Assembly: GCA_025054695.1 (NCBI GenBank) | Contig: JANWZI010000009.1 | Location: 2,945-66,944 of the forward strand | From: Myxococcota bacterium | Lineage (GTDB): Bacteria > Myxococcota_A > Polyangia > Polyangiales > JANWZI01 | Length of the DNA: 64,000 nucleotides | Direction of reading: 5' to 3' | Shown: piece after piece, positions 1 to 64,000 of the stretch | Layout of the letters: the number at the start of each line of letters is the position of its first letter | How positions within the stretch are numbered: position 1 is the first letter of the stretch | The notes under the pieces: generated by a model | Told to the model about the DNA's origin: nothing | Databases searched by the model: none | The model's input: only the letters and a program-made list of their open reading frames with translations | Position numbers and translations under genes: made by a program

Positions 1-411
1 GACGCGCCCCGTGATGGGCTCGAGATTCTGGCGCGCTGGTCCCGGCCCGTCGGGATCGCGTTTCAGCTCGCCGACGACCTTCTCGGCGCGTTCGGCGATC
101 CCGAGCAGACCGGTAAACCGGCCGGCGGCGACCTGCGCGCGGGCAAGCGGACGGCTCTGCTCGTCGAGGCGTGGCGGCGCGATCCCGACGGCGCGCGGTC
201 GGTGTCGACCGCGGTGCTGGGACGCGCCGATGCGGACGCCGCCGCCATCCGCGACGCGACCGCGTGGCTCGAGCGGACCGGAGCGCGCAGAGCCATCGAG
301 GCGCGCATCGAGTCGCTGCTCGCGCAGGCCGACGGGTTGCTCGACGAGGCTCCGTTCGACGCGACGGAGCTGCGCCAACTGGCTCGTGCCCTGGCCGTGC
401 GGGACCATTGA
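1..411 (+). CDS. Polyprenyl diphosphate synthase (GGPP/FPP synthase family), 3' part only
   Basis: Frame 1 from base 1 reads GIAFQLADDLLGAFGDPEQTGKPAGGDLRAGKRT (second Asp-rich motif region of trans-prenyltransferases); stop TGA at 409-411; adjacent to mevalonate genes. Confidence 0.9.
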   Translation, partial: DAPRDGLEILARWSRPVGIAFQLADDLLGAFGDPEQTGKPAGGDLRAGKRTALLVEAWRRDPDGARSVSTAVLGRADADAAAIRDATAWLERTGARRAIEARIESLLAQADGLLDEAPFDATELRQLARALAVRDH

Positions 412-417
412 CGCGAC

Positions 418-1332
418 GTGGCCTTCGGTCGGGGCAAGGTGATCCTCGTCGGCGAGCACGCCGTGGTCTACGGACATCCGGCGATCGCGGCGGGCCTCGA
501 CGTCGGCGTGCACGCGCAGGCGCGTGCTTCGGCGGACGACCGACTGTGCATCCGCCCGTGGGGCCGGGACGTCGTTGCGGACGAACGGAGCGACGAGCCG
601 CTCGGGCGCGCGTTCGCGGCGTTGCTGCGCAGCGGCCGCGAGGGCCGACCGGCCAGCCCGGTGTGCGTCGAGGTCATGGTGCAGATTCCGGCAGCCGCAG
701 GGCTGGGCTGCTCGGCCGCGCTCGGCGTCGCGATCGCGGGGGCCCTGGACGAGTGGCTCGGCCTGCGGCGGCCGCTCGACGAGCGGGAGCGGCTCGCGCT
801 CGCGTGGGAGCGCGAGTTCCACGGAAATCCCTCGGGCATCGATACCGCGGTCAGCCTGCGCGGCGGCGTGATGTGGTACCGACGCGGCCAGGCGCCCGAG
901 GCGCTCCGCCCCGCGTGCGCGCTGCTCCTGGTGCTCGTCGACAGCGGGCAGCCCTCGAGCACGCGCGAGATGGTGGCGCGGGTTGCGGCGCGGCGCGAGG
1001 CGCAGCCCGCTCTCGTGGGCTCGACGTTCGATGCGCTCGGCGCTCTCGCCGGCCGGATGCGCGAGGCGCTCGCGCGCGGCGATCGGGACGAGATCGGCCG
1101 GTGCTTCGATGCGGCTCACGACGGGCTGTGCGCGCTGGGCGTGAGCACGGAGCGGCTGGACGCGCTGTGCGAGCGGGCTCGGTCGGCAGGCGCGCTCGGT
1201 GCCAAGCCGACGGGCGCAGGGGGCGGAGGTTGCGCGATCGCGCTGGTCGGCGACGAAGGGCGGGCCGGTCGCGTGCTCGAGGCGTGCGCCGCGATGGGTG
1301 CGCGAAGCTGGCTCGTCGAGGTGGGTCGGTGA
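418..1332 (+). CDS. mvk: Mevalonate kinase
   Basis: GHMP kinase motifs GKVILVGEHAVVYG, IPAAAGLGCSAA, HGNPSGID, KPTGAGGGG. Confidence 0.92.
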   Translation: MAFGRGKVILVGEHAVVYGHPAIAAGLDVGVHAQARASADDRLCIRPWGRDVVADERSDEPLGRAFAALLRSGREGRPASPVCVEVMVQIPAAAGLGCSAALGVAIAGALDEWLGLRRPLDERERLALAWEREFHGNPSGIDTAVSLRGGVMWYRRGQAPEALRPACALLLVLVDSGQPSSTREMVARVAARREAQPALVGSTFDALGALAGRMREALARGDRDEIGRCFDAAHDGLCALGVSTERLDALCERARSAGALGAKPTGAGGGGCAIALVGDEGRAGRVLEACAAMGARSWLVEVGR

Positions 1333-2345
1333 AGCGGCAGTCCCTCGCGGCCGAGGCGGTCGCGTGCGCCAACATCGCCCTCGCGAAGTACTGGGGCAAA
1401 CGGCCCTACGGGCGGACTGACAACTTGCCAGCCGTCCCGAGCATTTCGATGACGCTCGACAGGCTGCGCACGGTCACGCACGTTCGCATCGAGCCGGCTC
1501 GTCGCGCGACGCTCCGCGTGCGGCTCGACGGGGTCGAGGCCGACGAGACCACGTACCGGCGCGTCGGGCGAATGGTCCGGGAGGTCCTCCGCGTCGCGGG
1601 TCTGCCCACGACGAGCGCGGTGTGGGTCGACTCGCACAACGACTTTCCCACCGCGTCCGGCCTGGCCTCGAGCGCGTCGGGGTTCGCGGCGCTCGCGGCG
1701 GCGCTGCGGGTCGCGGCGGGGTTGCCGCACGATCCGGTGGAGGTTTCGCGCTTGGCGCGTAGGGCGAGCGCTTCGGCGGCGCGGTCGGTGTGGGGCGGCT
1801 TCGTCGAGCTGCCGGCGGGCGACCGGCGCACGGGCGACCGGCTCGCGGCGCGTCCGCTCGTCGGACCACGGCACTGGGATCTGCGGATGGTGGTCGCCAT
1901 CGTCGGACGCGGCCCCAAGGCAGTCGGCTCGCGGGAGGCGATGGAGCGGACGCGACGGCAGTCCCCGCTGTACGCGGCCTGGCTTCGTCTGGCGCCGCGG
2001 CTCGCGCGAGAGGTACGCGAGGGCCTGATGCGCCGGGATCTGGAGCGCGTCGGGCGCGCGATGGAGCGCAGCACCTTGGCCTTTCATGCGACGGCGCTGC
2101 TTGCAGACCCTCCGATTCTGTATGCGGAGCCGGCCACGATCGAACTGTTGCGTTCGGTCTGGCGGCTGCGAGAGGAAGGTCGAAGCGTCTGGGCGACGAT
2201 GGACGCAGGGCCGCACGTCAAGGCGTTGTGTGCGCCAGAGGACGCGTCCGTGGTCGCGGAGACGTTGCGCGCGGTGCGCGGCGTGAGGGATGTGCTGACG
2301 TGCAAACCCGGGCCGAACCTCGTCGTGCGTCGGGTCGATCGATGA
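1329..2345 (+). CDS. mvaD: Diphosphomevalonate decarboxylase
   Basis: ANIALAKYWGK, NDFPTASGLASSASGFAAL, SASAARS, TMDAGPHVK; GTG start overlaps mvk stop (GTGA). Confidence 0.93.
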   Translation: MKRQSLAAEAVACANIALAKYWGKRPYGRTDNLPAVPSISMTLDRLRTVTHVRIEPARRATLRVRLDGVEADETTYRRVGRMVREVLRVAGLPTTSAVWVDSHNDFPTASGLASSASGFAALAAALRVAAGLPHDPVEVSRLARRASASAARSVWGGFVELPAGDRRTGDRLAARPLVGPRHWDLRMVVAIVGRGPKAVGSREAMERTRRQSPLYAAWLRLAPRLAREVREGLMRRDLERVGRAMERSTLAFHATALLADPPILYAEPATIELLRSVWRLREEGRSVWATMDAGPHVKALCAPEDASVVAETLRAVRGVRDVLTCKPGPNLVVRRVDR

Positions 2346-3336
2346 GCCACGTCGGCGTCGTTCGGATCTCGGCGCCCGGCAAGATCGTGCTGCTCGGCGA
2401 GTACGCGGTGCGCGAGGGGCACGAGGCGCTCGTCGCGGCCATCGATCGGCGGGTGTGGCTGACGGCTCGGCCCATCCTTCGCGACGGTTCGCCCCCGGCC
2501 GGCGACCCTTCGCCCGAACGCGCGGGGCTGGCACCCGAGATCGCGCTAGCACTGCGGCACGCGGAACGGAGGATCGGCCGCGTGCACGCCGCGCTGCAGA
2601 TCGACACGACGGCACTGCAGCGGCAGGGCCGCAAGCTCGGGCTCGGTTCGTCGGCGGCCGGGGCGGCCGTGGCCGCCGCACTGCCCCATGCGTGGGCGGG
2701 ACGAGACGTGCAGTGCGATGAGGTGCGTCGGCTCGTGCTCGAGTCGGCCATGCACGCGCATCGCGCCGTCTCCTCGCGCGGCAGCGGCGTGGACGTGGCG
2801 GCGAGCGTGCTCGGAGGCGTGTTGCGGTATCGCAGGCCCGGCCCCGACCGATGGGAGGCCGTACCGTTCGACGCGCACGGCGGTCCCGTGCTCCGCGTGG
2901 TGTGGACGGGGAGCCCGGTGCGCACGGCTTCGATGGTCGATGCCGTCGATGCGTGGGCGCAGCGCGATTCGAATGGCTACCGGCGGTGCATCGAGGCGCT
3001 CGCGGAGGCCACGCACCGTGCTCTCGCCGCGTGGCGGAGCCCCGCGCTGTTCGACGCGGTCGAGCGGCACGCCGCCGCGATGGACGAGCTGGGGCGGGGC
3101 GCGGGGGTGCCGGTGCTCGACGAGACGACGAGGCGCGTGCGCGAACTGGCGCGACGTGTCGGAGGGGCGGCGAAGCCCTCGGGTGCCGGCGGCGGCGACG
3201 TGGTGGTCGCATTCCTGCCGGGCGACGAGGCAGCCCGTGCGTTCGAGGAGGCGTGTCGATGCGAATCGCTGCACCCGCTACGATGCGAGATGGGAGCGAG
3301 CGGCGTGAGGAACGAGCCCCCGCCGAACGACGGCTC

Positions 3337-3340
<4 letters not shown>
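2342..3340 (+). CDS. Phosphomevalonate kinase (GHMP family)
   Basis: SAPGKIVLLGEYAV, KLGLGSSAA, GSGVDVAAS, KPSGAGGGD; ATGA overlap with mvaD stop. Confidence 0.88.
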
Positions 3341-4623
<1,283 letters not shown>

Positions 4624-4624
4624 A

Positions 4625-4936
4625 GTGGGGCTGCCGGTCGCCTACGCGTTCGTCGTCGGCCTCGTCGTCGGCGGGCTCGTGCTGCTGGCGGCGATGCTCT
4701 TCGCGGAATCTCGCACGCGAGTCGTGCTCGGGCTGGGGTTTGGCGCATCGACGTTCGGCGTGACCGGCGTGCTCTGTACGCTGCTCGGTTGGCCGCCGCG
4801 GCCCTCGTCGACGGTGGCCTTCGCGGTCTTCGTCGCGCTCGGGGCCACCTGCCTCGGTGCTCGAGCGGCACCGACCGGGCGCACCCGAAAGAGCCGCGCG
4901 AGGCGAGGGCGCGTGACACGAAGAAGACGCACCTGA
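4625..4936 (+). CDS. Small hypothetical membrane protein (about 3 TM segments, basic tail)
   Basis: 103-aa hydrophobic ORF starting 1 nt after the mvaA stop. Confidence 0.55.
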   Translation: MGLPVAYAFVVGLVVGGLVLLAAMLFAESRTRVVLGLGFGASTFGVTGVLCTLLGWPPRPSSTVAFAVFVALGATCLGARAAPTGRTRKSRARRGRVTRRRRT

Positions 4937-4974
4937 CCTCGCCGTCAGGGTTCGTGGAGGTTTCGAAGGGGCGT

Positions 4975-5052
4975 GAGCGCGAGTCCGAGTCCGAGCCCGA
5001 GCCCGAGTTCGAGTCCGACCCCGAGGCGGAACCGGAGACCGAGCCCGAGTCC
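4975..5052 (+). repeat. Degenerate hexamer array R1, 13 units of GAGNCC
   Basis: GAGCGC GAGTCC GAGTCC GAGCCC GAGCCC GAGTTC GAGTCC ...; between convergent genes. Confidence 0.9.
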
Positions 5053-5102
5053 AGCTCGAAGACAGACTGCGGAATCCCGTCCGAGGCGGCCGACCGCCGT
5101 CG

Positions 5103-7976
5103 TCAGTCGATCCAGGAGACCATCTCGGGGCGCCGCGTCCGGTAATTCTCGTCGACGTAGTCGAGCAACTCGAGCAAGAACGTCTCCATCTGGGCGCCGG
5201 ACGGCGTGCCGCGCGGCGCGTCCGTGTAGAAAGTGCCCTTGAGGCATTCCTCGCCCCGGCAACGGCCGTCGGGAAACACGAAAATCATCTTCTGGAAACG
5301 CGCGTGCTCCGCAATCGCCGTCGAGGTCATGTAATTCCAGAACAAAATCCCCGTCGGCAATAGGTCCGCCGGTTCCATGCCATAGCCGTGGAGAAACACC
5401 ACGACGGGATATCGCTGATCGCGGAATTCCTCGAGGTGATAGCCGGGTGGCAAGATGATCGTGACGGGGCCGGTGCGACCGGTGCTCGCGGTGAACTCGA
5501 ACAGGATCTGGCTGGGATTGGGACAGTCCGGTCGGCCCGACTCGCATAGCCGATCGGTGACGCGGCGTCGGTCGCCACCCGGCCAGCGCGCGCTCATCCA
5601 CGACAGGGGCGCGAGCAGCCGATTGACGGCCTGAACGATGGTGCCCACGTGCGCGCCGTCCCCCATCTGGATGTCGGCCTCGGCGGCGTCCGGATCCCCG
5701 TACCGCACGAGGACGTACTTGCCGACGCCGTGCCAGAAGACGTCGGTGAACACGAATTCTTCGTCGGATCGACGGCCGTCGAGGTGCAGCGAGCCGTGGC
5801 GATTGTAGTAACGCACCGGGAGCCCCCGGGCGACGAGCGCGGACACCATGAAGTTGCTCGCCGTCGCGCCGAGGAACAGATCCCGGATGCCGCCGTCGGC
5901 GAACACGTCGAGGTTTTGCAGCGCGACCAGCGGCGCTGCGCGGATGAGCTCGCGCGGCCCCCGTGCGAGCATCCGCCGCGCCCCGTGCGCCATGTCCCAG
6001 CATCCGTTGCCTTCGCCCCGGTCGAAACCGCCGTCCGCCAGTTGCCGCGTGCCGAGGACGCCGTCGAGACCGACGTCGAGGAACGCCTCTCCGTCGGCGG
6101 GATTGCACGGGTCGCCGTTGCGGATCAGGTCGCCCTCGGTCCCCGTCGGATTGTACTGATAGTCGAAGTCGTCTCCGGCGGGGTCCGGGTTCGTGATGGG
6201 GTCGTACCCCCGCTCGTCTCGATTGCAAACCCGATCGACGCCACAATCGTCCCAGGGCTCGCGCCCGTTGCGGATCACCGGCTCTCCCGGATCGCGCCGT
6301 CCATTGGCATTGACGTCGACCGCGAGGGCCACCTCGACCGGTGTGTCGTTCGGCCCCGCCGGATCCCAGCGCCCGACGTCGCGCTCGCCGCCGACGACGC
6401 GTTCGGCTCCGTCGCAAAACGCGATGACGGGATGGCGTCCCTCCGGATTGTACTCGTCGTCGAAGAATCCCGTGCCGGGCGCTCCGCTGTAGGGCGGAAT
6501 GATCACCGGCTCGCGGCAGCGCTGGCTCGACGGACGGGTCAGTTCGCTCGCCGGAACGCCCGGGGGCAAGACGTTCGGTTCGTCCTCGGTCGCGGCGCGG
6601 TCGGTGTTGGGATTGCCGAACATGCGCGCCAGATCGCGGAAGATGGTGACGTACTCGCGGCGGTCGAAGCGCCCACCCTGTCCGTCGTGCTCGTCGACGT
6701 AGTACCAGTCCTCGAAATGCTGCGCGTGCTCGTGCATGTACCGGGGCGGCGGCACGCGCGCGAGGGAGGCGCCGGCCTCGCAAGAGGCCGGATCGCGGCG
6801 CCGTTCTTCGTCGGTGCAGAAGCCCCCGAGGTGGTAGTCGCGCATGTATTGCAGCATGTACTGCCAATCCCATGCGGCGCCCAGCGGCGCGAGGAAGTCG
6901 AACCGATCGAGATTGCGAAGGCCGGCGATCCCCGTTCCGCCACCGCCCATGGAAATGCCCGTGATTCCCCGGAAGGTCATCCGCCGCATGCGCGGGCGGC
7001 CCGCGTCGGCGCGCACCACCGCTTGATAGGTTCCCAGTCGGGGGGCCTCGAAGACGAGCCGTCCGTCCGGTCCCCCGGTCCACTGGACGAACGCCACGGG
7101 GACGCGCCGCGGCGTCGGCACGCCGGGGCCGGTGTACGTCAGCTCCACGTGGCCGTCGTGGGCGCCCTCCGGGAGTCGGGTGCGTCGGACCGGAATGGCC
7201 ATGGGGACCTCGCGCGCGAAGCGAAGGTGCACGGGACCGAAGCGAACGGCCGGACCGAGCGGTAGCCAGCCGTCGGGCACCTGGTCGGGCGCGCAGCCGA
7301 TGGACGCGTCGAAGGGCTCGACGTGATAGCGATCGCGGCGCGCCGAGTTGGGCGTCAGCGCCACGAAGGCGCCGGCGAGCGAGCCGTCGGCGACGCGAAG
7401 CTCGCCTCCCGGGGTGACACGGCCGCTCGCCATTCCCGAACATGGGGGCAGCTCGTCCGCGGTCACGACCACGTCGAGGGTTGCGGTGACCGGTGACGGG
7501 TCACCCGTCGGCGGTTGCCACCGCGCCGTCAGTCGCGTGCGGCCGGTGCCCAAACCCCGCAGGCGCACCTCGGCACGGCTCGTGTTGCGCTCGATGCGCA
7601 ACCTCGACGGCTCGAGCGCTACCACCGAGGAGTCTTCCAGCGTCAGCTCGACGTCCATGTCGACGCAGGGGTTGTCGCGCGACAGGAGCAGCGCCGCGAC
7701 GCGCGTGCGGCCCGGCACGGTGCCCACCTCGGCGGGCTCGAAGCGCAGCGCCGGCCGCGCGCGACACTCTTCCTCCGCGTCGGGCCCGGCATCCACGAAC
7801 CGCCGCGGCGGGTCGTCTCCGCCGCATGCCGCCGCACCCGCAGCGAGCAACAGCGCGAAAGCCCACCCCCACCCGCTGCCCGCACCGCGGAGGGCGTGAG
7901 CCAGGGGGACATGCGGGATCCGGCCGGCCCGGCAATCGCCGGTCACGGCGCAACAAGTCGAGAACGCACGAAGCAC
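5103..7976 (-). CDS. Large lipoprotein with alpha/beta-hydrolase (esterase) motifs; start uncertain
   Basis: Lipobox-like LLLAAGAAAC; GISMGG nucleophile elbow; C-terminal ILPPGY..YPVVVFLHGYG..VFPDG..LLDYVDENYRT. Confidence 0.8.
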   Translation of the reverse strand: MLRAFSTCCAVTGDCRAGRIPHVPLAHALRGAGSGWGWAFALLLAAGAAACGGDDPPRRFVDAGPDAEEECRARPALRFEPAEVGTVPGRTRVAALLLSRDNPCVDMDVELTLEDSSVVALEPSRLRIERNTSRAEVRLRGLGTGRTRLTARWQPPTGDPSPVTATLDVVVTADELPPCSGMASGRVTPGGELRVADGSLAGAFVALTPNSARRDRYHVEPFDASIGCAPDQVPDGWLPLGPAVRFGPVHLRFAREVPMAIPVRRTRLPEGAHDGHVELTYTGPGVPTPRRVPVAFVQWTGGPDGRLVFEAPRLGTYQAVVRADAGRPRMRRMTFRGITGISMGGGGTGIAGLRNLDRFDFLAPLGAAWDWQYMLQYMRDYHLGGFCTDEERRRDPASCEAGASLARVPPPRYMHEHAQHFEDWYYVDEHDGQGGRFDRREYVTIFRDLARMFGNPNTDRAATEDEPNVLPPGVPASELTRPSSQRCREPVIIPPYSGAPGTGFFDDEYNPEGRHPVIAFCDGAERVVGGERDVGRWDPAGPNDTPVEVALAVDVNANGRRDPGEPVIRNGREPWDDCGVDRVCNRDERGYDPITNPDPAGDDFDYQYNPTGTEGDLIRNGDPCNPADGEAFLDVGLDGVLGTRQLADGGFDRGEGNGCWDMAHGARRMLARGPRELIRAAPLVALQNLDVFADGGIRDLFLGATASNFMVSALVARGLPVRYYNRHGSLHLDGRRSDEEFVFTDVFWHGVGKYVLVRYGDPDAAEADIQMGDGAHVGTIVQAVNRLLAPLSWMSARWPGGDRRRVTDRLCESGRPDCPNPSQILFEFTASTGRTGPVTIILPPGYHLEEFRDQRYPVVVFLHGYGMEPADLLPTGILFWNYMTSTAIAEHARFQKMIFVFPDGRCRGEECLKGTFYTDAPRGTPSGAQMETFLLELLDYVDENYRTRRPEMVSWID

Positions 7977-7995
7977 GGCGCTATCGTACTGGGCG

Positions 7996-8976
7996 ATGGC
8001 AGTCGTCGACAGGGGCGTGCGCGAACGACTCGAGTGGGCTCGCCGGCGCGTCGAGTCCCGTCCCCTCGGTGCGGACGTGCCGCACGAACGGCTGGGTCGG
8101 TACCGGTCCTACGGCGAGCTGCTCGACGCATGGGCGGCCCTGGCCGATGCCGGTGCGCGGCTCGATTGCCTCGGCGAGTCCGCAGGTGGGCAGCCGCTGT
8201 TTGCGCTCGAGGTCGGTCCCGCGGACGCGGGGCGCTTGGCCCTGGTGCTGTCCGGCATCCACGCGATGGAATGGATCGGTGTCGAAACGGGGATGGCCCT
8301 GTTCGGCCGACTCGTCGCGGAGCCGCCCGCGGATCGCCGCGTCGCTTACGTACCGGTCGTCAATCCGGACGGCTACCTTCGCGCGGAATCCGACCTGCGG
8401 GCGCGCCGCCGGCGGTTCGTGCGGGCCAACGCGAACGGCGTCGATCTCAATCGGAACTGGCCCACCCACTGGCGCTCCGTCAAATGGGAAGCACGCCTGC
8501 TGCCATGCCTGGGCGGGCCGGGGACCGCTCCGCGCTCGGAGCCGGAGGTAGACGCCATCTGCGCGAAGCTGGAGGCGTGGCACCGCGCGGGCGTCGCCGT
8601 CGAGCGCGCACTGTCGCTGCACTCGTTCGGGCGGATGCTGCTGCTGCCATACGGAGGGCGATGGCGGCGCCCGACTCGATTTCGCGAGCATCTCGATGCG
8701 GCGCGCGCGATGCACGCGCGCATCGGCGACGGGCGCCATCGCATCCGCCAATCGGCGCGCTGGGTGCCGGGGTTGTTCGCGCACGGCATGGAAATCGACC
8801 ACCTGCTCGAGGCGTTCGGCGCGCTTTCGCTGCTCGTCGAGTGCTCCAGTGGCGGCCTGCGACTGCACGATCCGACGAGCTGGTGGCATCCGTGGCGCTG
8901 GTTCAATCCCCCCGATCCGGAGCGAACCGTCGACGGGCTCGTCACGGCGCTCGAGGCCTTCGTGCGCGGAACCTGA
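7996..8976 (+). CDS. M14 family zinc carboxypeptidase
   Basis: GIHAME (HxxE), VNPDG, NANGVDLNRNW, SEPE, LHSFG. Confidence 0.88.
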   Translation: MAVVDRGVRERLEWARRRVESRPLGADVPHERLGRYRSYGELLDAWAALADAGARLDCLGESAGGQPLFALEVGPADAGRLALVLSGIHAMEWIGVETGMALFGRLVAEPPADRRVAYVPVVNPDGYLRAESDLRARRRRFVRANANGVDLNRNWPTHWRSVKWEARLLPCLGGPGTAPRSEPEVDAICAKLEAWHRAGVAVERALSLHSFGRMLLLPYGGRWRRPTRFREHLDAARAMHARIGDGRHRIRQSARWVPGLFAHGMEIDHLLEAFGALSLLVECSSGGLRLHDPTSWWHPWRWFNPPDPERTVDGLVTALEAFVRGT

Positions 8977-9139
8977 GCGACGGCCTCGGTCGAGCGACTC
9001 CGTCCTTGTGCGCACGTGCGCGTGAATCGGGGCCGTCGAGTGTGCCGGACGTCGTTCCGATCCCGAGCCGCCCTCGGCGTCGAGTCTCGCCGCGACGGAT
9101 TGCCCATCCGCGGCACACGGGCTCCCATGCAGGGCGTCG

Positions 9140-10351
9140 TCAGCGATTCTGCAATTGCCGCTGGATCTCCCGCATGACCTCCGGGGGAATGTCCCTCGTT
9201 CCTTCGGTCATCGCAGACGGTCCGGACGAAGGGGGCTCGCTTGCGGTCGGGGTCATCGCGGCGGCGCTTCCCATCGCCGTCATCGCCGTCATCGCCGTCT
9301 CGGTCATCGCCGTCGAATCGCTCGTACTGGCACTCCCCGAGTCGGTGGACTGGAACGAGGCGAGCGTGACGTTGATCTTTTCGGCGACGTAGCTCGAGAC
9401 GACGTACACGATGTCGACTCCGTCGCGCGCCAGATAATACTCGCGATTTTCGTCGCGACCGTTTCCAAGCCGCAGCGTGATGCTCTCCGGCGGCAGCGTC
9501 GGAACCGAAGCGTCCGGCCCTCCGGCGTCCCCGACGCCGGCGTCCGGAGCGCGTCGGACCACGGTCAGCGTGACGCGTGCGCTCTGTTCGCCGATGCCCG
9601 TCGACTCGCGCGTGGCGTCGGTCGCAGCAAAGTCCACCGCAGACAGCCGCGCGAGGGTCGAGACGATCGAGTCGACCTTCGACGGCGAGAACCGTTCGAT
9701 GGCCGCCACCCCGGCCGGCAGGGCCCACTCGTTCTCGCTATTGCGCACGAAGCGCCAGGATCCCGCCGACGTCTGGAAGGCGATCTCGCGCACCTCGTCC
9801 GTCGAGACGTCCGTGATCCGCCGGTTGCGCCAGTCCTTGACGTCCCGGTTGAACGCCCACTTGATCGAGCCCTCGACGCCCCAGACGCGGTCCTGACCCT
9901 CGCGCCGCACGTTGGTGAAGCCGGCCCCGTAGCCACCGATCCACAGATCCGCGAGCGTCTGGCCATCACCCCGGACGATCACCCGGACGGCGTGCTCGGC
10001 ATCGACTTCGAGCCGCGCGTGGTGCGCGGCATTGCTCGCCACGAGGCGGCCCGCTTTCATCTCGTCGAGGCGGTCGAGGGCCGTCTCGACGGCGCTCGCG
10101 TCGGCCTCGGCGTCGACCGGCTCGACCAGACGCCAGCCCTCCGGGCGTCGCGCGAGGCGCACGGTCGGCTGGTCGGCCGCGGGGCGGCGGACCTCGATCT
10201 CGTCGATCTCGTCTTTGTCGAGATCGGGCAGGGCCGTGGTCAAATCCTCGGGCGGGGTTTCCACCGGCGCGCGCGAGACACTGAGCCAGATGGCGAGCCC
10301 GCCCAGGGCGACGAGCACCGCCGTGGCGATGACGAGTCGATGTCGCTTCAT
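9140..10351 (-). CDS. DUF4340-type membrane-anchored protein associated with Gld-like ABC transporter
   Basis: N-terminal TM helix after MKRHR; two similar W-x-L..P...AD-type modules; last gene of the ABC operon; low-complexity TAM-repeat tail. Confidence 0.75.
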   Translation of the reverse strand: MKRHRLVIATAVLVALGGLAIWLSVSRAPVETPPEDLTTALPDLDKDEIDEIEVRRPAADQPTVRLARRPEGWRLVEPVDAEADASAVETALDRLDEMKAGRLVASNAAHHARLEVDAEHAVRVIVRGDGQTLADLWIGGYGAGFTNVRREGQDRVWGVEGSIKWAFNRDVKDWRNRRITDVSTDEVREIAFQTSAGSWRFVRNSENEWALPAGVAAIERFSPSKVDSIVSTLARLSAVDFAATDATRESTGIGEQSARVTLTVVRRAPDAGVGDAGGPDASVPTLPPESITLRLGNGRDENREYYLARDGVDIVYVVSSYVAEKINVTLASFQSTDSGSASTSDSTAMTETAMTAMTAMGSAAAMTPTASEPPSSGPSAMTEGTRDIPPEVMREIQRQLQNR

Positions 10352-10478
10352 CGGGCATCCTCCAGAATGGGCCGGCGTCCGTGCCGCCTCGCGACGGGCC
10401 GGGCACGACGGCCCCTGCGCTCGACCGTCGCGGCCGCGAACCTCGCACCCCCGCGCTGGCCGCTGCGACGCATGGGGG

Positions 10479-12281
10479 TCAGAGCGACAGGCGGGCCCGC
10501 TGGCGCTTGCGCAGTTGCCAGCGAACGACGCCGAAGAGGGCCACCGCGGCCGGCAGCCCCAGCATGTTGCCCCAGCGGTAGCGCGCCTTGCGTGCGTCCC
10601 ACTCTTCGAGGGCGCGCTTGCCCCGCTCGAGCGCCGCATCGCGCTCCCGGACGCGTGCCTCGGCCGTCTGCTCGTCGCCCTGCGCCGCCGCCTCGAGCGC
10701 GCTCCGGTGCGCCTCGAGGGCGTCCTGTTCCGCCTGGCGCACGTTTTGCGGGACGTCGAGCGGCGAGTCCGCGATGTTCTTCGCGCGGACGGCGATGAGG
10801 TCGTCGTCCTGGGCGAGCCAGTCGATGGCGTTCAGCGCGACGCCGAGCGGCCCGGATAGATTGCAATCCGTCTCGCCGTGACCCTGCGGCCCCTGGATCT
10901 CGTCGCGCAGCAGGAAGCTGCCGCCGACCACGAAGACGCGCACGTCTCGCTCGGCGCGCGCGGGTGCCTCGACGGCCGGCGCCTCGGGCGCCGCATTCTC
11001 CGCCCCGGCGTCCGGCGCGCTCATCTGGCCGCTGGGCGTCTGCGATCCGCCGAACGCGCTCGGGAGCTTGCCCTCGATCGCCACGATGAGGGGGAATGGC
11101 CCCGCGGGTCCCTCCATGCGCCATTCCTGGGGCGGGCGCGGCCGCAACGAGACACTCGCTTCTTCATACGTCCAGCTTTGCCCTTCGTCGCTCGAGCGCG
11201 CGAGGGTTCGCACGCGGATTTGCGAATCGTTCGTCGGCACGAGGCGGAGCGGCGAGACGAACGGCAAGTGCGCTCCGTCGAGCCGGAACGTGGCCGGATG
11301 TTCGCGCGCCGCCTCGTCGAAGCGGACGATGGGAATGACCGGATGCGGTACCAGAACGGGAATCCCGAGACGCGAGGGCATCGGCACGCGCCCACAGCGG
11401 GCGTCGGCCACGAGGCCCTCGCGCACCTCGACGCCCCAGCGCCGCAGCAGACGATTGAGACCCGTATCGACCGATTGCGCGCTCGGATCGAAGCCTTCGA
11501 GGTCGATCTTCATCGATCCGCCGAATACGCCGAGTGAGCCGCCCCGCATGACGTATTGATTGATGTACCGCAGCTCCGTCTCCGACAGCGGCGTGCGGGG
11601 CTCGACGACGAGCAACGCGCGTAGGTCGCGTGCGATCTCGCTCGTGGCGGACACCTCGCGGACGTCGTACGTCGGCAGACAATCACGCAGTCGAGACAGG
11701 CCTTTGGACAGCGTCGGTCCATCGTGGCCGCCGAGCAGACCGATCGGGGTCCGGTCGCCCACGAGCTCCTTGATCTTCATCGTGAGCTGGTACTCAAGCC
11801 CCTCGGTGCTCTCGATGGCCGGGATCACCTCGCTGCGGTCGAGGTAGCGCAACACGAGCCCGCGATAGCCCTCGACCTGCTGCACCGAATCGTTGCGGAC
11901 CGTCGTATGCGCCACGCGTACGACGCCGTCGCGCTCGGCTTGTTCCTTCTCGTCGTCCGTATCCGGCCGCACGAGCTTGACGACGAGCCGGCCGTTGCTC
12001 GCCGCGCGGTACTCGTCGAGCAGATCGAGCACGTGGCGCTCGGTCGCATTGTGCGGCGGTGGCAAATCCTCGGTGAAGTACGCGGTCACCTCGAGCGTGT
12101 CGGTCAACCGCTGCGCGACCTTGCGCGATCCGTCCGAGAGCGAGAACAGCCCCTTCTCGGTCAGGTCGAGGCGGTGGTGGACGAAGAAGCCGACCACGTT
12201 GAGCGCGACGAGGATGCCGCCGATGAGCAGCAGGAAACCCAACGACTCGCTCGCGGTGCGGACGCGTCGACTGGACAGCAC
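10479..12281 (-). CDS. GldG-like ABC transporter auxiliary protein
   Basis: RLDLTEKGLFSLS, LEYQLT, GGHDG, QYVMRGG, NAIDWL, C-terminal TM helix. Confidence 0.85.
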   Translation of the reverse strand: MLSSRRVRTASESLGFLLLIGGILVALNVVGFFVHHRLDLTEKGLFSLSDGSRKVAQRLTDTLEVTAYFTEDLPPPHNATERHVLDLLDEYRAASNGRLVVKLVRPDTDDEKEQAERDGVVRVAHTTVRNDSVQQVEGYRGLVLRYLDRSEVIPAIESTEGLEYQLTMKIKELVGDRTPIGLLGGHDGPTLSKGLSRLRDCLPTYDVREVSATSEIARDLRALLVVEPRTPLSETELRYINQYVMRGGSLGVFGGSMKIDLEGFDPSAQSVDTGLNRLLRRWGVEVREGLVADARCGRVPMPSRLGIPVLVPHPVIPIVRFDEAAREHPATFRLDGAHLPFVSPLRLVPTNDSQIRVRTLARSSDEGQSWTYEEASVSLRPRPPQEWRMEGPAGPFPLIVAIEGKLPSAFGGSQTPSGQMSAPDAGAENAAPEAPAVEAPARAERDVRVFVVGGSFLLRDEIQGPQGHGETDCNLSGPLGVALNAIDWLAQDDDLIAVRAKNIADSPLDVPQNVRQAEQDALEAHRSALEAAAQGDEQTAEARVRERDAALERGKRALEEWDARKARYRWGNMLGLPAAVALFGVVRWQLRKRQRARLSL

Positions 12282-12284
12282 GGC

Positions 12285-12998
12285 TCACCTCCAGCGCCGG
12301 CTCTCGAGCGAGCGGAACGCGAGCAGCAGCGCAAAGCCCGTCAGCGAGAGGAAATAGACGACGTCGCGCGTATCGACGACGCCGCGCGTCATCGGGGTCA
12401 GGTGCCGATCGAAGGAGAGCCACTCGACCACGCTCGTCACGAGGCCGCGCGGGAGGAACGGAAGAATGCGGTCGGCGAACCAGAACGCGAAGTTGAGGAT
12501 CAAGCCGACGAAGAACGCCACGACCTGGTTGTCCGTCCAGCTCGAGGCGAGCAGCCCGATCGAGAGCATCGCGGCACCCTGCAGGAACAGGCCGAGATAG
12601 CCACTCCAGACGGGACCCCAGTCGAGGTTGCCGAACTGCGAGACGGCGATCGGGTAGACGAACGTGATGGCGAGGAAGACGACGTATAGCCCGAGCACGC
12701 CGAGCAGCTTGCCGACGATCACGTCGGCGTCGCGCACCGGCATCGTGAGCAGCAGCTCGATGCTGCCCGTGCGCTTCTCCTCGGCGATGAGGTTCATCGT
12801 GAGGGCGGGGGCCGCGACGACGAGCATCACGGAGACGAGCTCGTACAGATTGCGCACGCTCGTGACGCCCTGCAGGAAGAACGTCTGCCAGAAGAAGAAG
12901 CCCAGAAAGCCGAGCATCAGGCAGACGACGATGTAGGCCGCGGGCCCGTTGAAGTAGCTGGCGAGTTGCCGCCGCGCGATGACGAGCGTCGTACGCAT
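12285..12998 (-). CDS. GldF-like ABC transporter permease
   Basis: RRQLASYFNGPAAY, AEEKRTGSIELLLTMP, multiple TM helices. Confidence 0.9.
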   Translation of the reverse strand: MRTTLVIARRQLASYFNGPAAYIVVCLMLGFLGFFFWQTFFLQGVTSVRNLYELVSVMLVVAAPALTMNLIAEEKRTGSIELLLTMPVRDADVIVGKLLGVLGLYVVFLAITFVYPIAVSQFGNLDWGPVWSGYLGLFLQGAAMLSIGLLASSWTDNQVVAFFVGLILNFAFWFADRILPFLPRGLVTSVVEWLSFDRHLTPMTRGVVDTRDVVYFLSLTGFALLLAFRSLESRRWR

Positions 12999-13001
12999 CG
13001 A

Positions 13002-14096
13002 TCATCCCTTCCCATCCGCCGCGGCGTCCCGCGTAGGCGCCTGCGGCTCGTCCGCGCTTCCCTCGGTCGGGGGCGCCTCGGAAGCCGCTCGCCGTGCCGG
13101 GCCGGCACCCCCCTCCGGCCTCGCCGTGGCCTGGCTCTGGGCGTCCCCGCCGAGCGTCAGCTCGCGGAAGATACCCTCGAGGTTCTGCCCCTCGCGTCGC
13201 AGCTCCAGCAGGACGAGCCCCGCGTCTACCGCGGCGCGGAACAGCTCGGCGCGCAGGTCGCGATCCGACGACGGCTCGATCTCGAAGCTCACCTCCCGCG
13301 CGTCGGCGCCGTCCAACGGACGCACGGCGTCGACGCCCTCGATGCGCCCGAAGGCCTCGCGCGCCGCCTCCCGCTTGCCGTTCGAGGCGGCCACCGTCAC
13401 GCGGTAGCGAGCCCTTCCGCCGCGCGCGCGCAGCGCCTCGGGAGTGTCGTCCGCCACGATGCGCCCGCGCGCGATGATGAGCACGCGGCTGCAGGCCACC
13501 TGGACCTCGGCGAGATTGTGGGTGCTCAAAATCACCGTGCGCTCGCGTCCGATCTCGCGGATGAGGTCCCGGATTTCGACGGCCTGGTTGGGGTCCAGCC
13601 CGCTCATCGGCTCGTCGAGGATCAGGATGGGCGGCTCGTGCAACAGGGCCTGAGCGAGACCGACGCGCTGCCGAAAGCCCTTGGAAAGCTCGCGGATCTG
13701 CCGCGAGACGACCTCACCGAGGCGCGTGGCCTCGACGGCCTTGCGAATCTTGCGGCTCGCCTCCTCACCCTTCAGGCCGCGTACGTCGGCGACCCACCTC
13801 AGGTATTCGAGGACGAGCATGTCGGGATAGAGCGGGTTGTGCTCGGGGAGGTATCCGAGCGCGCGGCGCACGCCCATCGGGTCGTCGAACACATCGCAGC
13901 CGGCCACGCGGGCAGTTCCTTCCGTCGGCGCGATGAAGCACGTCAGGATCTTCATCGTCGTCGTCTTGCCCGCCCCATTCGGACCGAGAAAGCCGAGGAC
14001 CTCGCCCCGGCGGACGTCGAACGAAACCTTCGAGAGCGCCGTCACGGACCCGTAGCGCTTGGTCAGTTCCCGCGCTTCGATCATCACGTCGGTCAT
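13002..14096 (-). CDS. GldA-like ABC transporter ATP-binding protein
   Basis: GPNGAGKTT, LSKGFRQRVG signature, ILDEP, STH. Confidence 0.93.
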   Translation of the reverse strand: MTDVMIEARELTKRYGSVTALSKVSFDVRRGEVLGFLGPNGAGKTTTMKILTCFIAPTEGTARVAGCDVFDDPMGVRRALGYLPEHNPLYPDMLVLEYLRWVADVRGLKGEEASRKIRKAVEATRLGEVVSRQIRELSKGFRQRVGLAQALLHEPPILILDEPMSGLDPNQAVEIRDLIREIGRERTVILSTHNLAEVQVACSRVLIIARGRIVADDTPEALRARGGRARYRVTVAASNGKREAAREAFGRIEGVDAVRPLDGADAREVSFEIEPSSDRDLRAELFRAAVDAGLVLLELRREGQNLEGIFRELTLGGDAQSQATARPEGGAGPARRAASEAPPTEGSADEPQAPTRDAAADGKG

Positions 14097-14349
14097 GGAC
14101 CGTGGCCTCCCGTCGGGGCCGCGACTGTAACCGCGACCCCCCCGCCGTCAAGCGCCGCGCCGGGCGATCCGGCCTGCGCCGACGCTCCATCGAACCGCTG
14201 GCGCCCGCGAGCCATTCCAGGCCGGCCGGGGCTCCAGACGAGGCCGTGGAGCCGCGCGGAGCTGACGCCACGACCCACCTATGGGCCCTTGAAGTGGGGC
14301 AGGAGCGGTGCACGGTGCTACGATGGATGAAGCCACCGAGGGGTACGTC

Positions 14350-16923
14350 ATGAGCCCGAAGCGCCTTGCCTGCCGCTTCTGCCTTCTGCTCGCGCTCGCC
14401 ACCGGAGCATGCGGCCGAACGGAGATGGATCTCTTCCGCGACGGAGCGCCGTCGGATTTCGACGCGGGACCCGATGCGGCCTTCGACGGGGGCGACGGCG
14501 GGGATGCGGCCGATGCGGCCGACGCGGCAGACGCCGCGGACGCGGACAACGGCGCCACGGATGCATCGGACGGCGGCGATGGCGGAGACGGGGGCGCCGA
14601 ATGCACGAGGGACGAGGATTGCGACGACGGGCTGGCCTGCAACGGTCGGCCCCGATGCCTCGACGGGTTCTGCGTCACGCCGTTGCCGGTCCCGTGCGAC
14701 GACGGAGTGGACTGCACGACCGACACGTGCGTCGAGCCCGACGGACGCTGCGACCACTCGCCGGACCACACCCGCTGCCCCCCGGGCCAGCTCTGCGATC
14801 CGGTCGACGGATGCGTGTCGATGGGATGTCGCACCGACGCCGACTGCGACGATGGACTCGTCTGCAACGGTCGCGAGCGCTGTGCCCGCGGCATGTGCAC
14901 GGGCGGGGAGCCGCTGCGGTGCGAGGATGCGGTCCCGTGCACGATGGACCGATGCGACGAGGCGGCCGGCGGCTGCGCCCACGTCCCCCTGGACGCCTTG
15001 TGCGATGACGGCGCGTTCTGCAACGGCACCGAGCGATGCGACCCGACGCGAGGCTGCCGACGCGGCCGGCCTGTCATGTGCGACGATCGCGATCCGTGCA
15101 CGACGGACCGATGCGACGAGACGTCGCGCGCGTGCGCCTCGACCCCGCTCGACGCCGACGCCGACGGTCATTCGCCGGTCTCGTGCGGTGGGTCGGACTG
15201 CGACGATGCGAACCCGCGCGTCCACCCGATGGCACGGGAGACGTGCACCGGCGGCATCGACGAGGACTGCGACGGCCTTTCCGACTGCAGCGACATGGAC
15301 TGCGCGACGGACCCGGCCTGCCGCATGTGCACGCCCGAGCTGTGCACCGGCGGCCGCGACGAGGACTGCGACCGCCTCGTCGATTGCCGCGACCCCGATT
15401 GCGCCGCCGACCCCGCCTGCGCGAGCTGCGTGCCGCGCCCCGAGAACACCGCGGCCGCGTGCGCCAACGGCGCCGACGACGACTGCGACCGCCTCGTCGA
15501 CTGCCGCGACCCCGACTGCGCGAGTCAGCCGAGCTGTGCGATGTGCACGCCCGAGGTGTGCACCGGCGGCCGCGACGAGGACTGCGACCGCCTCGTCGAT
15601 TGCCGCGATTCCGACTGCGCGAGCCATCCGGCATGCGGTGTGTGCGCCTCTCGCGAGTCGCGCTGCGCCGACGGGATCGACGACGACTGCGACGGCCGTT
15701 TCGATTGCAGCGACACCGACTGCGCGACGGACCCCGCCTGCGCCGTCTGTGGGCGCGAGAGTTGCCGCGACGGCCGCGACAACGACTGCGACGGGCTCGT
15801 CGATTGCGCGGACGGCGACTGCGTTCGAGCGCCGGGCTGCGCGACCTGCACCGTCGAGACGTGCCGCAACGGCCGCGACGACGACTGCGACGGCCGGGTC
15901 GACTGCGACGACGAGGACTGCGCGTCTTCGCCGGCCTGCCGGTTGTGCCTGCCCGTCGAGATCTGCGGCACGGGCGTCGACGACGACTGCAATGGGCTCG
16001 CCGATTGCGACGATCCGGCCTGTGCCGGCGATCCGAGCTGCCGGCCCGGCTGCACGCCCACCGAGACGGCGTGTCGGGACGGCCGAGACAACGATTGAGA
16101 CGGCACGATCGACTGCTCCGATTCCGACTGCGCCTCGCGGCCGATCTGCCGCTTCTGTTTGCCGTTCGAAGCGTGTCGCAGCGGCTTCGACGAGGACTGC
16201 GACGGCCTGTTCGACTGCGACGACCCGGACTGCGACGACGACCCGGCGTGCCGGATCTGCCGGCCTCGCGAGACGGTCTGCACCGACGGAGTCGACGACG
16301 ACTGCGACGGCCTGACCGACTGCGTAGATCCGGAGTGTGCGCGCGCGCCGGGCTGCGCGCCGCCCTGCGCGCCGCGCGAGACGGCCTGCAGCGACGGGCG
16401 GGACGAGGACTGCGACATGCTCGTGGACTGCCGGGATCCGGATTGCGCGGTCGATCCGCGGTGCCGGCCGACGGCCGATGGCGGCGTCCCGCCCCGCGAC
16501 GGAGGGACGCCGCGCGATTCGGGCGTACCGCCGCGCGACGCGGGGACGCCGAGCGACGCCGGGGCGATGTGCACGACGATGGAGCTCGGCGTCGCCGCAT
16601 GCACGAACATGCGCGACGACGACTGCGACCGGCGCACCGACTGCGCCGATCCGGACTGCTCGCCCTGGGGGCCGAGCGGCGAGTGCTGCAATGGGCTCGA
16701 CGACGACGGCGACGGCTGGACGGATTTGTTCGCGTGTCGCTGCCGCGACAACGCCGATTGCGCCGGTGTCGGCACGACACCGCTCGTCTGCTGGACCGAG
16801 ACGTACTCGGTGTGCGCACCGCCGTGCAATGCGTACGGCGGCGAGGCGTACTGCGACATGATCGATCCGGCGATGCGCTGCGTCACGAGCGGGCCGCTCG
16901 CCGGCCAGTGCGTCTACCCCTGA
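14350..16923 (+). CDS. Cys/Asp-rich repeat lipoprotein interrupted by one in-frame TGA at 16096-16098 (recoded, pseudogene or sequence error)
   Basis: Lipobox LALATGAC; CDDG..CT.D.C repeats, then 13 D[END]DCD..DC repeats; ORFs 14308-16098 and 16159-16923 share a frame and the repeat continues through the stop. Confidence 0.8.
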
Positions 16924-17000
16924 GCGGACGAGGCACCGCGCGGCGACGCGGCGAGCGTCGGGCGTACTCGAAGGTGCGCACGCGGGACGGGGTCTCGAGG

Positions 17001-17843
17001 ATGGCCGACGGAGGCAACCAGTGGCTCGATGCGGCCCGCGGGGCCCTCGAAGTTGCGCGCGAGGCCGGGGCGCTGCTTCTTTCGCGCTGGCGTTCGCCGG
17101 CCGCACGCGTCGTGCGCCACAAGGGACGGGTCGACCTCGTCACCGAGCAGGACCTCGCCTCCGAGCGGCTCGTACGCCGAGCGCTCGCGGCGCGATTCCC
17201 GGGGCATGCCATCGTCGCCGAGGAAGAAGACGGGCCCGCTGCGGGGACGGGGCGCGCGGGCGAGCGCGAGGCGCTCTGCTGGTGGGTCGATCCGCTCGAC
17301 GGAACGACCAACTACGCCCACGGGCACCCGTTCTTCTCCGTCTCGCTGGGTCTGATGCGCGGCTCCGAGCTTCTGGCGGCGGTCATCGTCGCTCCCGCCC
17401 TCGGCCTCGAGTGGCACGGGGCGCGAGGCGCGGGCGCCTACCGCAACGGCGAGCGGTGTCGCGTCTCCGAGGTCGAACGCCTCGAAGACGCGCTGCTCGC
17501 GACGGGATTCCCCTACGACCGCCGCACTCGCCCGGACGACAATCTGCGTCGGTTCGCCCACGTCGAGAAGCACGAGTGCCAGGGCATCCGGCGCTGTGGC
17601 TCGGCGGCCATCGATCTCGCGTTCGTGGCCGACGGCACGTACGACGGCTACTGGGAACACGGCCTGAACGGATGGGACATGGCCGCCGGCGCGTTGCTCG
17701 TGCTCGAGGCGGGCGGTCGGCTCACCGACCTCGACGGTGGCGCGCCGGACCCGCGCACGGGGCGTCTGGTCGCGACGAACGGTCGCGTGCACGATGCGCT
17801 GCTCGACGCGCTCGCGAGGGCATCCGACTCGCCTGCCCCGTGA
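17001..17843 (+). CDS. suhB: Inositol monophosphatase family protein
   Basis: DLVTEQD, AEEE, WWVDPLDGTTNYAHG, ATGFPY, RRCGSAA, WDMAAG. Confidence 0.92.
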   Translation: MADGGNQWLDAARGALEVAREAGALLLSRWRSPAARVVRHKGRVDLVTEQDLASERLVRRALAARFPGHAIVAEEEDGPAAGTGRAGEREALCWWVDPLDGTTNYAHGHPFFSVSLGLMRGSELLAAVIVAPALGLEWHGARGAGAYRNGERCRVSEVERLEDALLATGFPYDRRTRPDDNLRRFAHVEKHECQGIRRCGSAAIDLAFVADGTYDGYWEHGLNGWDMAAGALLVLEAGGRLTDLDGGAPDPRTGRLVATNGRVHDALLDALARASDSPAP

Positions 17844-17852
17844 CGACGGAAC

Positions 17853-17886
17853 CTCGGGCTCGGTCTCCGACTCGGTCTCGGACTCG
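17853..17886 (-). repeat. Degenerate hexamer array R2 (5-6 units)
   Basis: ctcgggctcggtctccgactcggtctcggactcg, about 10 nt after the suhB stop. Confidence 0.75.
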
Positions 17887-18039
17887 TAATACCCTTCGAT
17901 AAACATCGACTCATCCGACCGCCGCCGTGAGAGCCGTAGACGACACGACATCCCCACCCCCCCCTCGCGATCGTGAACCGCGCCGGGGTATCCTGTCCCG
18001 TAGACAGCCCCGAGGCCCGGCGGGGCGGGAAGGCGTGCC

Positions 18040-19989
18040 GTGCGACGCCACGTGGGTCCGTACGTTCTCGAACAGCGGCTCGCGACCGGCGGAATGGCCG
18101 AGGTGTTCGTCGCGCGCCGCCCCGGGCCGCACGGCTTCCGCAAGCGCGTCGCGCTCAAGCGCATCCTTCCGCAGTACGCCCGCGATCCCGACTTCGTCGC
18201 GATGTTCGTCGACGAGGCGCGGATTTGCGCGCAGCTCGACCATCCCAACCTCGTGCAGGTCTTCGACTTCGGCGAGGCCGACGGCGAGCTGTACATCGCG
18301 ATGGAGTACGTCGACGGCTCGAGCGTCAACCGCTTGCTGCGCGCGGTGGCGGCCCGCGGCGAGGCCGTCCCAGAAGAGGTCGTGCTCCACGTGGGATCGC
18401 AGTGCGCACACGCGCTCGATCACGTCCATCGCGCGGTCGACGAGCAGGGGCGGCCGCTCGGCCTCGTCCACCGGGACGTCAGCCCCGCCAACGTGCTGCT
18501 GTCGCGCACGGGGCACGTCAAGCTCGCCGACTTCGGCATCGCGCTCTCGAGCGGCAAGCGCGCACGCACCGACGAGGGGCACGTGCGCGGCAAGCTCGGA
18601 TACATGTCGCCCGAGCAGGTGGTCGGTCGCGCGCTCGACGGTCGGAGCGACGTGTTCACGCTGTGCACGGTCCTCGCCGAGATGCTGCTGGCCGAGCCCC
18701 TGTTCGGCACGGGCAACGACGTGGACGTGCTGGTTCGCATCCGGGACGCGGACGTCTCGCGCCTGAACCGTGCGCTGCGGCGCGTGCCCCGAGACGTCGT
18801 CGAGGTCGTCCGCACGGGGCTGGCACGTCGACCCGAGGATCGGCCGACGGCGCGCGAGCTGGCCGTCGCCATCGACTCGGTGCGTCGCCGACGGGGCCTC
18901 GTCCGCGGTCCGGAGCGCACAGCGGCGTTGCTGCAACGCCTGGAGCTCGTGACGCCGAGCCCGGCCGACCGCGGCGCCGTCGAAGCCGGCGCGCGGCCGA
19001 CCACGTTGCTCGATCCCGTCGGTCTGGCCTCCGAGACGTTGCCTCAGGTCGTGGACCTGTCGGCGCCTGCTCCCCAGCTCTACGAGATCGCGGGACGGGC
19101 CGGTTCCGTGAGCTTTCCCGAGCTCGTACGCCTGATCACGCTCGGTGCGGTCGGCCCGCAGACGCCCGTGCGCCGTCACGGCGGCGAGGCACGGCCCGCC
19201 GCCGAGCTTCCCGAGCTCGTTCGCATCGTCTGTTCACCGGGCCGCACGTGGCCGGGCGACGTGCTCGTGCGGAGCGAGCGGCGTGGCGTGCTCGACGGCG
19301 CGAGCCTGGTGCACGTCGTACATCGGTTGTGCACCGAAGGGGCCACCGGTGCCCTCTATCTGTTCGATGGGGACCGGCGCAAGAAGATCTACTTCGTCGA
19401 AGGGCGTCCGGAATTCGTCACCTCGACGGACCCCTCGGAGCTGCTCGGAGAGTTTCTCGTGACCACGGGGCGCTGTCTGCGCATGGAGGTCGACATGGGG
19501 CTCGCCGTCATGTCCCGGCACGGCGGCCGGCTCGGTGACGCGCTGGTCGCCCTCGGCATCCTGCGCCCCGCGGAGCTGTACGCGGCCATCTGGGAGCAGG
19601 TGCGGGCGCGCTACCTCGAAGCGTTCCGGTGGGACCGCGGCCAGTGGGCCTTCGTCGGCGGCGAGCGCAGCGGCGAAGAAGTGCTACCGGGCACCCACGA
19701 TCCCCGAGAGCTGTTGCGCGACGCGGCGCGCGAAAGCGACGTCGCCCGTCTGGCCGCCCGTCACGCCGCACTCGAGAACCGCCGGTTGCTGGGCAATCCC
19801 CGCGCGCCCGTCCCGCTCGCGCTGTACCGCGTCCCGCCGGCATGGACCCGCGTGCTGTCCGTGCCGCTCGAGGGGACGACCGTGGGCGCCGTGCTCGACT
19901 CCGAGCGCCGCCGCGGCCCGCGTTCGCTCGACGAGGCACACCGCGCGTTGCACCTGGGACTCTCTTGCGAGTTGCTGCTCGCAGCCTGA
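18040..19989 (+). CDS. Hanks-type Ser/Thr protein kinase with C-terminal DUF4388-like domain
   Basis: LATGGMAEVF, VALK, HRDVSPANVL, DFG, YMSPEQ; C-terminal TGALYL..KKIYFVEGRP..LLGEFLV. Confidence 0.9.
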   Translation: MRRHVGPYVLEQRLATGGMAEVFVARRPGPHGFRKRVALKRILPQYARDPDFVAMFVDEARICAQLDHPNLVQVFDFGEADGELYIAMEYVDGSSVNRLLRAVAARGEAVPEEVVLHVGSQCAHALDHVHRAVDEQGRPLGLVHRDVSPANVLLSRTGHVKLADFGIALSSGKRARTDEGHVRGKLGYMSPEQVVGRALDGRSDVFTLCTVLAEMLLAEPLFGTGNDVDVLVRIRDADVSRLNRALRRVPRDVVEVVRTGLARRPEDRPTARELAVAIDSVRRRRGLVRGPERTAALLQRLELVTPSPADRGAVEAGARPTTLLDPVGLASETLPQVVDLSAPAPQLYEIAGRAGSVSFPELVRLITLGAVGPQTPVRRHGGEARPAAELPELVRIVCSPGRTWPGDVLVRSERRGVLDGASLVHVVHRLCTEGATGALYLFDGDRRKKIYFVEGRPEFVTSTDPSELLGEFLVTTGRCLRMEVDMGLAVMSRHGGRLGDALVALGILRPAELYAAIWEQVRARYLEAFRWDRGQWAFVGGERSGEEVLPGTHDPRELLRDAARESDVARLAARHAALENRRLLGNPRAPVPLALYRVPPAWTRVLSVPLEGTTVGAVLDSERRRGPRSLDEAHRALHLGLSCELLLAA

Positions 19990-20030
19990 GAGCACCGCAC
20001 CGAGCCCTCGCTCCGTAGCTGGAGTGGGAG

Positions 20031-20148
20031 CTCGGGATCGCGCTCGGACTCGGACTCGGTCTCGGTCTCGGTCTCGGACTCGGACTCGCTCTCGGTCTCG
20101 GTCTCGGTCTCGGACTCGGTCTCCGACTCGGACTGTGGCTCGTACTCG
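20031..20148 (-). repeat. Degenerate hexamer array R3 (about 19 units)
   Basis: Runs of ctcgga/ctcggt between the convergent kinase and glycosyltransferase genes. Confidence 0.9.
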
Positions 20149-20206
20149 AGAAGATCCCCGCCGTCTCGGCCCTCGTCGACCGCAACGGAGAGCGCGCTGG
20201 CTGGCG

Positions 20207-21418
20207 TCACGGGGCGCGGCTCGCGCAGGCCGCCGCCCACGGAGCCACGTCGCGCCCCGGGGCGCGTGCGTACAGACGCGTGCCCGCGCTCAGTCGCACG
20301 CGGGTTCCGCGCCAGCGCACGTGCCGGAACGGCGGCGTCGCGATGCCCACGAGGGTCACGAGCACGTCGCGCAAGGGTCCGACGAAGACGGGCTGCCACA
20401 GGCCGGCGCGGCCGTGCAACGCGAGGTGGTGCGTCGCGTCGCGCGCCGCAGTCAACAGCAGCGCGCCACCGAGCGCGACCGTCCACGGCACACCGCACAG
20501 TGGAGCGAGCGCGGCCAGAACGATTGGTCGAAGCAGGGGCTCGAGCAGGAAGGCGACCGGCTGCAATCGCCAACGCATCATCGACCAGCGCAGTTGACGC
20601 TGCAGGAAACCGCGCACCGTCGTCTGCACCGTGACGTTGTCGACGACGTCCGCGGCGATCCGCACACGCCAGCCGGCTTCGTGGAACATCCGCCCCATCA
20701 CGTAGTCCTCGGCGAGCACGCTGGAGACGCTTTCGAACCCTCCGAGCGCCTCGAAGACCGAGCGCCGGAACATCATCGACTTGCCCATCACGACCGGATG
20801 GATCGCCAGCAGCGTGGGCAGAGCGACGGCCGCGACGATCTCGCCGTCGAGGTGCGCGTTCTCGAGCGCGGCGCCGATCGTCCGAGCGCCGCGACCGCGC
20901 ACGGGCGTCGTCACCAGGCCGGTCCCAGCTCGCTCGAGCTCGCGCTGCATCGCGCGCAGGTACCCGCGACCCGCACGCACGTTCGAGTCGCTGATCACGA
21001 GCACGTCGTGCGTCGCTCCGACGGCTTCGAGCATCGCGCGCAGGTTCGCCACCTTGGGGTTAAGGCCGGGGCCCCCATCGTGAACCACCAACCGGGCCTG
21101 CACGTGCGGGTAGGCCGCGATCAGTCGCCGCACGACGGCCACGGCCGGGTCCGAAGCCCCACGTACCCCGAAGACGATCTCGAACCGAGGGTGGTCCTGC
21201 TCGAAGAAGCTACGCAGGTTGTCCTCGAGCTCCGGGTCGACGCCGCAAAGCGGCTTCAGGACGGTCACGCCTTGCAGGGCATCGTCCGACGACGGAGCCG
21301 TCGATGCGCGTGATGACGTCGCACGGCGGCGGCGTCGGCAGACGTGTACGACCGCGACGGCGCCGGCGACGGTCCACGAGATGCTTGCCATTGCTAGCAG
21401 GATCCATACGGTAGTCAT
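20207..21418 (-). CDS. Ceramide glucosyltransferase / HpnI-like GT2 glycosyltransferase
   Basis: VTVLKPLCG, NPKVANL, ISDSNV, LAEDY, RQLRW; N-terminal TM helix. Confidence 0.88.
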   Translation of the reverse strand: MTTVWILLAMASISWTVAGAVAVVHVCRRRRRATSSRASTAPSSDDALQGVTVLKPLCGVDPELEDNLRSFFEQDHPRFEIVFGVRGASDPAVAVVRRLIAAYPHVQARLVVHDGGPGLNPKVANLRAMLEAVGATHDVLVISDSNVRAGRGYLRAMQRELERAGTGLVTTPVRGRGARTIGAALENAHLDGEIVAAVALPTLLAIHPVVMGKSMMFRRSVFEALGGFESVSSVLAEDYVMGRMFHEAGWRVRIAADVVDNVTVQTTVRGFLQRQLRWSMMRWRLQPVAFLLEPLLRPIVLAALAPLCGVPWTVALGGALLLTAARDATHHLALHGRAGLWQPVFVGPLRDVLVTLVGIATPPFRHVRWRGTRVRLSAGTRLYARAPGRDVAPWAAACASRAP

Positions 21419-21434
21419 ACGATTTCGGCCACTT

Positions 21435-21450
21435 AGCCGGAATTGTGCCA
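21435..21450 (-). promoter_or_regulatory. Candidate sigma54 (-24/-12) promoter
   Basis: Minus strand TGGCACAATTCCGGCT fits GG-N10-GC, in an AT-richer patch just upstream of the glycosyltransferase. Confidence 0.4.
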
Positions 21451-21666
21451 CGCGAAAACCACTTGGGATTTCGCTTACACCCCCGTCGCGCAGCGTACGC
21501 GCGTTCACATTCCGCTGGGTCGCGCGACGGCGACTCGGAGGTCGCGGTGCGCGGCGATCGACTTGCTCGCTCGCGCCCGGTCGGATGTCCACGATGCGCT
21601 TCCCGCGGTCTCCGAGCGGCTGTCACGGCGCCGTTCGTGTCGATCGATGGCGCGGAGCGGCGTTGC

Positions 21667-21720
21667 GAGCCCGAGCCCGTTTCCGAGTCCGAGTCGGAGC
21701 CCGAGTCCGAGTCCGAATCG
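21667..21720 (+). repeat. Degenerate hexamer array R4 (9 units)
   Basis: gagcccgagcccgtttccgagtccgagtcggagcccgagtccgagtccgaatcg in a divergent intergenic region. Confidence 0.85.
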
Positions 21721-21904
21721 CGATCGAGCAACGTGACCGCCGCCGTCAGGCGCGGACTCGGAAGGATGCCGCGCGCATGTCACGCGGCGCGACGGATCGC
21801 GGAGGCGACCCGGAGGGCGCAAGGATCGACGGTTCGTTCCGTGGAACGCGCCGGCGTCGACGCGCGCCCGCGTGTGCCGGAGCGACGACGATACCGAGGC
21901 TTGC

Positions 21905-21933
21905 TTGTGACGACTTCGGTGGAGTGTTAGTCT
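21905..21933 (+). promoter_or_regulatory. Candidate sigma70-type promoter of rel
   Basis: TTGTGA-N17-TAGTCT with extended -10 TGn. Confidence 0.5.
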
Positions 21934-21946
21934 TTCAGCGCTTCGA

Positions 21947-24145
21947 TTGCAGCCACGCAGTACCGAAGTTTCGGCGGCCGACCCAGAGCCGCTGTCCGCC
22001 TTGCTCGACCGGGTCCGGTCCTACCAGCCGCGGCTCGACGACGAATCGATCCGCCGCGCGTACCGGTACGCGGAGCGCATGCACCTGGGCCAGCTGCGCA
22101 AGTCGGGGGAGCCGTACTTCACGCATCCGCTCGCGGTCGCGGGAATCATCGCCGAAATGCGCCTGGACGCGACGAGCGTGTGCGCGGCGCTGCTGCACGA
22201 CGTGCTCGAGGACACCGCCGCGACCGAAGAGGAGCTCGTGCGGCTGTTCGGTCGCGAGGTCGCGTTCCTCGTCGACGGCGTCACCAAGCTCGGTCGGTAT
22301 AACTTCGCGAACAAGGAGGACCAGCAGGCGGAGAGCTTCCGCAAGATGCTCGTCGCCATGGCGCGCGACATCCGCGTGCTGCTCGTCAAGCTGGCCGACC
22401 GGCTCGACAACATGCGCACGCTCGATGCGATGAGCCCCGATGCGCAGGAGCGGATCGCGCGCGAGACGCTCGAGATCTACGCACCGCTCGCCGGTCGCCT
22501 CGGCATCCAGTGGATCAAGGCCGAGCTCGAGGACCTCTCCTTCCGACACCTGCACCCGGAGGCCTATCGGGACCTGCGCGCACAGCTCAAGAAGCAGGCG
22601 CGGGATCGCGAGCGGTACATCGCGGACGTGAGCCGTCGGCTGCACGCCATGCTCGCCGAACGCGGCTTCGCGGTCGAGGTGCACGGTCGCGTCAAGCACC
22701 TGTACTCGGTCTGGCGCAAGATGCGCGACAAGGGGCTCGAGCTGGACCAGATCCACGACCTGGTGGCGTTCCGCGTCATCGTCGAGGACGTGGCCGATTG
22801 CTACGCGGCCCTCGGCGTCGTGCATGCCCAGTGGACGCCCGTGCCCGGCCGCTTCAAGGACTACGTCGCGCTCGCCAAGCCCAACCTCTACCAGTCGCTG
22901 CACACCGCGGTGATCGGTCCGGGGGGCAAGACCCTCGAAGTGCAGATCCGCACCGAGGAGATGCACCGGCACGCCGAGTTCGGTGTGGCGGCGCACTGGC
23001 GCTACAAGGAGGGCGCCGCCGCGCGCCGCACCGGGCGCGCCGAGGCGGCGTTCGAGGAAAAGATCGCCTGGCTGCGCCAGCTCATGGAGTTCCAGAAGGA
23101 GGTTCCCGACCCGGCGGAATTCCTCGAGACCATCAAGGGCGATCTGGTCGCCGACGAGGTCTACGTCTTCACCCCGCGCGGGGACGTGAAGATCCTCCCG
23201 CGCAACGCGACCCCCGTCGACTTCGCCTACGCCGTGCACAGCGAGGTCGGCCATCACTGCGCGGGCGCGCGCGTCAACGGGGTAATGGTCCCGTTGCGGC
23301 ACGTGCTTCGCAACGGCGACGTCGTGGAGATCCTGACGAACACCGCGCAGCACCCGAGCAAGGACTGGCTGGAGTTCGTCGTCTCGAGTCGCGCACGCTC
23401 GCGTATCCGTCAATACGTCCGTGCCGAGGAGCGGCGTCGTTCGATCGAGCTGGGCCGCGATCTCGTCGAGCGGGAGATGCACCGCAGGGATCTGTCGCTC
23501 CAGCGCTGGCTCAAGAACGGCGAGCCGGGCCCGGTCCTGTCGCGTTTCCGGGTGCAGAGCGTCGAGGAGCTGTTCGCGCTCGTCGGCATCGGCAAGCTCG
23601 GCGCGCAGGACGTCGTGGCAGCCATCGCGCCCCCGGACGACACCGAGGCGCGCGAGACCTTCCGTCCGAGCTTGATCGAGCGCACGGTCCGCAAGGTGAC
23701 GGGGCGCGACGGCGACGCGATCGTCATCGACGGTCACGACGACGTGCTCGTCCGGTTCGCGCGGTGCTGCAATCCGGTGCCGGGCGACCTCGTCACGGGC
23801 TGGATCACGCGTGGGCGCGGCGTCACGGTCCACCGGCGCGGCTGCGCGCGCGCGATGGAGCTCGACCCGGAGCGACGCATCGAGGTGAGCTGGGGGAGCG
23901 CCCCCCAGGTCGCGTTGCCCGTGCAGTTGCGCGTGACGACCGCGGACCGTCCCGGGATCCTCGCCAACGTGTCGGCCGCGTTCACGCAGTGCGGCGTCAA
24001 CATCAGCGAGGCGACCTGCAGGACGTCGCCGGAGGGGCGCGCGGTGAACCTGTTCCAGTTCACGGTCGGCAATCTCAAGAAATTGCGCGAAGTGATGCGC
24101 GCGGTGCAGCGCGTCGACGGCGTCTACGAGGTCGAGCGCGTCTGA
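21947..24145 (+). CDS. relA: Bifunctional (p)ppGpp synthetase/hydrolase (long RSH)
   Basis: RKSGEPYFTHP, ALLHDVLED (intact HD), GRFKDY, YQSLHT, EVQIRT, TGS (FTPRG..TPVDFAY), CCNPVPGD, C-terminal ACT. Confidence 0.96.
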   Translation: MQPRSTEVSAADPEPLSALLDRVRSYQPRLDDESIRRAYRYAERMHLGQLRKSGEPYFTHPLAVAGIIAEMRLDATSVCAALLHDVLEDTAATEEELVRLFGREVAFLVDGVTKLGRYNFANKEDQQAESFRKMLVAMARDIRVLLVKLADRLDNMRTLDAMSPDAQERIARETLEIYAPLAGRLGIQWIKAELEDLSFRHLHPEAYRDLRAQLKKQARDRERYIADVSRRLHAMLAERGFAVEVHGRVKHLYSVWRKMRDKGLELDQIHDLVAFRVIVEDVADCYAALGVVHAQWTPVPGRFKDYVALAKPNLYQSLHTAVIGPGGKTLEVQIRTEEMHRHAEFGVAAHWRYKEGAAARRTGRAEAAFEEKIAWLRQLMEFQKEVPDPAEFLETIKGDLVADEVYVFTPRGDVKILPRNATPVDFAYAVHSEVGHHCAGARVNGVMVPLRHVLRNGDVVEILTNTAQHPSKDWLEFVVSSRARSRIRQYVRAEERRRSIELGRDLVEREMHRRDLSLQRWLKNGEPGPVLSRFRVQSVEELFALVGIGKLGAQDVVAAIAPPDDTEARETFRPSLIERTVRKVTGRDGDAIVIDGHDDVLVRFARCCNPVPGDLVTGWITRGRGVTVHRRGCARAMELDPERRIEVSWGSAPQVALPVQLRVTTADRPGILANVSAAFTQCGVNISEATCRTSPEGRAVNLFQFTVGNLKKLREVMRAVQRVDGVYEVERV

Positions 24146-24433
24146 CCCGCGGCACGGGAACCGGCCTTGCGGGACGGGATCCCGCGCCGTCGCGTCCGAT
24201 CACGCCCGCCCGCGGTGCGGCGGCATCCCGGGGCTTGTGCTCGGGTGGTCGACGGCGGATGATGCGCCCGACCGGTGACCGCGTGCCCGCGGCCGTCCGC
24301 CGACCCGTGGAGCCCGGCGCGGGGTCGGTTCGAGCAGGATGAATGCGAGCGGCGGGTGCTGCGTCTGGGGCACGACCGGCCGGTGTGAAAGAGGACGCGG
24401 GCTCGACGGGCCCGGCAACGACAGGAGAAGAAC

Positions 24434-25339
24434 ATGAAGAGAGCGCATGCGTACGTGCTGATCGCGGGATCGCTGCTCGGGACGAGTTCCGCCGCGGCGC
24501 AGAGCAACTTCGGAACCATCGTCCTGCGCTCCGGATTCACGCCGGATCCACACATCGTGAACGGCGTCAGCGGGGGCAGTCAGCCCGCCTCGAACCTCGC
24601 GCCAGGCTGTCGCGGCTTCGTCACGGCCCAGCCCGATCACATCCTCAACCTAACGACCCCGTTCACGTTCCTGCGCATCTTCGCCGAGAGCGCGGCGGAC
24701 ACGACGCTGGTCGTGCAGCAACCGACCGGGGCCATCGTGTGCAACGACGACACGTACGGACGCAATCCCGCGATCGAAGGCACCTTCCCGGCGGGTACCT
24801 ATCGCATCTGGATCGGATCCTACCACGCCGGTCAGCACGCGCAGTACCAGCTCAAGCTCACCGAGCTCCGTGCCGTCGTGCCGGGCGGAGGCGCCGTGGG
24901 AGTCGGCGTGGTCGCCGGTCCCAACCCGGGTCTCGACGTGAACGCACGACGCGGCAATTTCCGACCCGTCTCGCTGCGCTCGGGATTCCTGCCCGATCCC
25001 AGGCGATTGACGGGCACGAGCGGCGGTGCGTTCGACGCGGCGCAGCTCGGCGGTGGTTGCCGGGGATGGGTGGCGGCGCGTCCCGACCATGTGGTCACGC
25101 TGCGCAGCGGCTTCAATTTCCTTCGGATGTACGTCTCGTCGCAGGCCGATACGACGCTGGTCGTGCGTACCCCGGACGGTCGCTGGCTGTGCAACGACGA
25201 CACGTTCGGAACCAACCCTTCCATCGAGTCTCCGAGCTGGGGGCCGGGGCGGTACCTGGTCTGGGTGGGCAGCTACCAGCAGGGCGTGATGGCGCCGTAC
25301 CAGATCTTCTTCACCGAGCTGCCCACCAACGGCCCGTAA
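24434..25339 (+). CDS. Secreted protein with two tandem PPC-like beta domains
   Basis: Signal peptide; duplicated LRSGF.PDP..GCRG..PDH..ADTTLVV..CNDDT.G.NP..W.GSY module; RBS AGGAG. Confidence 0.8.
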   Translation: MKRAHAYVLIAGSLLGTSSAAAQSNFGTIVLRSGFTPDPHIVNGVSGGSQPASNLAPGCRGFVTAQPDHILNLTTPFTFLRIFAESAADTTLVVQQPTGAIVCNDDTYGRNPAIEGTFPAGTYRIWIGSYHAGQHAQYQLKLTELRAVVPGGGAVGVGVVAGPNPGLDVNARRGNFRPVSLRSGFLPDPRRLTGTSGGAFDAAQLGGGCRGWVAARPDHVVTLRSGFNFLRMYVSSQADTTLVVRTPDGRWLCNDDTFGTNPSIESPSWGPGRYLVWVGSYQQGVMAPYQIFFTELPTNGP

Positions 25340-25440
25340 CCGCCGGTCCGCGGGGCGCGGGCAAAGTCGGGAAGCGTACCGGCCGCGCCGCGGATCCATG
25401 GCCTCGGGTGAGTCGTGGCGCTCTTCACGTGACGTGATGG

Positions 25441-25578
25441 GAGCTCGAGGCCGAATCCGAGGCCGAGTCGGAGTCTGAGCCCGTGCCCGAGTCCGAGTCC
25501 GAGACGAACTCCGAGTCCGTGCCGGAGACAGAGCCCGAGTCCGAGGTCGAGTCCGAGACCAGGTCGGAGCCCGAGCCT
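25441..25578 (+). repeat. Degenerate hexamer array R5 (23 units)
   Basis: GAGNCC-phased run ending about 12 nt before the rimO ORF. Confidence 0.9.
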
Positions 25579-25589
25579 GCGCGGGTGGC

Positions 25590-27020
25590 GTGAAGCGGAT
25601 ACGTGCGTCACAGTCCGCCGGTCCCGTGGAGCGGACCGTCCATCTCGTTTCGCTCGGCTGCGCCAAGAACGAGGTCGACGCCGAGGTCATGCTCGGCGTG
25701 TGCGAGGCCGAAGGCTGGCGTCTGGTTCCGCGGCCGGAGCAGGCCGAGGTCATCGTCGTCAACACGTGCAGCTTCATCGGGCCCGCGCGCCAGGAGTCGG
25801 TCGACGCCATCCTCGCGGCAGCGCGCATGAAGGAGCAGGGGCGTTGCCGGACGCTTGTCGTCGCCGGGTGTCTGGCCCAGCGCTACCCGGAGGCCCTCGC
25901 CGCCGAGCTTCCTGAGGTCGATCACTTCCTCGGCACGAGCGACGCGCTGCGCCTCGCAGATGTGCTACGAGGCCACGCGCCCCGAATGGCCGTCGGTCAT
26001 CCGGCGGCGTGGACGATGCGGGCGTCGGACCCGCGCCGGGTCGCCCGGCGTCCGCACAGCGTCTACGTGAAGATCGCCGAGGGATGCAACCGCCGCTGCG
26101 CGTTTTGCGCGATTCCGTCGTTTCGGGGACCGCAGCGCAGCCGCCCGCTCGACGACGTCGTGGCCGAGGTCCGCGCCCTGGTTGAGCAGGGCGCCGTCGA
26201 GATCAACCTGGTCGCGCAGGACACGGTGGCGTGGGGGCGCGACTTGCCCGATCGACCGCGGCTCGCTTCGCTGCTCGAGGCGATCGCGCGCGTGCCCGGC
26301 GTGCGCTGGGTCCGGATGCACTACCTGTATCCGGAATCGCTGGACGAGCGTCTGCTCGCGTTGATGCGAGACGATCCGCGCGTGCTGCCGTACGTGGACA
26401 TGCCGCTGCAGCACGCTTCGGACGCGATGCTGCGACGCATGCGCCGCGGCCGAGGCGGCGATGCGTTGCGGCGACGCATCGAGCGCATACGAGAAGCCCT
26501 TCCCGGATCCGTCTGGCGCACCTCCTTCATCGTCGGTCATCCCGGCGAGACGGACGCCGACTTCGAGGAGCTGGTCCGACTCGTCGAGTGGGCGCAGTTC
26601 GATCACGTCGGCGTCTTCGTGTTTTCGCCCGAGGAAGGCACGCCGAGCGGAGTGATGCGAGACCGCGTCCCCACGCGCGTCGCACGCGAGCGTCAGCGGC
26701 GCCTGTACGCGGTGCAACGCGCAATCAGCCGACGCAAGCTGGCCGAATTCGTCGGGCGCACGCTCGAAGTGCTCGTCGACGGCCCGAGCTCGCAGAGCGA
26801 GTGGCTGCTCGAGGGTCGGTACTGGGGACAGGCGCCCGACGTCGACGGCACCGTGACGCTCGCCAACGGCACGGCGCAGCCCGGCCAGATACGCCTTGCG
26901 CGGGTCACCGCGGCGGCCGACCACGATCTCGTTGCGGATCTGCTCGATGCAGAGGGGCGCTCGGACGCACCGCCGCCCGCGGCCGTCCGTCGTCGCGTGC
27001 GCCTGCGCACCGTCGCCTGA
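25590..27020 (+). CDS. rimO: Ribosomal protein S12 methylthiotransferase
   Basis: SLGCAKNEVD, NTCSFI, AGCLAQRY, radical SAM CNRRCAFC, QAPDVDG (TRAM); true start may be GTG at 25626. Confidence 0.93.
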   Translation: MKRIRASQSAGPVERTVHLVSLGCAKNEVDAEVMLGVCEAEGWRLVPRPEQAEVIVVNTCSFIGPARQESVDAILAAARMKEQGRCRTLVVAGCLAQRYPEALAAELPEVDHFLGTSDALRLADVLRGHAPRMAVGHPAAWTMRASDPRRVARRPHSVYVKIAEGCNRRCAFCAIPSFRGPQRSRPLDDVVAEVRALVEQGAVEINLVAQDTVAWGRDLPDRPRLASLLEAIARVPGVRWVRMHYLYPESLDERLLALMRDDPRVLPYVDMPLQHASDAMLRRMRRGRGGDALRRRIERIREALPGSVWRTSFIVGHPGETDADFEELVRLVEWAQFDHVGVFVFSPEEGTPSGVMRDRVPTRVARERQRRLYAVQRAISRRKLAEFVGRTLEVLVDGPSSQSEWLLEGRYWGQAPDVDGTVTLANGTAQPGQIRLARVTAAADHDLVADLLDAEGRSDAPPPAAVRRRVRLRTVA

Positions 27021-27040
27021 GGTCGTGGCGTCCACACCGA

Positions 27041-27069
27041 TTGACCCTCGCACGCCCCCGCCCTATATG
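27041..27069 (+). promoter_or_regulatory. Candidate sigma70-type promoter of ferredoxin
   Basis: TTGACC-N17-TATATG about 25 nt upstream of the ATG. Confidence 0.45.
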
Positions 27070-27094
27070 ACCGCGGCCCGGTGGGAGCCGAGCG

Positions 27095-27400
27095 ATGGCG
27101 ACGTACATCACCAAGGACTGCATCAACTGCGGGGCCTGCGAGCCCGAATGCCCCAACGACGCGATCAGCGAGGGCGAGGACATCTACGTCATCAACCCCG
27201 AGCTGTGCACCGAGTGCGTCGGCTTCCACGACCACGAAGCCTGCCAGGCCGTCTGTCCGGTCGAGTGCTGCCTGCCGAACCCCGACATTCGGGAGGACGA
27301 GAAAACGCTCATCGAGCGGGCCCTGCGCCTGCATCCCGACGACGAGCAGCTGAAGGCGCGGGTCGCAGCCAACGACTTCCCGTCGCGATTCCGCAAGTAG
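27095..27400 (+). CDS. 2[4Fe-4S] ferredoxin, YfhL-like
   Basis: CINCGACEPECP and CTECVG....ACQAVCPVECC. Confidence 0.93.
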   Translation: MATYITKDCINCGACEPECPNDAISEGEDIYVINPELCTECVGFHDHEACQAVCPVECCLPNPDIREDEKTLIERALRLHPDDEQLKARVAANDFPSRFRK

Positions 27401-27417
27401 CGCGCGCACGGGACGGA

Positions 27418-28095
27418 TTGCCGCGCCCGGGATGGGCGCCGTCGCTGCTCGTCGCGCTCGTCACCGCGTCCTGCGCCCCGACGGTCGCGGCTCCGCTCGG
27501 CGCGTCCGTCGCGCCGGAGGGTCGCTTCGAACTCGCGGCCGGCGCGAGCGGTCGCCTGCCGGGACGTCGCATTCGCGAGGCAGCGGCCTCCGACGCGCGC
27601 ATGGCCAATGGCGTGGTGGGGGGCGGGCCGGCGCCCGTGCTCGCAATCCGGCACGGCCTGTCGCGTCGGGTTGATGTCTCGCTCCTCGTCGTGGGTGCCG
27701 GTGCCGGCGCGGAGGTTCGATTCGCGCCGGTGCTCGTCGAGGGGCCCGCGCGCATGCGGCTGTTCACCGGCGTGCGCGGGCTCGTCGCCGTCGACGCGTC
27801 GGGCGACTCGGATGGCTTGCGCACGCGCGTCGTGCTCGATGCGCCGCTCGCCGTCGGAATCGATGCCTCCTCGCTCCTTCTCGTGTGGGGCGGTTTGCGG
27901 GGCGGCACGATCCTCGTCGATGGCCCGCGCGGGCCACGGGCATGGCGTGGGGGCGCGCTACTCGGTTTCGGCACGGGCCTGCGCGACGTGCACGCGCTCG
28001 CCGAGCTGGGCGCGACGTTCGAGTCGTGGCACGGTGGGGTCGGTGCGGCGGGTCTCGTTCTCGAGCCCGCGTTCGCGATTCGCCTTCGCTTCTGA
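27418..28095 (+). CDS. Hypothetical outer-membrane lipoprotein; start uncertain
   Basis: LLVALVTASC lipobox-like segment; alternating beta-strand pattern; C-terminal Phe (AIRLRF). Confidence 0.55.
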   Translation: MPRPGWAPSLLVALVTASCAPTVAAPLGASVAPEGRFELAAGASGRLPGRRIREAAASDARMANGVVGGGPAPVLAIRHGLSRRVDVSLLVVGAGAGAEVRFAPVLVEGPARMRLFTGVRGLVAVDASGDSDGLRTRVVLDAPLAVGIDASSLLLVWGGLRGGTILVDGPRGPRAWRGGALLGFGTGLRDVHALAELGATFESWHGGVGAAGLVLEPAFAIRLRF

Positions 28096-28128
28096 AGCGC
28101 GTGCGCGCCGACCGGGGCTCGAGCCGTT

Positions 28129-28665
28129 TCAGCGTGTCCGTGCGGCGGGCCCCCGCATCCCCATCTGGATCCGCTCGCCGAGGAGCGCGCCGAACAGCGT
28201 CACCATCACGCCGACCAGGCCTCCGATGACGTAGAGCGGAGCCGGGATGTCGTACAGCTCGTCGATGTGGATCAGCCACGCCACCGTCGGGATCGAGGCC
28301 ATGAAGGCTCCCACGGCGGGCTCGTAGAACGTGCGCCCCGGCGACAGCAAGCCCGTGATGATGCCGCCGACGAACCAGATGGCCGCGCTGAGCAGCATGC
28401 CGGGCGTTCCCTGCGGGTCGTACACGTCGCTGAGCACCGCAGGCAAGAGCACGAGCACGATCGCCTGGAGCACGACGTTGATGCCGAACGCGACAAAGGC
28501 CCACTTCCAGGTGAAGGCGTGCTGTTGGTAGCGCCGTCCCTGCGCCTCTTCGTCGAGGGGGTCGATGGTCCCCGCGTCGAGACGCGCCCCGCACGAGACA
28601 CAGCGGGCGGCGGTGCCCGGATTCTTGAAGCCGCAGATCGCGCAGACGATTTCTTTCGCCGCCAT
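28129..28665 (-). CDS. Zinc-ribbon membrane protein
   Basis: CAICG..N....ARCVSCG followed by four hydrophobic segments. Confidence 0.75.
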   Translation of the reverse strand: MAAKEIVCAICGFKNPGTAARCVSCGARLDAGTIDPLDEEAQGRRYQQHAFTWKWAFVAFGINVVLQAIVLVLLPAVLSDVYDPQGTPGMLLSAAIWFVGGIITGLLSPGRTFYEPAVGAFMASIPTVAWLIHIDELYDIPAPLYVIGGLVGVMVTLFGALLGERIQMGMRGPAARTR

Positions 28666-28836
28666 GATGTCGAGCCTCATCTTCGCAGGGTCGCGTGGCG
28701 CCACGCAAGCGCGGCGCACGGGTTGCCGCGACGTCCGGCGGGCTTCGGGCAGGGCGGGGTCGCGCGCACGGGCGCGCCGCACGCACCGGAACGGGGTCGA
28801 CGGCATGCGTTCGCGCCCAGCAGGGTCGAGGGGCCG

Positions 28837-30186
28837 TCACCGGTGGTGGAGCGCGCCGGCTGGACGTTCGTCACGTCCGGGCCGTGGCGCACCGAGCGCC
28901 GAGGCGGGTTCGTGGACGGGATCGGGGGCCTGTGACGGATCCGGAAACGGCAGTCGCGTGTCGGCGCCGTCCGCGCGAGGTCGTGTCGCGTCCGCGGTCC
29001 GCGCGTCGGTCGTCGCCCGCGAGGCGAGCAGCAACGCCCGGGCCCGTTCGACTCCCTCGTGCAGCCGACGAACCCACGGGCCCCGCGCTCCGGTTCGCTC
29101 GACCATGACGAGCGTCATCTCCCAGTAGCGGATCGCGTGACGCAGCAACGGCTCGACGAGCCGCGCGACGGATCGACGGTAATCCTGCGCGTACAGCGCG
29201 AGCTCCCGCTCGTCCATCTCGAAGCGGGGGGGCGGCACGGGCGCCGCCATCACGGTCTCCCAAAACGAGAGATAGAGCTCGCCCACGCGATAGCCCGACG
29301 CGGACGACCAGTACGGATCCGCGAACGTCATCGCCTGGAAGTACTCCCGCTGGGCTTGCAGCAGATGGCGTGCTCGTCGCTCGAGCACGGCTCGTTGCTC
29401 GGGCACCGGACCGGGAGGCAATCGCACGGACTCGGCACGGCGCCTGGCGACCTCGCCGAGCACGAACGCGGCGCACGCCGCGAACGCGGGGTCCGCGATG
29501 CGGTCCTCGCCCCGGCGGCTGCGGTGGAAGACCAGCGCTTCGCGCGCCGCGCGTTCCGCCTCGTCGAGCCGATCGAGCTCGGCGAGCGCGAGGGCCCGGC
29601 GGGCCATCGCCTCCAGACGCTCGTCGGAGCGAAGGTCCGACCGATCGAGCACCGCGGCCGCCACCTCCACCGCGCGCTCCAGCCGACCCGCTTCCGGGAG
29701 CCACTCGAGCAACAGCAGCCCCGCGTGGCGTCCATCACGACCCCGCGGGTGGCTGGCGAGCAGTCGTTCGAGCCGGGCGATGGCGTCGTGGAGCTTGTCG
29801 GTCGCGCGCAGACACAGCGCGGCGTTGTACAGTGCCGGAGCGGCGGCTTCGCTCGAGGGAAACCGATCGACGAGCCGGTCGTAGAGCGCGACCGCCCCCT
29901 CGCAGTCACCCTCTCGGGCGCGCGCACGAGCCCGTTCGAACAGTTCCGGCGCGTCCATCCATTCGATGGCGAACGAGCCGTCGGGACGGAGGCGCGCCTC
30001 GAGGCGGATCTCGTCGCCGCGCACGTGGCGCGAGGGCCGATGCGCGCTGGACGCCGAGCCGCAGCCCAATGCGAGGAGGAGCGCGACCCCGAGCCCCGTC
30101 GCCGCACGCGTCGAAAATTCGACCTGCCCCCGCGTCGATTCTACGTTCGTCCGGGGCAGGTCGGACGGCCGCTCCGGAGGAATCAT
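28837..30186 (-). CDS. TPR-repeat lipoprotein; start uncertain
   Basis: LLLALGC lipobox; TPR-like LYDRLVDRFPSSEAAAPALYNAALC and further helical repeats. Confidence 0.75.
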   Translation of the reverse strand: MIPPERPSDLPRTNVESTRGQVEFSTRAATGLGVALLLALGCGSASSAHRPSRHVRGDEIRLEARLRPDGSFAIEWMDAPELFERARARAREGDCEGAVALYDRLVDRFPSSEAAAPALYNAALCLRATDKLHDAIARLERLLASHPRGRDGRHAGLLLLEWLPEAGRLERAVEVAAAVLDRSDLRSDERLEAMARRALALAELDRLDEAERAAREALVFHRSRRGEDRIADPAFAACAAFVLGEVARRRAESVRLPPGPVPEQRAVLERRARHLLQAQREYFQAMTFADPYWSSASGYRVGELYLSFWETVMAAPVPPPRFEMDERELALYAQDYRRSVARLVEPLLRHAIRYWEMTLVMVERTGARGPWVRRLHEGVERARALLLASRATTDARTADATRPRADGADTRLPFPDPSQAPDPVHEPASALGAPRPGRDERPAGALHHR

Positions 30187-30673
30187 GCACGTTCCGGGCT
30201 TTCCTCGCACCATGTCGCGTTCCGACGTGACGAGCGCCTCGGTCGCGTTGCGGGCCCGAGGCGCGTACGGGTCCGCGCAGGGCCGCCTCCATCCGGACGA
30301 CACCCCCGCCGACCGCGTGCGCGACGAGTGGGGCCCGCTCGGCCGCACGGAGCTCGACGCGTTCGCGATGCACGAGGCGTTGTGCGAGTCGTTGCCGATC
30401 GGCACACCCGAGCGCGCGCGGACGATCGAACGGCTCGGATACGAGGACGAGGCGCATTTCGAGCGCGTGCGGCGCACGTTCCTCAAGTATTACGGCATCG
30501 GCGAGCCCGACGCGCCGATTTCGACCTACGTCTGGGGCGACCGGGCGAGCGAGGCGATCGCCCTGGCGCGGCGGGCGCTCGAAGCCTCGGCTCGCTCCGC
30601 GACGAGCTCGGACGGTACGGGCCCCGCCGGTCCCGCGGGCCGCCGCGACGATCAGGACAGCCGGTCCCGATAG
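30185..30673 (+). CDS. Hypothetical protein
   Basis: GGAGG 4 nt before the ATG; protein-like composition; fills the gap between the TPR gene and nspC. Confidence 0.55.
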   Translation: MHVPGFPRTMSRSDVTSASVALRARGAYGSAQGRLHPDDTPADRVRDEWGPLGRTELDAFAMHEALCESLPIGTPERARTIERLGYEDEAHFERVRRTFLKYYGIGEPDAPISTYVWGDRASEAIALARRALEASARSATSSDGTGPAGPAGRRDDQDSRSR

Positions 30674-31848
30674 TCCTCGTAGCGGAAGCGCCGGACGACG
30701 TGCAGGCGTCGCGTCGCCGGATCCCACGTCGCGATCGACGGGTGGCGCACGCCGTTGAACGTGGTCGTCTTGACCATCGTGTAGTGTGCCATGTCCTCGA
30801 AGACGATGCGGTCGCCGGGACGCAGCGGCGCATCGAAGGCGTAGTCGCCGATGACGTCGCCCGCGAGGCAGGTCGGGCCGCCGAGCCGGTAGGTGTGCGG
30901 GCGCTCGCCCGGATCGCCCGCGCCGCGCACAAGGGGCCGGTACGGCATCTCGAGGACGTCCGGCATGTGACAGGTGGCGCTCACGTCGAGGATGGCGTTG
31001 TGGACCGCGCCGTTGCGGACGACGTCGAGGACCTGGGCGACGAGCACGCCGGTGCCGATGGCGACCGCCTCGCCCGGCTCGAGGAACAGCGCGAGGTGGG
31101 GGTGGCGCCGACGCAGGTCCAGCAGAAGCGCGACGAGCGCGTCGGCGTCGTAGCTCGCGTGCGTGATGTGGTGGCCGCCGCCGAGGTTCAGCCAACGTAC
31201 CCGCGGCAGCAGGTCGCCGAAGCGCGCCTCGAACGCGGCGAGCATGCGCGCGAGCGCGTCCGGTCCGTGCTCGCACAGCGCGTGCACGTGCAGTCCCTCC
31301 AGGCCCTCCATGCGCGCGGGGTCGATTTCGGCACGCGTCGCACCCAGACGCGAGCCCGGCGCGCACGGATCGTAGAGCGCGACTTCGACCTCGCGGTGCT
31401 CCGGATTGACCCGCAGGCCGCACGAGACGCGTCGCCCACGCTGCAGCGCACGTTCGACCTGCGGCCGGAACCTTTCCCACTGCGACAGGGAGTTGAAGAT
31501 CACGTGATCGGCCAGCTCGAGAACCTCGTCGAGGTCGGCGGGCGCGTACGCCGGCGCGTACACGTGGACCTGGCCGCCGAACGCCTCGCGCCCCAGTCGC
31601 GCTTCCCAGGGACCGCTGGCGGCCGTGCCGGCCAGATGGCGGCGCACCAGCGGCGCCACCGACCACATCGCGAAGCCCTTGAGCGCGAGCAGGATCGTGC
31701 AGCCGGCGCGCCGCTGTACGTCGTCGAGCACGCGCAGATTCCGCTCGAGTCGTCCTAGATCGACGACGAACGCCGGCGTCTCGACCTCACGCGGGTCGAG
31801 GTCCCGGCACGCCTCGCCGGGGAACGCGACCACGGCCGTGGGACTCAC
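30652..31848 (-). CDS. nspC: Carboxy(nor)spermidine decarboxylase
   Basis: TPAFVVD, LLALKGFAMW, GLRVNP, YDPCAPGSRLG, NLGGGHHIT, HMPDVLEMPY, HYTMVKTTTFNG. Confidence 0.95.
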   Translation of the reverse strand: MSPTAVVAFPGEACRDLDPREVETPAFVVDLGRLERNLRVLDDVQRRAGCTILLALKGFAMWSVAPLVRRHLAGTAASGPWEARLGREAFGGQVHVYAPAYAPADLDEVLELADHVIFNSLSQWERFRPQVERALQRGRRVSCGLRVNPEHREVEVALYDPCAPGSRLGATRAEIDPARMEGLEGLHVHALCEHGPDALARMLAAFEARFGDLLPRVRWLNLGGGHHITHASYDADALVALLLDLRRRHPHLALFLEPGEAVAIGTGVLVAQVLDVVRNGAVHNAILDVSATCHMPDVLEMPYRPLVRGAGDPGERPHTYRLGGPTCLAGDVIGDYAFDAPLRPGDRIVFEDMAHYTMVKTTTFNGVRHPSIATWDPATRRLHVVRRFRYEDYRDRLS

Positions 31849-31855
31849 GGGCGGC

Positions 31856-33034
31856 TCAGCGCTCCTGGACGTGCCAGGGCAGGCCCATCGAGGCGATGCG
31901 CGCGAGGAACGGATCGGGGTCGAGCTGCTCGACGTTCCAGACGCCCGGCCGCTTCCATAGGCCCTCGAGGACCATCATGGCGCCGGCGACCGCCGGCACG
32001 CCCGTCGTGTACGAGACGGCCTGCGCGCCCACCTCGCGGTAACACGCGGCGTGATCGCACACGTTGTACAGGAAATAGCGCTTGGTCCGTCCGTTCTTCT
32101 CGCCCTCGACGAGCACGCCGATCGAGGTTTTGCCCGTGTAGTTCTCGGCCAGGCTCGACGGATCGGGCAGCAGCGCCTTGAGAAACTGTAGCGGCACGAT
32201 GTCGACGCCCTGGAAGCGCACCGGATCGACCCGCAGCATGCCGACGTTGCCCAGCACGCGCAGGTGCTCGAGGTAGCTGTCGCTGAAGGTCATCCAGAAG
32301 CGGGCGCGCTCGATCTCCGGGAAGTGCTTGACGAGCGACTCCAGCTCCTCGTGGAACATCAGATAGCTCTTGCGCGGGCCGACCTCGGGGTAGTCGAAGT
32401 CCTCGCTGATGGACAGCGGCTCGGTCTCCACCCACCGGCCGTGCTCCCAGTACCGGCCCTTCGCGGTCACCTCGCGCAGGTTGATCTCGGGGTTGAAGTT
32501 CGTCGCGAACGCCTTGCCGTGGCTGCCGGCGTTGCAGTCGTAGATGTCGAGCGTGCGGATGCGGTCGAGCAGGTGCTTGCGCGCATACGCGGTGAACGCG
32601 TTGGTCACCCCCGGATCGAAGCCGCAGCCGAGGATCGCCGTCAGGCCCGCCGTGCGGTAGCGCTCGTCGTAGGCCCACTGCCAGCGGTACTCGAATCGGG
32701 GCACATCGGGCGGCTCGTAGTTGGCCGTGTCGAGGTAGTCGCACCGCTCCTGCAGGCAACCGTCCATGATCGCGAGGTCCTGGTAAGGCAGCGCGACGTG
32801 GATGACGATGTCGGGTTTGAGCTCTCGAACGAGTGCGGCGACCTGGTCCGGCTGGTCGGCATCGACGCGTCGCGCGAGCGCGCGCCGCGGCAGGCTCGCG
32901 ACGAGACGCTCGACCCGTTCCAGCGTTCGCGACGCGATGGCGATCTCCGAGAACGCCTCGGTGGCCTGGGCGCACTTGTGCGCGACCACGCGACCGACGC
33001 CCCCCGCCCCGATGATGAGCACGCGCTTGCCCAT
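31856..33034 (-). CDS. Carboxy(nor)spermidine dehydrogenase (saccharopine dehydrogenase family)
   Basis: IIGAGGVG, VALPYQDL, YLDTANYEP, GCGFDPG, FATNFNPEINLRE; adjacent to nspC. Confidence 0.93.
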   Translation of the reverse strand: MGKRVLIIGAGGVGRVVAHKCAQATEAFSEIAIASRTLERVERLVASLPRRALARRVDADQPDQVAALVRELKPDIVIHVALPYQDLAIMDGCLQERCDYLDTANYEPPDVPRFEYRWQWAYDERYRTAGLTAILGCGFDPGVTNAFTAYARKHLLDRIRTLDIYDCNAGSHGKAFATNFNPEINLREVTAKGRYWEHGRWVETEPLSISEDFDYPEVGPRKSYLMFHEELESLVKHFPEIERARFWMTFSDSYLEHLRVLGNVGMLRVDPVRFQGVDIVPLQFLKALLPDPSSLAENYTGKTSIGVLVEGEKNGRTKRYFLYNVCDHAACYREVGAQAVSYTTGVPAVAGAMMVLEGLWKRPGVWNVEQLDPDPFLARIASMGLPWHVQER

Positions 33035-33076
33035 GGTGAACCTCCCGAACGGTTCCGCGAGCTCCGTCCGCTCCCT

Positions 33077-33634
33077 TCAGACTTCGAGGATGTCCTTCTC
33101 TTTCTTCTGGAGGATTTCGTCCACCTTCGCGGTCCCGGCCGCGACCGTCTCTTCGATCTTCTTGCGCGCCCGATCCGCCTCGTCGGCGCTCACCTCGCCG
33201 TCCTTGTCGAGCGCATCGACCATGTCCTTGGCGTCGTGCCGCGCCTTGCGGATCGCGACCTTGCATTCCTCGCCGGCCTTGCGCGCGAGCTTGACGAGCT
33301 CGCGGCGGCGCTCCTCCGACAGCGGCGGCATCGGCACCCGGATGAGATCCCCGTCGACCTGGGGGTTGAGGCCGAGCCCCGACTCCCGAATCGCCTTCTC
33401 GACCGCCCGCACCTGCGACTTGTCCCAGGGTTTGACGGTGAGCAGGCGGGGCTCGGGCACCGAGACCGTGGCCATCTTCGCGACCGGCGTCGGTGTCCCG
33501 TAGTAGTCGATCCGGATCGAGTCGAGCAGGTCGGGGTGCGCACGCCCGGTGCGCAGTCGGGACAGCTCACGGCGCAACGCCTCGTGCGCCTTCTCGATGG
33601 CCGTCTTCAGCTCCTTCATCACGTCTTCGAGCAT
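33077..33634 (-). CDS. frr: Ribosome recycling factor
   Basis: LRTGRA, DYYG, GLNPQVDG, PPLSEERR, KEKDILEV. Confidence 0.96.
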   Translation of the reverse strand: MLEDVMKELKTAIEKAHEALRRELSRLRTGRAHPDLLDSIRIDYYGTPTPVAKMATVSVPEPRLLTVKPWDKSQVRAVEKAIRESGLGLNPQVDGDLIRVPMPPLSEERRRELVKLARKAGEECKVAIRKARHDAKDMVDALDKDGEVSADEADRARKKIEETVAAGTAKVDEILQKKEKDILEV

Positions 33635-33642
33635 GGCCCCCT

Positions 33643-34365
33643 TCACTCCTCTCCGTGTTCGCCGACGAGCGTCCCGACGTCCTCGCCGAGCACCACGCGC
33701 CGGATGTTGCCTCGCTTGGCGAGCCGGAAGACGCGGATGGGCATCCGGTGATCGCGACAGAGCGCCACCGCCGTCGCGTCCATCACGCCGATGCGATCGG
33801 CCAAGAACCGGTCGTAGCTCAGCCTCCGGTACATGCGCGCGTCGGGGTGTCGTTCCGGGTCGCGGTCGAAGACACCGTCGACCTTCGTCGCCTTGCACAG
33901 CAGTTCCGCGTGGATCTCCATCGCGCGCAGAGCCGCCGCGGTGTCCGTCGAGAAGTACGGATTGCCCGTGCCGGCGACGAAAATCACGACGCGTCCCTTC
34001 TCGAGGTGCCGGACGGCGCGCCGCCGGATGTACGGTTCGGCCACCTGGCGGATCTCGAGCGCCGAGACCAGGCGCGTGTTCGTGCCGAGTTTCTCGAGCG
34101 CGTCCTGCAGCGCGATGCCGTTGATGACCGTCGCGAGCATGCCCATGTAGTCGGCGCTCGCGCGCTCCATGCCGGCGGCGCTGCCCCGCAGGCCCCGGAA
34201 GATGTTCCCGCCGCCGATGACGATGGCGAGCTGAACGCCCAGCGACGCCGCTTCCGCGAGCTCCGCGCTGATGGTGCCGAGCGTCTCCGGATGCACGCCG
34301 TAGCCCCCGGGCTCGCCGCACAGCGCCTCCCCCGAGAGCTTGAGCAGGATGCGCCGGTGTCGCAT
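33643..34365 (-). CDS. pyrH: UMP kinase
   Basis: [42 protein letters not shown]. Confidence 0.97.
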
Positions 34366-34399
34366 GCCCGCACCCGCCGCGCCCGCCCGCGCGCGCGGC

Positions 34400-35077
34400 T
34401 CAGCCGGCGCCCGCGAGCGTGGCCGCCACGTCGGCGGCCAGATCCTGCGCCTTGCGCTCGAGCCCCTCGCCGAGCTGGTACCGCACGAATCGCCGCACCG
34501 CGATTTTCTCGCCGAGGCGCGCCGTCAGCTCGTCGGCGAGCTGGCCGATGGTCTTGCTCTCGTCCGTGATCGAAGGCTGTTCGACGAGGCACACCTCGGT
34601 GAGCCACTTGCCGAGCTTGCCCTCGACGATCTTGTCGACGGCCGCCTCCGGTCGCTTCTTGCCGCTCTTCTCGTCCTCGAGCGCGACCTGCTCGCGGAAC
34701 ATCGCCCGACGCGCCGCGAGGACCTCCGCGGGCACGTCCTCGCGTCGTACGTACTCGGGGCTCATCGACGCGATCTGCAAGCCGACGAGATCGACGAACG
34801 CGCGGAACGCCTCGTTGCGCGCGACGAAGTCGGTCTGGCAGTTGACTTCGACCAGCACGCCGACGCGACTGCCGGAGTGGATATAGGCGTGGATGACGCC
34901 CTCGGTCGCGATGGCACCGGCCTTCTTGACGGCCTTCGCCAGGCCCTTCTTCTGGATAATCTCGACCGCCCGCTCCTCGTCGCCGCCCGCCTCCACGAGG
35001 GCGTTGCGGCAATCCATCATCCCGGCGCCCGTCCGATCGCGGAGCGCCTTGACCATTGCTGCGGTGATCTCGGCCAT
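34400..35077 (-). CDS. tsf: Elongation factor Ts (short form)
   Basis: [36 protein letters not shown]. Confidence 0.97.
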
Positions 35078-35117
35078 GGTGTCCTGCCTCGTTCGTACAC
35101 GCGCCCCGTTCGACCGC

Positions 35118-36026
<909 letters not shown>

Positions 36027-36104
36027 CGACGTCAAGGTGGTTCTCCTCGGCTTCGGCGGACGGCCCGCGGGATGGGGCGGCCCCGTTTCGCGCACGGCGG
36101 GCGA

Positions 36105-36133
36105 GGTGCCCGCGGCCGTCGCCGCGGAGCACC
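36105..36133 (-). promoter_or_regulatory. GC-rich hairpin in the rpsB leader (possible S2 autoregulatory structure)
   Basis: GGTGC-T-CCGCGGC-[GACG]-GCCGCGG-GCACC on the minus strand. Confidence 0.35.
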
Positions 36134-36172
36134 GAGGCACGGGCGGCGAGCGCCGGCCTCGACGGGGCGGCG

Positions 36173-36182
36173 CCTATACCAC
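36173..36182 (-). promoter_or_regulatory. Candidate extended -10 promoter of the rpsB-tsf operon
   Basis: GTGGTATAGG followed by a GC-rich discriminator; resembles the TGTGGTATAAA rpsB promoter of gammaproteobacteria. Confidence 0.4.
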
Positions 36183-36223
36183 GGCGCGGCGCGGCACGCC
36201 AGCGGAGCCGCTTCACTCCGCGG

Positions 36224-36296
36224 TGGGTCATGAAGGAGTCGAACCTTCAACCAACGGATTAAGAGTCCGCTGCTCTACCAGTTGAGCTAATGACCC
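36224..36296 (-). tRNA. tRNA-Lys(CTT)
   Basis: GGGTCATTAGCTCAACTGGTAGAGCAGCGGACT-CTT-AATCCGTTGGTTGAAGGTTCGACTCCTTCATGACCCA; full cloverleaf. Confidence 0.96.
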
Positions 36297-36316
36297 GAAC
36301 ACGCGCCCGACGACGG

Positions 36317-36390
36317 CGCGCCCGGCAGGAGTCGAACCTGCAACATCCGGATCCGAAGTCCGACGCTCTATCCAGTTGAGCTACGGGCGC
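36317..36390 (-). tRNA. tRNA-Arg(TCG)
   Basis: GCGCCCGTAGCTCAACTGGATAGAGCGTCGGACT-TCG-GATCCGGATGTTGCAGGTTCGACTCCTGCCGGGCGCG. Confidence 0.95.
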
Positions 36391-36434
36391 GACCCGAGCC
36401 ACGATTCGCCCTGGCTGTCAATCGACCTCTTCGG

Positions 36435-36508
36435 GGTGAGTGACGGGGCTCGAACCCGCGACGCTCGGAGCCACAATCCGATGCTCTACCAGCTGAGCTA
36501 CACCCACC
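36435..36508 (-). tRNA. tRNA-His(GTG)
   Basis: G(-1)GTGGGTGTAGCTCAGCTGGTAGAGCATCGGATT-GTG-GCTCCGAGCGTCGCGGGTTCGAGCCCCGTCACTCACC; encoded G-1 and C73. Confidence 0.96.
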
Positions 36509-36546
36509 GTCGAACCGATCGAGCCTTCCGCGCGACCGGTTGATCG

Positions 36547-36574
36547 AGAATAGCCGCGCGTCGCCTCTTGGCAA
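36547..36574 (-). promoter_or_regulatory. Candidate sigma70 promoter of the tRNA cluster
   Basis: TTGCCA-N16-TATTCT about 40 nt upstream of tRNA-His. Confidence 0.6.
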
Positions 36575-36649
36575 GAGCCGCGGCCGCGGACTAGCGCGGG
36601 ACGGAAACTTTGCGCCGTCGCTCGCGCGGCTCCACGATTTCCATGGAGC

Positions 36650-39244
36650 GTGCGAGGCCCGCTCGCGGCAGTTTTCGCGATGGCGGCCTGGAACGGATGG
36701 GCCAAGGCCGCGCTCGCCCAACCGCCGCCTTCCGGATCGATCGGAAGCCCGCGCCCGTCGAACGACGCGATCCTCGACGTCGATTCGCGCGACCACGGTT
36801 CGGCCGCAGGGCCGCTCTGGTGTGCAGTGCCGTCGGTCGCCGCGGCCGAGGCGCTGCCCGCGCGCGGGGTAGACGACCCGCTCGCGACGTCTCCCGCGTC
36901 GCCGCACATGGTGGTGAGCGCGGGCCCCGACGCGGCGAATCGATCTGATATCACTACAGATTTCGGAGATGACGCGCCTCTGGACACGGCTCGGCGGCTC
37001 GTCACGGAGGGGCGGTACCAAGAGGCACTCGCTCTGCTCGACGTCACCGCGCTGCGGGCTCCGTTGCTCGTGGACCGCATCGAGCTGCTGCGCGGGGAGG
37101 CGCTGCTCGCCGCGGGGCGTCCGGACGCCGCCGCAACGGCCTTCGCGCGCGCGATGACCAGCCCCGAGCCCGCGGTCGCGGCGCGGGCCAGAGCGGAACG
37201 GGTCCGGGCGCTGCTCCGCATGGGGCACCGCGAGGGACCGACCGAGCTGGCCCGCCTGCTGCGCGTGTTCCCCGCCCTGCCCCAGGCGCGCTCGCTCCGA
37301 CTCGAGCTCGCCGCGGCGCACGAGCGCGCGGGAAGGCGCACGACGGCCGCAGCCATGTACCGCGCAATCGACCTCGAGGCGCCGGGGAGCGTCGAGGCGG
37401 AGCGAGCGAGGGCGGAGCTCGAGCGGCTGCGGACGGCCGGCGTGCGCGTTGCGGCCTGGACCGATGTCGAGCGCGTCGAGCGTGCCGAGCGGCTGCTCGC
37501 GACGGGCCCCATGTCCATGGCGCGCGAGGAGATCGAGCGGCTGCTCGCGGCCCGGCTCGGACCGGCCGAGCGCACGCGGGCGGCCGAGCTCGGTGCGCGC
37601 CTGGCGCGCATCGAGGGACGCTGGGAACAGGCGCGCCAGCTCACGTTGCTCGCGCGCCGCGGAAGGCTCGTTGCGCCCACGCCGCAGGATGCGGAGCGCG
37701 AGGCCGAGACGCTCGAGCTCGCCGAGGCTCGCGAACGGCAGGCCGCGCTCGAGCGCATCCGCGCCATCGCGGGGCGGACGCCGGTGCGGCGACTGACGAC
37801 GACCCAGCTGGCGCGCGTGATCGCGATCGCGGCGGCGGCGGGGCTGTCAACGCACGTCGACGAGGCGCTCGAGGGGCTCCGTGCACAGCGCAAGCCCAAC
37901 GCACAACTCGTCTTCGAGGCAGCCATTGCCGCAAGCGGCACGGGCAGCGATGCGCACCTCGAGGCGTTGTTCGGCTCGCTCGTGGAACATCCTCGTCTCG
38001 GCGTGGCGGCGCGCTACCACCGCGCGCGCGCGCTCGAGCGCCTGGGGCGGCTCGCGGAGGCCGAGATCGAGCACCTGCGCGTGCAGACGCTCGATCGTTC
38101 GGAGACTCGCTGGTACGCGGCGCTGTCCGCCCAGCGCGTGCGCTGGGTGCACGAGGCGATGCTGTGCGCCTGCGACCCCGAGGAGGCCGAGCGGCTCGCG
38201 GCGCACGAGGCGGATGGGGCCTCGACATCGGCGCCCGACGGCGTTCCGCCGCTGCTGGCGTCGCGCGACGCGGCGGCCGCGGTGGTGCCGCGCCGCACCC
38301 CACCCTGGCGGGCGGGCACGATGCCGCCCGAGCGCATCGGGTCGCCGTCTACCGCGCGTCCGGACCTGCTCGCGCTGGCCGACCGGCTGGCGAGCGTGGC
38401 GGCACTCCACGGCACGGCGTACCCGTGGATCGCGCGGGCCGAGGCATTGCTTCGGCTCGGCGAGGCACGGGCCGCGAGCGACGAGCTGCACGAGGTCCTG
38501 GTCGCATGGCGTGCCGCGATCGGGCGCCCGCTGCGCGCCACGGGGCTTCTCGCAGTCTGGGAGGGAACGCGGCGGCCAGGCCCGGTCGGAGACTGGAAGT
38601 TGCGGGCCGCGCGCAAGGCGCTCGACCTCGAGGCGCGTCGCACGCTCGCCGAAGTCGCCGCCGCGCTCGGCGACGAGGGCACGGCCATCGGACTGGAAGG
38701 GCCGGGGCGTCTGGCCGCTCGGCCCCGTCCGTTCGAGCGCGCGGTGCACGAGGCCGCAAGGCGTCACGGGCTCGATCCGGACCTGCTGTACGCGGTGATG
38801 CGCGTCGAGAGCGTCTTCCAGCACCGCGTCGTCAGTTACGCGGGCGCGGTGGGGCTGATGCAGATCATGCCGCGTACGGGGGCGCTCGTCGCGCACAACA
38901 TGGGCGAGCGCGGCCTCGGCGCCGACGGGATGCTGGATCCCGAACGGAACATTGCGATGGGCGCCTGGTACCTCGCCTCGTTGATGCGACGCTTCGACGG
39001 GCAACTGCCCCTTGCGCTCGCTGCCTACAACGGCGGGCCGCACAACGTGCGACGCTGGCTGCGCGCGCGCCCCGAGACCATGCCGCTCGACGCGTTTCTC
39101 GAGACGATTCCGTTCGCGCAGACGCACCGGTACGTCCGGCGCGTGCTCGCCCACTACAGGGCGTACCGCGAGCGGCGCGGACTGCCTCCGCCCGTCCTGT
39201 CGATGACGTTGCCGTCGCTCGACGTCGATCGCGTCGCATTCTGA
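36650..39244 (+). CDS. Slt70-like lytic transglycosylase with N-terminal helical repeats; start uncertain
   Basis: YAVMRVES, SYAGAVGLMQIMP, ALAAYNGG, ETIPFAQTHRYV. Confidence 0.9.
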   Translation: MRGPLAAVFAMAAWNGWAKAALAQPPPSGSIGSPRPSNDAILDVDSRDHGSAAGPLWCAVPSVAAAEALPARGVDDPLATSPASPHMVVSAGPDAANRSDITTDFGDDAPLDTARRLVTEGRYQEALALLDVTALRAPLLVDRIELLRGEALLAAGRPDAAATAFARAMTSPEPAVAARARAERVRALLRMGHREGPTELARLLRVFPALPQARSLRLELAAAHERAGRRTTAAAMYRAIDLEAPGSVEAERARAELERLRTAGVRVAAWTDVERVERAERLLATGPMSMAREEIERLLAARLGPAERTRAAELGARLARIEGRWEQARQLTLLARRGRLVAPTPQDAEREAETLELAEARERQAALERIRAIAGRTPVRRLTTTQLARVIAIAAAAGLSTHVDEALEGLRAQRKPNAQLVFEAAIAASGTGSDAHLEALFGSLVEHPRLGVAARYHRARALERLGRLAEAEIEHLRVQTLDRSETRWYAALSAQRVRWVHEAMLCACDPEEAERLAAHEADGASTSAPDGVPPLLASRDAAAAVVPRRTPPWRAGTMPPERIGSPSTARPDLLALADRLASVAALHGTAYPWIARAEALLRLGEARAASDELHEVLVAWRAAIGRPLRATGLLAVWEGTRRPGPVGDWKLRAARKALDLEARRTLAEVAAALGDEGTAIGLEGPGRLAARPRPFERAVHEAARRHGLDPDLLYAVMRVESVFQHRVVSYAGAVGLMQIMPRTGALVAHNMGERGLGADGMLDPERNIAMGAWYLASLMRRFDGQLPLALAAYNGGPHNVRRWLRARPETMPLDAFLETIPFAQTHRYVRRVLAHYRAYRERRGLPPPVLSMTLPSLDVDRVAF

Positions 39245-39245
39245 T

Positions 39246-39416
39246 CGGGTCGTGGTCGGGCCCGGATGCGGTCCTGGTCTCGGACTCGGGCTCGGTCGCT
39301 GACTCGGTCTCGGACTCGGTCTCGGACCCGGATCCCGCTCGGGACTCGGTCTCGGTTTCGAGCTCTGTCTCGGTCTCGGGCTCGGATCCGGCTCGGGTCT
39401 CGGTCTCGAGCTCGAG
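39246..39416 (-). repeat. Degenerate hexamer array R6 (about 28 units)
   Basis: ctcgga/ctcggt/ctcggg run filling most of the gap between the convergent slt and eno genes. Confidence 0.9.
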
Positions 39417-39443
39417 CGCGGGGCCGCACGATCGAGCGGCCGC

Positions 39444-40754
<1,311 letters not shown>

Positions 40755-40783
40755 CTACCGGCGCGCGTCACGGCTGTCAACGC

Positions 40784-40850
40784 GGGCTCGGGCTCGGACT
40801 CGGACTCGGGCTCGGGCTCGGGCTCCGACTCGGGCTCAGCCACGGGCTCG
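40784..40850 (-). repeat. Degenerate hexamer array R7 (about 11 units)
   Basis: ggctcg/gactcg run between the eno start and the ATPase leader. Confidence 0.88.
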
Positions 40851-40936
40851 GGGCCCTGCGCGGCGCGATCCATTTCCCGAATCGCAAAGAAAAAAGAAGA
40901 ACGGCAGCCGGAAAACGTTGCGAACCGCCGCACGTG

Positions 40937-41022
40937 AGAGAAGCGTTCAGCCGATGCATGAAGTAGCATTTAGCCGACACTGCAATTAGCATGTAGACGT
41001 AACCCGAAGTAGCATTTGGCCG
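40937..41022 (+). repeat. Four degenerate 17-mers with 23-bp period (consensus GAAGTAGCATTTAGCCG)
   Basis: Copies start at 40937, 40960, 40983 and 41006, matching 12, 17, 13 and 16 of 17 positions of the 40960 copy. Confidence 0.75.
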
Positions 41023-41028
41023 CTATTC

Positions 41029-42282
41029 ATGGAGCCGGCCGGAACGTCGGGGATGTTCGTGAGAGCGCTGGCCGCGCGCCTGCGGGCTGCGCTCGACGAC
41101 AGTCCGGCCGTCCTCATCCACGGACCGCGCCAGAGCGGAAAGACGACGCTCGCGCGCATGGTGGGCGAGCCGCGCGGGTATCGATACGTGTCCTTCGACG
41201 ACGAGGCCGTGGTGCGCGCAGCGCGCTGGGATCCGGTGGGGTTCGTCGAGGCGCTGCCGTCGCGGGTGATCCTCGACGAGGTGCAGCGCGTACCGGAGTT
41301 GTTCGCGGCGCTCAAGCTCGCCATCGACGCGCGGCGGGTGCCTGGCCGGTTCATCCTCACCGGGTCGGCGCACGTGTTGTTCGTGCCGCGGCTCGCCGAC
41401 TCGCTCGCAGGCCGCGTGGCGATGCTCGAGCTGCATCCACTCGCCCAGTGCGAGATCGAGGGACGTCGGCCACGCTTTCTCGAACGGCTCTTCGCGGGTG
41501 CGTTCCGCAGCGGGGTCGCGGAGCGGCTGGGGGCGAATCTCGCCGAACGGATCGTCGCGGGCGGCTACCCCGCGGCGCTCGCGCGCGCATCCGGGGCGCG
41601 GCGCCGCGCCTGGTATCGGGACTACGTCGAGTCGCAGATCCAGCGCGACGTGCGGGATCTGGCACGGATTCGCTCCTTCGAAGCGTTGCCGAAGCTCGTC
41701 GCCCTCGCCGCCTCGCAAACGGCCCGCCTCCTCAACGTCGCCGAGCTCGCATCCGCCTTCGAGCTGACGCGGCAGACCATCCACGACTACGTGACGTTGC
41801 TCGAGCGCGTCTTTTTGCTGTGGCGGCTGCCGGCATGGCATTCGACACGTGCGGGACGACTCGTCAAAAGGCCCAAGTTGCACGTAGGCGACACCGGGAT
41901 CGCGTGCGCGCTGCTCGGTATGGACGCCCGAGCCCTCGTCGCGGACCGCGCGTTGTTCGGGCCGTTGCTCGAGACGTTCGTGTTGCAGGAGTTGCGACGT
42001 CAGGCGAGCTGGACCGACGATGCGTTCGCATTCCACTACTTCCGGGACCGCGACGACTTCGAGGTGGACATCGTGCTCGAACGCGGCCCTGCGGCACTCG
42101 CCGGCGTGGAGGTCAAGGCCGCCGCGTCGGTCAACGAGTCGGACCTACGCGGTCTTCGGAAGCTCCAGGCGATGGCTGCAAAGCGTTTCGTCGCGGGCGT
42201 GGTCCTGTACGACGGGCCCGCAACCATCCGGTTCACCGAGCGGCTCTTCGCGGTCCCCGTTCGCGCTCTCTGGGAGGCCTGA
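41029..42282 (+). CDS. AAA_14-type ATPase with C-terminal DUF4143 (PD-(D/E)xK-like) domain
   Basis: GPRQSGKTT, ILDEVQ, FILTGS, SLAGR, GGYP, KRPKLHVGDTG, EVDIVLE..GVEVK; start may be the ATG at 41053. Confidence 0.9.
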   Translation: MEPAGTSGMFVRALAARLRAALDDSPAVLIHGPRQSGKTTLARMVGEPRGYRYVSFDDEAVVRAARWDPVGFVEALPSRVILDEVQRVPELFAALKLAIDARRVPGRFILTGSAHVLFVPRLADSLAGRVAMLELHPLAQCEIEGRRPRFLERLFAGAFRSGVAERLGANLAERIVAGGYPAALARASGARRRAWYRDYVESQIQRDVRDLARIRSFEALPKLVALAASQTARLLNVAELASAFELTRQTIHDYVTLLERVFLLWRLPAWHSTRAGRLVKRPKLHVGDTGIACALLGMDARALVADRALFGPLLETFVLQELRRQASWTDDAFAFHYFRDRDDFEVDIVLERGPAALAGVEVKAAASVNESDLRGLRKLQAMAAKRFVAGVVLYDGPATIRFTERLFAVPVRALWEA

Positions 42283-42330
42283 GCGCCTCGCCTGCTCGCG
42301 CGGAGCAAGGCGATGGCAGGAGTGAAGCCT

Positions 42331-42456
42331 GACTCCGGCTCGGATTCGGACCCGGGCGCCGACTCGGGCTCGGTCTCAGGCTCGGTCTCGGGCTCGGTCT
42401 CGGTCTCGGGCTCGGGCTCGGGCTCGGTTCTGGGCTGGCTCTCGGACTCCGACTCG
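42331..42456 (-). repeat. Degenerate hexamer array R8 (about 21 units)
   Basis: gactcg/ggctcg/gtctcg run downstream of the ATPase. Confidence 0.9.
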
Positions 42457-42551
42457 GGCACAGGCGTCGAACGGCGCCGCGGCACCTCCGACCGGACGGG
42501 CCCGCGCTGGATCAGCAGCGGTGACGGGCGCGCGGCGCCTCGCCGTGTGCC

Positions 42552-44060
42552 TCAGCGGAACAGCCGCAGCCGCCAGCCCCGCAGCGTGCCCAGATCCGCC
42601 GCCGCCGTGTCGCGAACCTCGAGGTACCAGCGGCCGGCGGCCTCGACGCCCTCGAAACCGCGCGCTTCGAACGTCTGGACGAGATCGTCCGCGCTGCCGC
42701 CGTCCCGGTCGAACAGCACGACGCGCACGTCGTCTCGGCGGAGCGCGACGACGAGGTCCCCCCGATACGGATGCGCGATGTCGACGTCGACCTCGACGCG
42801 ACGCACGCGGCCGGCGTCGGTGATCTTGATCTCGCTCGAGATGCCCGTCGGGTCGTCGTCCGGGATCGGCATCGCACGGCGGCTTTCGCCCACGATCGTC
42901 TCGCTCGGAGGCCCGCCGCAGCTCGCGTGCATCGCGCAGTCGGCATCGGCGCAGTCGGCCGCGCCGTCGCGATCGTCGTCGCGGTCGTTGGCGCACTGCT
43001 CGCGCGGCGGCTCGACGCGCGGCAAGCCGCTCACGTACGCCGACCCGTAGCGCTCCACGTAGCGGTACGAAATCCAGCCGTACCCAGGACCGGCCGGATT
43101 GTCGATGCCGAAGCTGCCCGTGCCCCAGGAATTCTTGAAGAGGAAGAACCCGCGTTCGACGCGGGGCTCCCCGCGCTCGTCGAGCAGAGGCTGACCCTGG
43201 CCGTCCACGAGCGGCACCTCGAGCGTGTCGTCCCAGCCTACGAGTAGGATGGCGTGGCCGGCGGGTCGCATTTCGCTGTCGGCGATGTCCGCGTCGTTGG
43301 GATAGGTGACCCATCCGCGCGCGAAGCGTTCGCGGCTCGTGACGAGCTTGCTGCCGCGGTGATTCCACGCCTGGTAGAAGAAATCGAGGCCGACGACGAC
43401 GGGGGTATTCGTCTCGACCATGTGCGCCTTGATGGAGCGGGTGCGCGAGCTGATCCAGCGGCCGCGCGGAAGCCGCCAGCGCATCGCCTCGAGGGCCGAG
43501 GGGGGCGGGTCGCCGTTGGTCCAACAGCGCGTAGGACGCCGCTCACCCGTGCACGCGGGGTCGTTCGCGGTCGTCCACGGCTCCGGTTCGTAGGGCCAGG
43601 CGGCCTCCTCGGGAATGCCGAAGCGAGCGATCGCGTCGAGGTTGACCGAGGCATTGCTGCCCTCGTCCTCGCGGAAACCGCCGGCCTCGACCTTCGCGGA
43701 CCACTGCAGGAACTGCTCGCTGAAGTCGGGATTCGCGATCGTGCCCTCGGCGATGTAGAGCGACTCCATCAGTCCCACGGTCGCGAAGATGGAGCAGACG
43801 CCGCGGCGGGCCTGGTTGCGCACCGGAGACTGCAGCGCGAGCAAGTCGAAGCGCTCCGGATAAACGGCGTCGGCCTTGCCCTCTTCCGGGAGCGTGTCGT
43901 TGGATGGCGCCCCCCGGCGCACCGAATCGTTCGAGAGGACCGGGGCGTCGTCGAAATCTTCCGGCAGCGGCCGGCGGTCCTGCTGGCCGGCGTCCGCCGC
44001 GCAGGCGGCGAGCCACAACGCGAGGGCCGGGCGGGCGGTCGAGCGAGCAATCCGGAGCAT
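42552..44060 (-). CDS. C1 (papain-like) cysteine peptidase lipoprotein with proprotein-convertase P domain
   Basis: LWLAAC lipobox; VRNQARRGVCSIFA, FSEQF, GHAILLVGW, FKNSWG; IPDDDP.GISS..DIAHPYRGDL..GRWYLEVRD. Confidence 0.9.
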   Translation of the reverse strand: MLRIARSTARPALALWLAACAADAGQQDRRPLPEDFDDAPVLSNDSVRRGAPSNDTLPEEGKADAVYPERFDLLALQSPVRNQARRGVCSIFATVGLMESLYIAEGTIANPDFSEQFLQWSAKVEAGGFREDEGSNASVNLDAIARFGIPEEAAWPYEPEPWTTANDPACTGERRPTRCWTNGDPPPSALEAMRWRLPRGRWISSRTRSIKAHMVETNTPVVVGLDFFYQAWNHRGSKLVTSRERFARGWVTYPNDADIADSEMRPAGHAILLVGWDDTLEVPLVDGQGQPLLDERGEPRVERGFFLFKNSWGTGSFGIDNPAGPGYGWISYRYVERYGSAYVSGLPRVEPPREQCANDRDDDRDGAADCADADCAMHASCGGPPSETIVGESRRAMPIPDDDPTGISSEIKITDAGRVRRVEVDVDIAHPYRGDLVVALRRDDVRVVLFDRDGGSADDLVQTFEARGFEGVEAAGRWYLEVRDTAAADLGTLRGWRLRLFR

Positions 44061-44274
44061 GGCGCGCGAGCACGCGGTGCAGCCTGCGTGCCCGGTGCGA
44101 GACCGCCGTTTTCGCCGTGCGGACGCGGACGGAGCGCGCGGCACGCGGAACGTCGACGGCGCCGCCGGCCACCGCGGTGGCCAGGTCTGCGGTCCCTTCC
44201 GACCTGTCGACAGCCTCTGCACCGCGCACTAGGCTCGCGCCGCCCCGCCGACGGGGGCGTTCGCTTTTTCCTTC

Positions 44275-47010
44275 ATGGACGACGGCAAGACGCGCTGGAA
44301 GCGCCGCGCGCGCGGCGGTTCATTGCTGATCGGCGGCTCGCTCGCGGCCTTCCTCATGATGGCCAACGACGAGCAGTTGCCGAGGGGGCCGCTGTGGGGC
44401 CTGCTCGCGATGCTCGTCGCCACGGTCGGGCTGCTCGACTTGCTCGGCATCCTGCTGCCGGGCGGCGAGCGCCTGTCGGCCGCCGTGCCGCTTGCTCGTA
44501 CCGCATGGGGGCCGCGCGACGGCGAGCCGCGCTGGCTGTCGCCGATGTTCACCGCGCCGGTCGCGGTGCTTCTCTTCGTGCTGTCGTGCGCGCTGCTCGG
44601 CTGGCAAGGCGTGCCCTGGGCCGTGCTCGTCGCGCTCGCGCCGCTGGTGCCCGCGGCGCTTCGACGGCCCGCGCTGCTCGTCTTCGTGCTCGTCACGGCG
44701 CTGCTGTTGCCGTTCCTGGGCGTGTACGGCCTGTGGGATCCGTGGGAGACGCACTACGGCGAGGTGGCGCGCGAGATCCTGTCGCGCGACGACTGGATCT
44801 CGCTGTGGTGGGCGCAGGAGAATTGGTTCTGGTCGAAGCCCATCCTGATTTTCTGGGCCGAGGCGCTCTCGATGGGCATCTTCGGCACGCCGTTCCGGCC
44901 GGATGCCAACCCGCCGTACCCCGAGTGGCCGATCCGGCTGCCCATCTTCCTGATGGCGCTGGTGGCCGTGATGCTCGCGCACGCCGCGATTCGGCGGGTG
45001 TTCGGCACGCGCGCGGGCGTGCTCGCGGCGCTCGTGCTCGCGACGAGCCCGCATTTCTTCTTTCTGTCGCACCAGGCGATCACCGACATGCCGTTCGTCG
45101 CGAACATGACGGCGGCCGTCTCGTTGCTGGTGCTCGCGCTGCGCGAGTCGCCCGACACCCGCGCGCGCGACTTCCGCCTCGGTCCGGTCGTCCTCGGCGC
45201 TCAGCACGCGCTGGTCGGCGGCGCGTTCCTGCTCGCCGCGCCGCAGGCCCTGTACCTCGCCTCGCGCAACGTGACGTGGCTGGACGCGGGCTTCGCGTGG
45301 CACCGGGACCGGTTTCTGTACGGCTCGGCGGGCAACAACGGCATTCCGGGCAACGCGCGCCTCGAGGACGTCGGGCCGTACCTCGACGGCCTGTTCGCGC
45401 AGCCGATGGCGCAGGGCCTGCTGTGGGCCACTGGCCTGTTCGTCGTCTTGTGGGTGTCGCGCGCCGAGCGGGGCGTGCAGCGGCTGCTGATGGGCGGCTT
45501 CTACGTCTTCGCCGCGCTCTCGTTCATGGGCAAGGGGATTCCGGGGTTCGCGCTGCCCGGCGCGGTCGCGTTGCTCTACCTCATCGCGTCGGGGCGCTGG
45601 AGCGTGCTGCTCGAGGGGCGGCTGCGCATCGGCTTCGGCGCGCTGCTCGTCGCGGTCGTCGGGCTGCCCTGGTACGTCGCGATGTACATCCGGCACGGGC
45701 CCGGGTTCACCGACCGGCTGCTCGTGCACGATCACATCAACCGCCTGGCGGCCGGGGTGCACGGCGACACGGGCAGCGCCGAGTATTTCCTCGAACAGCT
45801 CGGCGTCGCGACGTTCCCGTGGGTGGGCCTCGTCCCCGCCGCGGCGACGCTGTTTCTGTGGCACGCGCCGTCCGCGACGCGGTGGCTCGGCCTCCGCGAG
45901 CCGCCGGCCGAGCCGGATCGGGCCGAGTCGTGGCACCGGACGCAGACCCTGCTGCTGCTCGGGCTGTGGCTCGTCACGGCGTTCGTGCTGTTCAGCGCGA
46001 TGATCACGAAGTTCCATCACTACATCTTCCCGGCGGTGCCCCCGGCCGCGTTGCTCGTCGGCGTGCTGCTCGACCGCTTCGCGCCCGCCGAGCCGGAGCA
46101 GACGACCGCTCGCACCCGCATCGCTTCGACGCTTCTCGCGGCGCTCGCTCCGCTGCCGCTCGTGCTCGGCATCGCCGGGTGGCGAGGCGACGTGCGCGGA
46201 GTCATCCCCGAAGGCGTCCGGGACCGATCGGACTGGGTCCTCGACCATCCGTGGAACCCCGTCGTCGCGGGGAGCCTCGTCGTGCTCGGCGTGCTGCTGC
46301 TCTCGGCGGCATGGTGGGTGCGCCGGTCGTCTCGAAACGCGGCGTCGCAGCCGGCCGCACACCACGCGGGCGAGGGGCTTCGCCTCGGGCTCGGCATCGT
46401 CGCGGTGTCGGCCACCGTTCTGGTGGCGTTCGTCGGCCGCGATCTGTCGTGGGTGACCGATGGCCGGCCGCACGGCTACGAACGGCTCATCCACCTGTTC
46501 GTCTACAACTACCAGCGTCCGTGGCCCGAGCAGTTCGACTACCGACCCATCCTGACGGGATTCGCCCTGGTCGCCGGATTTCTCACGGCGATGCTCGCGT
46601 GGTGGCGACTTCGCACCGTCGCGGTACCCGCGCTGGTGGGCCTGGCGTTGAGCTTCGCGGCGTGGTCGCTCGACGTCTACCTCGTCGACCTGTCGCCGCA
46701 CTGGGGTCAGAAGGAGCTCGTCGCGCGCTACTACGCCGAGCGGCGCGGTCCCGAGGAACCGCTTGTCGCGTGGCAAATGAACTGGAAGGGCGAGAATTTC
46801 TACACGGGCAACCGGGTCAGCGTCTTCGTCGATTTGGACAACACCAAGTTGCGCGAATGGATGCGCGAACGCCGCGGTCAGCGCGTCTTCTTCCTGCTCG
46901 AGCACGGCAGGCTCGGTGGGCTGCGCGGTCTGCTCGGCGGCCGGCCGGTGCGCGAGCTGACCACGATGCGGGACTGCAACAAGTTCATTCTCGTCGAGAC
47001 CACCCTGTGA
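44275..47010 (+). CDS. ArnT/PMT-like (GT-C) polytopic glycosyltransferase
   Basis: GLWDPWETHYGEVARE, FWSKP, QAITDMP, MGKG, LPWY, TKFHHYIFPAVP; many TM helices. Confidence 0.85.
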   Translation: MDDGKTRWKRRARGGSLLIGGSLAAFLMMANDEQLPRGPLWGLLAMLVATVGLLDLLGILLPGGERLSAAVPLARTAWGPRDGEPRWLSPMFTAPVAVLLFVLSCALLGWQGVPWAVLVALAPLVPAALRRPALLVFVLVTALLLPFLGVYGLWDPWETHYGEVAREILSRDDWISLWWAQENWFWSKPILIFWAEALSMGIFGTPFRPDANPPYPEWPIRLPIFLMALVAVMLAHAAIRRVFGTRAGVLAALVLATSPHFFFLSHQAITDMPFVANMTAAVSLLVLALRESPDTRARDFRLGPVVLGAQHALVGGAFLLAAPQALYLASRNVTWLDAGFAWHRDRFLYGSAGNNGIPGNARLEDVGPYLDGLFAQPMAQGLLWATGLFVVLWVSRAERGVQRLLMGGFYVFAALSFMGKGIPGFALPGAVALLYLIASGRWSVLLEGRLRIGFGALLVAVVGLPWYVAMYIRHGPGFTDRLLVHDHINRLAAGVHGDTGSAEYFLEQLGVATFPWVGLVPAAATLFLWHAPSATRWLGLREPPAEPDRAESWHRTQTLLLLGLWLVTAFVLFSAMITKFHHYIFPAVPPAALLVGVLLDRFAPAEPEQTTARTRIASTLLAALAPLPLVLGIAGWRGDVRGVIPEGVRDRSDWVLDHPWNPVVAGSLVVLGVLLLSAAWWVRRSSRNAASQPAAHHAGEGLRLGLGIVAVSATVLVAFVGRDLSWVTDGRPHGYERLIHLFVYNYQRPWPEQFDYRPILTGFALVAGFLTAMLAWWRLRTVAVPALVGLALSFAAWSLDVYLVDLSPHWGQKELVARYYAERRGPEEPLVAWQMNWKGENFYTGNRVSVFVDLDNTKLREWMRERRGQRVFFLLEHGRLGGLRGLLGGRPVRELTTMRDCNKFILVETTL

Positions 47011-47036
47011 ACGGCGTGTTGCGCTACGCTTCGGGC

Positions 47037-47564
47037 ATGCGTGCTGGGGACGGCTGGGGGAGGTGGATGCGCCAAGCATGGAGCGTCGCGCTCGTCGTGG
47101 CCGCAACGGCTGCGGTGGGATCCCCCGCGTCGCGGGCGCGCGCCCACGGCTACGAAGGAGCCGCCGCCGTCATCGTCGGCACGATCGTGCTCGGCGAAAT
47201 CGTGCTCATCGGCGGTGGTATCGCCACGGGGCTGGTGCTCACGTCCGATTTGACGGACGGCGACGCCGAGGGTCCGGGGGTTCTGGCGACGCTCGGAGGT
47301 CTTGCGTTCGGGTTGGGCAACACCCTGGTGGGCGTGGCGTGGTTCGCGGCCGCGGGCGACGAGGCATGGCCGTGGCTGCTCGGCGCCGTGCATCTGGGTG
47401 TGGGACTGTGGGATCTCGCGGCCTTCGGCTGGGTGCTGTTCGGTCCGGATCCCAAACCGGCGGCCTCCAGGTCGACGGAAGCGGTGCGTTGGACCGTCGG
47501 CGCCACCTGGTTGCCCGACGAGCGCGGCGGTGCGCCCGGTGTCGCGCTGCGAGGGTGGTTCTGA
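47037..47564 (+). CDS. Hypothetical exported/membrane protein
   Basis: Signal-like segment ending ARA; hydrophobic helices; C-terminal GVALRGWF; alternative coupled GTG start at 47007. Confidence 0.6.
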   Translation: MRAGDGWGRWMRQAWSVALVVAATAAVGSPASRARAHGYEGAAAVIVGTIVLGEIVLIGGGIATGLVLTSDLTDGDAEGPGVLATLGGLAFGLGNTLVGVAWFAAAGDEAWPWLLGAVHLGVGLWDLAAFGWVLFGPDPKPAASRSTEAVRWTVGATWLPDERGGAPGVALRGWF

Positions 47565-47649
47565 CGGCGACGCGCGACGCGTCGGCCGAGCGGGTCGGGC
47601 GAGGTGCCTTTGGGAGCCGAGCCCACCTCCGAGACGGAGGTTGATGGCG

Positions 47650-47721
47650 GAGTCCGAGTACGAGTCCGAGACGGACTCCGAGACCGAATCCGAGCCCGAC
47701 TCCGAGACCGAGTCCGAGACG
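47650..47721 (+). repeat. Degenerate hexamer array R9 (12 units)
   Basis: gagtccgagtacgagtccgagacggactccgagacc... Confidence 0.88.
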
Positions 47722-47741
47722 CAGCCCCCCGACCGCGGCGT

Positions 47742-48101
47742 TCATGGCGGCACGGGACGCAGGCGAACGCGCACCGTGGTGACGCCGGGTGCCAGATCGA
47801 GCCGCAGGTCGTGCGGGAAATGTCCCGGTGCGTCGATGGTTACGATGTGGACACCTGGCTGGAGCCGTGCGGGGCGCACCGCCAGCACGCGCGCGATTCC
47901 GGCGAGCTCTTCGTCGATCCAGACGCGGGCGGTCGGCGGCTCCGCGATCACGCGCAACCACGCAGGCTCGGGCGCAGTCTGACGGCCGCCACACGCTGCG
48001 AGCCACGCGCCGCTCGCGCAGGCGACGAGGAGCAGCGTGGGAAGCGCAAGCAAACCCGGAAAACACCTCGGGCCATGTTCTCGGGCAACACGACGCGCCA
48101 C
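47742..48101 (-). CDS. Small PEGA-domain lipoprotein; start uncertain
   Basis: WLAACGG lipobox; LRVIAEPPTARVWID..LQPGVHIVTIDAPGH. Confidence 0.7.
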   Translation of the reverse strand: MARRVAREHGPRCFPGLLALPTLLLVACASGAWLAACGGRQTAPEPAWLRVIAEPPTARVWIDEELAGIARVLAVRPARLQPGVHIVTIDAPGHFPHDLRLDLAPGVTTVRVRLRPVPP

Positions 48102-48207
48102 CGGCGCGGAGTCGATCGACGCGCTTGGGTTGCGAGGCACCGCGATCTCATGGCTGATGATTCGGATTGGACGAGGCGAGCTGCGAATCGAGCGCGCGTC
48201 GGCGTCG

Positions 48208-48321
48208 AGGTCCGAGTCCGTGTCAGAGTCCGAGGCCGAGTCCGAGGTCGAGTCAGAATCCGTGTCGGAGACCGAGTCCCAACCCGAACCCGAGACCGAG
48301 TCCCAAACCGAATCCGAGGCC
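48208..48321 (+). repeat. Degenerate hexamer array R10 (19 units)
   Basis: GAGNCC-phased run abutting the guaA stop codon. Confidence 0.9.
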
Positions 48322-48322
48322 C

Positions 48323-49870
48323 TCATTCCCATTCGATGGTCGAAGGGGGTTTCGGGGAGACGTCGTAGACGACGCGATTGCAGCCTCGCACCTCGCTCAC
48401 GATGCGGGAGGCGACGCGACCGAGCACCTCGTACGGGAGACGCGCCCAGTCGGCGGTCATCCCGTCGACCGAATCGACGGCGCGAATGGCGACCACGTGC
48501 TCGTACGTACGGTCGTCGCCCATCACACCGACCGAGCGCACCGGCAACAGGACGCAAAACGCCTGCCAGAGACGTTCGTAGAGCCCGGCGGCGCGGATCT
48601 CGGCGTCGAGCACGGCGTCGGCGTCACGCAGGATTCGCAGTCGCTCCTCGGTCACCTCGCCCACGCAGCGGATCGCGAGGCCGGGTCCCGGAAACGGATG
48701 CCGCCACAGCACGTGATGCGGGATTCCCAGCGCGTCGCCGACGCGGCGCACCTCGTCTTTGAACAACTCGCGCAGCGGCTCGACGAGCCGCAGGCGCATG
48801 CGCTCGGGCAAGCCGCCGACGTTGTGGTGGCTCTTGATCACGGCCGACGGGCCGCCGTGAAACGTCGTGCTCTCGATGACGTCGGGATACAGCGTGCCCT
48901 GGACGAGGAAGTCGGCGCCTCCCACGCCCGATGCGGCTTCCTCGAACACCTCGATGAACAGACGACCGATGGTCTTGCGCTTCGTTTCGGGGTCGGTCAC
49001 GCCGCGCAGCGCGTCGAGGAAGCGTCGCGAGGCGTCGACGTGCACGAGCGGCAGCCGGAGCTGATCGCGGAACGTGCGGACCACCTCGACGGCCTCGTCG
49101 CGCCGCAGCAGGCCGTTGTCCACGAAGATGCAGGTGAGCCGGTCCCCGACCGCACGGTGGACGAGCACGGCGGCCACCGCCGAGTCGACGCCACCCGACA
49201 GGCCGCAGACCACGCGACCGTCGCCCACCTGATGCCGCACGCGCTCGACGGCCTCGTCGACGAACGAGCCCGGCGTGAAATCGGGGCGGCATCCCGCGAT
49301 CTCGAACAGGAACGCCGCGATCATGTCCGCGCCGCGCGGCGTGTGGACGACCTCGGGGTGGAACTGCACGCCGTGGATGCGGCCCCTCGCGTCGCAGGCG
49401 GCCGCGAAGGGTGCCGCGGGGCTGTCGGCGAGCAGACGCCAGCCCGGCGGCAGCGCCTCGACGCGGTCTCCGTGACTCGCCCACACGTCCACGGGCTCTC
49501 CCTCCCCGAATGCGGCGAAGAGCCCCACGGCGTGACGCACCGTGATGGTCGCCGGCCCATACTCGCGTCGGTCGGCCGGCACGACCCGACCTCCCAGAAC
49601 GTGACAGAGGGCCTGCATCCCGTAGCAGATCCCGAGGATCGGCACGTCGAGATCGAGCAGGCGCGGGTCGAGCGCCGGTGCGCCTGGGGCGTACACGCTC
49701 GCGGGGCCACCCGACAGCACGATGGCTCGCGGCGCCATCGCGGCGATCCGGTCGGGCGGAGTCGTGCACGGGTGCACCTCGCAGTAGACGTGCTGTTCGC
49801 GGATGCGGCGCGCGATGAGCTGCGTGTACTGCGAGCCGAAATCGAGGACGACGACGAGGCTGCGGCGCAT
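48323..49870 (-). CDS. guaA: GMP synthase
   Basis: [54 protein letters not shown]. Confidence 0.98.
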
Positions 49871-49905
49871 GAGCGCCTCCCGATATCACGGGCGCGCCCG
49901 CGCGG

Positions 49906-52900
49906 TCATCCGCCGCGTCGCCGCCGCACCTCGGCGCCGAGCACGGCACCGACGCGTTCGGCCAGATGCGCGCGCTCTTCGTCGGTCAGTGCACCGCCGG
50001 CGGGCTTGCGCTCCAGCAGCGCCTCGAGATCGGCGGCCCATCGGAGCCACGCCGCGTCGGGTGACTCGACTCGCTCCGCCAGCCGCGCCGCCTCGGCCCA
50101 CCGCAGTGCACGCCGCAGGCAGCGCAGCGCCTGCTCCCACTCGCCGCAACGCGCGTACAGCTCGGCGGCCAGCGCGTACTCTCCATCCGTTTCGGCGCGT
50201 CGCGCATCCAGTCGCGCCCCGAACCCCTCGTCGCGCAGCCCCGACCGATGCGCGCGATACTCCTCGCGCGCGGGGCTGCCCGCCGTCGCGGCGAGTTGTT
50301 CCAACACGCGGTGACGCACCGTCTGCTCGACCTGCGCGAACCGATCGCGATCGGAGGGAGCCTCCGCGGCGAGGGCAACGAGGCCGTCCAGCAAGGCCGC
50401 GCGTCCTTTCTTGTCGGTCGGCAGAGCAACCGCTCCGCGCGCCTCGACGCGATCCACGATCTGCGCGATCCAATGCATCAGCGATTCCTCGAGCGCCGGC
50501 TCGACTTGCCGAACCGACGCGAGGCGGCTCACGACGTCGCGCAGCGCCTCGCCGTCCACGGGCGCGCCCGTCTCGGCGGCGGTCTGCGAAGCGCGGGAGA
50601 GGCGGGAGAGCAACGTCGCGACGTCGGCCCGGTCGGCTTGCCGGTATCGGCGCGCCGCGCGCTGCAACCGATCGGCGTCGCGTTGCACGAGGGCCGCCGC
50701 GACTTCCGCGCGGCCGCACAGCCGGAGCACCCGCTCGCGCAACGGGCGAGGCGCGGCGCCCGGTCGATCGCGGCGCCCGAGCAGGGTGCGCGCACGCTCC
50801 GCTTCTCGAAGTGCTTCCGGCGCGCGACGTTGCTCGAGCAGGTGCTCGCACTGGGTGGCGAGCGCCTCGATCCGCGCGAGGGCGTCGGACGCGTCCAGCT
50901 CCAGCAACTCGCCGAGCTCCTCGGCCGTGATCAGTCCCAGCTCCTCGTCGGTCTCGCCGTCGTCGGACTCGCCTTCGACGGGAGCCGTCGACGGCGCCCC
51001 CACCGTTGCGGCGCGTTCGGGCGGCGCGATCACCTCGCCGAGGAGCCACGCTGGCGCCTTGGCCCACTCGCCGGCGAGCACGAGGGTCTCCGCCGTGCGG
51101 CTCAAGGCGACGAGAAGCCGGTCCGCAGCGCTGCGGGCGAGCTCCTGGGCGTGCGACGAGTCGTTCGTCGCGAGTGCGTCGAAACGCGCGACCCACTCGG
51201 GCACGTCGAGCACGCCCACGACGCGGAACTCCAACCCTTTGGCGGTCTCGCTCGTCCAGAGCGTCACGTTCAGCTCCTCGGCGAGCTTGCGATCCGCCTC
51301 GGGCGCGACGGCGGCAGGATGAATGAGCGCGGCATTGCCCGCGGCTTGCGCGAAAAGCTCGAAAAGCCGCCGCCTGGAGCTCGGGTCGGACGTGTCGAAG
51401 CGCGCGACGCGCCCGACGGTGACTTCGCCCGCCCCCGACGGCCGGCGCCCCGCGGGGCGCTCGGAACGGGGAATCCGTCGGTACAGAGCGCGATCGGCGC
51501 GCTGAATCAAGGTCGCGATGGCTTCGGGCGCACGGAGATTGTCTTCGAGCTCGTGCCGTTCGACCTCGGGCCCCAAACGTTCGGCGAGCATGCGTCGGAA
51601 CAGCCCAAACGAGAACGCGGTCGGGCGCACCGTCTGGGATTCGTCTCCCGCCACGACCAGACCGGGTCGTACACCGCGTCTGCGCCCGCTGCGCGCGACG
51701 AAGTCGACGAGGAACCAGAGCTCCGAGACGGTCAGATCCTGAACCTCGTCGACCACGAACCAGTCGAACGCGAGCGCGTCGGGGACCTCGAGCTCGCCTC
51801 GCTGCATGGCCAGGGCGCGGTGAAAGGCCGCCACGGGCCCCGCGAACAGCTCTGCGACCACCGCGGAATCGGCTTTCCAGAGCGCCTCGGCGGCGCGCAG
51901 CACGTCGTCGACCACCCGCTCGCCGAGGTCGCCCCGCAACGCGCGGTACGCGGACGGGGGCATTCGGGGCACCTCGCACGCCGGCCGTGTTTCGTCGAGG
52001 CGCACGGGCGTCGCGCCTCCGACGAGGTGCGCGTGCATCTCGGCGTACAGCTCCTCGGCGCGCAGTCGATTGCCGTCGCGCCAGGGGCCCTTGGACAGGG
52101 CGTTGCCAACCCGTTGGCGAAGTCCGTCGACGGCCTCTTGAAGCGACCGTTCGGGAGGCAACCGCATCTGCGGCGCGATGCGGGCGAGCAGCTCGCGGAA
52201 CGTCATCACCTCGATCTCGAGGGGCCGGGGGGCGTGCACGCGGAACCACGCGCGCGCCATGTCCGCGAGCGCGGCGCTCCAGGTGACGTACAGAACGCGG
52301 CCTTGCACCAGCTCGGCCGCGACGTGCAGCGTGGTGGTTTTCCCGGCTCCCGGCCGACCGATGACGACCCGGATGCGTGCCGCGCTGTGCGCGGCGTTGC
52401 GTTGTCCGTCGAAGAGCGGGTCGGGAAAGGCTTCGTCGCGGCCCAGATCCGCGACCGGGAGTGGTGTGTACTCGTCCGGTGAGCCGAGTGGCAACGGCGT
52501 CGCCGTCGCGTCGTGATGGCGAATCGCGCGAACGAACCGCGCGCCCGGCGGCGCGAACGCCTCGAGGGCCTTCATGGCGTCGTGCTGCCGAGCCACCGGC
52601 ACGCCATGCATCGCGAACCACATGTAGTACTGCTGGCCGTGCGTCCCTCCGACCGGCGTGCGGAACCAGCCCGCATTGACCCCCTTGACGCTCTTCTGCC
52701 GCGTCGGCTGCCCAAACGCGAAGAGCTCCTGCAGGTGGCGTACGCATCGCCGTCGACGTTCGGGGGGCGTCTCGGACGACAAGTGCCACTCGAGTACATC
52801 GCGGTGCAGATAGATCGGGTACGGTGTCTCACCCCGCGGCACCCCTCGCGACGTCGCGACGACGGCCTCGGCGAGACCCTCCAAGTCGGTTCGGTCGATG

Positions 52901-53130
52901 CGTGGCGCGGCCGGCGCCGAAGGCTTGGGAACGTCCTCGCGGCGGTTTCGGTCGCGACGCAGCTCGCCCCGTTCCAATTTCTCTTCCAGATACCGCTCTT
53001 CGTCGCGCGTCAACGACGTCGCGCCCCCTCGGTAGTCACGATCCTTGCTCGCGAAGGGGCTCTCGCGCAGCGCCCGCTTGACGTCCATGACGGACACGCC
53101 GTGCCGGTCGGCCCACTTCTCAAGCTCCAT
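49906..53130 (-). CDS. UvrD-like SF1 helicase with extra N-terminal domains and C-terminal TPR-like region
   Basis: GRPGAGKT (I), VTWSAALA (Ia), VVDEVQD (II), AGDESQT (III), LEDNLR (IV), TSETAKGLEF (V), LVALSR (VI); Ala/Arg-rich helical repeats follow. Confidence 0.85.
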   Translation of the reverse strand: MELEKWADRHGVSVMDVKRALRESPFASKDRDYRGGATSLTRDEERYLEEKLERGELRRDRNRREDVPKPSAPAAPRIDRTDLEGLAEAVVATSRGVPRGETPYPIYLHRDVLEWHLSSETPPERRRRCVRHLQELFAFGQPTRQKSVKGVNAGWFRTPVGGTHGQQYYMWFAMHGVPVARQHDAMKALEAFAPPGARFVRAIRHHDATATPLPLGSPDEYTPLPVADLGRDEAFPDPLFDGQRNAAHSAARIRVVIGRPGAGKTTTLHVAAELVQGRVLYVTWSAALADMARAWFRVHAPRPLEIEVMTFRELLARIAPQMRLPPERSLQEAVDGLRQRVGNALSKGPWRDGNRLRAEELYAEMHAHLVGGATPVRLDETRPACEVPRMPPSAYRALRGDLGERVVDDVLRAAEALWKADSAVVAELFAGPVAAFHRALAMQRGELEVPDALAFDWFVVDEVQDLTVSELWFLVDFVARSGRRRGVRPGLVVAGDESQTVRPTAFSFGLFRRMLAERLGPEVERHELEDNLRAPEAIATLIQRADRALYRRIPRSERPAGRRPSGAGEVTVGRVARFDTSDPSSRRRLFELFAQAAGNAALIHPAAVAPEADRKLAEELNVTLWTSETAKGLEFRVVGVLDVPEWVARFDALATNDSSHAQELARSAADRLLVALSRTAETLVLAGEWAKAPAWLLGEVIAPPERAATVGAPSTAPVEGESDDGETDEELGLITAEELGELLELDASDALARIEALATQCEHLLEQRRAPEALREAERARTLLGRRDRPGAAPRPLRERVLRLCGRAEVAAALVQRDADRLQRAARRYRQADRADVATLLSRLSRASQTAAETGAPVDGEALRDVVSRLASVRQVEPALEESLMHWIAQIVDRVEARGAVALPTDKKGRAALLDGLVALAAEAPSDRDRFAQVEQTVRHRVLEQLAATAGSPAREEYRAHRSGLRDEGFGARLDARRAETDGEYALAAELYARCGEWEQALRCLRRALRWAEAARLAERVESPDAAWLRWAADLEALLERKPAGGALTDEERAHLAERVGAVLGAEVRRRRGG

Positions 53131-53206
53131 CGACCCCAATCGTGACAGAACGGTGCCACCGCCGCAGCCCGGCTCGGCAGGAGACGCACGCGTGCCGTTG
53201 CTCGCT

Positions 53207-53334
53207 TCGGTCTCGGACTCAGACTCGGTCTCGGCCTCGGTCTCCGACTCGAGCCCGGACTCGGACTCGGGCTCCGACTCGGTCTCGGATTCCTTCGCGG
53301 ACTCGGACTTGTTCGCGGCTTCGGGCTCGAGCTC
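53207..53334 (-). repeat. Degenerate hexamer array R11 (about 21 units)
   Basis: tcggtc/tcggac run between the divergent helicase and acylase genes. Confidence 0.88.
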
Positions 53335-53471
53335 TCACTTGAGCGCAGCTGCTTGGGCTCGGGCGCCGGGCTTGCGCCGCGACGCCCGCCGTCGCCGACC
53401 CGTGGCGGAGCGCGTGCGGCGCTGGCACAGTCACCGCTGGCGTGCCCGACAGGCACGCGCGGAGGCGTGGC

Positions 53472-56189
53472 ATGCGTTTGTTGCTTTCCGTGACGTTCGC
53501 GACCGCGGCGGCATCGATGGCGGGCGTCGGGTCGGTCGGGTGCGGTGGGGTCGACGTCGGGCCGCGGGACGGCGGCGCGGATGCCCCGCTCGACGCGGGG
53601 GTCGACGGCGGTTCCTGCGAGGAAAATCCGCTCGGTCCGGGTTGCCCCACGTGTGACGACGATCCGTCGCTACCGTGGTGCCTCGACTGCGACGAAGATC
53701 CCTCGCTGCCCGACTGTCCCTTCGAGGAGCCGACGTTCCGGGGTCCGTCGGCGGACATCGAGGTCATCCGCGACACCCTGGGCATCCCGCACATCTATGC
53801 GGCGACCGACGCCGACGCGATGTTCGCCTCGGGCTACATGCAAGCCGTCGACCGGCTTTTCCAGATGGATTTGCGCCGCCGCCAGGCACTCGGCCGTCAG
53901 GCGGAGCTGTTCGGCGAGGGGCACGCCCGCCAGGACGAGATCCTTCGCACGATGAATCTGCGCGGGCTCGCGCGGTCCACCGCGATCGCGATGCAGCGCG
54001 AGGACCCGGAGCTGTTCGAGCTGCTCGTCGCCTGGACGGCCGGTGTCAACCGGCGCATCGACGAGGTGCTTTCGGGTGCCGCACCGCTTCCCTATGGCTT
54101 CGGCCCCGAGGGGCTCGGCTACCGGCCGGAGCGATGGAGCGTGCTCGACCCGATCGCCATCGGCAAGCTGCTGCTCTTCGGCAACGCGAACCACCTCGAA
54201 TACGAGATTCTCGCGTCGATTCTGCGGCAGTACTTGCCCGAGATCTGGGACAACTTCTCGCTGTTCATCCCGCTCGAAGAGGTCTACACGCTGCCGCCGG
54301 AGCTGCGGCCCGAGTCACCGCGTCCGGGCGGTGGACGAGGCGGTGCTCCGCGCGATCGCACCTCGACGCCGCGTCGTTGGCCTGCGTTTTCGTTCCCGCC
54401 GGACGCGCGGCGGCGGCTCGGCGAGTTCCTCGACGCGATGCGGCCGCTGCGTCCGTGGGCGAGCAACAACTGGGCCGTCGCGGGGCGGCACACGGTCGAC
54501 GGGCGCCCGATGCTCGCCTCCGATCCGCATCAGCCGCTCCGCTCGCCGTCGCTGTTCTGGGCGCACCACATGAGCGCGACCGGTCCCGACGGCCGCACCC
54601 AGGTCATCGGCTGGAGCTTCGTCGGCACGCCGGGCGTGCAGCTCGGCCACAACGACCGCGTCGCGTGGGCCGCGACGACGACGTACGCGGACACGATGGA
54701 CCTGTGGAGCGTGCAGGTCCGGCGCGGCGTCGCGCGCGTCGCCGGGCGTGCCATTCCCGTGCTGCGCCACGAGGAGCGCATCGAGATTCGCGGCGCCGAG
54801 CCCCGCACGCTCGTCGTCGAGCGGGTGCCGGGGCACGGCGTGCTGCTACCCGAGGACCTCTCCCCGTTGCCGATCGGCACGAGCGGTCGCCGGATGCTCT
54901 TCCGCTGGACCGGATTCGACCGGGGCGGCGTGGGGCACGAGTTCCAGACGTTCTACGGCTACGACATTGCCCGCGACGTGCGCGAGTTCGCGGCGGCCGC
55001 CGAGCGCTGCGAGACGTGTCTGTTCAACTTCGTCGCGATCGACGCCACGTCGATGACGTACCGCAGCGTTCCGCGCGTCCCGGTCCGCATGCCGGACTCG
55101 TTCGACCGCGTCCCGTACGCCATTCTCGACGGCGACGACGAGACGACCTTCTGGACGCGTGGCGACTTGCCACTCGAACGGCTCGTACGCTTCGAGGGCG
55201 AGCCGCGCGGCTGGATCGCGACCGCCAACAACGACCCGTTCGGCTTCATCGCGGACGGCGAGGTGCTCGGCGATCCGTGGTACTTCGGGGTGTTCTTCGA
55301 TCCGGGCACGCGCGCGCGGCGCATCGAGGACGAGCTGCAGCGCCTGGTCGCGCGCGGCCGCATCACGCTCGAGGACATGCAGGCCTTGCAGACGGACACC
55401 CACAGCATCCTGGCCGATCACGTCCTCGAGCTGCTCGAGCGCGCCTGGGAGCGGCTGCCGACGGATCCGGACCTCGCGCCCTACCGCGACCGCGCGGATC
55501 TGGCGGCGCTTCGCGACGTACTGCGTCGATGGAATCGCCGGATGGACCGCAGTGAGCCGGGCGCGGTCGTCTTCGAGGGGCTGCTGTTCCTGCTCGACTC
55601 GCGCACGCTCGGCGACGAGCTGTCGCTGCTGTTCGATGCGGTGATGAGCGCCTCGCCGACGACCGTGCACAAGTGGGCCCTGCTCGCACTCAAAGGGCGC
55701 TTCGAGAACGCGGAGATGCTGGTGCCCGAAGGGCCGCACGTCGTGGTGATGCGCGCGCTCGCCGAGACGGCCGACTGGCTTCGGTCGCGGTTCGGCGGCA
55801 TCGAGCCCGAGCGATACCGGTGGGCCGACCTCCACGAGACGTGTTTCGGAGCGGATATCGCCGGGCTCGAGGTGCCGTGCGTCCCGACCGACGGCGCGGA
55901 CGGAACGGTGGACGTCTCCGAGGGCGAGCTGTTCGGCCCGGATGGGTTCCGCGAGAAGGTCCAGTCGGGCGCGGGGGCCATCTTCCGCGCCGTGTACCGG
56001 ATTCGGGACGACGGCACGCCCGAGGTATGGGCGAACTTCCCCCGCGGCAACGTCGGCGACCCGCGCAGCCCGCATTTCTCCGATTTGCTCGAGGACTGGG
56101 TGGAAGGCCGGTATCGTCGGCTTCCGTTCCGGCGTGACGAGGTCGAGGCGGCCGCCGTCGAACGGCTCACCATCGCGCGTTCGCCCTGA
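53472..56189 (+). CDS. Penicillin acylase family Ntn-hydrolase, probable lipoprotein
   Basis: RDTLGIPHIYA, QAVDRLFQMD, ASNNWAVAG, LASDPH, IATANND, PRGNVGDPRSPHFSD. Confidence 0.92.
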   Translation: MRLLLSVTFATAAASMAGVGSVGCGGVDVGPRDGGADAPLDAGVDGGSCEENPLGPGCPTCDDDPSLPWCLDCDEDPSLPDCPFEEPTFRGPSADIEVIRDTLGIPHIYAATDADAMFASGYMQAVDRLFQMDLRRRQALGRQAELFGEGHARQDEILRTMNLRGLARSTAIAMQREDPELFELLVAWTAGVNRRIDEVLSGAAPLPYGFGPEGLGYRPERWSVLDPIAIGKLLLFGNANHLEYEILASILRQYLPEIWDNFSLFIPLEEVYTLPPELRPESPRPGGGRGGAPRDRTSTPRRWPAFSFPPDARRRLGEFLDAMRPLRPWASNNWAVAGRHTVDGRPMLASDPHQPLRSPSLFWAHHMSATGPDGRTQVIGWSFVGTPGVQLGHNDRVAWAATTTYADTMDLWSVQVRRGVARVAGRAIPVLRHEERIEIRGAEPRTLVVERVPGHGVLLPEDLSPLPIGTSGRRMLFRWTGFDRGGVGHEFQTFYGYDIARDVREFAAAAERCETCLFNFVAIDATSMTYRSVPRVPVRMPDSFDRVPYAILDGDDETTFWTRGDLPLERLVRFEGEPRGWIATANNDPFGFIADGEVLGDPWYFGVFFDPGTRARRIEDELQRLVARGRITLEDMQALQTDTHSILADHVLELLERAWERLPTDPDLAPYRDRADLAALRDVLRRWNRRMDRSEPGAVVFEGLLFLLDSRTLGDELSLLFDAVMSASPTTVHKWALLALKGRFENAEMLVPEGPHVVVMRALAETADWLRSRFGGIEPERYRWADLHETCFGADIAGLEVPCVPTDGADGTVDVSEGELFGPDGFREKVQSGAGAIFRAVYRIRDDGTPEVWANFPRGNVGDPRSPHFSDLLEDWVEGRYRRLPFRRDEVEAAAVERLTIARSP

Positions 56190-56215
56190 TCTCACCGGGC
56201 CGGGACGAGGGCGGG

Positions 56216-56294
56216 CGGACCGTCACGTCGACGTTCCGAAGCGGGAGTGCCACCGTCGCGCAACCGGACCGTCACGTCGGTACCGGACGGTCAC
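56216..56294 (+). promoter_or_regulatory. Direct repeats upstream of the response regulator (possible operator)
   Basis: CGGACCGTCACGTCG at 56216-56230 and 56265-56279, plus partial CCGGACGGTCAC at 56283-56294. Confidence 0.45.
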
Positions 56295-56303
56295 CTGCCC
56301 GAC

Positions 56304-57020
56304 GTGGCGTCGGTGCTCGTCGTCGATCCCGACCCCAAGGTCGCCCAGGCGATCCGGCCGCGGCTACGTGAAGCCGGGATCGGGACCGACTCGGTCGCCT
56401 CGGCGGCCGGGGCGTTGCACCGGCTCGCTCCCCATCCGCCGAATCTGCTGCTCACCGAGATCGTGCTCCCGGATCTGCCGGGAACCGAGCTGTTGCGACG
56501 CATTCGCGCGCGCGCCGAAACGAGGCGGCTGCCCGTCATCGTCGTCTCGGAGCGCGCGGCCGAGGTCGACCGCGTCGTCGCCTTCGAGCTCGGCGCGGAC
56601 GATTTCGTCGCCAAGCCGTTCAGCGCCCACGAGCTGGCGCTCCGCATCCGCGCCGTGCTCCGCAGGGCGACGACGCTCGCCGCTCCAGCCTCTCCGACGA
56701 TCGTCGCGGGCTCGCTCGTCCTCGACCTCGAGGTGCCCAATCTGCGGATCGACGGCCGGAGCGTGCCGCTTTCTCCGACGGAGCTGCGTCTGCTCTCGGA
56801 GCTGATCCGTCACCCCGGTCGAGTGCTTTCGAGGCAGGCGTTGCTGACCGCGGTATGGCCGCGTCCGACGACCACCGACCGTCGGGCGGTGGACACCGCG
56901 GTGCGAAGGCTTCGCGCTCGCCTCGGCCCGCTGGGCGACCGCATCGAGACCGTACGCGGCTTCGGCTATCGCTGGCGCCCGGACGAATCTGCCTCCGATC
57001 ATCGGCGGGCGGCCGGTTGA
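56304..57020 (+). CDS. OmpR/PhoB-family response regulator with atypical receiver
   Basis: ELGADDFVAKPF, LSPTELRLL, RAVDTAVRRLR, IETVRGFGY; phospho-Asp position reads LLTEIVLP. Confidence 0.88.
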   Translation: MASVLVVDPDPKVAQAIRPRLREAGIGTDSVASAAGALHRLAPHPPNLLLTEIVLPDLPGTELLRRIRARAETRRLPVIVVSERAAEVDRVVAFELGADDFVAKPFSAHELALRIRAVLRRATTLAAPASPTIVAGSLVLDLEVPNLRIDGRSVPLSPTELRLLSELIRHPGRVLSRQALLTAVWPRPTTTDRRAVDTAVRRLRARLGPLGDRIETVRGFGYRWRPDESASDHRRAAG

Positions 57021-57042
57021 GCGAACGGGCGAATCTCGGATG

Positions 57043-57174
57043 GAGCTCCAGTCGCAGTCGGAGCCCGAGACAGAGTCCGAGACCGAGTCCGAGACCGAGA
57101 CAGAGTCCGAGCCTGTGACCGAGCCCGTGACCGACCCCGTGACCGAGTCCGAGCCCGAGACCGACTTGGATCCG
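57043..57174 (+). repeat. Degenerate hexamer array R12 (22 units)
   Basis: gagcccgagacagagtccgagaccgagtcc... Confidence 0.9.
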
Positions 57175-57236
57175 GCGATTGCGTTGCAGCGCGTCCGCGA
57201 ACCGCGGGCGGGCCGCGTGATGTATGGTCGCGCCCG

Positions 57237-58556
57237 ATGGAGATCCTTTTCATCAGCGACGCGGTGGCTCCGTTCGGAACCGGTTGGGCCGCCGAGGCCG
57301 CCGCGTGTCTCGGCAAGGCGCTGCGCTCGTCCGGGCACCGCGTGACGGTCGTCTGCCCGCTGCCGCCGGGAATCGACCCGGTGCGCCGTTCGCTCTCGCG
57401 GCGTCTGACGCGGCTCGAGGGGCAAGGCGACGGGGGGCGAGTGAGCTTCGACGTCTACGAGGGCCGCACGCCCGGTGGTGTCGAGACGGTGCTTCTCGGC
57501 GCCCAGGGTCACTCGTGCGACGTGGCATCGGAGCCGTCGATGGGCGCGGCGTTCGCGGACGCCGTCGTACGGCTCGTGAAGCAGCGTACTGCCGCGCCGG
57601 ACATCGTGCACGCGGAGGGCCGAGCCGGTGCGGCGGCGCTCGTTGCATTCGATTCGGACGAGGCTCCCGCCGCGCCACGGATCCTCGTGGTGCGGCCGGG
57701 CGACGCGGATGACGAGCGCACGGCCCGCGCGCTCGCCGTCGCCGACGCGCTCGTGGTTCCGTCTCCGACGGTCGCTCGCCGACTGCGCGAAGAGGACTCC
57801 GAGCAGGGACCCCTGGCGGCCTTCGTTCGCGAGGGGCGCGGCCCCGTCGTCGGCATCCTCGATGGCCTGGACGCCGCAGTCTGGAACCCAATGACCGATC
57901 CGCTTCTGCCCGCGCGCTTCGATGCGTTCGACCGCGCGGGCAAGTCCACCTGCCGCATCGAGCTGCAGCGCCGTCTCGAGCTCCCGCTGCGCGCGGACAT
58001 TCCCCTGGTCGCGGCTCTGGTCGGCGCGGCCGATGGCGGCTGGCAGCTCCTCGAGGCGACGGCGCCGCGGATTCTGCGCAACGAGCTCGAGCTCGTCCTG
58101 CTGCTCGACGGGCCGCCCGATGATCCCCGATTCGAGCGGCTGCGCGCCGTGGCGGCGCGCTATTCCGAGCGGTGCGCCGCGGTCGGCGCCAGCGCGGAGC
58201 TCCTTCACCGCGCGATTGCCGCGGCCGACGTCGTGCTGTGTCCCCCCGCGGGTGCCCCTGGTACTTCGCTGCACCTGTCTGCGTGTCGCTACGGCGCTCT
58301 GCCCGTCGTGCGGCGCACGCCATGGACTGCGGATGCCCTCGTCGATTGCGATCCCGCGCTCGAGACGGGCGATGCGTTCTTCTTCGACCGCGTCGACGAA
58401 GAGGAATGGCTCGCCACCGTTCGCCGTGCCGTGGCTGCGTTCCATCGGGGCGCGCGTTTCGAGGCGCGGCGCACCCACGTCATGCGCCGGGATCACTCCT
58501 GGGATCGGGCCGCCCGCCAGTACGAGGCGCTGTACCGCCGCCTCACCGCCGGCTGA
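57237..58556 (+). CDS. Glycogen synthase (GlgA/GT5)-like protein with degenerate catalytic motifs
   Basis: MEILFISDAVAPF, PDIVHA, GILDGLDAAVWNPMTD, RYGALPVVRRT, DHSWDRAARQYEALY. Confidence 0.82.
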   Translation: MEILFISDAVAPFGTGWAAEAAACLGKALRSSGHRVTVVCPLPPGIDPVRRSLSRRLTRLEGQGDGGRVSFDVYEGRTPGGVETVLLGAQGHSCDVASEPSMGAAFADAVVRLVKQRTAAPDIVHAEGRAGAAALVAFDSDEAPAAPRILVVRPGDADDERTARALAVADALVVPSPTVARRLREEDSEQGPLAAFVREGRGPVVGILDGLDAAVWNPMTDPLLPARFDAFDRAGKSTCRIELQRRLELPLRADIPLVAALVGAADGGWQLLEATAPRILRNELELVLLLDGPPDDPRFERLRAVAARYSERCAAVGASAELLHRAIAAADVVLCPPAGAPGTSLHLSACRYGALPVVRRTPWTADALVDCDPALETGDAFFFDRVDEEEWLATVRRAVAAFHRGARFEARRTHVMRRDHSWDRAARQYEALYRRLTAG

Positions 58557-58578
58557 CGTCGGTCGGGGTTCGATCGCC

Positions 58579-58705
58579 GGACTCGGCCTCCGGCTCGGGC
58601 TCGGGCTCGGGCTCGGACTCTGTCTCGGTCTCGGTCTCGGTCTCCGACTCGGACTCGGTCTCGGTCTCGGTCTCCGACTCGGACTCGGCCTCCGGCTCGG
58701 ACTCG
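58579..58705 (-). repeat. Degenerate hexamer array R13 (about 21 units)
   Basis: ctcggg/ctcggt/ctcgga run after the glgA-like stop. Confidence 0.9.
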
Positions 58706-58765
58706 CACGCGGTCCCGAGCGACCCCTCTTGTCGGTGTGCACGCATCGGCGCGACGCTGGGCCCG

Positions 58766-60199
58766 GTGCTCGCTGCCGTCATCGGCTGGATCGCCGCATC
58801 GTTCGCCGTCCCGGCTCGCGCCGAGCCCGACGCCGGTGCGGATGCCGGTTCCGCCTATTGTCCGCCGGACGTCGTCGAATGCCACGGCGAGCCGCTGGAC
58901 TTCGAATGGAGCGAGGCGGCGTTCGAGGGCATCGATCTCGACACGGGCTGGGTGCCCCCCGACGGCGCGATCCAGCTCCGCTTCGGGCTGCGCGCAGCCG
59001 GGCGCACGCGCATCGCGATGGGCACCACGGGCGCGCTGTGGTGGCCCGCGCCCATCGAGGCATCCCTCGTGGGCAGGCGCGGCGGCGGTCGACTCGAGAT
59101 CGATTACGGTCTCGAGATCACCGCGCGGCTGCGGTTCGACGTCGAGGTGGCGGGTTCCCGCTACCGCTGGGAAGGCGACATCCCCCTGCCCGGCGGGATT
59201 CCGCGCGACCTGGCGGCCTCGGCGAGCGGAACGTTCGACCCGCTGCTGCTTCCCGGTGCGTCGGATCGCCCGGTCGAGGTGTCCGATGCGACGGGCCGCA
59301 TCCGGCTCTTGCGCTACGACGCCATCGGGGCGGTCGTCTCGATTCCCGGTGTCGGTGGCGGAGTCGCCGCCGACGTGTCCGTCCGTCTGGACGCGCGCTA
59401 CGCGACCGATCGCGTCGAGGTGCGCACGGGGCGCGTCATCGAGCGCGAGGGGGCCGCTTCGGTGCTCTCGCCGCCGACCGGTTCCATCGACGGGTTCGGC
59501 GGCTCCGTGTCGGTGGGCTTCGGCCCGGTCGGCACGCTCGAGCGCGAGGTCTGGTTGACGGTCTATCCGACGCTCTACCTCGAGATCGTCGGCCGGCGTT
59601 TCGACTACACGATCGCCACCATCGAAGCGCGCGTCGCGGCGGAGCGCACGGAGGTGCGTTTCGAACCGCGTACGCTGCACGCGGCGCTCCCCGACGCCGA
59701 CGTCACTCCCTTGGAGATGGATTTCGGCCCGGTTCCGGTCGGCGGTCGCGCCGAGCGCTTCGTCGACGTCTTCGACGACGGCGAGGCGCCACTTCGAGTG
59801 ACGGCCGCCGAGCCCGAGGGGCCGTTCGAGGTCGACCCGCTGGCGCTCGACGTCGAACCGCACGCCACGCGACGCCTGTCGGTCCGTTTCGCCCCGCTCC
59901 ACGCCGGGCCCCACGCCTCGACGTTGCTGCTGTCGACGAACGACCCGGACGAGCCGCTGCTCGCGGTGCGGCTTCGCGGAGAAGGTGTCGCCGTGGATGG
60001 CGGCGTTCCCGACGCGGGCGCGGACGCGGCGCCGGAGGCTTCGGGAATGCCGGGCCCGTACCGGCCGGCGAGCGCGGGAGGATGCGGCTGTCGTCTGGGT
60101 CGGCCGCGCTCGTGGCTCGTCGAGGGGACGTCGGTCGTGGCGTTGGCCTTCGTGGCCTGCGCCCGACGTCCACGGCGCCCCCGGCACGTGCGTCGCTAG
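58766..60199 (+). CDS. Secreted protein with Ig-like domain and MYXO-CTERM-like sorting tail; start uncertain
   Basis: Signal ending PARA; MDFGPVPVG..VRFAP..LSTNDPDEP..LRGEG; tail GGCGC + hydrophobic segment + RRPRR. Confidence 0.75.
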   Translation: MLAAVIGWIAASFAVPARAEPDAGADAGSAYCPPDVVECHGEPLDFEWSEAAFEGIDLDTGWVPPDGAIQLRFGLRAAGRTRIAMGTTGALWWPAPIEASLVGRRGGGRLEIDYGLEITARLRFDVEVAGSRYRWEGDIPLPGGIPRDLAASASGTFDPLLLPGASDRPVEVSDATGRIRLLRYDAIGAVVSIPGVGGGVAADVSVRLDARYATDRVEVRTGRVIEREGAASVLSPPTGSIDGFGGSVSVGFGPVGTLEREVWLTVYPTLYLEIVGRRFDYTIATIEARVAAERTEVRFEPRTLHAALPDADVTPLEMDFGPVPVGGRAERFVDVFDDGEAPLRVTAAEPEGPFEVDPLALDVEPHATRRLSVRFAPLHAGPHASTLLLSTNDPDEPLLAVRLRGEGVAVDGGVPDAGADAAPEASGMPGPYRPASAGGCGCRLGRPRSWLVEGTSVVALAFVACARRPRRPRHVRR

Positions 60200-61389
60200 C
60201 GGAGCGTCGCGACCGCGTCCCGGATGCGTTGCAATCCCCGCTCGAGCAGGGGCATCGCGGTCGCGTAACTGAAACGAATGTAACCTGGCTCACCAAACGC
60301 GGTTCCCGGCACCGCCGCGCACAGCGCGTCCTCGAGCAGGAAACTGGCGACATCGGTGTCGTCGCGCAGCTCGCGCTGGCCCCAGCGGCGGCCGAGCAGC
60401 CCCCGGACGTCGGCGAACGCGTAAAAGGCCCCCTCCGGCACGGCGCACCGGATGCCGTCGATGGAATCGAGTCCCGCGACCAGCACGTCGCGCCGCCTGC
60501 GGAATTCGTCGCGCATGCGCTGCAACGGTTCGCGCGCCCCGGTCAAGGCCGCCAGCGCCGCGTGCTGCGCGACTGCGGTCGGATTGCTCGTCGACTGCCC
60601 CTGGACGAGCTCGCACGCGCGCACGAGCGATCGCGGCCCGATCAGCCATCCGATGCGCCAGCCCGTCATCGCGAACGTCTTGCTCACTCCGTCGACAACG
60701 ACGACGCGTTCGCGCAGGTCGGGAGCCACCGAGAGCAACGAAACGTGGGAACGGCCGTCGTAGACGAGCTCACCGTAGATTTCGTCAAGCACGATCCACG
60801 CGTCGATCCGGCGCAGGACCTCGGCGAGGGCGGCCAGTTCCGCCGCGTCGTAGGCCGCGCCCGTCGGGTTGCTGGGACTGCACAAGACGACCGCGCGCGT
60901 GCGCGGGCTCGCGGCGGCGGCCAGCGCTTCGGGCGTCAGCCGGAAACGCGGCCCCTCGGTGCGCACGACGACCGGCCGGGCACCGAGCAGCCGGGCGTGC
61001 TCCGGGTAGCTCACCCAGTACGGCGACGGAATGATCACCTCGTCGTCGGGCTCGTAGAGGGCGAGCGCCAGATTGAACAGCGCGTGCTTGGCACCGACGG
61101 TGACGAGCACTTCGTCCGGTTCGTGGCGCACGCCCCGGCGCCGCGCGCTGTCTTCGGCGACGGCGGCGCGCAGCTCCGCGATGCCCGCGACGGCTGTGTA
61201 GTGCGACGCATGGGCCGTGGCGCGCCGCGCCGCCTCCAGGACGTGCTCGGGCGGGTCGAAGTCCGGCTCGCCGAGCGCGAACGAGATGACGTCGCGCCCT
61301 GCGGCGCGCAGCGTCGCCGCGCGCTGCGCGACGTGCAGCGTGGCCGACGGCTCGATGCCCGCCAGGCGCGCCGCGAGGGTCGTGCTCAT
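60196..61389 (-). CDS. Class I/II PLP-dependent (aspartate) aminotransferase
   Basis: GEPDF, GAKHAL, PYWVSY, SPSNPTG, DEIY, SKTFAMTGWRIG, VPGTAFG. Confidence 0.95.
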   Translation of the reverse strand: MSTTLAARLAGIEPSATLHVAQRAATLRAAGRDVISFALGEPDFDPPEHVLEAARRATAHASHYTAVAGIAELRAAVAEDSARRRGVRHEPDEVLVTVGAKHALFNLALALYEPDDEVIIPSPYWVSYPEHARLLGARPVVVRTEGPRFRLTPEALAAAASPRTRAVVLCSPSNPTGAAYDAAELAALAEVLRRIDAWIVLDEIYGELVYDGRSHVSLLSVAPDLRERVVVVDGVSKTFAMTGWRIGWLIGPRSLVRACELVQGQSTSNPTAVAQHAALAALTGAREPLQRMRDEFRRRRDVLVAGLDSIDGIRCAVPEGAFYAFADVRGLLGRRWGQRELRDDTDVASFLLEDALCAAVPGTAFGEPGYIRFSYATAMPLLERGLQRIRDAVATLR

Positions 61390-61464
61390 CGCGCCTCGCT
61401 TCATATCACGCGCTGCGCTGCCGCCCCATCCACGGTCGGCGCGAGGGGCGGGCCCGAGGGGGGG

Positions 61465-61683
61465 TCCGAGTCCGAGGCCGTGTCGGAGTCCGTGTCCGAG
61501 TCCGAGACCGAGACCGAGACCGAGTCCGCGCCCGAATCCGAGCCCGGGTCCGAGTCCGAGGCGAAGCCCGAGTCCGAGGCAGAGCCCGAGACCGAGACCG
61601 AGACCGAGTCCGAGTCAGAGACCGAGACCGAGTTCGAGTCCGAGACCGAGTCCGAGTCCGAGTCCGAGTCCGAGTTGGAACCG
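61465..61683 (+). repeat. Degenerate hexamer array R14 (about 36 units, the longest)
   Basis: Long tccgag/accgag/cccgag run upstream of the aminotransferase. Confidence 0.92.
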
Positions 61684-62085
61684 CCATCAGACGACGTGAC
61701 TTCCGCTGTCAGTGACCGGAGCCGAGCCAGGTGCACATTCGGATGCCCGAGTCGTTCCGTCGTCCGCCCCGGCGTCCGCGACCCATGATCGGGGCCGCAC
61801 GAGCACCCTCCCGGCTCCTTGGTGGCTCGTTCCACGGCTCGAGGCAAACAAGCATGGCAAAATCGAAAGAAAATCCGGTAGATGCAGTCGCGTCGGTAGC
61901 GCCGGCGGCGTAACATGACAGTGTCTTGAATACAGTGTGATACGGTTGCTGTGGGGGTGGACTGTCGGCGCGAATAAAGGCGGCGGAGACGCCGTCCTCG
62001 GCGTCAGTCGCATCCGGTCCGTCCGTCACCGTTCGCGCCGGCGGGACGACGCATGAAGCGGTTACGAAGGAAAGGAGATAGAAAA

Positions 62086-63279
62086 ATGCCTCCCAGCGGA
62101 TACGATGGAACGAACGGTTGGATGAGGTGGTGGGCAGCCCGCTTCGCGGCGCGCGTCGGTGGGGGTGACGGCGAGGGCGGCTCGGCCGCCTTCGACGGCA
62201 CGGAGGACGGCGCACGGAGCCTGCCCGAGGGTTACGACGGCGGCGACTTGCGGGACGAGACCGGCACGGCGCACTCGTGTGGGCACGAGTCGCGCGCGGC
62301 GAGAGATGAGGCAGATGCCTCGGAACGTGAGGAGCCGGGGGAGGCTGCTGCGTGGGTCGCGTTCCCGTGGGAACAGCCCGGCCCGTCGAGCGGACGCAAA
62401 TGGGCCGCGCTCGACGAATCGGACGTCCGAGGGCACGCCGTGGACGACGCACGAGCACGGCTGCGGTTCCGCCTTGCCTCGCTCCGGTGGCGGGCGTGGA
62501 ACCTGCGGCGGAGCGTCGTGTTTCCGCTTTTGGAGCCACGAATCCAGCACGACCGCTTCGAGATTCCGTTCGACGCCGAGCGGAGACGGAGAGCTCTCGT
62601 ACCCCTCGACGTGTCCTCGGGGACGGAGGCCGGTTCGGTGCGTGCCTCCTCCAGCGTGTCGTCCGAGCGTTGCGTCTGCCGGTCGTGGCGCCCCGGGGTC
62701 GGGGTGGACATTCAGGCCACCGAGCCGGCGGCTCGACTCCACGTCGGTCGAACGTTCGATTGGATGCACGGTCGGGTGCGGGTCGTGGAAACCCCTCGTG
62801 GCGGTCACCCGTTCTTCGAGCCCTCCTGGTGGTGGTTCACCCGTAGCCCCCGACACGAGGTGGCTGCGCTCTGGCTCGTCGTGTCGGACGAATCCGTGCT
62901 CGGCTGGGGAGACCGAATCGCATCGCAACTCGAGGGGCTCGGCCGTGTCATGCTCGCCGGAGCGTCGCGGGTGCTCGAAATTCCGGGGTTCCTGCTCGGG
63001 GTCCAGCACGTCGTCGGCGCGCGCGCGGTGGTGGTTTACGACCGCTCGACGCAACTCGAGCAGGCGCCCGCCATGGCGCTCGAGGACTGGCCGCGAATCC
63101 TGTCCGAGGGCGTCAGGGCGCTCGAACGCTGCACGTGCGACGCCGACGCGCCGCGGGGTGTCCATGCACGAAGCGAGCAGCGGGTGCGCGCGGCCCGCAC
63201 GAACGAGGAGGGAATCGCGCTCGCACGACGGCTGCTCGAGCTCGAAGGAGCGCCGACGACGCGGACCCGGGTGACATGA
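62086..63279 (+). CDS. Hypothetical protein, no family recognised
   Basis: AAGGAG 8 nt before the ATG at 62086; open for 397 codons; Trp-rich. Confidence 0.45.
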   Translation: MPPSGYDGTNGWMRWWAARFAARVGGGDGEGGSAAFDGTEDGARSLPEGYDGGDLRDETGTAHSCGHESRAARDEADASEREEPGEAAAWVAFPWEQPGPSSGRKWAALDESDVRGHAVDDARARLRFRLASLRWRAWNLRRSVVFPLLEPRIQHDRFEIPFDAERRRRALVPLDVSSGTEAGSVRASSSVSSERCVCRSWRPGVGVDIQATEPAARLHVGRTFDWMHGRVRVVETPRGGHPFFEPSWWWFTRSPRHEVAALWLVVSDESVLGWGDRIASQLEGLGRVMLAGASRVLEIPGFLLGVQHVVGARAVVVYDRSTQLEQAPAMALEDWPRILSEGVRALERCTCDADAPRGVHARSEQRVRAARTNEEGIALARRLLELEGAPTTRTRVT

Positions 63280-63289
63280 TCGCGGGCTG

Positions 63290-63406
63290 CGGCTCGAAGT
63301 CGAGCTCGGCCTCGGTCTCGGACTCGGGCTCGGTCTCGGGATCGGTCTCGGGATCGGACTCGCTCTCGGGCTCGGACTCGGTCTTGGACTCGGGATCGGG
63401 ATCGGT
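63290..63406 (-). repeat. Degenerate hexamer array R15 (about 19 units)
   Basis: ctcggt/ctcgga/atcggg run upstream of the four-helix-bundle gene. Confidence 0.9.
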
Positions 63407-63467
63407 GACTGCGCCCGCTCGCGTGTCGCCGCGCCTCGTCGCCTCGGGGGGTGTGCAGCCAGTAGGC

Positions 63468-63513
63468 GCGAAAGAACACGTGCCAGCACACGACGCTGTC
63501 ACGGTTCTTTCGC
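63468..63513 (+). other. 18-bp bulged hairpin directly before the RBS of the four-helix-bundle gene
   Basis: GCGAAAGAAC-a-CGTG-c-CAGC-[ACACGAC]-GCTG-t-CACG-GTTCTTTCGC. Confidence 0.75.
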
Positions 63514-63525
63514 TCGGAGGCGGGC

Positions 63526-63858
63526 ATGCACACCCCCCTTCGGCTCGAGGCGCTGGACCTGTTGCTCGACACGATCACGCGCATGCGCCCGCTCGTCGAA
63601 TCGATCGAATCGGTCGACCGAGACCTCGCACGACAAATCCGGCGCGCGGCGAGCAGCGCGGCGCTCAACCTGGCCGAGGCTGACGGCAGTGACCGGGGCA
63701 ATCGTCGCGCGAGGCTGCACACGGCGCTCGGGTCCCTTCGCGAGGCGCGGGTGGGGCTGCGCGTGGCGGTAGCATGGGGCTACGTCGACGACGTCGCGGA
63801 AGCGGAGCGCGCGCTGGACCGCGTTGCGGCGATGACGTGGGGTCTGCTGCGGCGGTGA
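63526..63858 (+). CDS. Four-helix-bundle protein (23S rRNA IVP / Avd-like superfamily)
   Basis: DLARQIRRAASSAALNLAEADG..RARLHTALGSLRE..AVAWGYV; RBS GGAGG at 63516-63520. Confidence 0.9.
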   Translation: MHTPLRLEALDLLLDTITRMRPLVESIESVDRDLARQIRRAASSAALNLAEADGSDRGNRRARLHTALGSLREARVGLRVAVAWGYVDDVAEAERALDRVAAMTWGLLRR

Positions 63859-63860
63859 GG

Positions 63861-63973
63861 CGGACTCGGACTCGGACTCGGTCCCGGACTCGGACTCGGA
63901 CTCGGACTCGGGGTCGGGGTCGGGCTCGGACTCGGACTCTGCCTCGGTCTCCGACTTGGTCTCGGTCTCGGTC
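63861..63973 (-). repeat. Degenerate hexamer array R16 (about 19 units)
   Basis: cggact/cggggt/cggtct run starting 2 nt after the four-helix-bundle stop. Confidence 0.92.
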
Positions 63974-64000
63974 ATTCCTCCTGGCACTCTGCTCTTGACG

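Follow-up and report, generated by a model that had tools for sequence, protein, structure and literature searches.

The 64-kb window (the whole stretch of 64,000 nucleotides that was analyzed) raises the question of how numerous degenerate hexamer arrays sharing one consensus came to lie between its genes and what maintains them. Tandem Repeats Finder identified 16 arrays with a period of 6 nt, which span 34-212 nt (5.7-35 units) each and sum up to 1,691 nt or 2.6% of the window (Table 1). The sequence-only reading had listed the same number of dispersed arrays and estimated their extent at about 1.8 kb. All 159 matches to a four-unit pattern (GAGNCC x4, at most two mismatches) were located within these 16 arrays and kept the 6-nt phase, and 100 dinucleotide-preserving shuffles of the window yielded no match. 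The GAGNCC strand is the plus strand for seven arrays and the minus strand for nine, which verified the proposed occurrence of phased arrays in both orientations.

Gene calls were obtained by our own codon-score segmentation, in which 5' ends are approximate, and combined with Pfam-anchored gene ends. The proposed intergenic location was observed for 15 of the 16 arrays. The exception is array 11 (53207-53318), which falls within the region where the AAA-protein frame (49906-53334) remains open on its 5' side; the first Pfam match of this frame begins only at residue 312. Pfam matches show complete enolase, GMP synthase and MiaB-like genes that end or start right beside arrays. An assembly artefact was ruled out, as arrays are entered by contigs from three public runs, which belong to two studies; one of these contigs (X1, 40808-42391) reaches from array 7 to array 8 and another (X3, 52192-53285) ends within array 11. 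All three runs that hold the stretch carry the label hot springs metagenome.

Table 1. Hexamer arrays of the window and the tail modules adjoining two of them.
Feature	Position	Strand	Units	Genomic context
Array 1	4975..5052	+	~13	convergent gap: + frame end 4623 / esterase-domain gene 5103-7976 (-)
Array 2	17853..17886	-	~5.7	tandem gap: + frame end 17843 / Ser/Thr kinase 18040-19989 (+); antisense to both flanking genes
Array 3	20043..20131	-	~15	convergent gap: kinase stop 19989 / - frame 20207-21592; in phase across 20028-20147
Array 4	21666..21720	+	~9	divergent gap, 5' of relA/spoT 21947-24145 (+); followed by tail module
Tail module after array 4	21709..21753	+		nhmmer E 7e-8; head-array-tail composite element
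Array 5	25446..25575	+	~22	tandem gap: + frame end 25339 / MiaB-like gene start 25590, 14 nt on
Array 6	39256..39421	-	~22-28	fills convergent gap: SLT-domain gene stop 39244 / enolase stop 39444
Array 7	40783..40852	-	~12	divergent gap: enolase / DUF4143 ATPase 41029-42282 (+); begins 29 nt 5' of enolase start (40754)
Array 8	42333..42427	-	~16	convergent gap: ATPase stop 42282 / peptidase gene 42552-44222 (-); in phase as far as 42461
Array 9	47648..47721	+	~12	1.3-kb convergent gap past PMT_2 glycosyltransferase 44275-47010 (+)
Array 10	48210..48321	+	~18	ends 1 nt from stop codon of GMP synthase 48323-49870 (-)
Array 11	53207..53318	-	~17	divergent gap: AAA protein (-) / penicillin amidase 53442-56189 (+)
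Array 12	57056..57164	+	~18	tandem gap: + frame end 57020 / glycosyltransferase 57237-58556 (+)
Array 13	58578..58714	-	~22	tandem gap: glycosyltransferase stop 58556 / Ig-like-domain gene 58745-60199 (+); antisense to both flanking genes
Array 14	61464..61675	+	~35	longest of the window; 5' of aminotransferase 60196-61404 (-); followed by tail module
Tail module at array 14	61672..61717	+		nhmmer E 6e-10; abuts array 14; composite element
Array 15	63300..63406	-	~18	between + frame end 63279 and multi-copy 23S_rRNA_IVP gene; flank facing this gene conserved in flanks of 8 other arrays
Array 16	63861..63971	-	~18	begins 3 nt past IVP gene stop (63858)

A scan of the whole genome, which belongs to an uncultured myxobacterium from a hot spring, recovered about 1,000-1,100 arrays of one family with one consensus, as had been suggested from the window. 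After merging, 1,038 arrays cover 94,855 nt of the 4,267,713-nt genome (2.2%), and a five-unit pattern matched 1,307 times compared to 19 times for the reversed control. Arrays in such numbers cannot be the product of chance or of a separate birth at each site. Array counts drop steadily with length in a roughly geometric manner, up to a maximum of 66 units. Unit composition was determined for 635 phase-consistent arrays of at least 12 units from the whole genome (G1 95%, A2 91%, G3 88.5%, C5 94.5% and C6 83%, with T.43, C.28, A.21 and G.08 at position 4). The resulting order of variability (4 >> 6 > 3 > 2 > 5, 1) bears out the earlier impression that variation falls mainly at positions 3, 4 and 6. 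Read across unit junctions, the arrays consist of a conserved CCGA core and two looser positions, and the core positions deviate from the consensus to unequal extents (4.8% to 16.6%). Array edges are sharp, with the information content of the flanks gone within about 12 nt, and a weak strand bias was noted, the GAGNCC strand being locally C-rich in 324 arrays and G-rich in 260 (p = 0.009).

The order of the units is close to random. Only 13% of neighbouring units are identical, so that the arrays are indeed not perfect microsatellites, and the identity at position 4 between successive units (lag 1) is 0.38 versus 0.34 in shuffles. Higher-order periodicity at p < 0.01 was found in 14 of 453 arrays, and degeneracy follows no 5'-to-3' gradient. 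Among 735 arrays of at least 10 units, not a single pair had an exact 60-nt word in common, while 16 pairs shared a 48-nt word (4.1 expected from shuffles). The observation that no two arrays have the same unit order thus extends to the genome, and the same absence of pairs sharing 60 nt of unit order speaks against recombination between arrays, one of the mechanisms offered initially.

Placement relative to genes was analyzed for the 802 arrays of at least six units, of which 684 lie in gaps, 28 mostly within predicted coding segments and 90 at contig edges or unassigned. Arrays are most common between convergent 3' ends, where insertion does the least harm: 212 of 400 convergent gaps (53%) contain one, compared to 22-24% of the other gaps (111 of 471 divergent and 319 of 1,434 tandem gaps). 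Arrays are oriented independently of the genes beside them, with 178 on the gene strand and 156 antisense in tandem gaps.

The arrays are untranslated. The opposing reading, that they encode (Glu/Asp)-(Ser/Pro/Thr/Ala)n repeats, either as many small genes of their own or by extending adjacent genes, draws on a Glu-X frame that is open across all 16 window arrays and on the variation pattern, which also fits a coded acidic repeat because the two wobble positions and the Ser/Pro/Thr/Ala switch vary the most. In addition, array 11 shares its frame with a 1,142-aa ORF, and three arrays of relatives (L123, L124 and L154) lie inside same-strand coding segments. Yet the Glu-X frame showed no link to the coding frames of the flanks (upstream sense frames 43/47/29) and no longer open extension than the other frames, all six being alike, and it is interrupted by stops in 48 of 656 arrays. 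At 0.5% each, the TAG-creating G-to-T change at position 1 is as frequent as its strand mirror, C-to-A at position 5. NCC prevails in the arrays, where position 6 is C in 83% of units, whereas the genes favor TCG, CCG and ACG. Moreover, 156 of 334 tandem-gap arrays are antisense to both neighbours and many others are squeezed between convergent stop codons, for example those at 39244 and 39444. Ten Glu-X-frame ORFs from the window gave only sub-threshold, compositional Pfam matches, and a conserved start context is absent except in a minority head module. AGGAGG and an ATG do precede array 16 but are separated by 1 nt, a spacing shorter than is usual for a ribosome-binding site. Taken together, translation appears very improbable. 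In agreement with the sequence-only reading, the arrays are also not CRISPRs. Nor are they palindromic REPs: single strands of three arrays, folded in both orientations, were no more stable than shuffles (z-scores -1.5 to +0.9). An Rfam search of the window returned three tRNAs alone, and the arrays match no Rfam family.

The pattern was present in 89 of 301 genomes of the order. Its density is 306 matches per Mb in the source genome and about 63, roughly five-fold lower, in the next genome (G151). Mostly intergenic arrays were found in three families of the order, namely the source genome's own and two designated f22 and f9; the relatives compared all belong to other families of the order. 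Most of the fetched f22 and f9 loci lie between coding segments, and 3-4 of 24 looked coding or ambiguous. While unit order in the source genome is near random, units in f22 and f9 are purer and arranged in blocks, with 62% and 43% identical neighbouring units, respectively; these loci were picked via exact pattern matches, which biases the sample toward pure arrays. Positions C5, C6, G1 and A2 are common to all three families, and the most variable position is 4 in the source genome, 3 in f22 and 4 in f9.

A minority of the arrays, 14%, is explained by a carrier element. Searches with nhmmer identified 118 matches to a head module of about 45 nt and 117 to a tail module of about 40 nt in the genome, and 136 of 981 arrays have a head, a tail or both. 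Complete small elements are represented by 20 head-tail pairs enclosing 28-187 nt. The outer parts of the two modules together form a terminal inverted repeat and, in keeping with this, the outer part of the tail module at 21709..21753 is also recognized as a head when the other strand is read. No autonomous partner or mobilising gene for the element was found. Degeneracy is the same whether or not modules are present (0.488 mismatches per unit with modules versus 0.493 without, p = 0.97). In 43 anchored elements, the head is 0.70 identical and core positions are about 0.52-0.87 identical, while position 4, from the second unit on, has an identity of 0.27-0.37, near the value of about 0.31 that we estimate for random sequence. 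The deviation of the head module, estimated from its pairwise identity at about 16%, is comparable to the 5-17% at core positions.

We prefer, with about even confidence, to view the arrays as old, selfish or neutral non-coding satellite DNA that drifted after a tolerated burst. The repeat would be endemic to intergenic DNA of the order and would have been seeded at many sites, in part via the small carrier element with its terminal inverted repeats. Arrays may then have grown and shrunk through slipped-strand mispairing or unequal exchange, as suggested by the pure blocks in relatives. In the source lineage, a large and old burst was presumably tolerated, and subsequent drift together with gains and losses of units could have wiped out any common unit order. 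A sequence-specific host function would be unnecessary, and the arrays might act as passive spacers at most. Geometric lengths, the excess in convergent gaps and the lack of an orientation bias are no less compatible with tolerated selfish or neutral DNA than with a dedicated system. Nevertheless, simple slippage followed by neutral decay does not account for a free, nearly saturated position 4 next to five positions conserved to 83-95%. The near-random unit order counts against slippage as well, since this process is expected to produce stretches of identical units like those of the relatives, and the unequal conservation of the core positions is not predicted by pure neutrality. Among bacterial satellite DNAs of this poorly understood type, the arrays of the source genome would stand at the extreme end.

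One rival explanation is a lattice of binding sites, in which a putative DNA-binding protein would recognize the CCGA core at 6-bp intervals and cover the arrays, for instance in nucleoid organisation or in the insulation of neighbouring transcription units. The core would be under selection, and heterogeneity at the two free spacer positions would guard the arrays against slippage. Such a lattice is consistent with the free position 4 and nearly random order, with C5, C6, G1 and A2 being what the three families share, with sharp array edges and with a degeneracy that is equal with or without carrier modules, as at equilibrium; an orientation unbiased to genes suits action on double-stranded DNA. 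However, no candidate protein was identified, the geometric fall-off shows no peak at a preferred size, and an excess in convergent gaps is what tolerated selfish DNA classically shows. Enolase and guaA have no adjoining arrays in four relatives. Selection per site would have to be very weak across about 15,000 units, and the core deviates (about 10%) to the same order as the non-array head module. We regard the lattice as possible but rather unlikely.

Dedicated repeat synthesis, another mechanism put forward from the window, would require an enzyme that makes new arrays where DNA is broken or nicked and copies one position unfaithfully; candidates are a reverse transcriptase, a telomerase-like activity or a nickase-plus-polymerase reaction. 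This would account for the nearly random unit order, the independence of one position from unit to unit and the unique array at each locus. The commonest unit contains GAGTC, the site of BstNBI/BspD6I, which nick 4 nt downstream of it (PMC3017599), and the cut predicted in (GAGTCC)n would fall immediately ahead of position 4 in the following unit. Nickases of this type spur thermophilic polymerases to make site-containing repeats in vitro, as described in a review (PMC10520511, section 4.7), and the hot springs label of the runs would suit such a setting. On the other hand, no RVT_1 match was found in the source genome, which is 92.6% complete, and no RE_AlwI-family match in this genome and four array-rich relatives, the latter search having no positive control. 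MutS and MutL are both present in the genome. Outside arrays, GAGTC is not depleted (observed/expected 1.05). The missing 5'-to-3' gradient in degeneracy, the pure blocks in relatives, which are typical of slippage, and the dominant f9 unit GAGACC, which has no GAGTC, argue further against synthesis, and we consider it as having only a slight chance of being correct.

Among known systems, the cyanobacterial STRR heptamers are likewise dispersed intergenic short tandem repeats. TAACTGA heptamers are dispersed between genes of Beggiatoaceae, Cyanobacteria and Bacteroidetes, and their description gives 169 sets of 2-6 copies in a Beggiatoa genome; most of the Beggiatoa repeats are located a few nucleotides 5' of start codons, suggestive of a role at the RNA level (PMC4679880). 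The resemblance lies in a short unit repeated head to tail at many intergenic sites with a lineage-restricted, patchy distribution. The arrays described here differ in having a unit of 6 rather than 7 nt with one free position, in numbering about 1,000 per 4.3 Mb with up to 66 units, and in favoring 3'-3' gaps without orientation bias instead of the vicinity of start codons.

Pneumococcal BOX, mycobacterial MIRU and Porphyromonas BrickBuilt are modular elements of leader, tandem repeat and tail, which the arrays with a head and/or tail resemble. Unlike in these elements, 86% of the arrays have no modules and are equally degenerate, and a hexamer takes the place of the 40-50-nt repeat module. 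Abundance, intergenic location and enrichment at 3' ends or between convergent genes are shared with REP/BIME sequences, which are also thought to be selfish or weakly functional, but the arrays are tandem hexamers and have neither dyad symmetry nor a hairpin. Long simple repeats are normally very few in bacterial genomes. Eukaryotic interrupted microsatellites and satellites have in common with the arrays short tandem units in non-coding DNA, geometric lengths and slippage-compatible pure blocks in related genomes. Interruptions stabilize microsatellite arrays; in the hexamer arrays they fall mainly at one unit position and are near random, rather than being point changes scattered in pure runs.

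Tandem Repeats Finder was applied to the window and recovered 16 arrays of period 6 (34-212 nt and 5.7-35 copies each, 1,691 nt in total), all at the positions proposed by the sequence-only reading and most of them without indels. Four consecutive GAGNCC units (at most two mismatches) were matched 159 times, exclusively within these arrays, and not once in 100 shuffles. Each of these matches keeps the 6-nt phase, and GAGNCC lies on the plus strand in seven arrays and on the minus strand in nine, so that the regular phase and the two orientations described earlier both hold. The genome-wide scan that had been proposed was run over the complete assembly (4.27 Mb, 261 contigs, 71% G+C), accepting units with at most one mismatch to GAGNCC in stretches of at least four units and merging neighbours. 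It revealed one dispersed family of 1,038 merged arrays covering 94,855 nt, or 2.2% of the genome. A stricter, phase-consistent definition yielded 1,110 arrays, 635 of them with at least 12 units, and longer arrays are steadily fewer. The stretch is contained in three public sequencing runs, which carry the label hot springs metagenome. Contigs from all three runs (two studies) reach into arrays, and the arrays are therefore not an artefact of a single assembly; contigs of these runs also end or break within arrays. Contig depth over array bins reflects words common to many arrays and not copy number. At array 8 (42430-42441), one contig of run X1 is 6 nt short in total at a depth of about 9 of about 20, which may represent a one-unit length variant or a misplaced contig from another array.

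The composition of the unit was determined from the phase-consistent arrays of the whole genome. Five positions are strongly conserved (G1 95%, A2 91%, G3 88.5%, C5 94.5% and C6 83%), while position 4 is occupied by T, C, A and G at frequencies of.43,.28,.21 and.08, which results in a variability ranking of 4 >> 6 > 3 > 2 > 5, 1. Degeneracy is flat from array start to array end. A 5'-to-3' degeneracy gradient was rejected as an artefact of merging out-of-phase arrays, as it disappeared in the phase-consistent set. Adjacent units are identical in only 13% of cases, the longest run of identical units comprises one to three units in 496 of 564 arrays, and at lag 1 the identity of position 4 is 0.38, compared with 0.34 in shuffles. 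Higher-order repeats were rejected, since merely 14 of 453 arrays displayed higher-order periodicity at p < 0.01. The order of unit variants is thus close to random and is unlike the product of fresh slippage. It had been noted that no two arrays share a unit order, and among 735 arrays no pair has 60 nt in common. This argues against recent copying of one array into another or gene conversion among them and leaves the earlier proposal of recombination between arrays without support.

Gene calls were based on a codon log-odds score trained on 200 long ORFs, a crude method whose coding segments cover 76% of the genome and 81% of the window. The former value is low for a bacterium, and the arrays with their long spacers are part of the shortfall. 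In the window, the segmentation places the arrays between coding segments, in agreement with the initial description, and they often fill the spacer; array 6, for example, occupies the space between stop codons at 39244 and 39444. Among 802 arrays of at least six units in the genome, 684 are located in gaps between predicted genes, 28 lie mostly within predicted genes (17 of these antisense) and 90 are at contig edges or unassigned. By gap type, arrays are present in 212 of 400 spacers between convergent genes, in 111 of 471 between divergent genes and in 319 of 1,434 between tandem genes, and median gap length is 334 nt with arrays versus 124 nt without. The median distance from stop codon to array is about 50 nt, and the next gene lies farther off. 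Orientation follows neither the gene strand in tandem gaps (178 arrays sense, 156 antisense) nor the local majority gene strand (127 versus 126). A weak link to GC skew was observed, with GAGNCC on the locally C-rich strand in 324 cases and on the G-rich strand in 260 (p = 0.009, one of several tests). No flanking motif is universal across arrays beyond the approximately 12 nt of fading repeat signal. Between 44001 and 64000, a promoter consensus scan returned no promoter-like site, and nine terminator-like sites (6.5 +/- 2.7 in shuffles) include none at any array. Positions of the features discussed are collected in the table.

Features of the window discussed in the text
Feature	Position	Strand	Remark
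Array 4	21666-21720
MiaB-like gene	from 25590		full length by Pfam
tRNA cluster, three genes	36224-36507	-	Rfam bit scores 61-74
Array 6	39256-39421
Enolase	39444-40754		full length by Pfam
Array 8	42333-42427
Convergent gap, 1.3 kb	47011-48322		arrays 9 and 10
Glu-X-frame ORF	47302-47982
Glu-X-frame ORF	48037-48762
GMP synthase (guaA)	48323-49870		full length by Pfam
Glycosyltransferase	57237-58556
Array 14	61464-61675
Array 15	63300-63406
23S_rRNA_IVP/four-helix-bundle gene, 130 aa	63466-63858	+	PF05635, E 1e-9
Array 16	63861-63971

When an array is read as GAG-NCC (the Glu-X frame), it would encode repeats of Glu followed by Ser, Pro, Thr or Ala. This frame is open in all 16 window arrays, and translation was therefore taken as the first rival explanation; the ranking of variable positions also looks codon-like. 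However, G-to-T changes at position 1, which create a stop codon, are found at 0.5% and are no rarer than the strand-mirrored C-to-A changes at position 5 (0.5%). Over the genome, the Glu-X frame reaches no farther than the other five frames and is interrupted by a stop in 48 of 656 arrays, and flanks that score as coding have a frame unrelated to it. The arrays use NCC codons but the genes favour NCG, and for ten Glu-X-frame ORFs Pfam matches were sub-threshold and compositional only. Together with the small number of arrays inside predicted genes and the mixed orientation in tandem gaps, these observations make translation very improbable. A coding low-complexity acidic repeat was rejected as a class, as the arrays lack the agreement in frame and strand with a neighbouring gene whose flanks have coding signal or homology. 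In the window, the convergent gap with arrays 9 and 10 has nearly no coding signal, and its two Glu-X-frame ORFs have no Pfam match. In array 6, the Glu-X frame coincides with that of enolase and begins directly after the enolase stop (39256-39446), so that read-through would append an acidic tail to enolase; given a one-in-three prior, this match of frames is probably a coincidence. It is very probable that the arrays are non-coding and belong to a single family of hexamer satellites dispersed between genes.

About one third of array flanks resemble the flank of another array. One large flank cluster consists of two modules that abut the array, a head of about 45 nt containing GGTCACGTTGCT and a tail of about 40 nt containing GAACCGCCATC. 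The outer parts of head and tail are inverted copies of each other, and 42 of the 118 head matches obtained with nhmmer in the genome coincide with one of the 117 tail matches on the opposite strand. MITE-like elements are known to have terminal inverted repeats round a short, non-coding, multi-copy element, target-site duplications and a related autonomous element that encodes a transposase. One or both modules are present at 136 of 981 arrays, and 20 head-tail pairs enclosing 28-187 nt form complete small elements. Of the 16 window arrays, arrays 4 and 14 alone have a module, in both cases a tail. Degeneracy is the same whether an array has modules (0.488 mismatches per unit) or lacks them (0.493). 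Among 43 head-anchored elements, pairwise identity is 0.70 for the head module, approximately 0.52-0.87 for the core positions of the unit and, from unit 2 on, 0.27-0.37 for position 4, for which the random value is estimated at about 0.31. Pairwise identities thus lead to the estimate that core positions have drifted from the consensus about as far as the head module, and position 4 keeps no memory of common descent.

Of 301 genomes in the order, 89 contain a five-unit pattern. The highest count, 1,307 matches (306 per Mb), is that of the present genome, followed by G151 (559 in 8.9 Mb), G066 (378) and G021 (228). Arrays of two other families of the order, f22 and f9, were compared with those of the group of this genome, f1 (see table). 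Most of the f22 and f9 arrays examined lie between coding segments; the exceptions are the loci L123, L124 and L154, which appear to be coding, and the ambiguous locus L151. The bases common to all three families are C5, C6, G1 and A2, which form a CCGA core over the unit junction.

Array units in three families of the order (f22 and f9 loci were chosen via exact pattern matches, which biases them to pure arrays)
Family	Dominant units	Identical neighbouring units	Position with most variation
f1 (this genome)	GAGTCC, GAGCCC, GAGACC	13%	4
f22 (G021, G035)	GAGTCC, GATTCC	62%	3
f9	GAGACC, GAGTCC	43%	4

The intergenic f22 arrays (L082-L126 of G021 and G035) are composed of blocks of GAGTCC, GATTCC and GAATCC, that is (GANTCC)n, and the base that varies in them corresponds to the N of GANTC, a methylation/restriction motif. 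In the present genome, variation falls on the following base and destroys the GANTC motif in 57% of units. No array was found at the enolase and guaA flanks in four relatives, which indicates that array positions in this genome are lineage-specific. An enolase search of genome contigs gave distant matches only (at most 67% identity), and a search of metagenome contigs with the glycosyltransferase protein found no closer relatives. A 21-nt head pattern matched 11 loci, all without arrays and without similarity to this genome, and these were dismissed as chance matches.

Selfish or neutral DNA is the most likely history of the arrays, to which we give an even chance. The repeat would be endemic to intergenic DNA of the order, the small carrier with its inverted repeats would have seeded part of the arrays, and slippage or unequal exchange would have made them longer. 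Arrays would be tolerated mainly at 3' ends, those of this lineage being old and scrambled. This history does not account for a free, randomly ordered position 4 combined with unequal conservation of the other positions, which keeps two further readings alive, a protein-binding lattice, which we consider rather unlikely, and dedicated synthesis, which appears highly doubtful. On either of these, the arrays would be the footprint of a dedicated system in this Myxococcota order, be it a lattice protein or a writing enzyme, which is rather unlikely overall. In its first form, a protein would polymerise along a 6-bp CCGA lattice, with about 1,000 intergenic arrays organising or insulating the chromosome; in the second, an enzyme would write hexamers into the DNA between genes and copy one position of the unit unfaithfully. 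The near-random position 4, the identity of the four core bases across three families and the equal degeneracy with and without carrier modules keep such a system in consideration.

The sequence-only reading had listed repeat synthesis among its mechanisms, and the searches for candidate enzymes did not substantiate it. Diversity-generating retroelements (DGRs) combine a reverse transcriptase, an accessory Avd gene and template and variable repeats that differ at adenines. The dominant f9 unit has a second, conserved adenine. PF05635, a family with an Avd-like fold, has nine matches in the genome, one of them between arrays 15 and 16, but no RVT_1 match is present in the genome, so that a DGR-like or other reverse transcription was rejected. 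Arrays 15 and 16 have the same orientation, and the gene between them (within 63407-63858) has a conserved stretch of about 110 nt that overlaps its start and includes a hairpin. Seven or eight arrays at the PF05635 copies have these flanks in common, and several copies are located at contig ends. A loss of mismatch repair was rejected, because MutS_I and MutL_C are both present here and in all four compared genomes, as was restriction-driven avoidance of GAGTC/GANTC: outside arrays, GAGTC ranks 755 of 1,024 pentamers, and its observed/expected ratio is 1.05. GAGTC is described in PMC3017599 as the site of the nickases BstNBI and BspD6I, and such nickases are indicated in PMC10520511 to make thermophilic polymerases produce site-containing repeats in vitro. 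In an array, the nick is predicted immediately ahead of position 4. No match to the RE_AlwI family was detected in any of five genomes, in a weak search without positive control in which the control genomes were unmatched too.

Bacterial genomes are usually nearly devoid of long simple repeats, whereas here one hexamer family accounts for 2.2% of a compact genome of 4.3 Mb and is present in half of its convergent gaps. Several related families have milder and purer forms and provide a natural graded series, in which pure arrays give way to scrambled ones and sparse arrays to dense ones and which could be used to study the birth, spread and tolerance of prokaryotic satellite DNA as well as protein binding by arrays. 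In practical terms, short-read assemblies break at arrays, and the long spurious acidic ORFs may be annotated as proteins by gene callers.

Finally, the arrays were compared with known repeat classes. Simple sequence repeats are head-to-tail units of 1-6 nt (up to 9 nt in some definitions), and the period and copy number of the arrays agree with this unit size. Slipped-strand mispairing leaves runs of identical units, and the adjacent identity of 13% confirms that these are not perfect microsatellites. CRISPRs have direct repeats of about 24-48 nt and unique spacers of similar length, and REP/BIME sequences are imperfect palindromes that form stable hairpins. The earlier exclusion of both classes is upheld by the 6-nt period without spacers and by fold z-scores of -1.52 to +0.91 versus shuffles for both strands of three arrays. 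Rfam 15 at gathering threshold matched no array in the window, and its sole matches were the three tRNAs. In the open-access literature, no description of a GAGNCC repeat in myxobacteria was found. The closest known kind are the heptamer repeats that are dispersed between genes in cyanobacteria and Beggiatoaceae, as far as they are covered in PMC4679880. Like these STRR and TAACTGA families, the arrays repeat a single short unit head to tail and do so at numerous distinct intergenic sites of one genome. In contrast to the TAACTGA heptamers of Beggiatoa, for which a fixed position or orientation to the downstream start codon is described there (PMC4679880), they have a 6-nt unit, a mixed orientation in tandem gaps and a location nearer to stop codons. 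The GAGNCC family adds to the dispersed intergenic short-repeat kind a new variant of unusual density.

Follow-up and report, generated by a model that had tools for sequence, protein, structure and literature searches.

A 110-aa gene enclosed by two arrays of one and the same hexamer raises the question of whether the gene and the arrays form a single element and, if so, how such an element persists and spreads. The gene lies in a 64,000-nt stretch of DNA from a Myxococcota bacterium (GenBank assembly GCA_025054695.1, contig JANWZI010000009.1, positions 2,945 to 66,944 of the forward strand), which we refer to as the window. It belongs to family PF05635, for which solved structures have been available since 2006-2007; to our knowledge, its place in rRNA intervening sequences and in DGRs is established and a function outside DGRs is not. 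Dispersed short tandem arrays, as far as we know, have likewise been described for decades without a mechanism. Our preferred answer, to which we assign a probability of roughly 0.55, is that the locus is one copy of a selfish multi-copy cassette that uses the arrays as its ends, is exchanged between arrays by RecA-type recombination, masks its translation start in a hairpin and encodes a nucleic-acid-binding protein.

Organization of the locus

Positions 63281-63972 consist of a (CTCGGN)n array, a 120-nt leader, the 110-aa PF05635/TIGR02436 gene and a second array co-oriented with the first. The individual features are as follows:

63281..63406, + strand: upstream period-6 array (CTCGGN)n, about 21 units, in the orientation of the gene
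63407..63430, + strand: segment joining the array to the main hairpin, predicted to fold into a small stem-loop and only partly conserved among copies
63431..63553, + strand: leader hairpin, from predicted fold and covariation
63526..63858, + strand: 110-aa four-helix-bundle gene, the 'A-type' copy (PF05635 / TIGR02436), from profile matches and a structure model
63861..63972, + strand: downstream period-6 array (CTCGGN)n, about 18 units, co-oriented with the gene

Tandem Repeats Finder placed the period-6 arrays at 63300-63406 and 63861-63971, and a stricter, unit-based finder at 63281-63406 (21 units) and 63865-63972 (18 units), both as CTCGGN on the plus strand. The downstream array, taken from 63861, starts 2 nt past the stop codon of the gene (63856-63858), and the upstream array 2 nt after the stop (63277-63279) of the preceding ORF, 62053-63279. 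This ORF is the neighbor of the locus on one side and a radical-SAM gene on the other, where the outer edge of the downstream array has no second copy in the genome. The repeat finders, the ORF and the fold bear out in all details the original prediction of a 110-aa gene with a hairpin-containing leader between co-oriented hexamer arrays. An Rfam search of 63200-64000 at E values up to 10 returned nothing except sub-threshold microRNA-like matches on the arrays, and a sigma-70 promoter scan of 63100-64000 gave no site. A sigma-54-like reading of the apical motif of the leader, made by eye, was dropped because the -12 GC was lacking.

Copies of the cassette in the genome

The locus is one of at least 15 dispersed copies. 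Searching the assembly (4.27 Mb in 261 contigs, 71.4% G+C, 92.6% complete) with the protein gave 16 matches, many of them fragments at contig starts, and blastn with leader plus ORF yielded 15 different 3′ ends of the cassette and 14 5′ ends of the leader. Contig ends within the cassette number about 20, and only five copies are whole or nearly whole, namely those on contigs C261 (the window copy), C201, C222, C194 and C79. ORF identity to the window copy is 84-97% at the DNA and 91-100% at the protein level, and the genes beside the cassette differ among copies. Similarity between copies extends from approximately the base of the hairpin to eight bases beyond the stop codon; further outward, the arrays vary in unit order and length and diverge from the second unit on. 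A B-type paralog with 47% identity, found on C206, is convergent with a cut A-type copy, the two having one array in common between them, and its hairpin exhibits compensatory changes.

Every visible flank of a copy carries a co-oriented array (15/15 downstream and 11/11 upstream), and the onset of the array is exactly 2 nt past the stop codon in 15/15 copies; the copies are paralogs and the 26 flanks are not fully independent events. For the background, a crude GC3-based caller delineated 2808 genes covering 72.5% of the genome. Among the 2542 genes away from contig ends, an array was located within 150 nt upstream in 7.4%, downstream in about 20% and on both sides in 1.8%, and both arrays were co-oriented with the gene in only 0.4%. 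The array-gene-array arrangement is therefore far beyond chance, and the expectation that the paralogs are array-flanked more often than random genes held. Another 46 genes are bracketed by arrays; they are ordinary and of all sizes, and no second family appears among them.

A covarying hairpin over the translation start

The 161 nt around the leader reach a predicted folding energy of -100 kcal/mol, compared with -70.9 ± 4.5 kcal/mol for 200 shuffled sequences (z = -6.55, none as good). The main hairpin, 63431-63553, encloses a Shine-Dalgarno-like GGAGG (63516-63520) and the ATG at 63526; in its predicted stem of about 60 interrupted pairs, the 5′ arm pairs with the GGAGG, the ATG and the first 28 nt of the ORF. 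According to this fold, ribosome-binding site, start codon and first codons are all buried in the hairpin.

We aligned 14 leaders from five genomes, comprising six of the at least 11 A-type leaders and the B-type leader of this genome, plus seven leaders from four genomes of the same order that have the common apical motif (G017, G018, G022 and G031). The leaders of G004, G008, G012 and G035 are hairpins of unrelated sequence that cannot be aligned and lay outside this set. RNAalifold gave 27 pairs for the alignment, 16 of them with double-sided changes, and 95.9% of the 364 cells were paired, versus 37-47% when the 3′ partners were slid by one to three columns; the observed covariation was reached by none of 500 shuffles. 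The outer helix joins upstream bases to the start codon and first codons and has double changes in eight of its ten pairs, indicating coordinated change of the first codons and the upstream arm. The four other genomes retain the apical stem, and the leaders of G008, G012, G004 and G035 form near-perfect stems over the Shine-Dalgarno region from other sequences. These sequence patterns argue that the hairpin is under selection. Only one of the 364 cells is a G-U pair, so a constraint at the DNA level or on both strands fits at least as well as a role of the RNA.

An Avd-like fold in a genome without reverse transcriptase matches

The window protein matched PF05635 with 39.7 bits (cut-off 33.8) and TIGR02436 with 44.4 bits (cut-off 24). 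An AlphaFold2 model computed from 21 aligned relatives has a pLDDT of 95.3, with helices at residues 5-28, 32-52, 57-83 and 91-109. The best matches among solved structures were BT_0352 (2RLD, TM 0.84-0.87) and XCC0516 (2GSC), with TM values of 0.69-0.87 over all 2GSC and 2RLD entries, followed by Avd (4DWL_D, TM 0.81/0.84, rmsd 1.6 Å); the DGR ribonucleoprotein entries 8UB7 and 8UB8 were also matched, and the Avd entries ranged from TM 0.72 to 0.84. At the level of the model, the match to 4DWL_D supports the Avd-related fold that had been ascribed to the family. In an HMM search against the PDB, the profile of the 21 sequences found 2GSC (E 2.2e-15) and 2RLD (E 6.5e-7), and sequence similarity of the family to Avd was not detectable.

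The window protein is basic (pI 10.3), and most of the 28 proteins compared have a pI of 9.7-11. It contains the motif part R-x3-S-x3-N-x2-E as R40, S44, N48 and E51, of which E51 is invariant and S44 and N48 are nearly so across the 21 sequences; a conserved motif including this part is quoted in the text of Zhang et al. 2014 (PMC3936711) that deals with the family. PADLOC profiles assigned the A-type and B-type proteins to no family, and PHROGs profiles likewise gave none for the A-type protein.

Does the gene act as the Avd of a DGR or of another reverse transcriptase (RT)-dependent system? The fold would suit such a role, and PF05635 is described as related to Avd and as the commonest family beside DGR RTs in PMC10053308. 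Against it, the absence of an RT, originally noted for the window, extends to the whole 92.6%-complete assembly, which contains no PF00078 candidate; G017, G022 and G028, all of which carry the four-helix-bundle gene, have no RT match either, and no pair of template and variable repeats was noticed around the copies that were read. We consider an RT-dependent system highly improbable.

Most arrays stand without a cassette

A loose period-6 scan of the genome detected 1023 arrays and the strict finder 641 (339 on the plus and 302 on the minus strand), which puts the solo arrays at about 650-1000. The arrays have a median length of 108 bp and together make up 1.7% of the genome. Of the 641, 173 are found in the 441 convergent gaps, 84 in the 456 divergent and 260 in the 1679 tandem gaps, 82 are situated at contig edges, and their orientation bears no relation to the neighboring genes. 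A reading of the arrays as coding sequence was rejected, since 599 of the 641 are outside called genes and the dipeptides implied in different genomes have nothing in common.

Solo arrays had been proposed to be empty sites of the cassette. This was not borne out: blastn of the assembly did not find the leader sequence at solo arrays, and no pair of filled and empty sites came to light. The solo arrays far outnumber the cassettes and lack the leader, suggesting that most arrays are of other origin or are old footprints.

With this in mind, the cassette might be a passenger, with arrays generated by an unrelated process such as polymerase slippage and a cassette of unrelated function that lands or survives in them. 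The occupation of many intergenic gaps, the missing orientation bias and the preference for 3′ ends and convergent gaps, as expected of neutral repeats, agree with such an origin, as does the lack of any cassette sequence at solo arrays. It is difficult to reconcile with the exact onset of the array 2 nt past the stop in every copy, with the rarity of arrays in related genomes except beside these genes, and with unit, period and layout that track the gene across families and phyla (see the following two sections); overall, we judge it unlikely.

Arrays accompany the gene in related genomes

The comparison set consisted of 40 genomes of the same order, all from other families, of which 18 possess the gene. 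Matches were most numerous in G021 and G035 (at least 30 each), followed by G008 (16), G009 and G012 (11 each), G031 (10) and G004 (9). Period-6 arrays adjoin the gene in 19 of 28 fetched loci, representing 13 of the 18 genomes. The units are specific to lineages, being of the CTCGGN type in G031, G022, G021 and G002, and others elsewhere (CAGTGC in G008, GGGAAC in G012, GACCGC in G004, GGAGGC in G017 and CTGCGY in G009). Furthermore, 18 of 20 additional loci from G008, G031 and G012 follow one layout of array, leader hairpin, gene A, convergent gene B, leader hairpin and array, the arrays being direct repeats; the remaining two loci are truncated at contig ends.

Random DNA was sampled at 20-60 kb per genome and scanned with the same detector as the loci. 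The 18 positive genomes yielded 13 arrays in 716,906 bp, two of which flank a sampled four-helix-bundle gene and five of which occur together at one contig start, and the 22 negative genomes yielded three short arrays in 754,032 bp. Arrays in the relatives thus belong to the gene, and the present genome is exceptional in having arrays everywhere. The genomes with arrays in the random samples are also the richest in gene matches; that is, the array-rich genomes are the family-rich ones (G008, G021, G035 and this genome), in line with the relation of paralog and array counts that the original prediction proposed to examine.

Such an association could also mean that the protein plays the active part. 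Either singly or as an A/B pair, it would bind the repeats, or slipped or hairpin intermediates, and create or spread the arrays, standing to them as RAYT stands to REP, with the 650-1000 solo arrays as its products. The near-confinement of same-order arrays to the flanks of the gene and the arrays in random samples of precisely the most gene-rich genomes point in this direction, and so do the basic character of the protein and the fact that it is encoded by the sole multi-copy gene embedded in arrays here. The modeled fold would be that of Avd, which binds both nucleic acid and RT according to the sections consulted of PMC10053308. Against an active role, the protein has no known enzymatic fold, the related genomes are not independent samples and the random samples cover only 20-60 kb per genome. 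The repeat units in other phyla, described below, also speak against it, and we can put this explanation forward only tentatively.

The canonical subfamily in other phyla

A tblastn search of a plasmid collection with a canonical-looking relative from L027 gave four records, all cyanobacterial, and the gene was flanked by heptamer arrays in 4/4. One of these genes has cas6 and cas4 of a type I-D operon as its neighbors on the two sides. Zhang et al. 2014 (PMC3936711) listed 18 genes of the family within cas loci, and the relevant passages of that paper leave repeats unmentioned. The presence of the family inside cas operons is more simply explained by insertion of a cassette than by a CRISPR function.

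The Calothrix protein found 80 loci in species genomes at 54-100% identity, spread over more than ten phyla (cyanobacteria, Chloroflexota, Planctomycetota, Verrucomicrobiota, Bacteroidota, Acidobacteriota, Nitrospirota, Poribacteria and others). An array of period 7, rarely 8, was present within 200 nt in 74 of the 80 loci (upstream in 64, downstream in 62, on both sides in 52), at a density of 159 arrays in the 34.6 kb near the gene versus 92 in the 189 kb further out. Upstream and downstream units are of equal length at 50 loci, and at 44 of these they are reverse complements of each other. Five genomes were searched whole; arrays occur within 260 nt of 20 of their 24 PF05635 genes, on both sides in 16, and nearly every copy has its own unit. 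Random DNA of the same five genomes contained 39 period-7/8 arrays in 400 kb. Some of these were gene-less inverted pairs, and in an Emticicia genome one such pair has the same unit and junction as a cassette of that genome that has become a pseudogene.

That genes for very similar proteins are surrounded by units specific to each copy argues against a protein that recognizes the unit sequence, and hence against the active role considered above. The same data bear on a further possibility, that the family is a host regulator or chromatin-like protein, with the arrays as operator-like sites, the hairpin as an autoregulatory translational switch and an element that does not move. Arrays can serve in this way, as do the heptad arrays that are the iterated binding sites of the omega repressor. 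The protein is small and basic with a fold that forms oligomers (2GSC and 2RLD contain five chains each as deposited), the arrays lie directly at the gene, and the start codon would be masked by the hairpin. On the other side stand at least 15 near-identical copies in unrelated contexts that break the assembly, the occurrence of some canonical-subfamily copies as pseudogenes, and 55-70% protein identity across phyla combined with positions inside operons (cas6/cas4), which points to horizontal spread. A stationary host function appears to us quite improbable.

How the cassette may spread

In line with the repeat-bounded cassette of the original prediction, gene, leader and arrays constitute one dispersed repeated unit; the other half of that proposal, movement between filled and empty sites, did not find its counterpart, as neither a filled/empty allele nor an excised circle was found in the metagenome contigs or the radical-SAM loci. 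Among contigs of three hot springs metagenome data sets, all of DNA, none connects the two unique flanks with the cassette missing in between. The array joints in these contigs have 21-49 letters on the shorter side, and other array loci can be their source. Summed contig depth in one run (X1) was about 9 for the flanks, 370-460 for the cassette and 1900-5600 for the arrays, values that do not represent a copy number. The best identity to the downstream radical-SAM protein in a metagenome scan was 56%, hence no close relative, and the 80 radical-SAM loci obtained (373 kb) contained no array and no four-helix-bundle gene. A search of the assembly for PF01797 (Y1 transposase) gave no candidate, with six of 14 control genomes positive.

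Under the preferred explanation of a selfish cassette, the conserved unit would be the hairpin leader plus the 110-aa ORF (approximately 63431-63866), always in fixed orientation within co-oriented hexamer arrays, and the arrays would be its cis-acting ends rather than a pre-existing general feature. RecA-type recombination between the direct arrays would loop out the cassette together with one array, leaving a solo array behind, and the circle of cassette plus array could re-enter any other array through a single crossover. Exchange between arrays would account for the fixed orientation, the absence of target duplications and the absence of a recombinase gene. The hairpin would block translation of read-through transcripts from neighboring genes and, by analogy to the 23S rRNA intervening sequences with the same family, would likely be an RNase III substrate; the basic, Avd-like protein would bind the nucleic acid of the element. 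The two arrays of the four fully flanked copies sum to about 200-290 bp, approximately twice the solo median of 108 bp, which weakly favors re-insertion (n = 4). The copies differ by 3-16% in DNA, so none of them need be recent. A point against recombination as the sole process is that homologous recombination cannot seed an array at an array-less site.

The finding as such is real and non-trivial, and the mechanism proposed above is an inference. At this locus, in the relatives and in the cross-phylum sample, an orphan family, PF05635, and unexplained tandem arrays are physically linked, making both testable. That PF05635 proteins are the missing trans-acting partner of dispersed short tandem arrays in general, of the hexamers here and of heptamers such as STRR or TAACTGA elsewhere, is an idea that we find attractive and yet doubtful; if it were true, a small non-enzymatic, Avd-like binder of nucleic acid without RT or recombinase would drive the formation, spread or maintenance of arrays, and the 650-1000 solo arrays would be what it produced or what lost cassettes left behind. 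The genome is an extreme case, with hexamer arrays constituting about 2% of the DNA and the cassette a main cause of assembly breaks, which is worth knowing in the binning and annotation of such genomes.

Comparison with known systems

The published representative of PF05635 insertion cassettes is the ORF-bearing rRNA intervening sequence, reportedly described in the 23S rRNA of Leptospira by Ralph & McClelland in 1993. As in the present cassette, the PF05635 gene is the sole ORF, the insert is small and selfish, and its ends or its leader pair into a long stem. The cassette described here differs in lying between protein-coding genes, in its at least 15 copies and in its direct hexamer arrays; moreover, the stem of the intervening sequence pairs the two ends, whereas here a hairpin of the leader forms locally across the start codon. 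Location at the helix 25 or 45 site of 23S rRNA does not apply here, as 63200-64000 has no rRNA match. For Coxiella burnetii, the accessible part of Warrier et al. 2016 (PMC4990558) presents the S23p intervening sequence as a selfish element that is excised by RNase III.

The likeness to Avd of DGRs comprises the four-helix-bundle fold and the basic protein, and the difference the missing RT in the assembly and the lack of template and variable repeats noticed around the copies read. REP and REPIN sequences with their RAYT transposase, which Bertels & Rainey are said to have described in 2011, resemble the present system in that a single gene family accompanies hundreds of short repeats between genes; here, by contrast, the search for a Y1 transposase was negative, the repeats form tandem arrays and not palindrome doublets, and the protein has no known catalytic fold. 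Fold-back inhibition in IS10 and IS50, where upstream sequence pairs with the transposase translation start so that read-in transcripts remain untranslated, offers a parallel in that sequence upstream of the gene of the element pairs with its translation start. Unlike in IS10 and IS50, there is no transposase, and the role proposed here is inferred from structure and covariation.

Dispersed heptamer arrays, among which the cyanobacterial STRR are another intergenic kind, are similar in being abundant, short-period and intergenic in distant phyla with no known mechanism or binding protein, whereas the present arrays have period 6 and a far higher density. For the TAACTGA arrays of Beggiatoaceae, cyanobacteria and Bacteroidetes, MacGregor 2015 (PMC4679880) noted, in the portion consulted, that their spread points to horizontal transfer 'but no mechanism is evident', and GGGAATC repeats of Xanthomonas and Nostoc appear in the part seen of PMC4692102. 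A term search of the text available from these two papers (PMC4679880 and PMC4692102) gave no occurrence of S23, four helix or 23S rRNA. Our literature search found no paper linking the family to tandem arrays; its scope was articles proper, with supplementary gene lists such as MacGregor's falling outside it.

The closest relatives are the heptamer-flanked cassettes of the canonical subfamily, which have the same gene family, short-period arrays abutting start and stop, copies dispersed within genomes and across phyla, and gene-less array pairs. Their arrays have period 7-8, are inverted and carry one unit per copy, in contrast to the direct period-6 arrays with a single unit genome-wide in the present genome, which adds the covarying leader hairpin, the convergent A/B pairs seen in relatives and the bloom of solo arrays. 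With its hexamer units, direct arrays, hairpin leader, A/B pairs and array bloom, this architecture is a new variant of the PF05635 insertion cassettes.

Base pairing in the cassette leader

The hairpins of 14 cassette leaders from five genomes were aligned over 27 predicted pairs; among the 364 paired cells only one held a G-U pair, and one-sided changes were nearly absent from the stems. In the aligned sequences the leader stems remain Watson-Crick paired on both strands, which is unusual for a structure that is purely RNA.

Cassette copies and hexamer arrays in the genome

The cassette, of which the Myxococcota bacterium genome (G000) holds at least 15 copies, is a main cause of breaks in its assembly, since in total about 20 contig ends lie in the cassette interior. 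The 9421-base contig C31 has a break of this kind on both sides, its start lying within a leader and its end within an ORF of the cassette. On contig C206 (L005, 1-480), a cut copy of the window-like A-type gene and a B-type paralog are convergent, with one array common to both. This B-type gene is the single divergent paralog in G000 (47% identity), and the pair is the sole convergent one there, while convergent A/B pairs are usual in the same-order relatives G008, G012, G022 and G031. Directly 3′ of the cassette copy on contig C222 (L002, ~1-330), beyond a short degenerate hexamer array, there is a CRISPR array of at least four 37 nt repeats with spacers of 35-37 nt, which is cut by the contig start.

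Across G000, arrays were located within 150 nt downstream of about 20% of the genes versus 7.4% for the upstream side, a roughly 2.7-fold excess, and convergent gaps were the richest in arrays, with 173 in 441 such gaps. A subset of the arrays has in common a conserved box on the upstream side, which is not related to the leader of the cassette.

Reading frames and repeats in the window

The following features were considered:
63499-63987, minus strand: 162-aa frame with its ATG after GGAGGA, just outside the distal edge of the downstream array
62053-63279: 408-aa ORF 5′ of the cassette
15403-16013: 99-nt tandem repeats (2.2-4.6 copies, 70-76% matches)

The minus-strand frame crosses the array as acidic Thr/Ser-Glu repeats and then runs antisense to the four-helix-bundle gene; it is probably not a gene, because the sequence that flanks this array on its distal side is unique in G000. 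The 408-aa ORF had no match in Pfam or NCBIfam, and only its last third (62860-63279) passed the GC3 test, weakly; no confident gene was found in 61700-62860. The 99-nt repeats lie within a probable gene (14683-16098), with abundant GAC and TGC codons.

Heptamer-flanked relatives in other phyla

In other phyla, the canonical four-helix-bundle subfamily is flanked by heptamer arrays, inverted at most loci. On the Pseudanabaena galeata plasmid NZ_CP112875.1 (L123, 2495-2854), the gene lies amid a type I-D operon, with cas6 and cas4 on either side, and its arrays (~15 units upstream, 14 downstream) are direct, not inverted. In Anaerolineales loci (L129, L134, L137, L139, L143 and others) an extra heptamer array is present ~700 nt 3′ of the gene; counted from the start of the gene, it recurs in several loci at ~+1040 to +1100, and it may be the boundary of another small cassette gene. 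An Emticicia genome (G043) carries an inverted heptamer array pair without a gene (L236, 11209-11330; spacer 48 nt), whose unit and junction are identical to those of a pseudogenised four-helix-bundle cassette at another place in the same genome (L220), and which looks like a miniature derivative.
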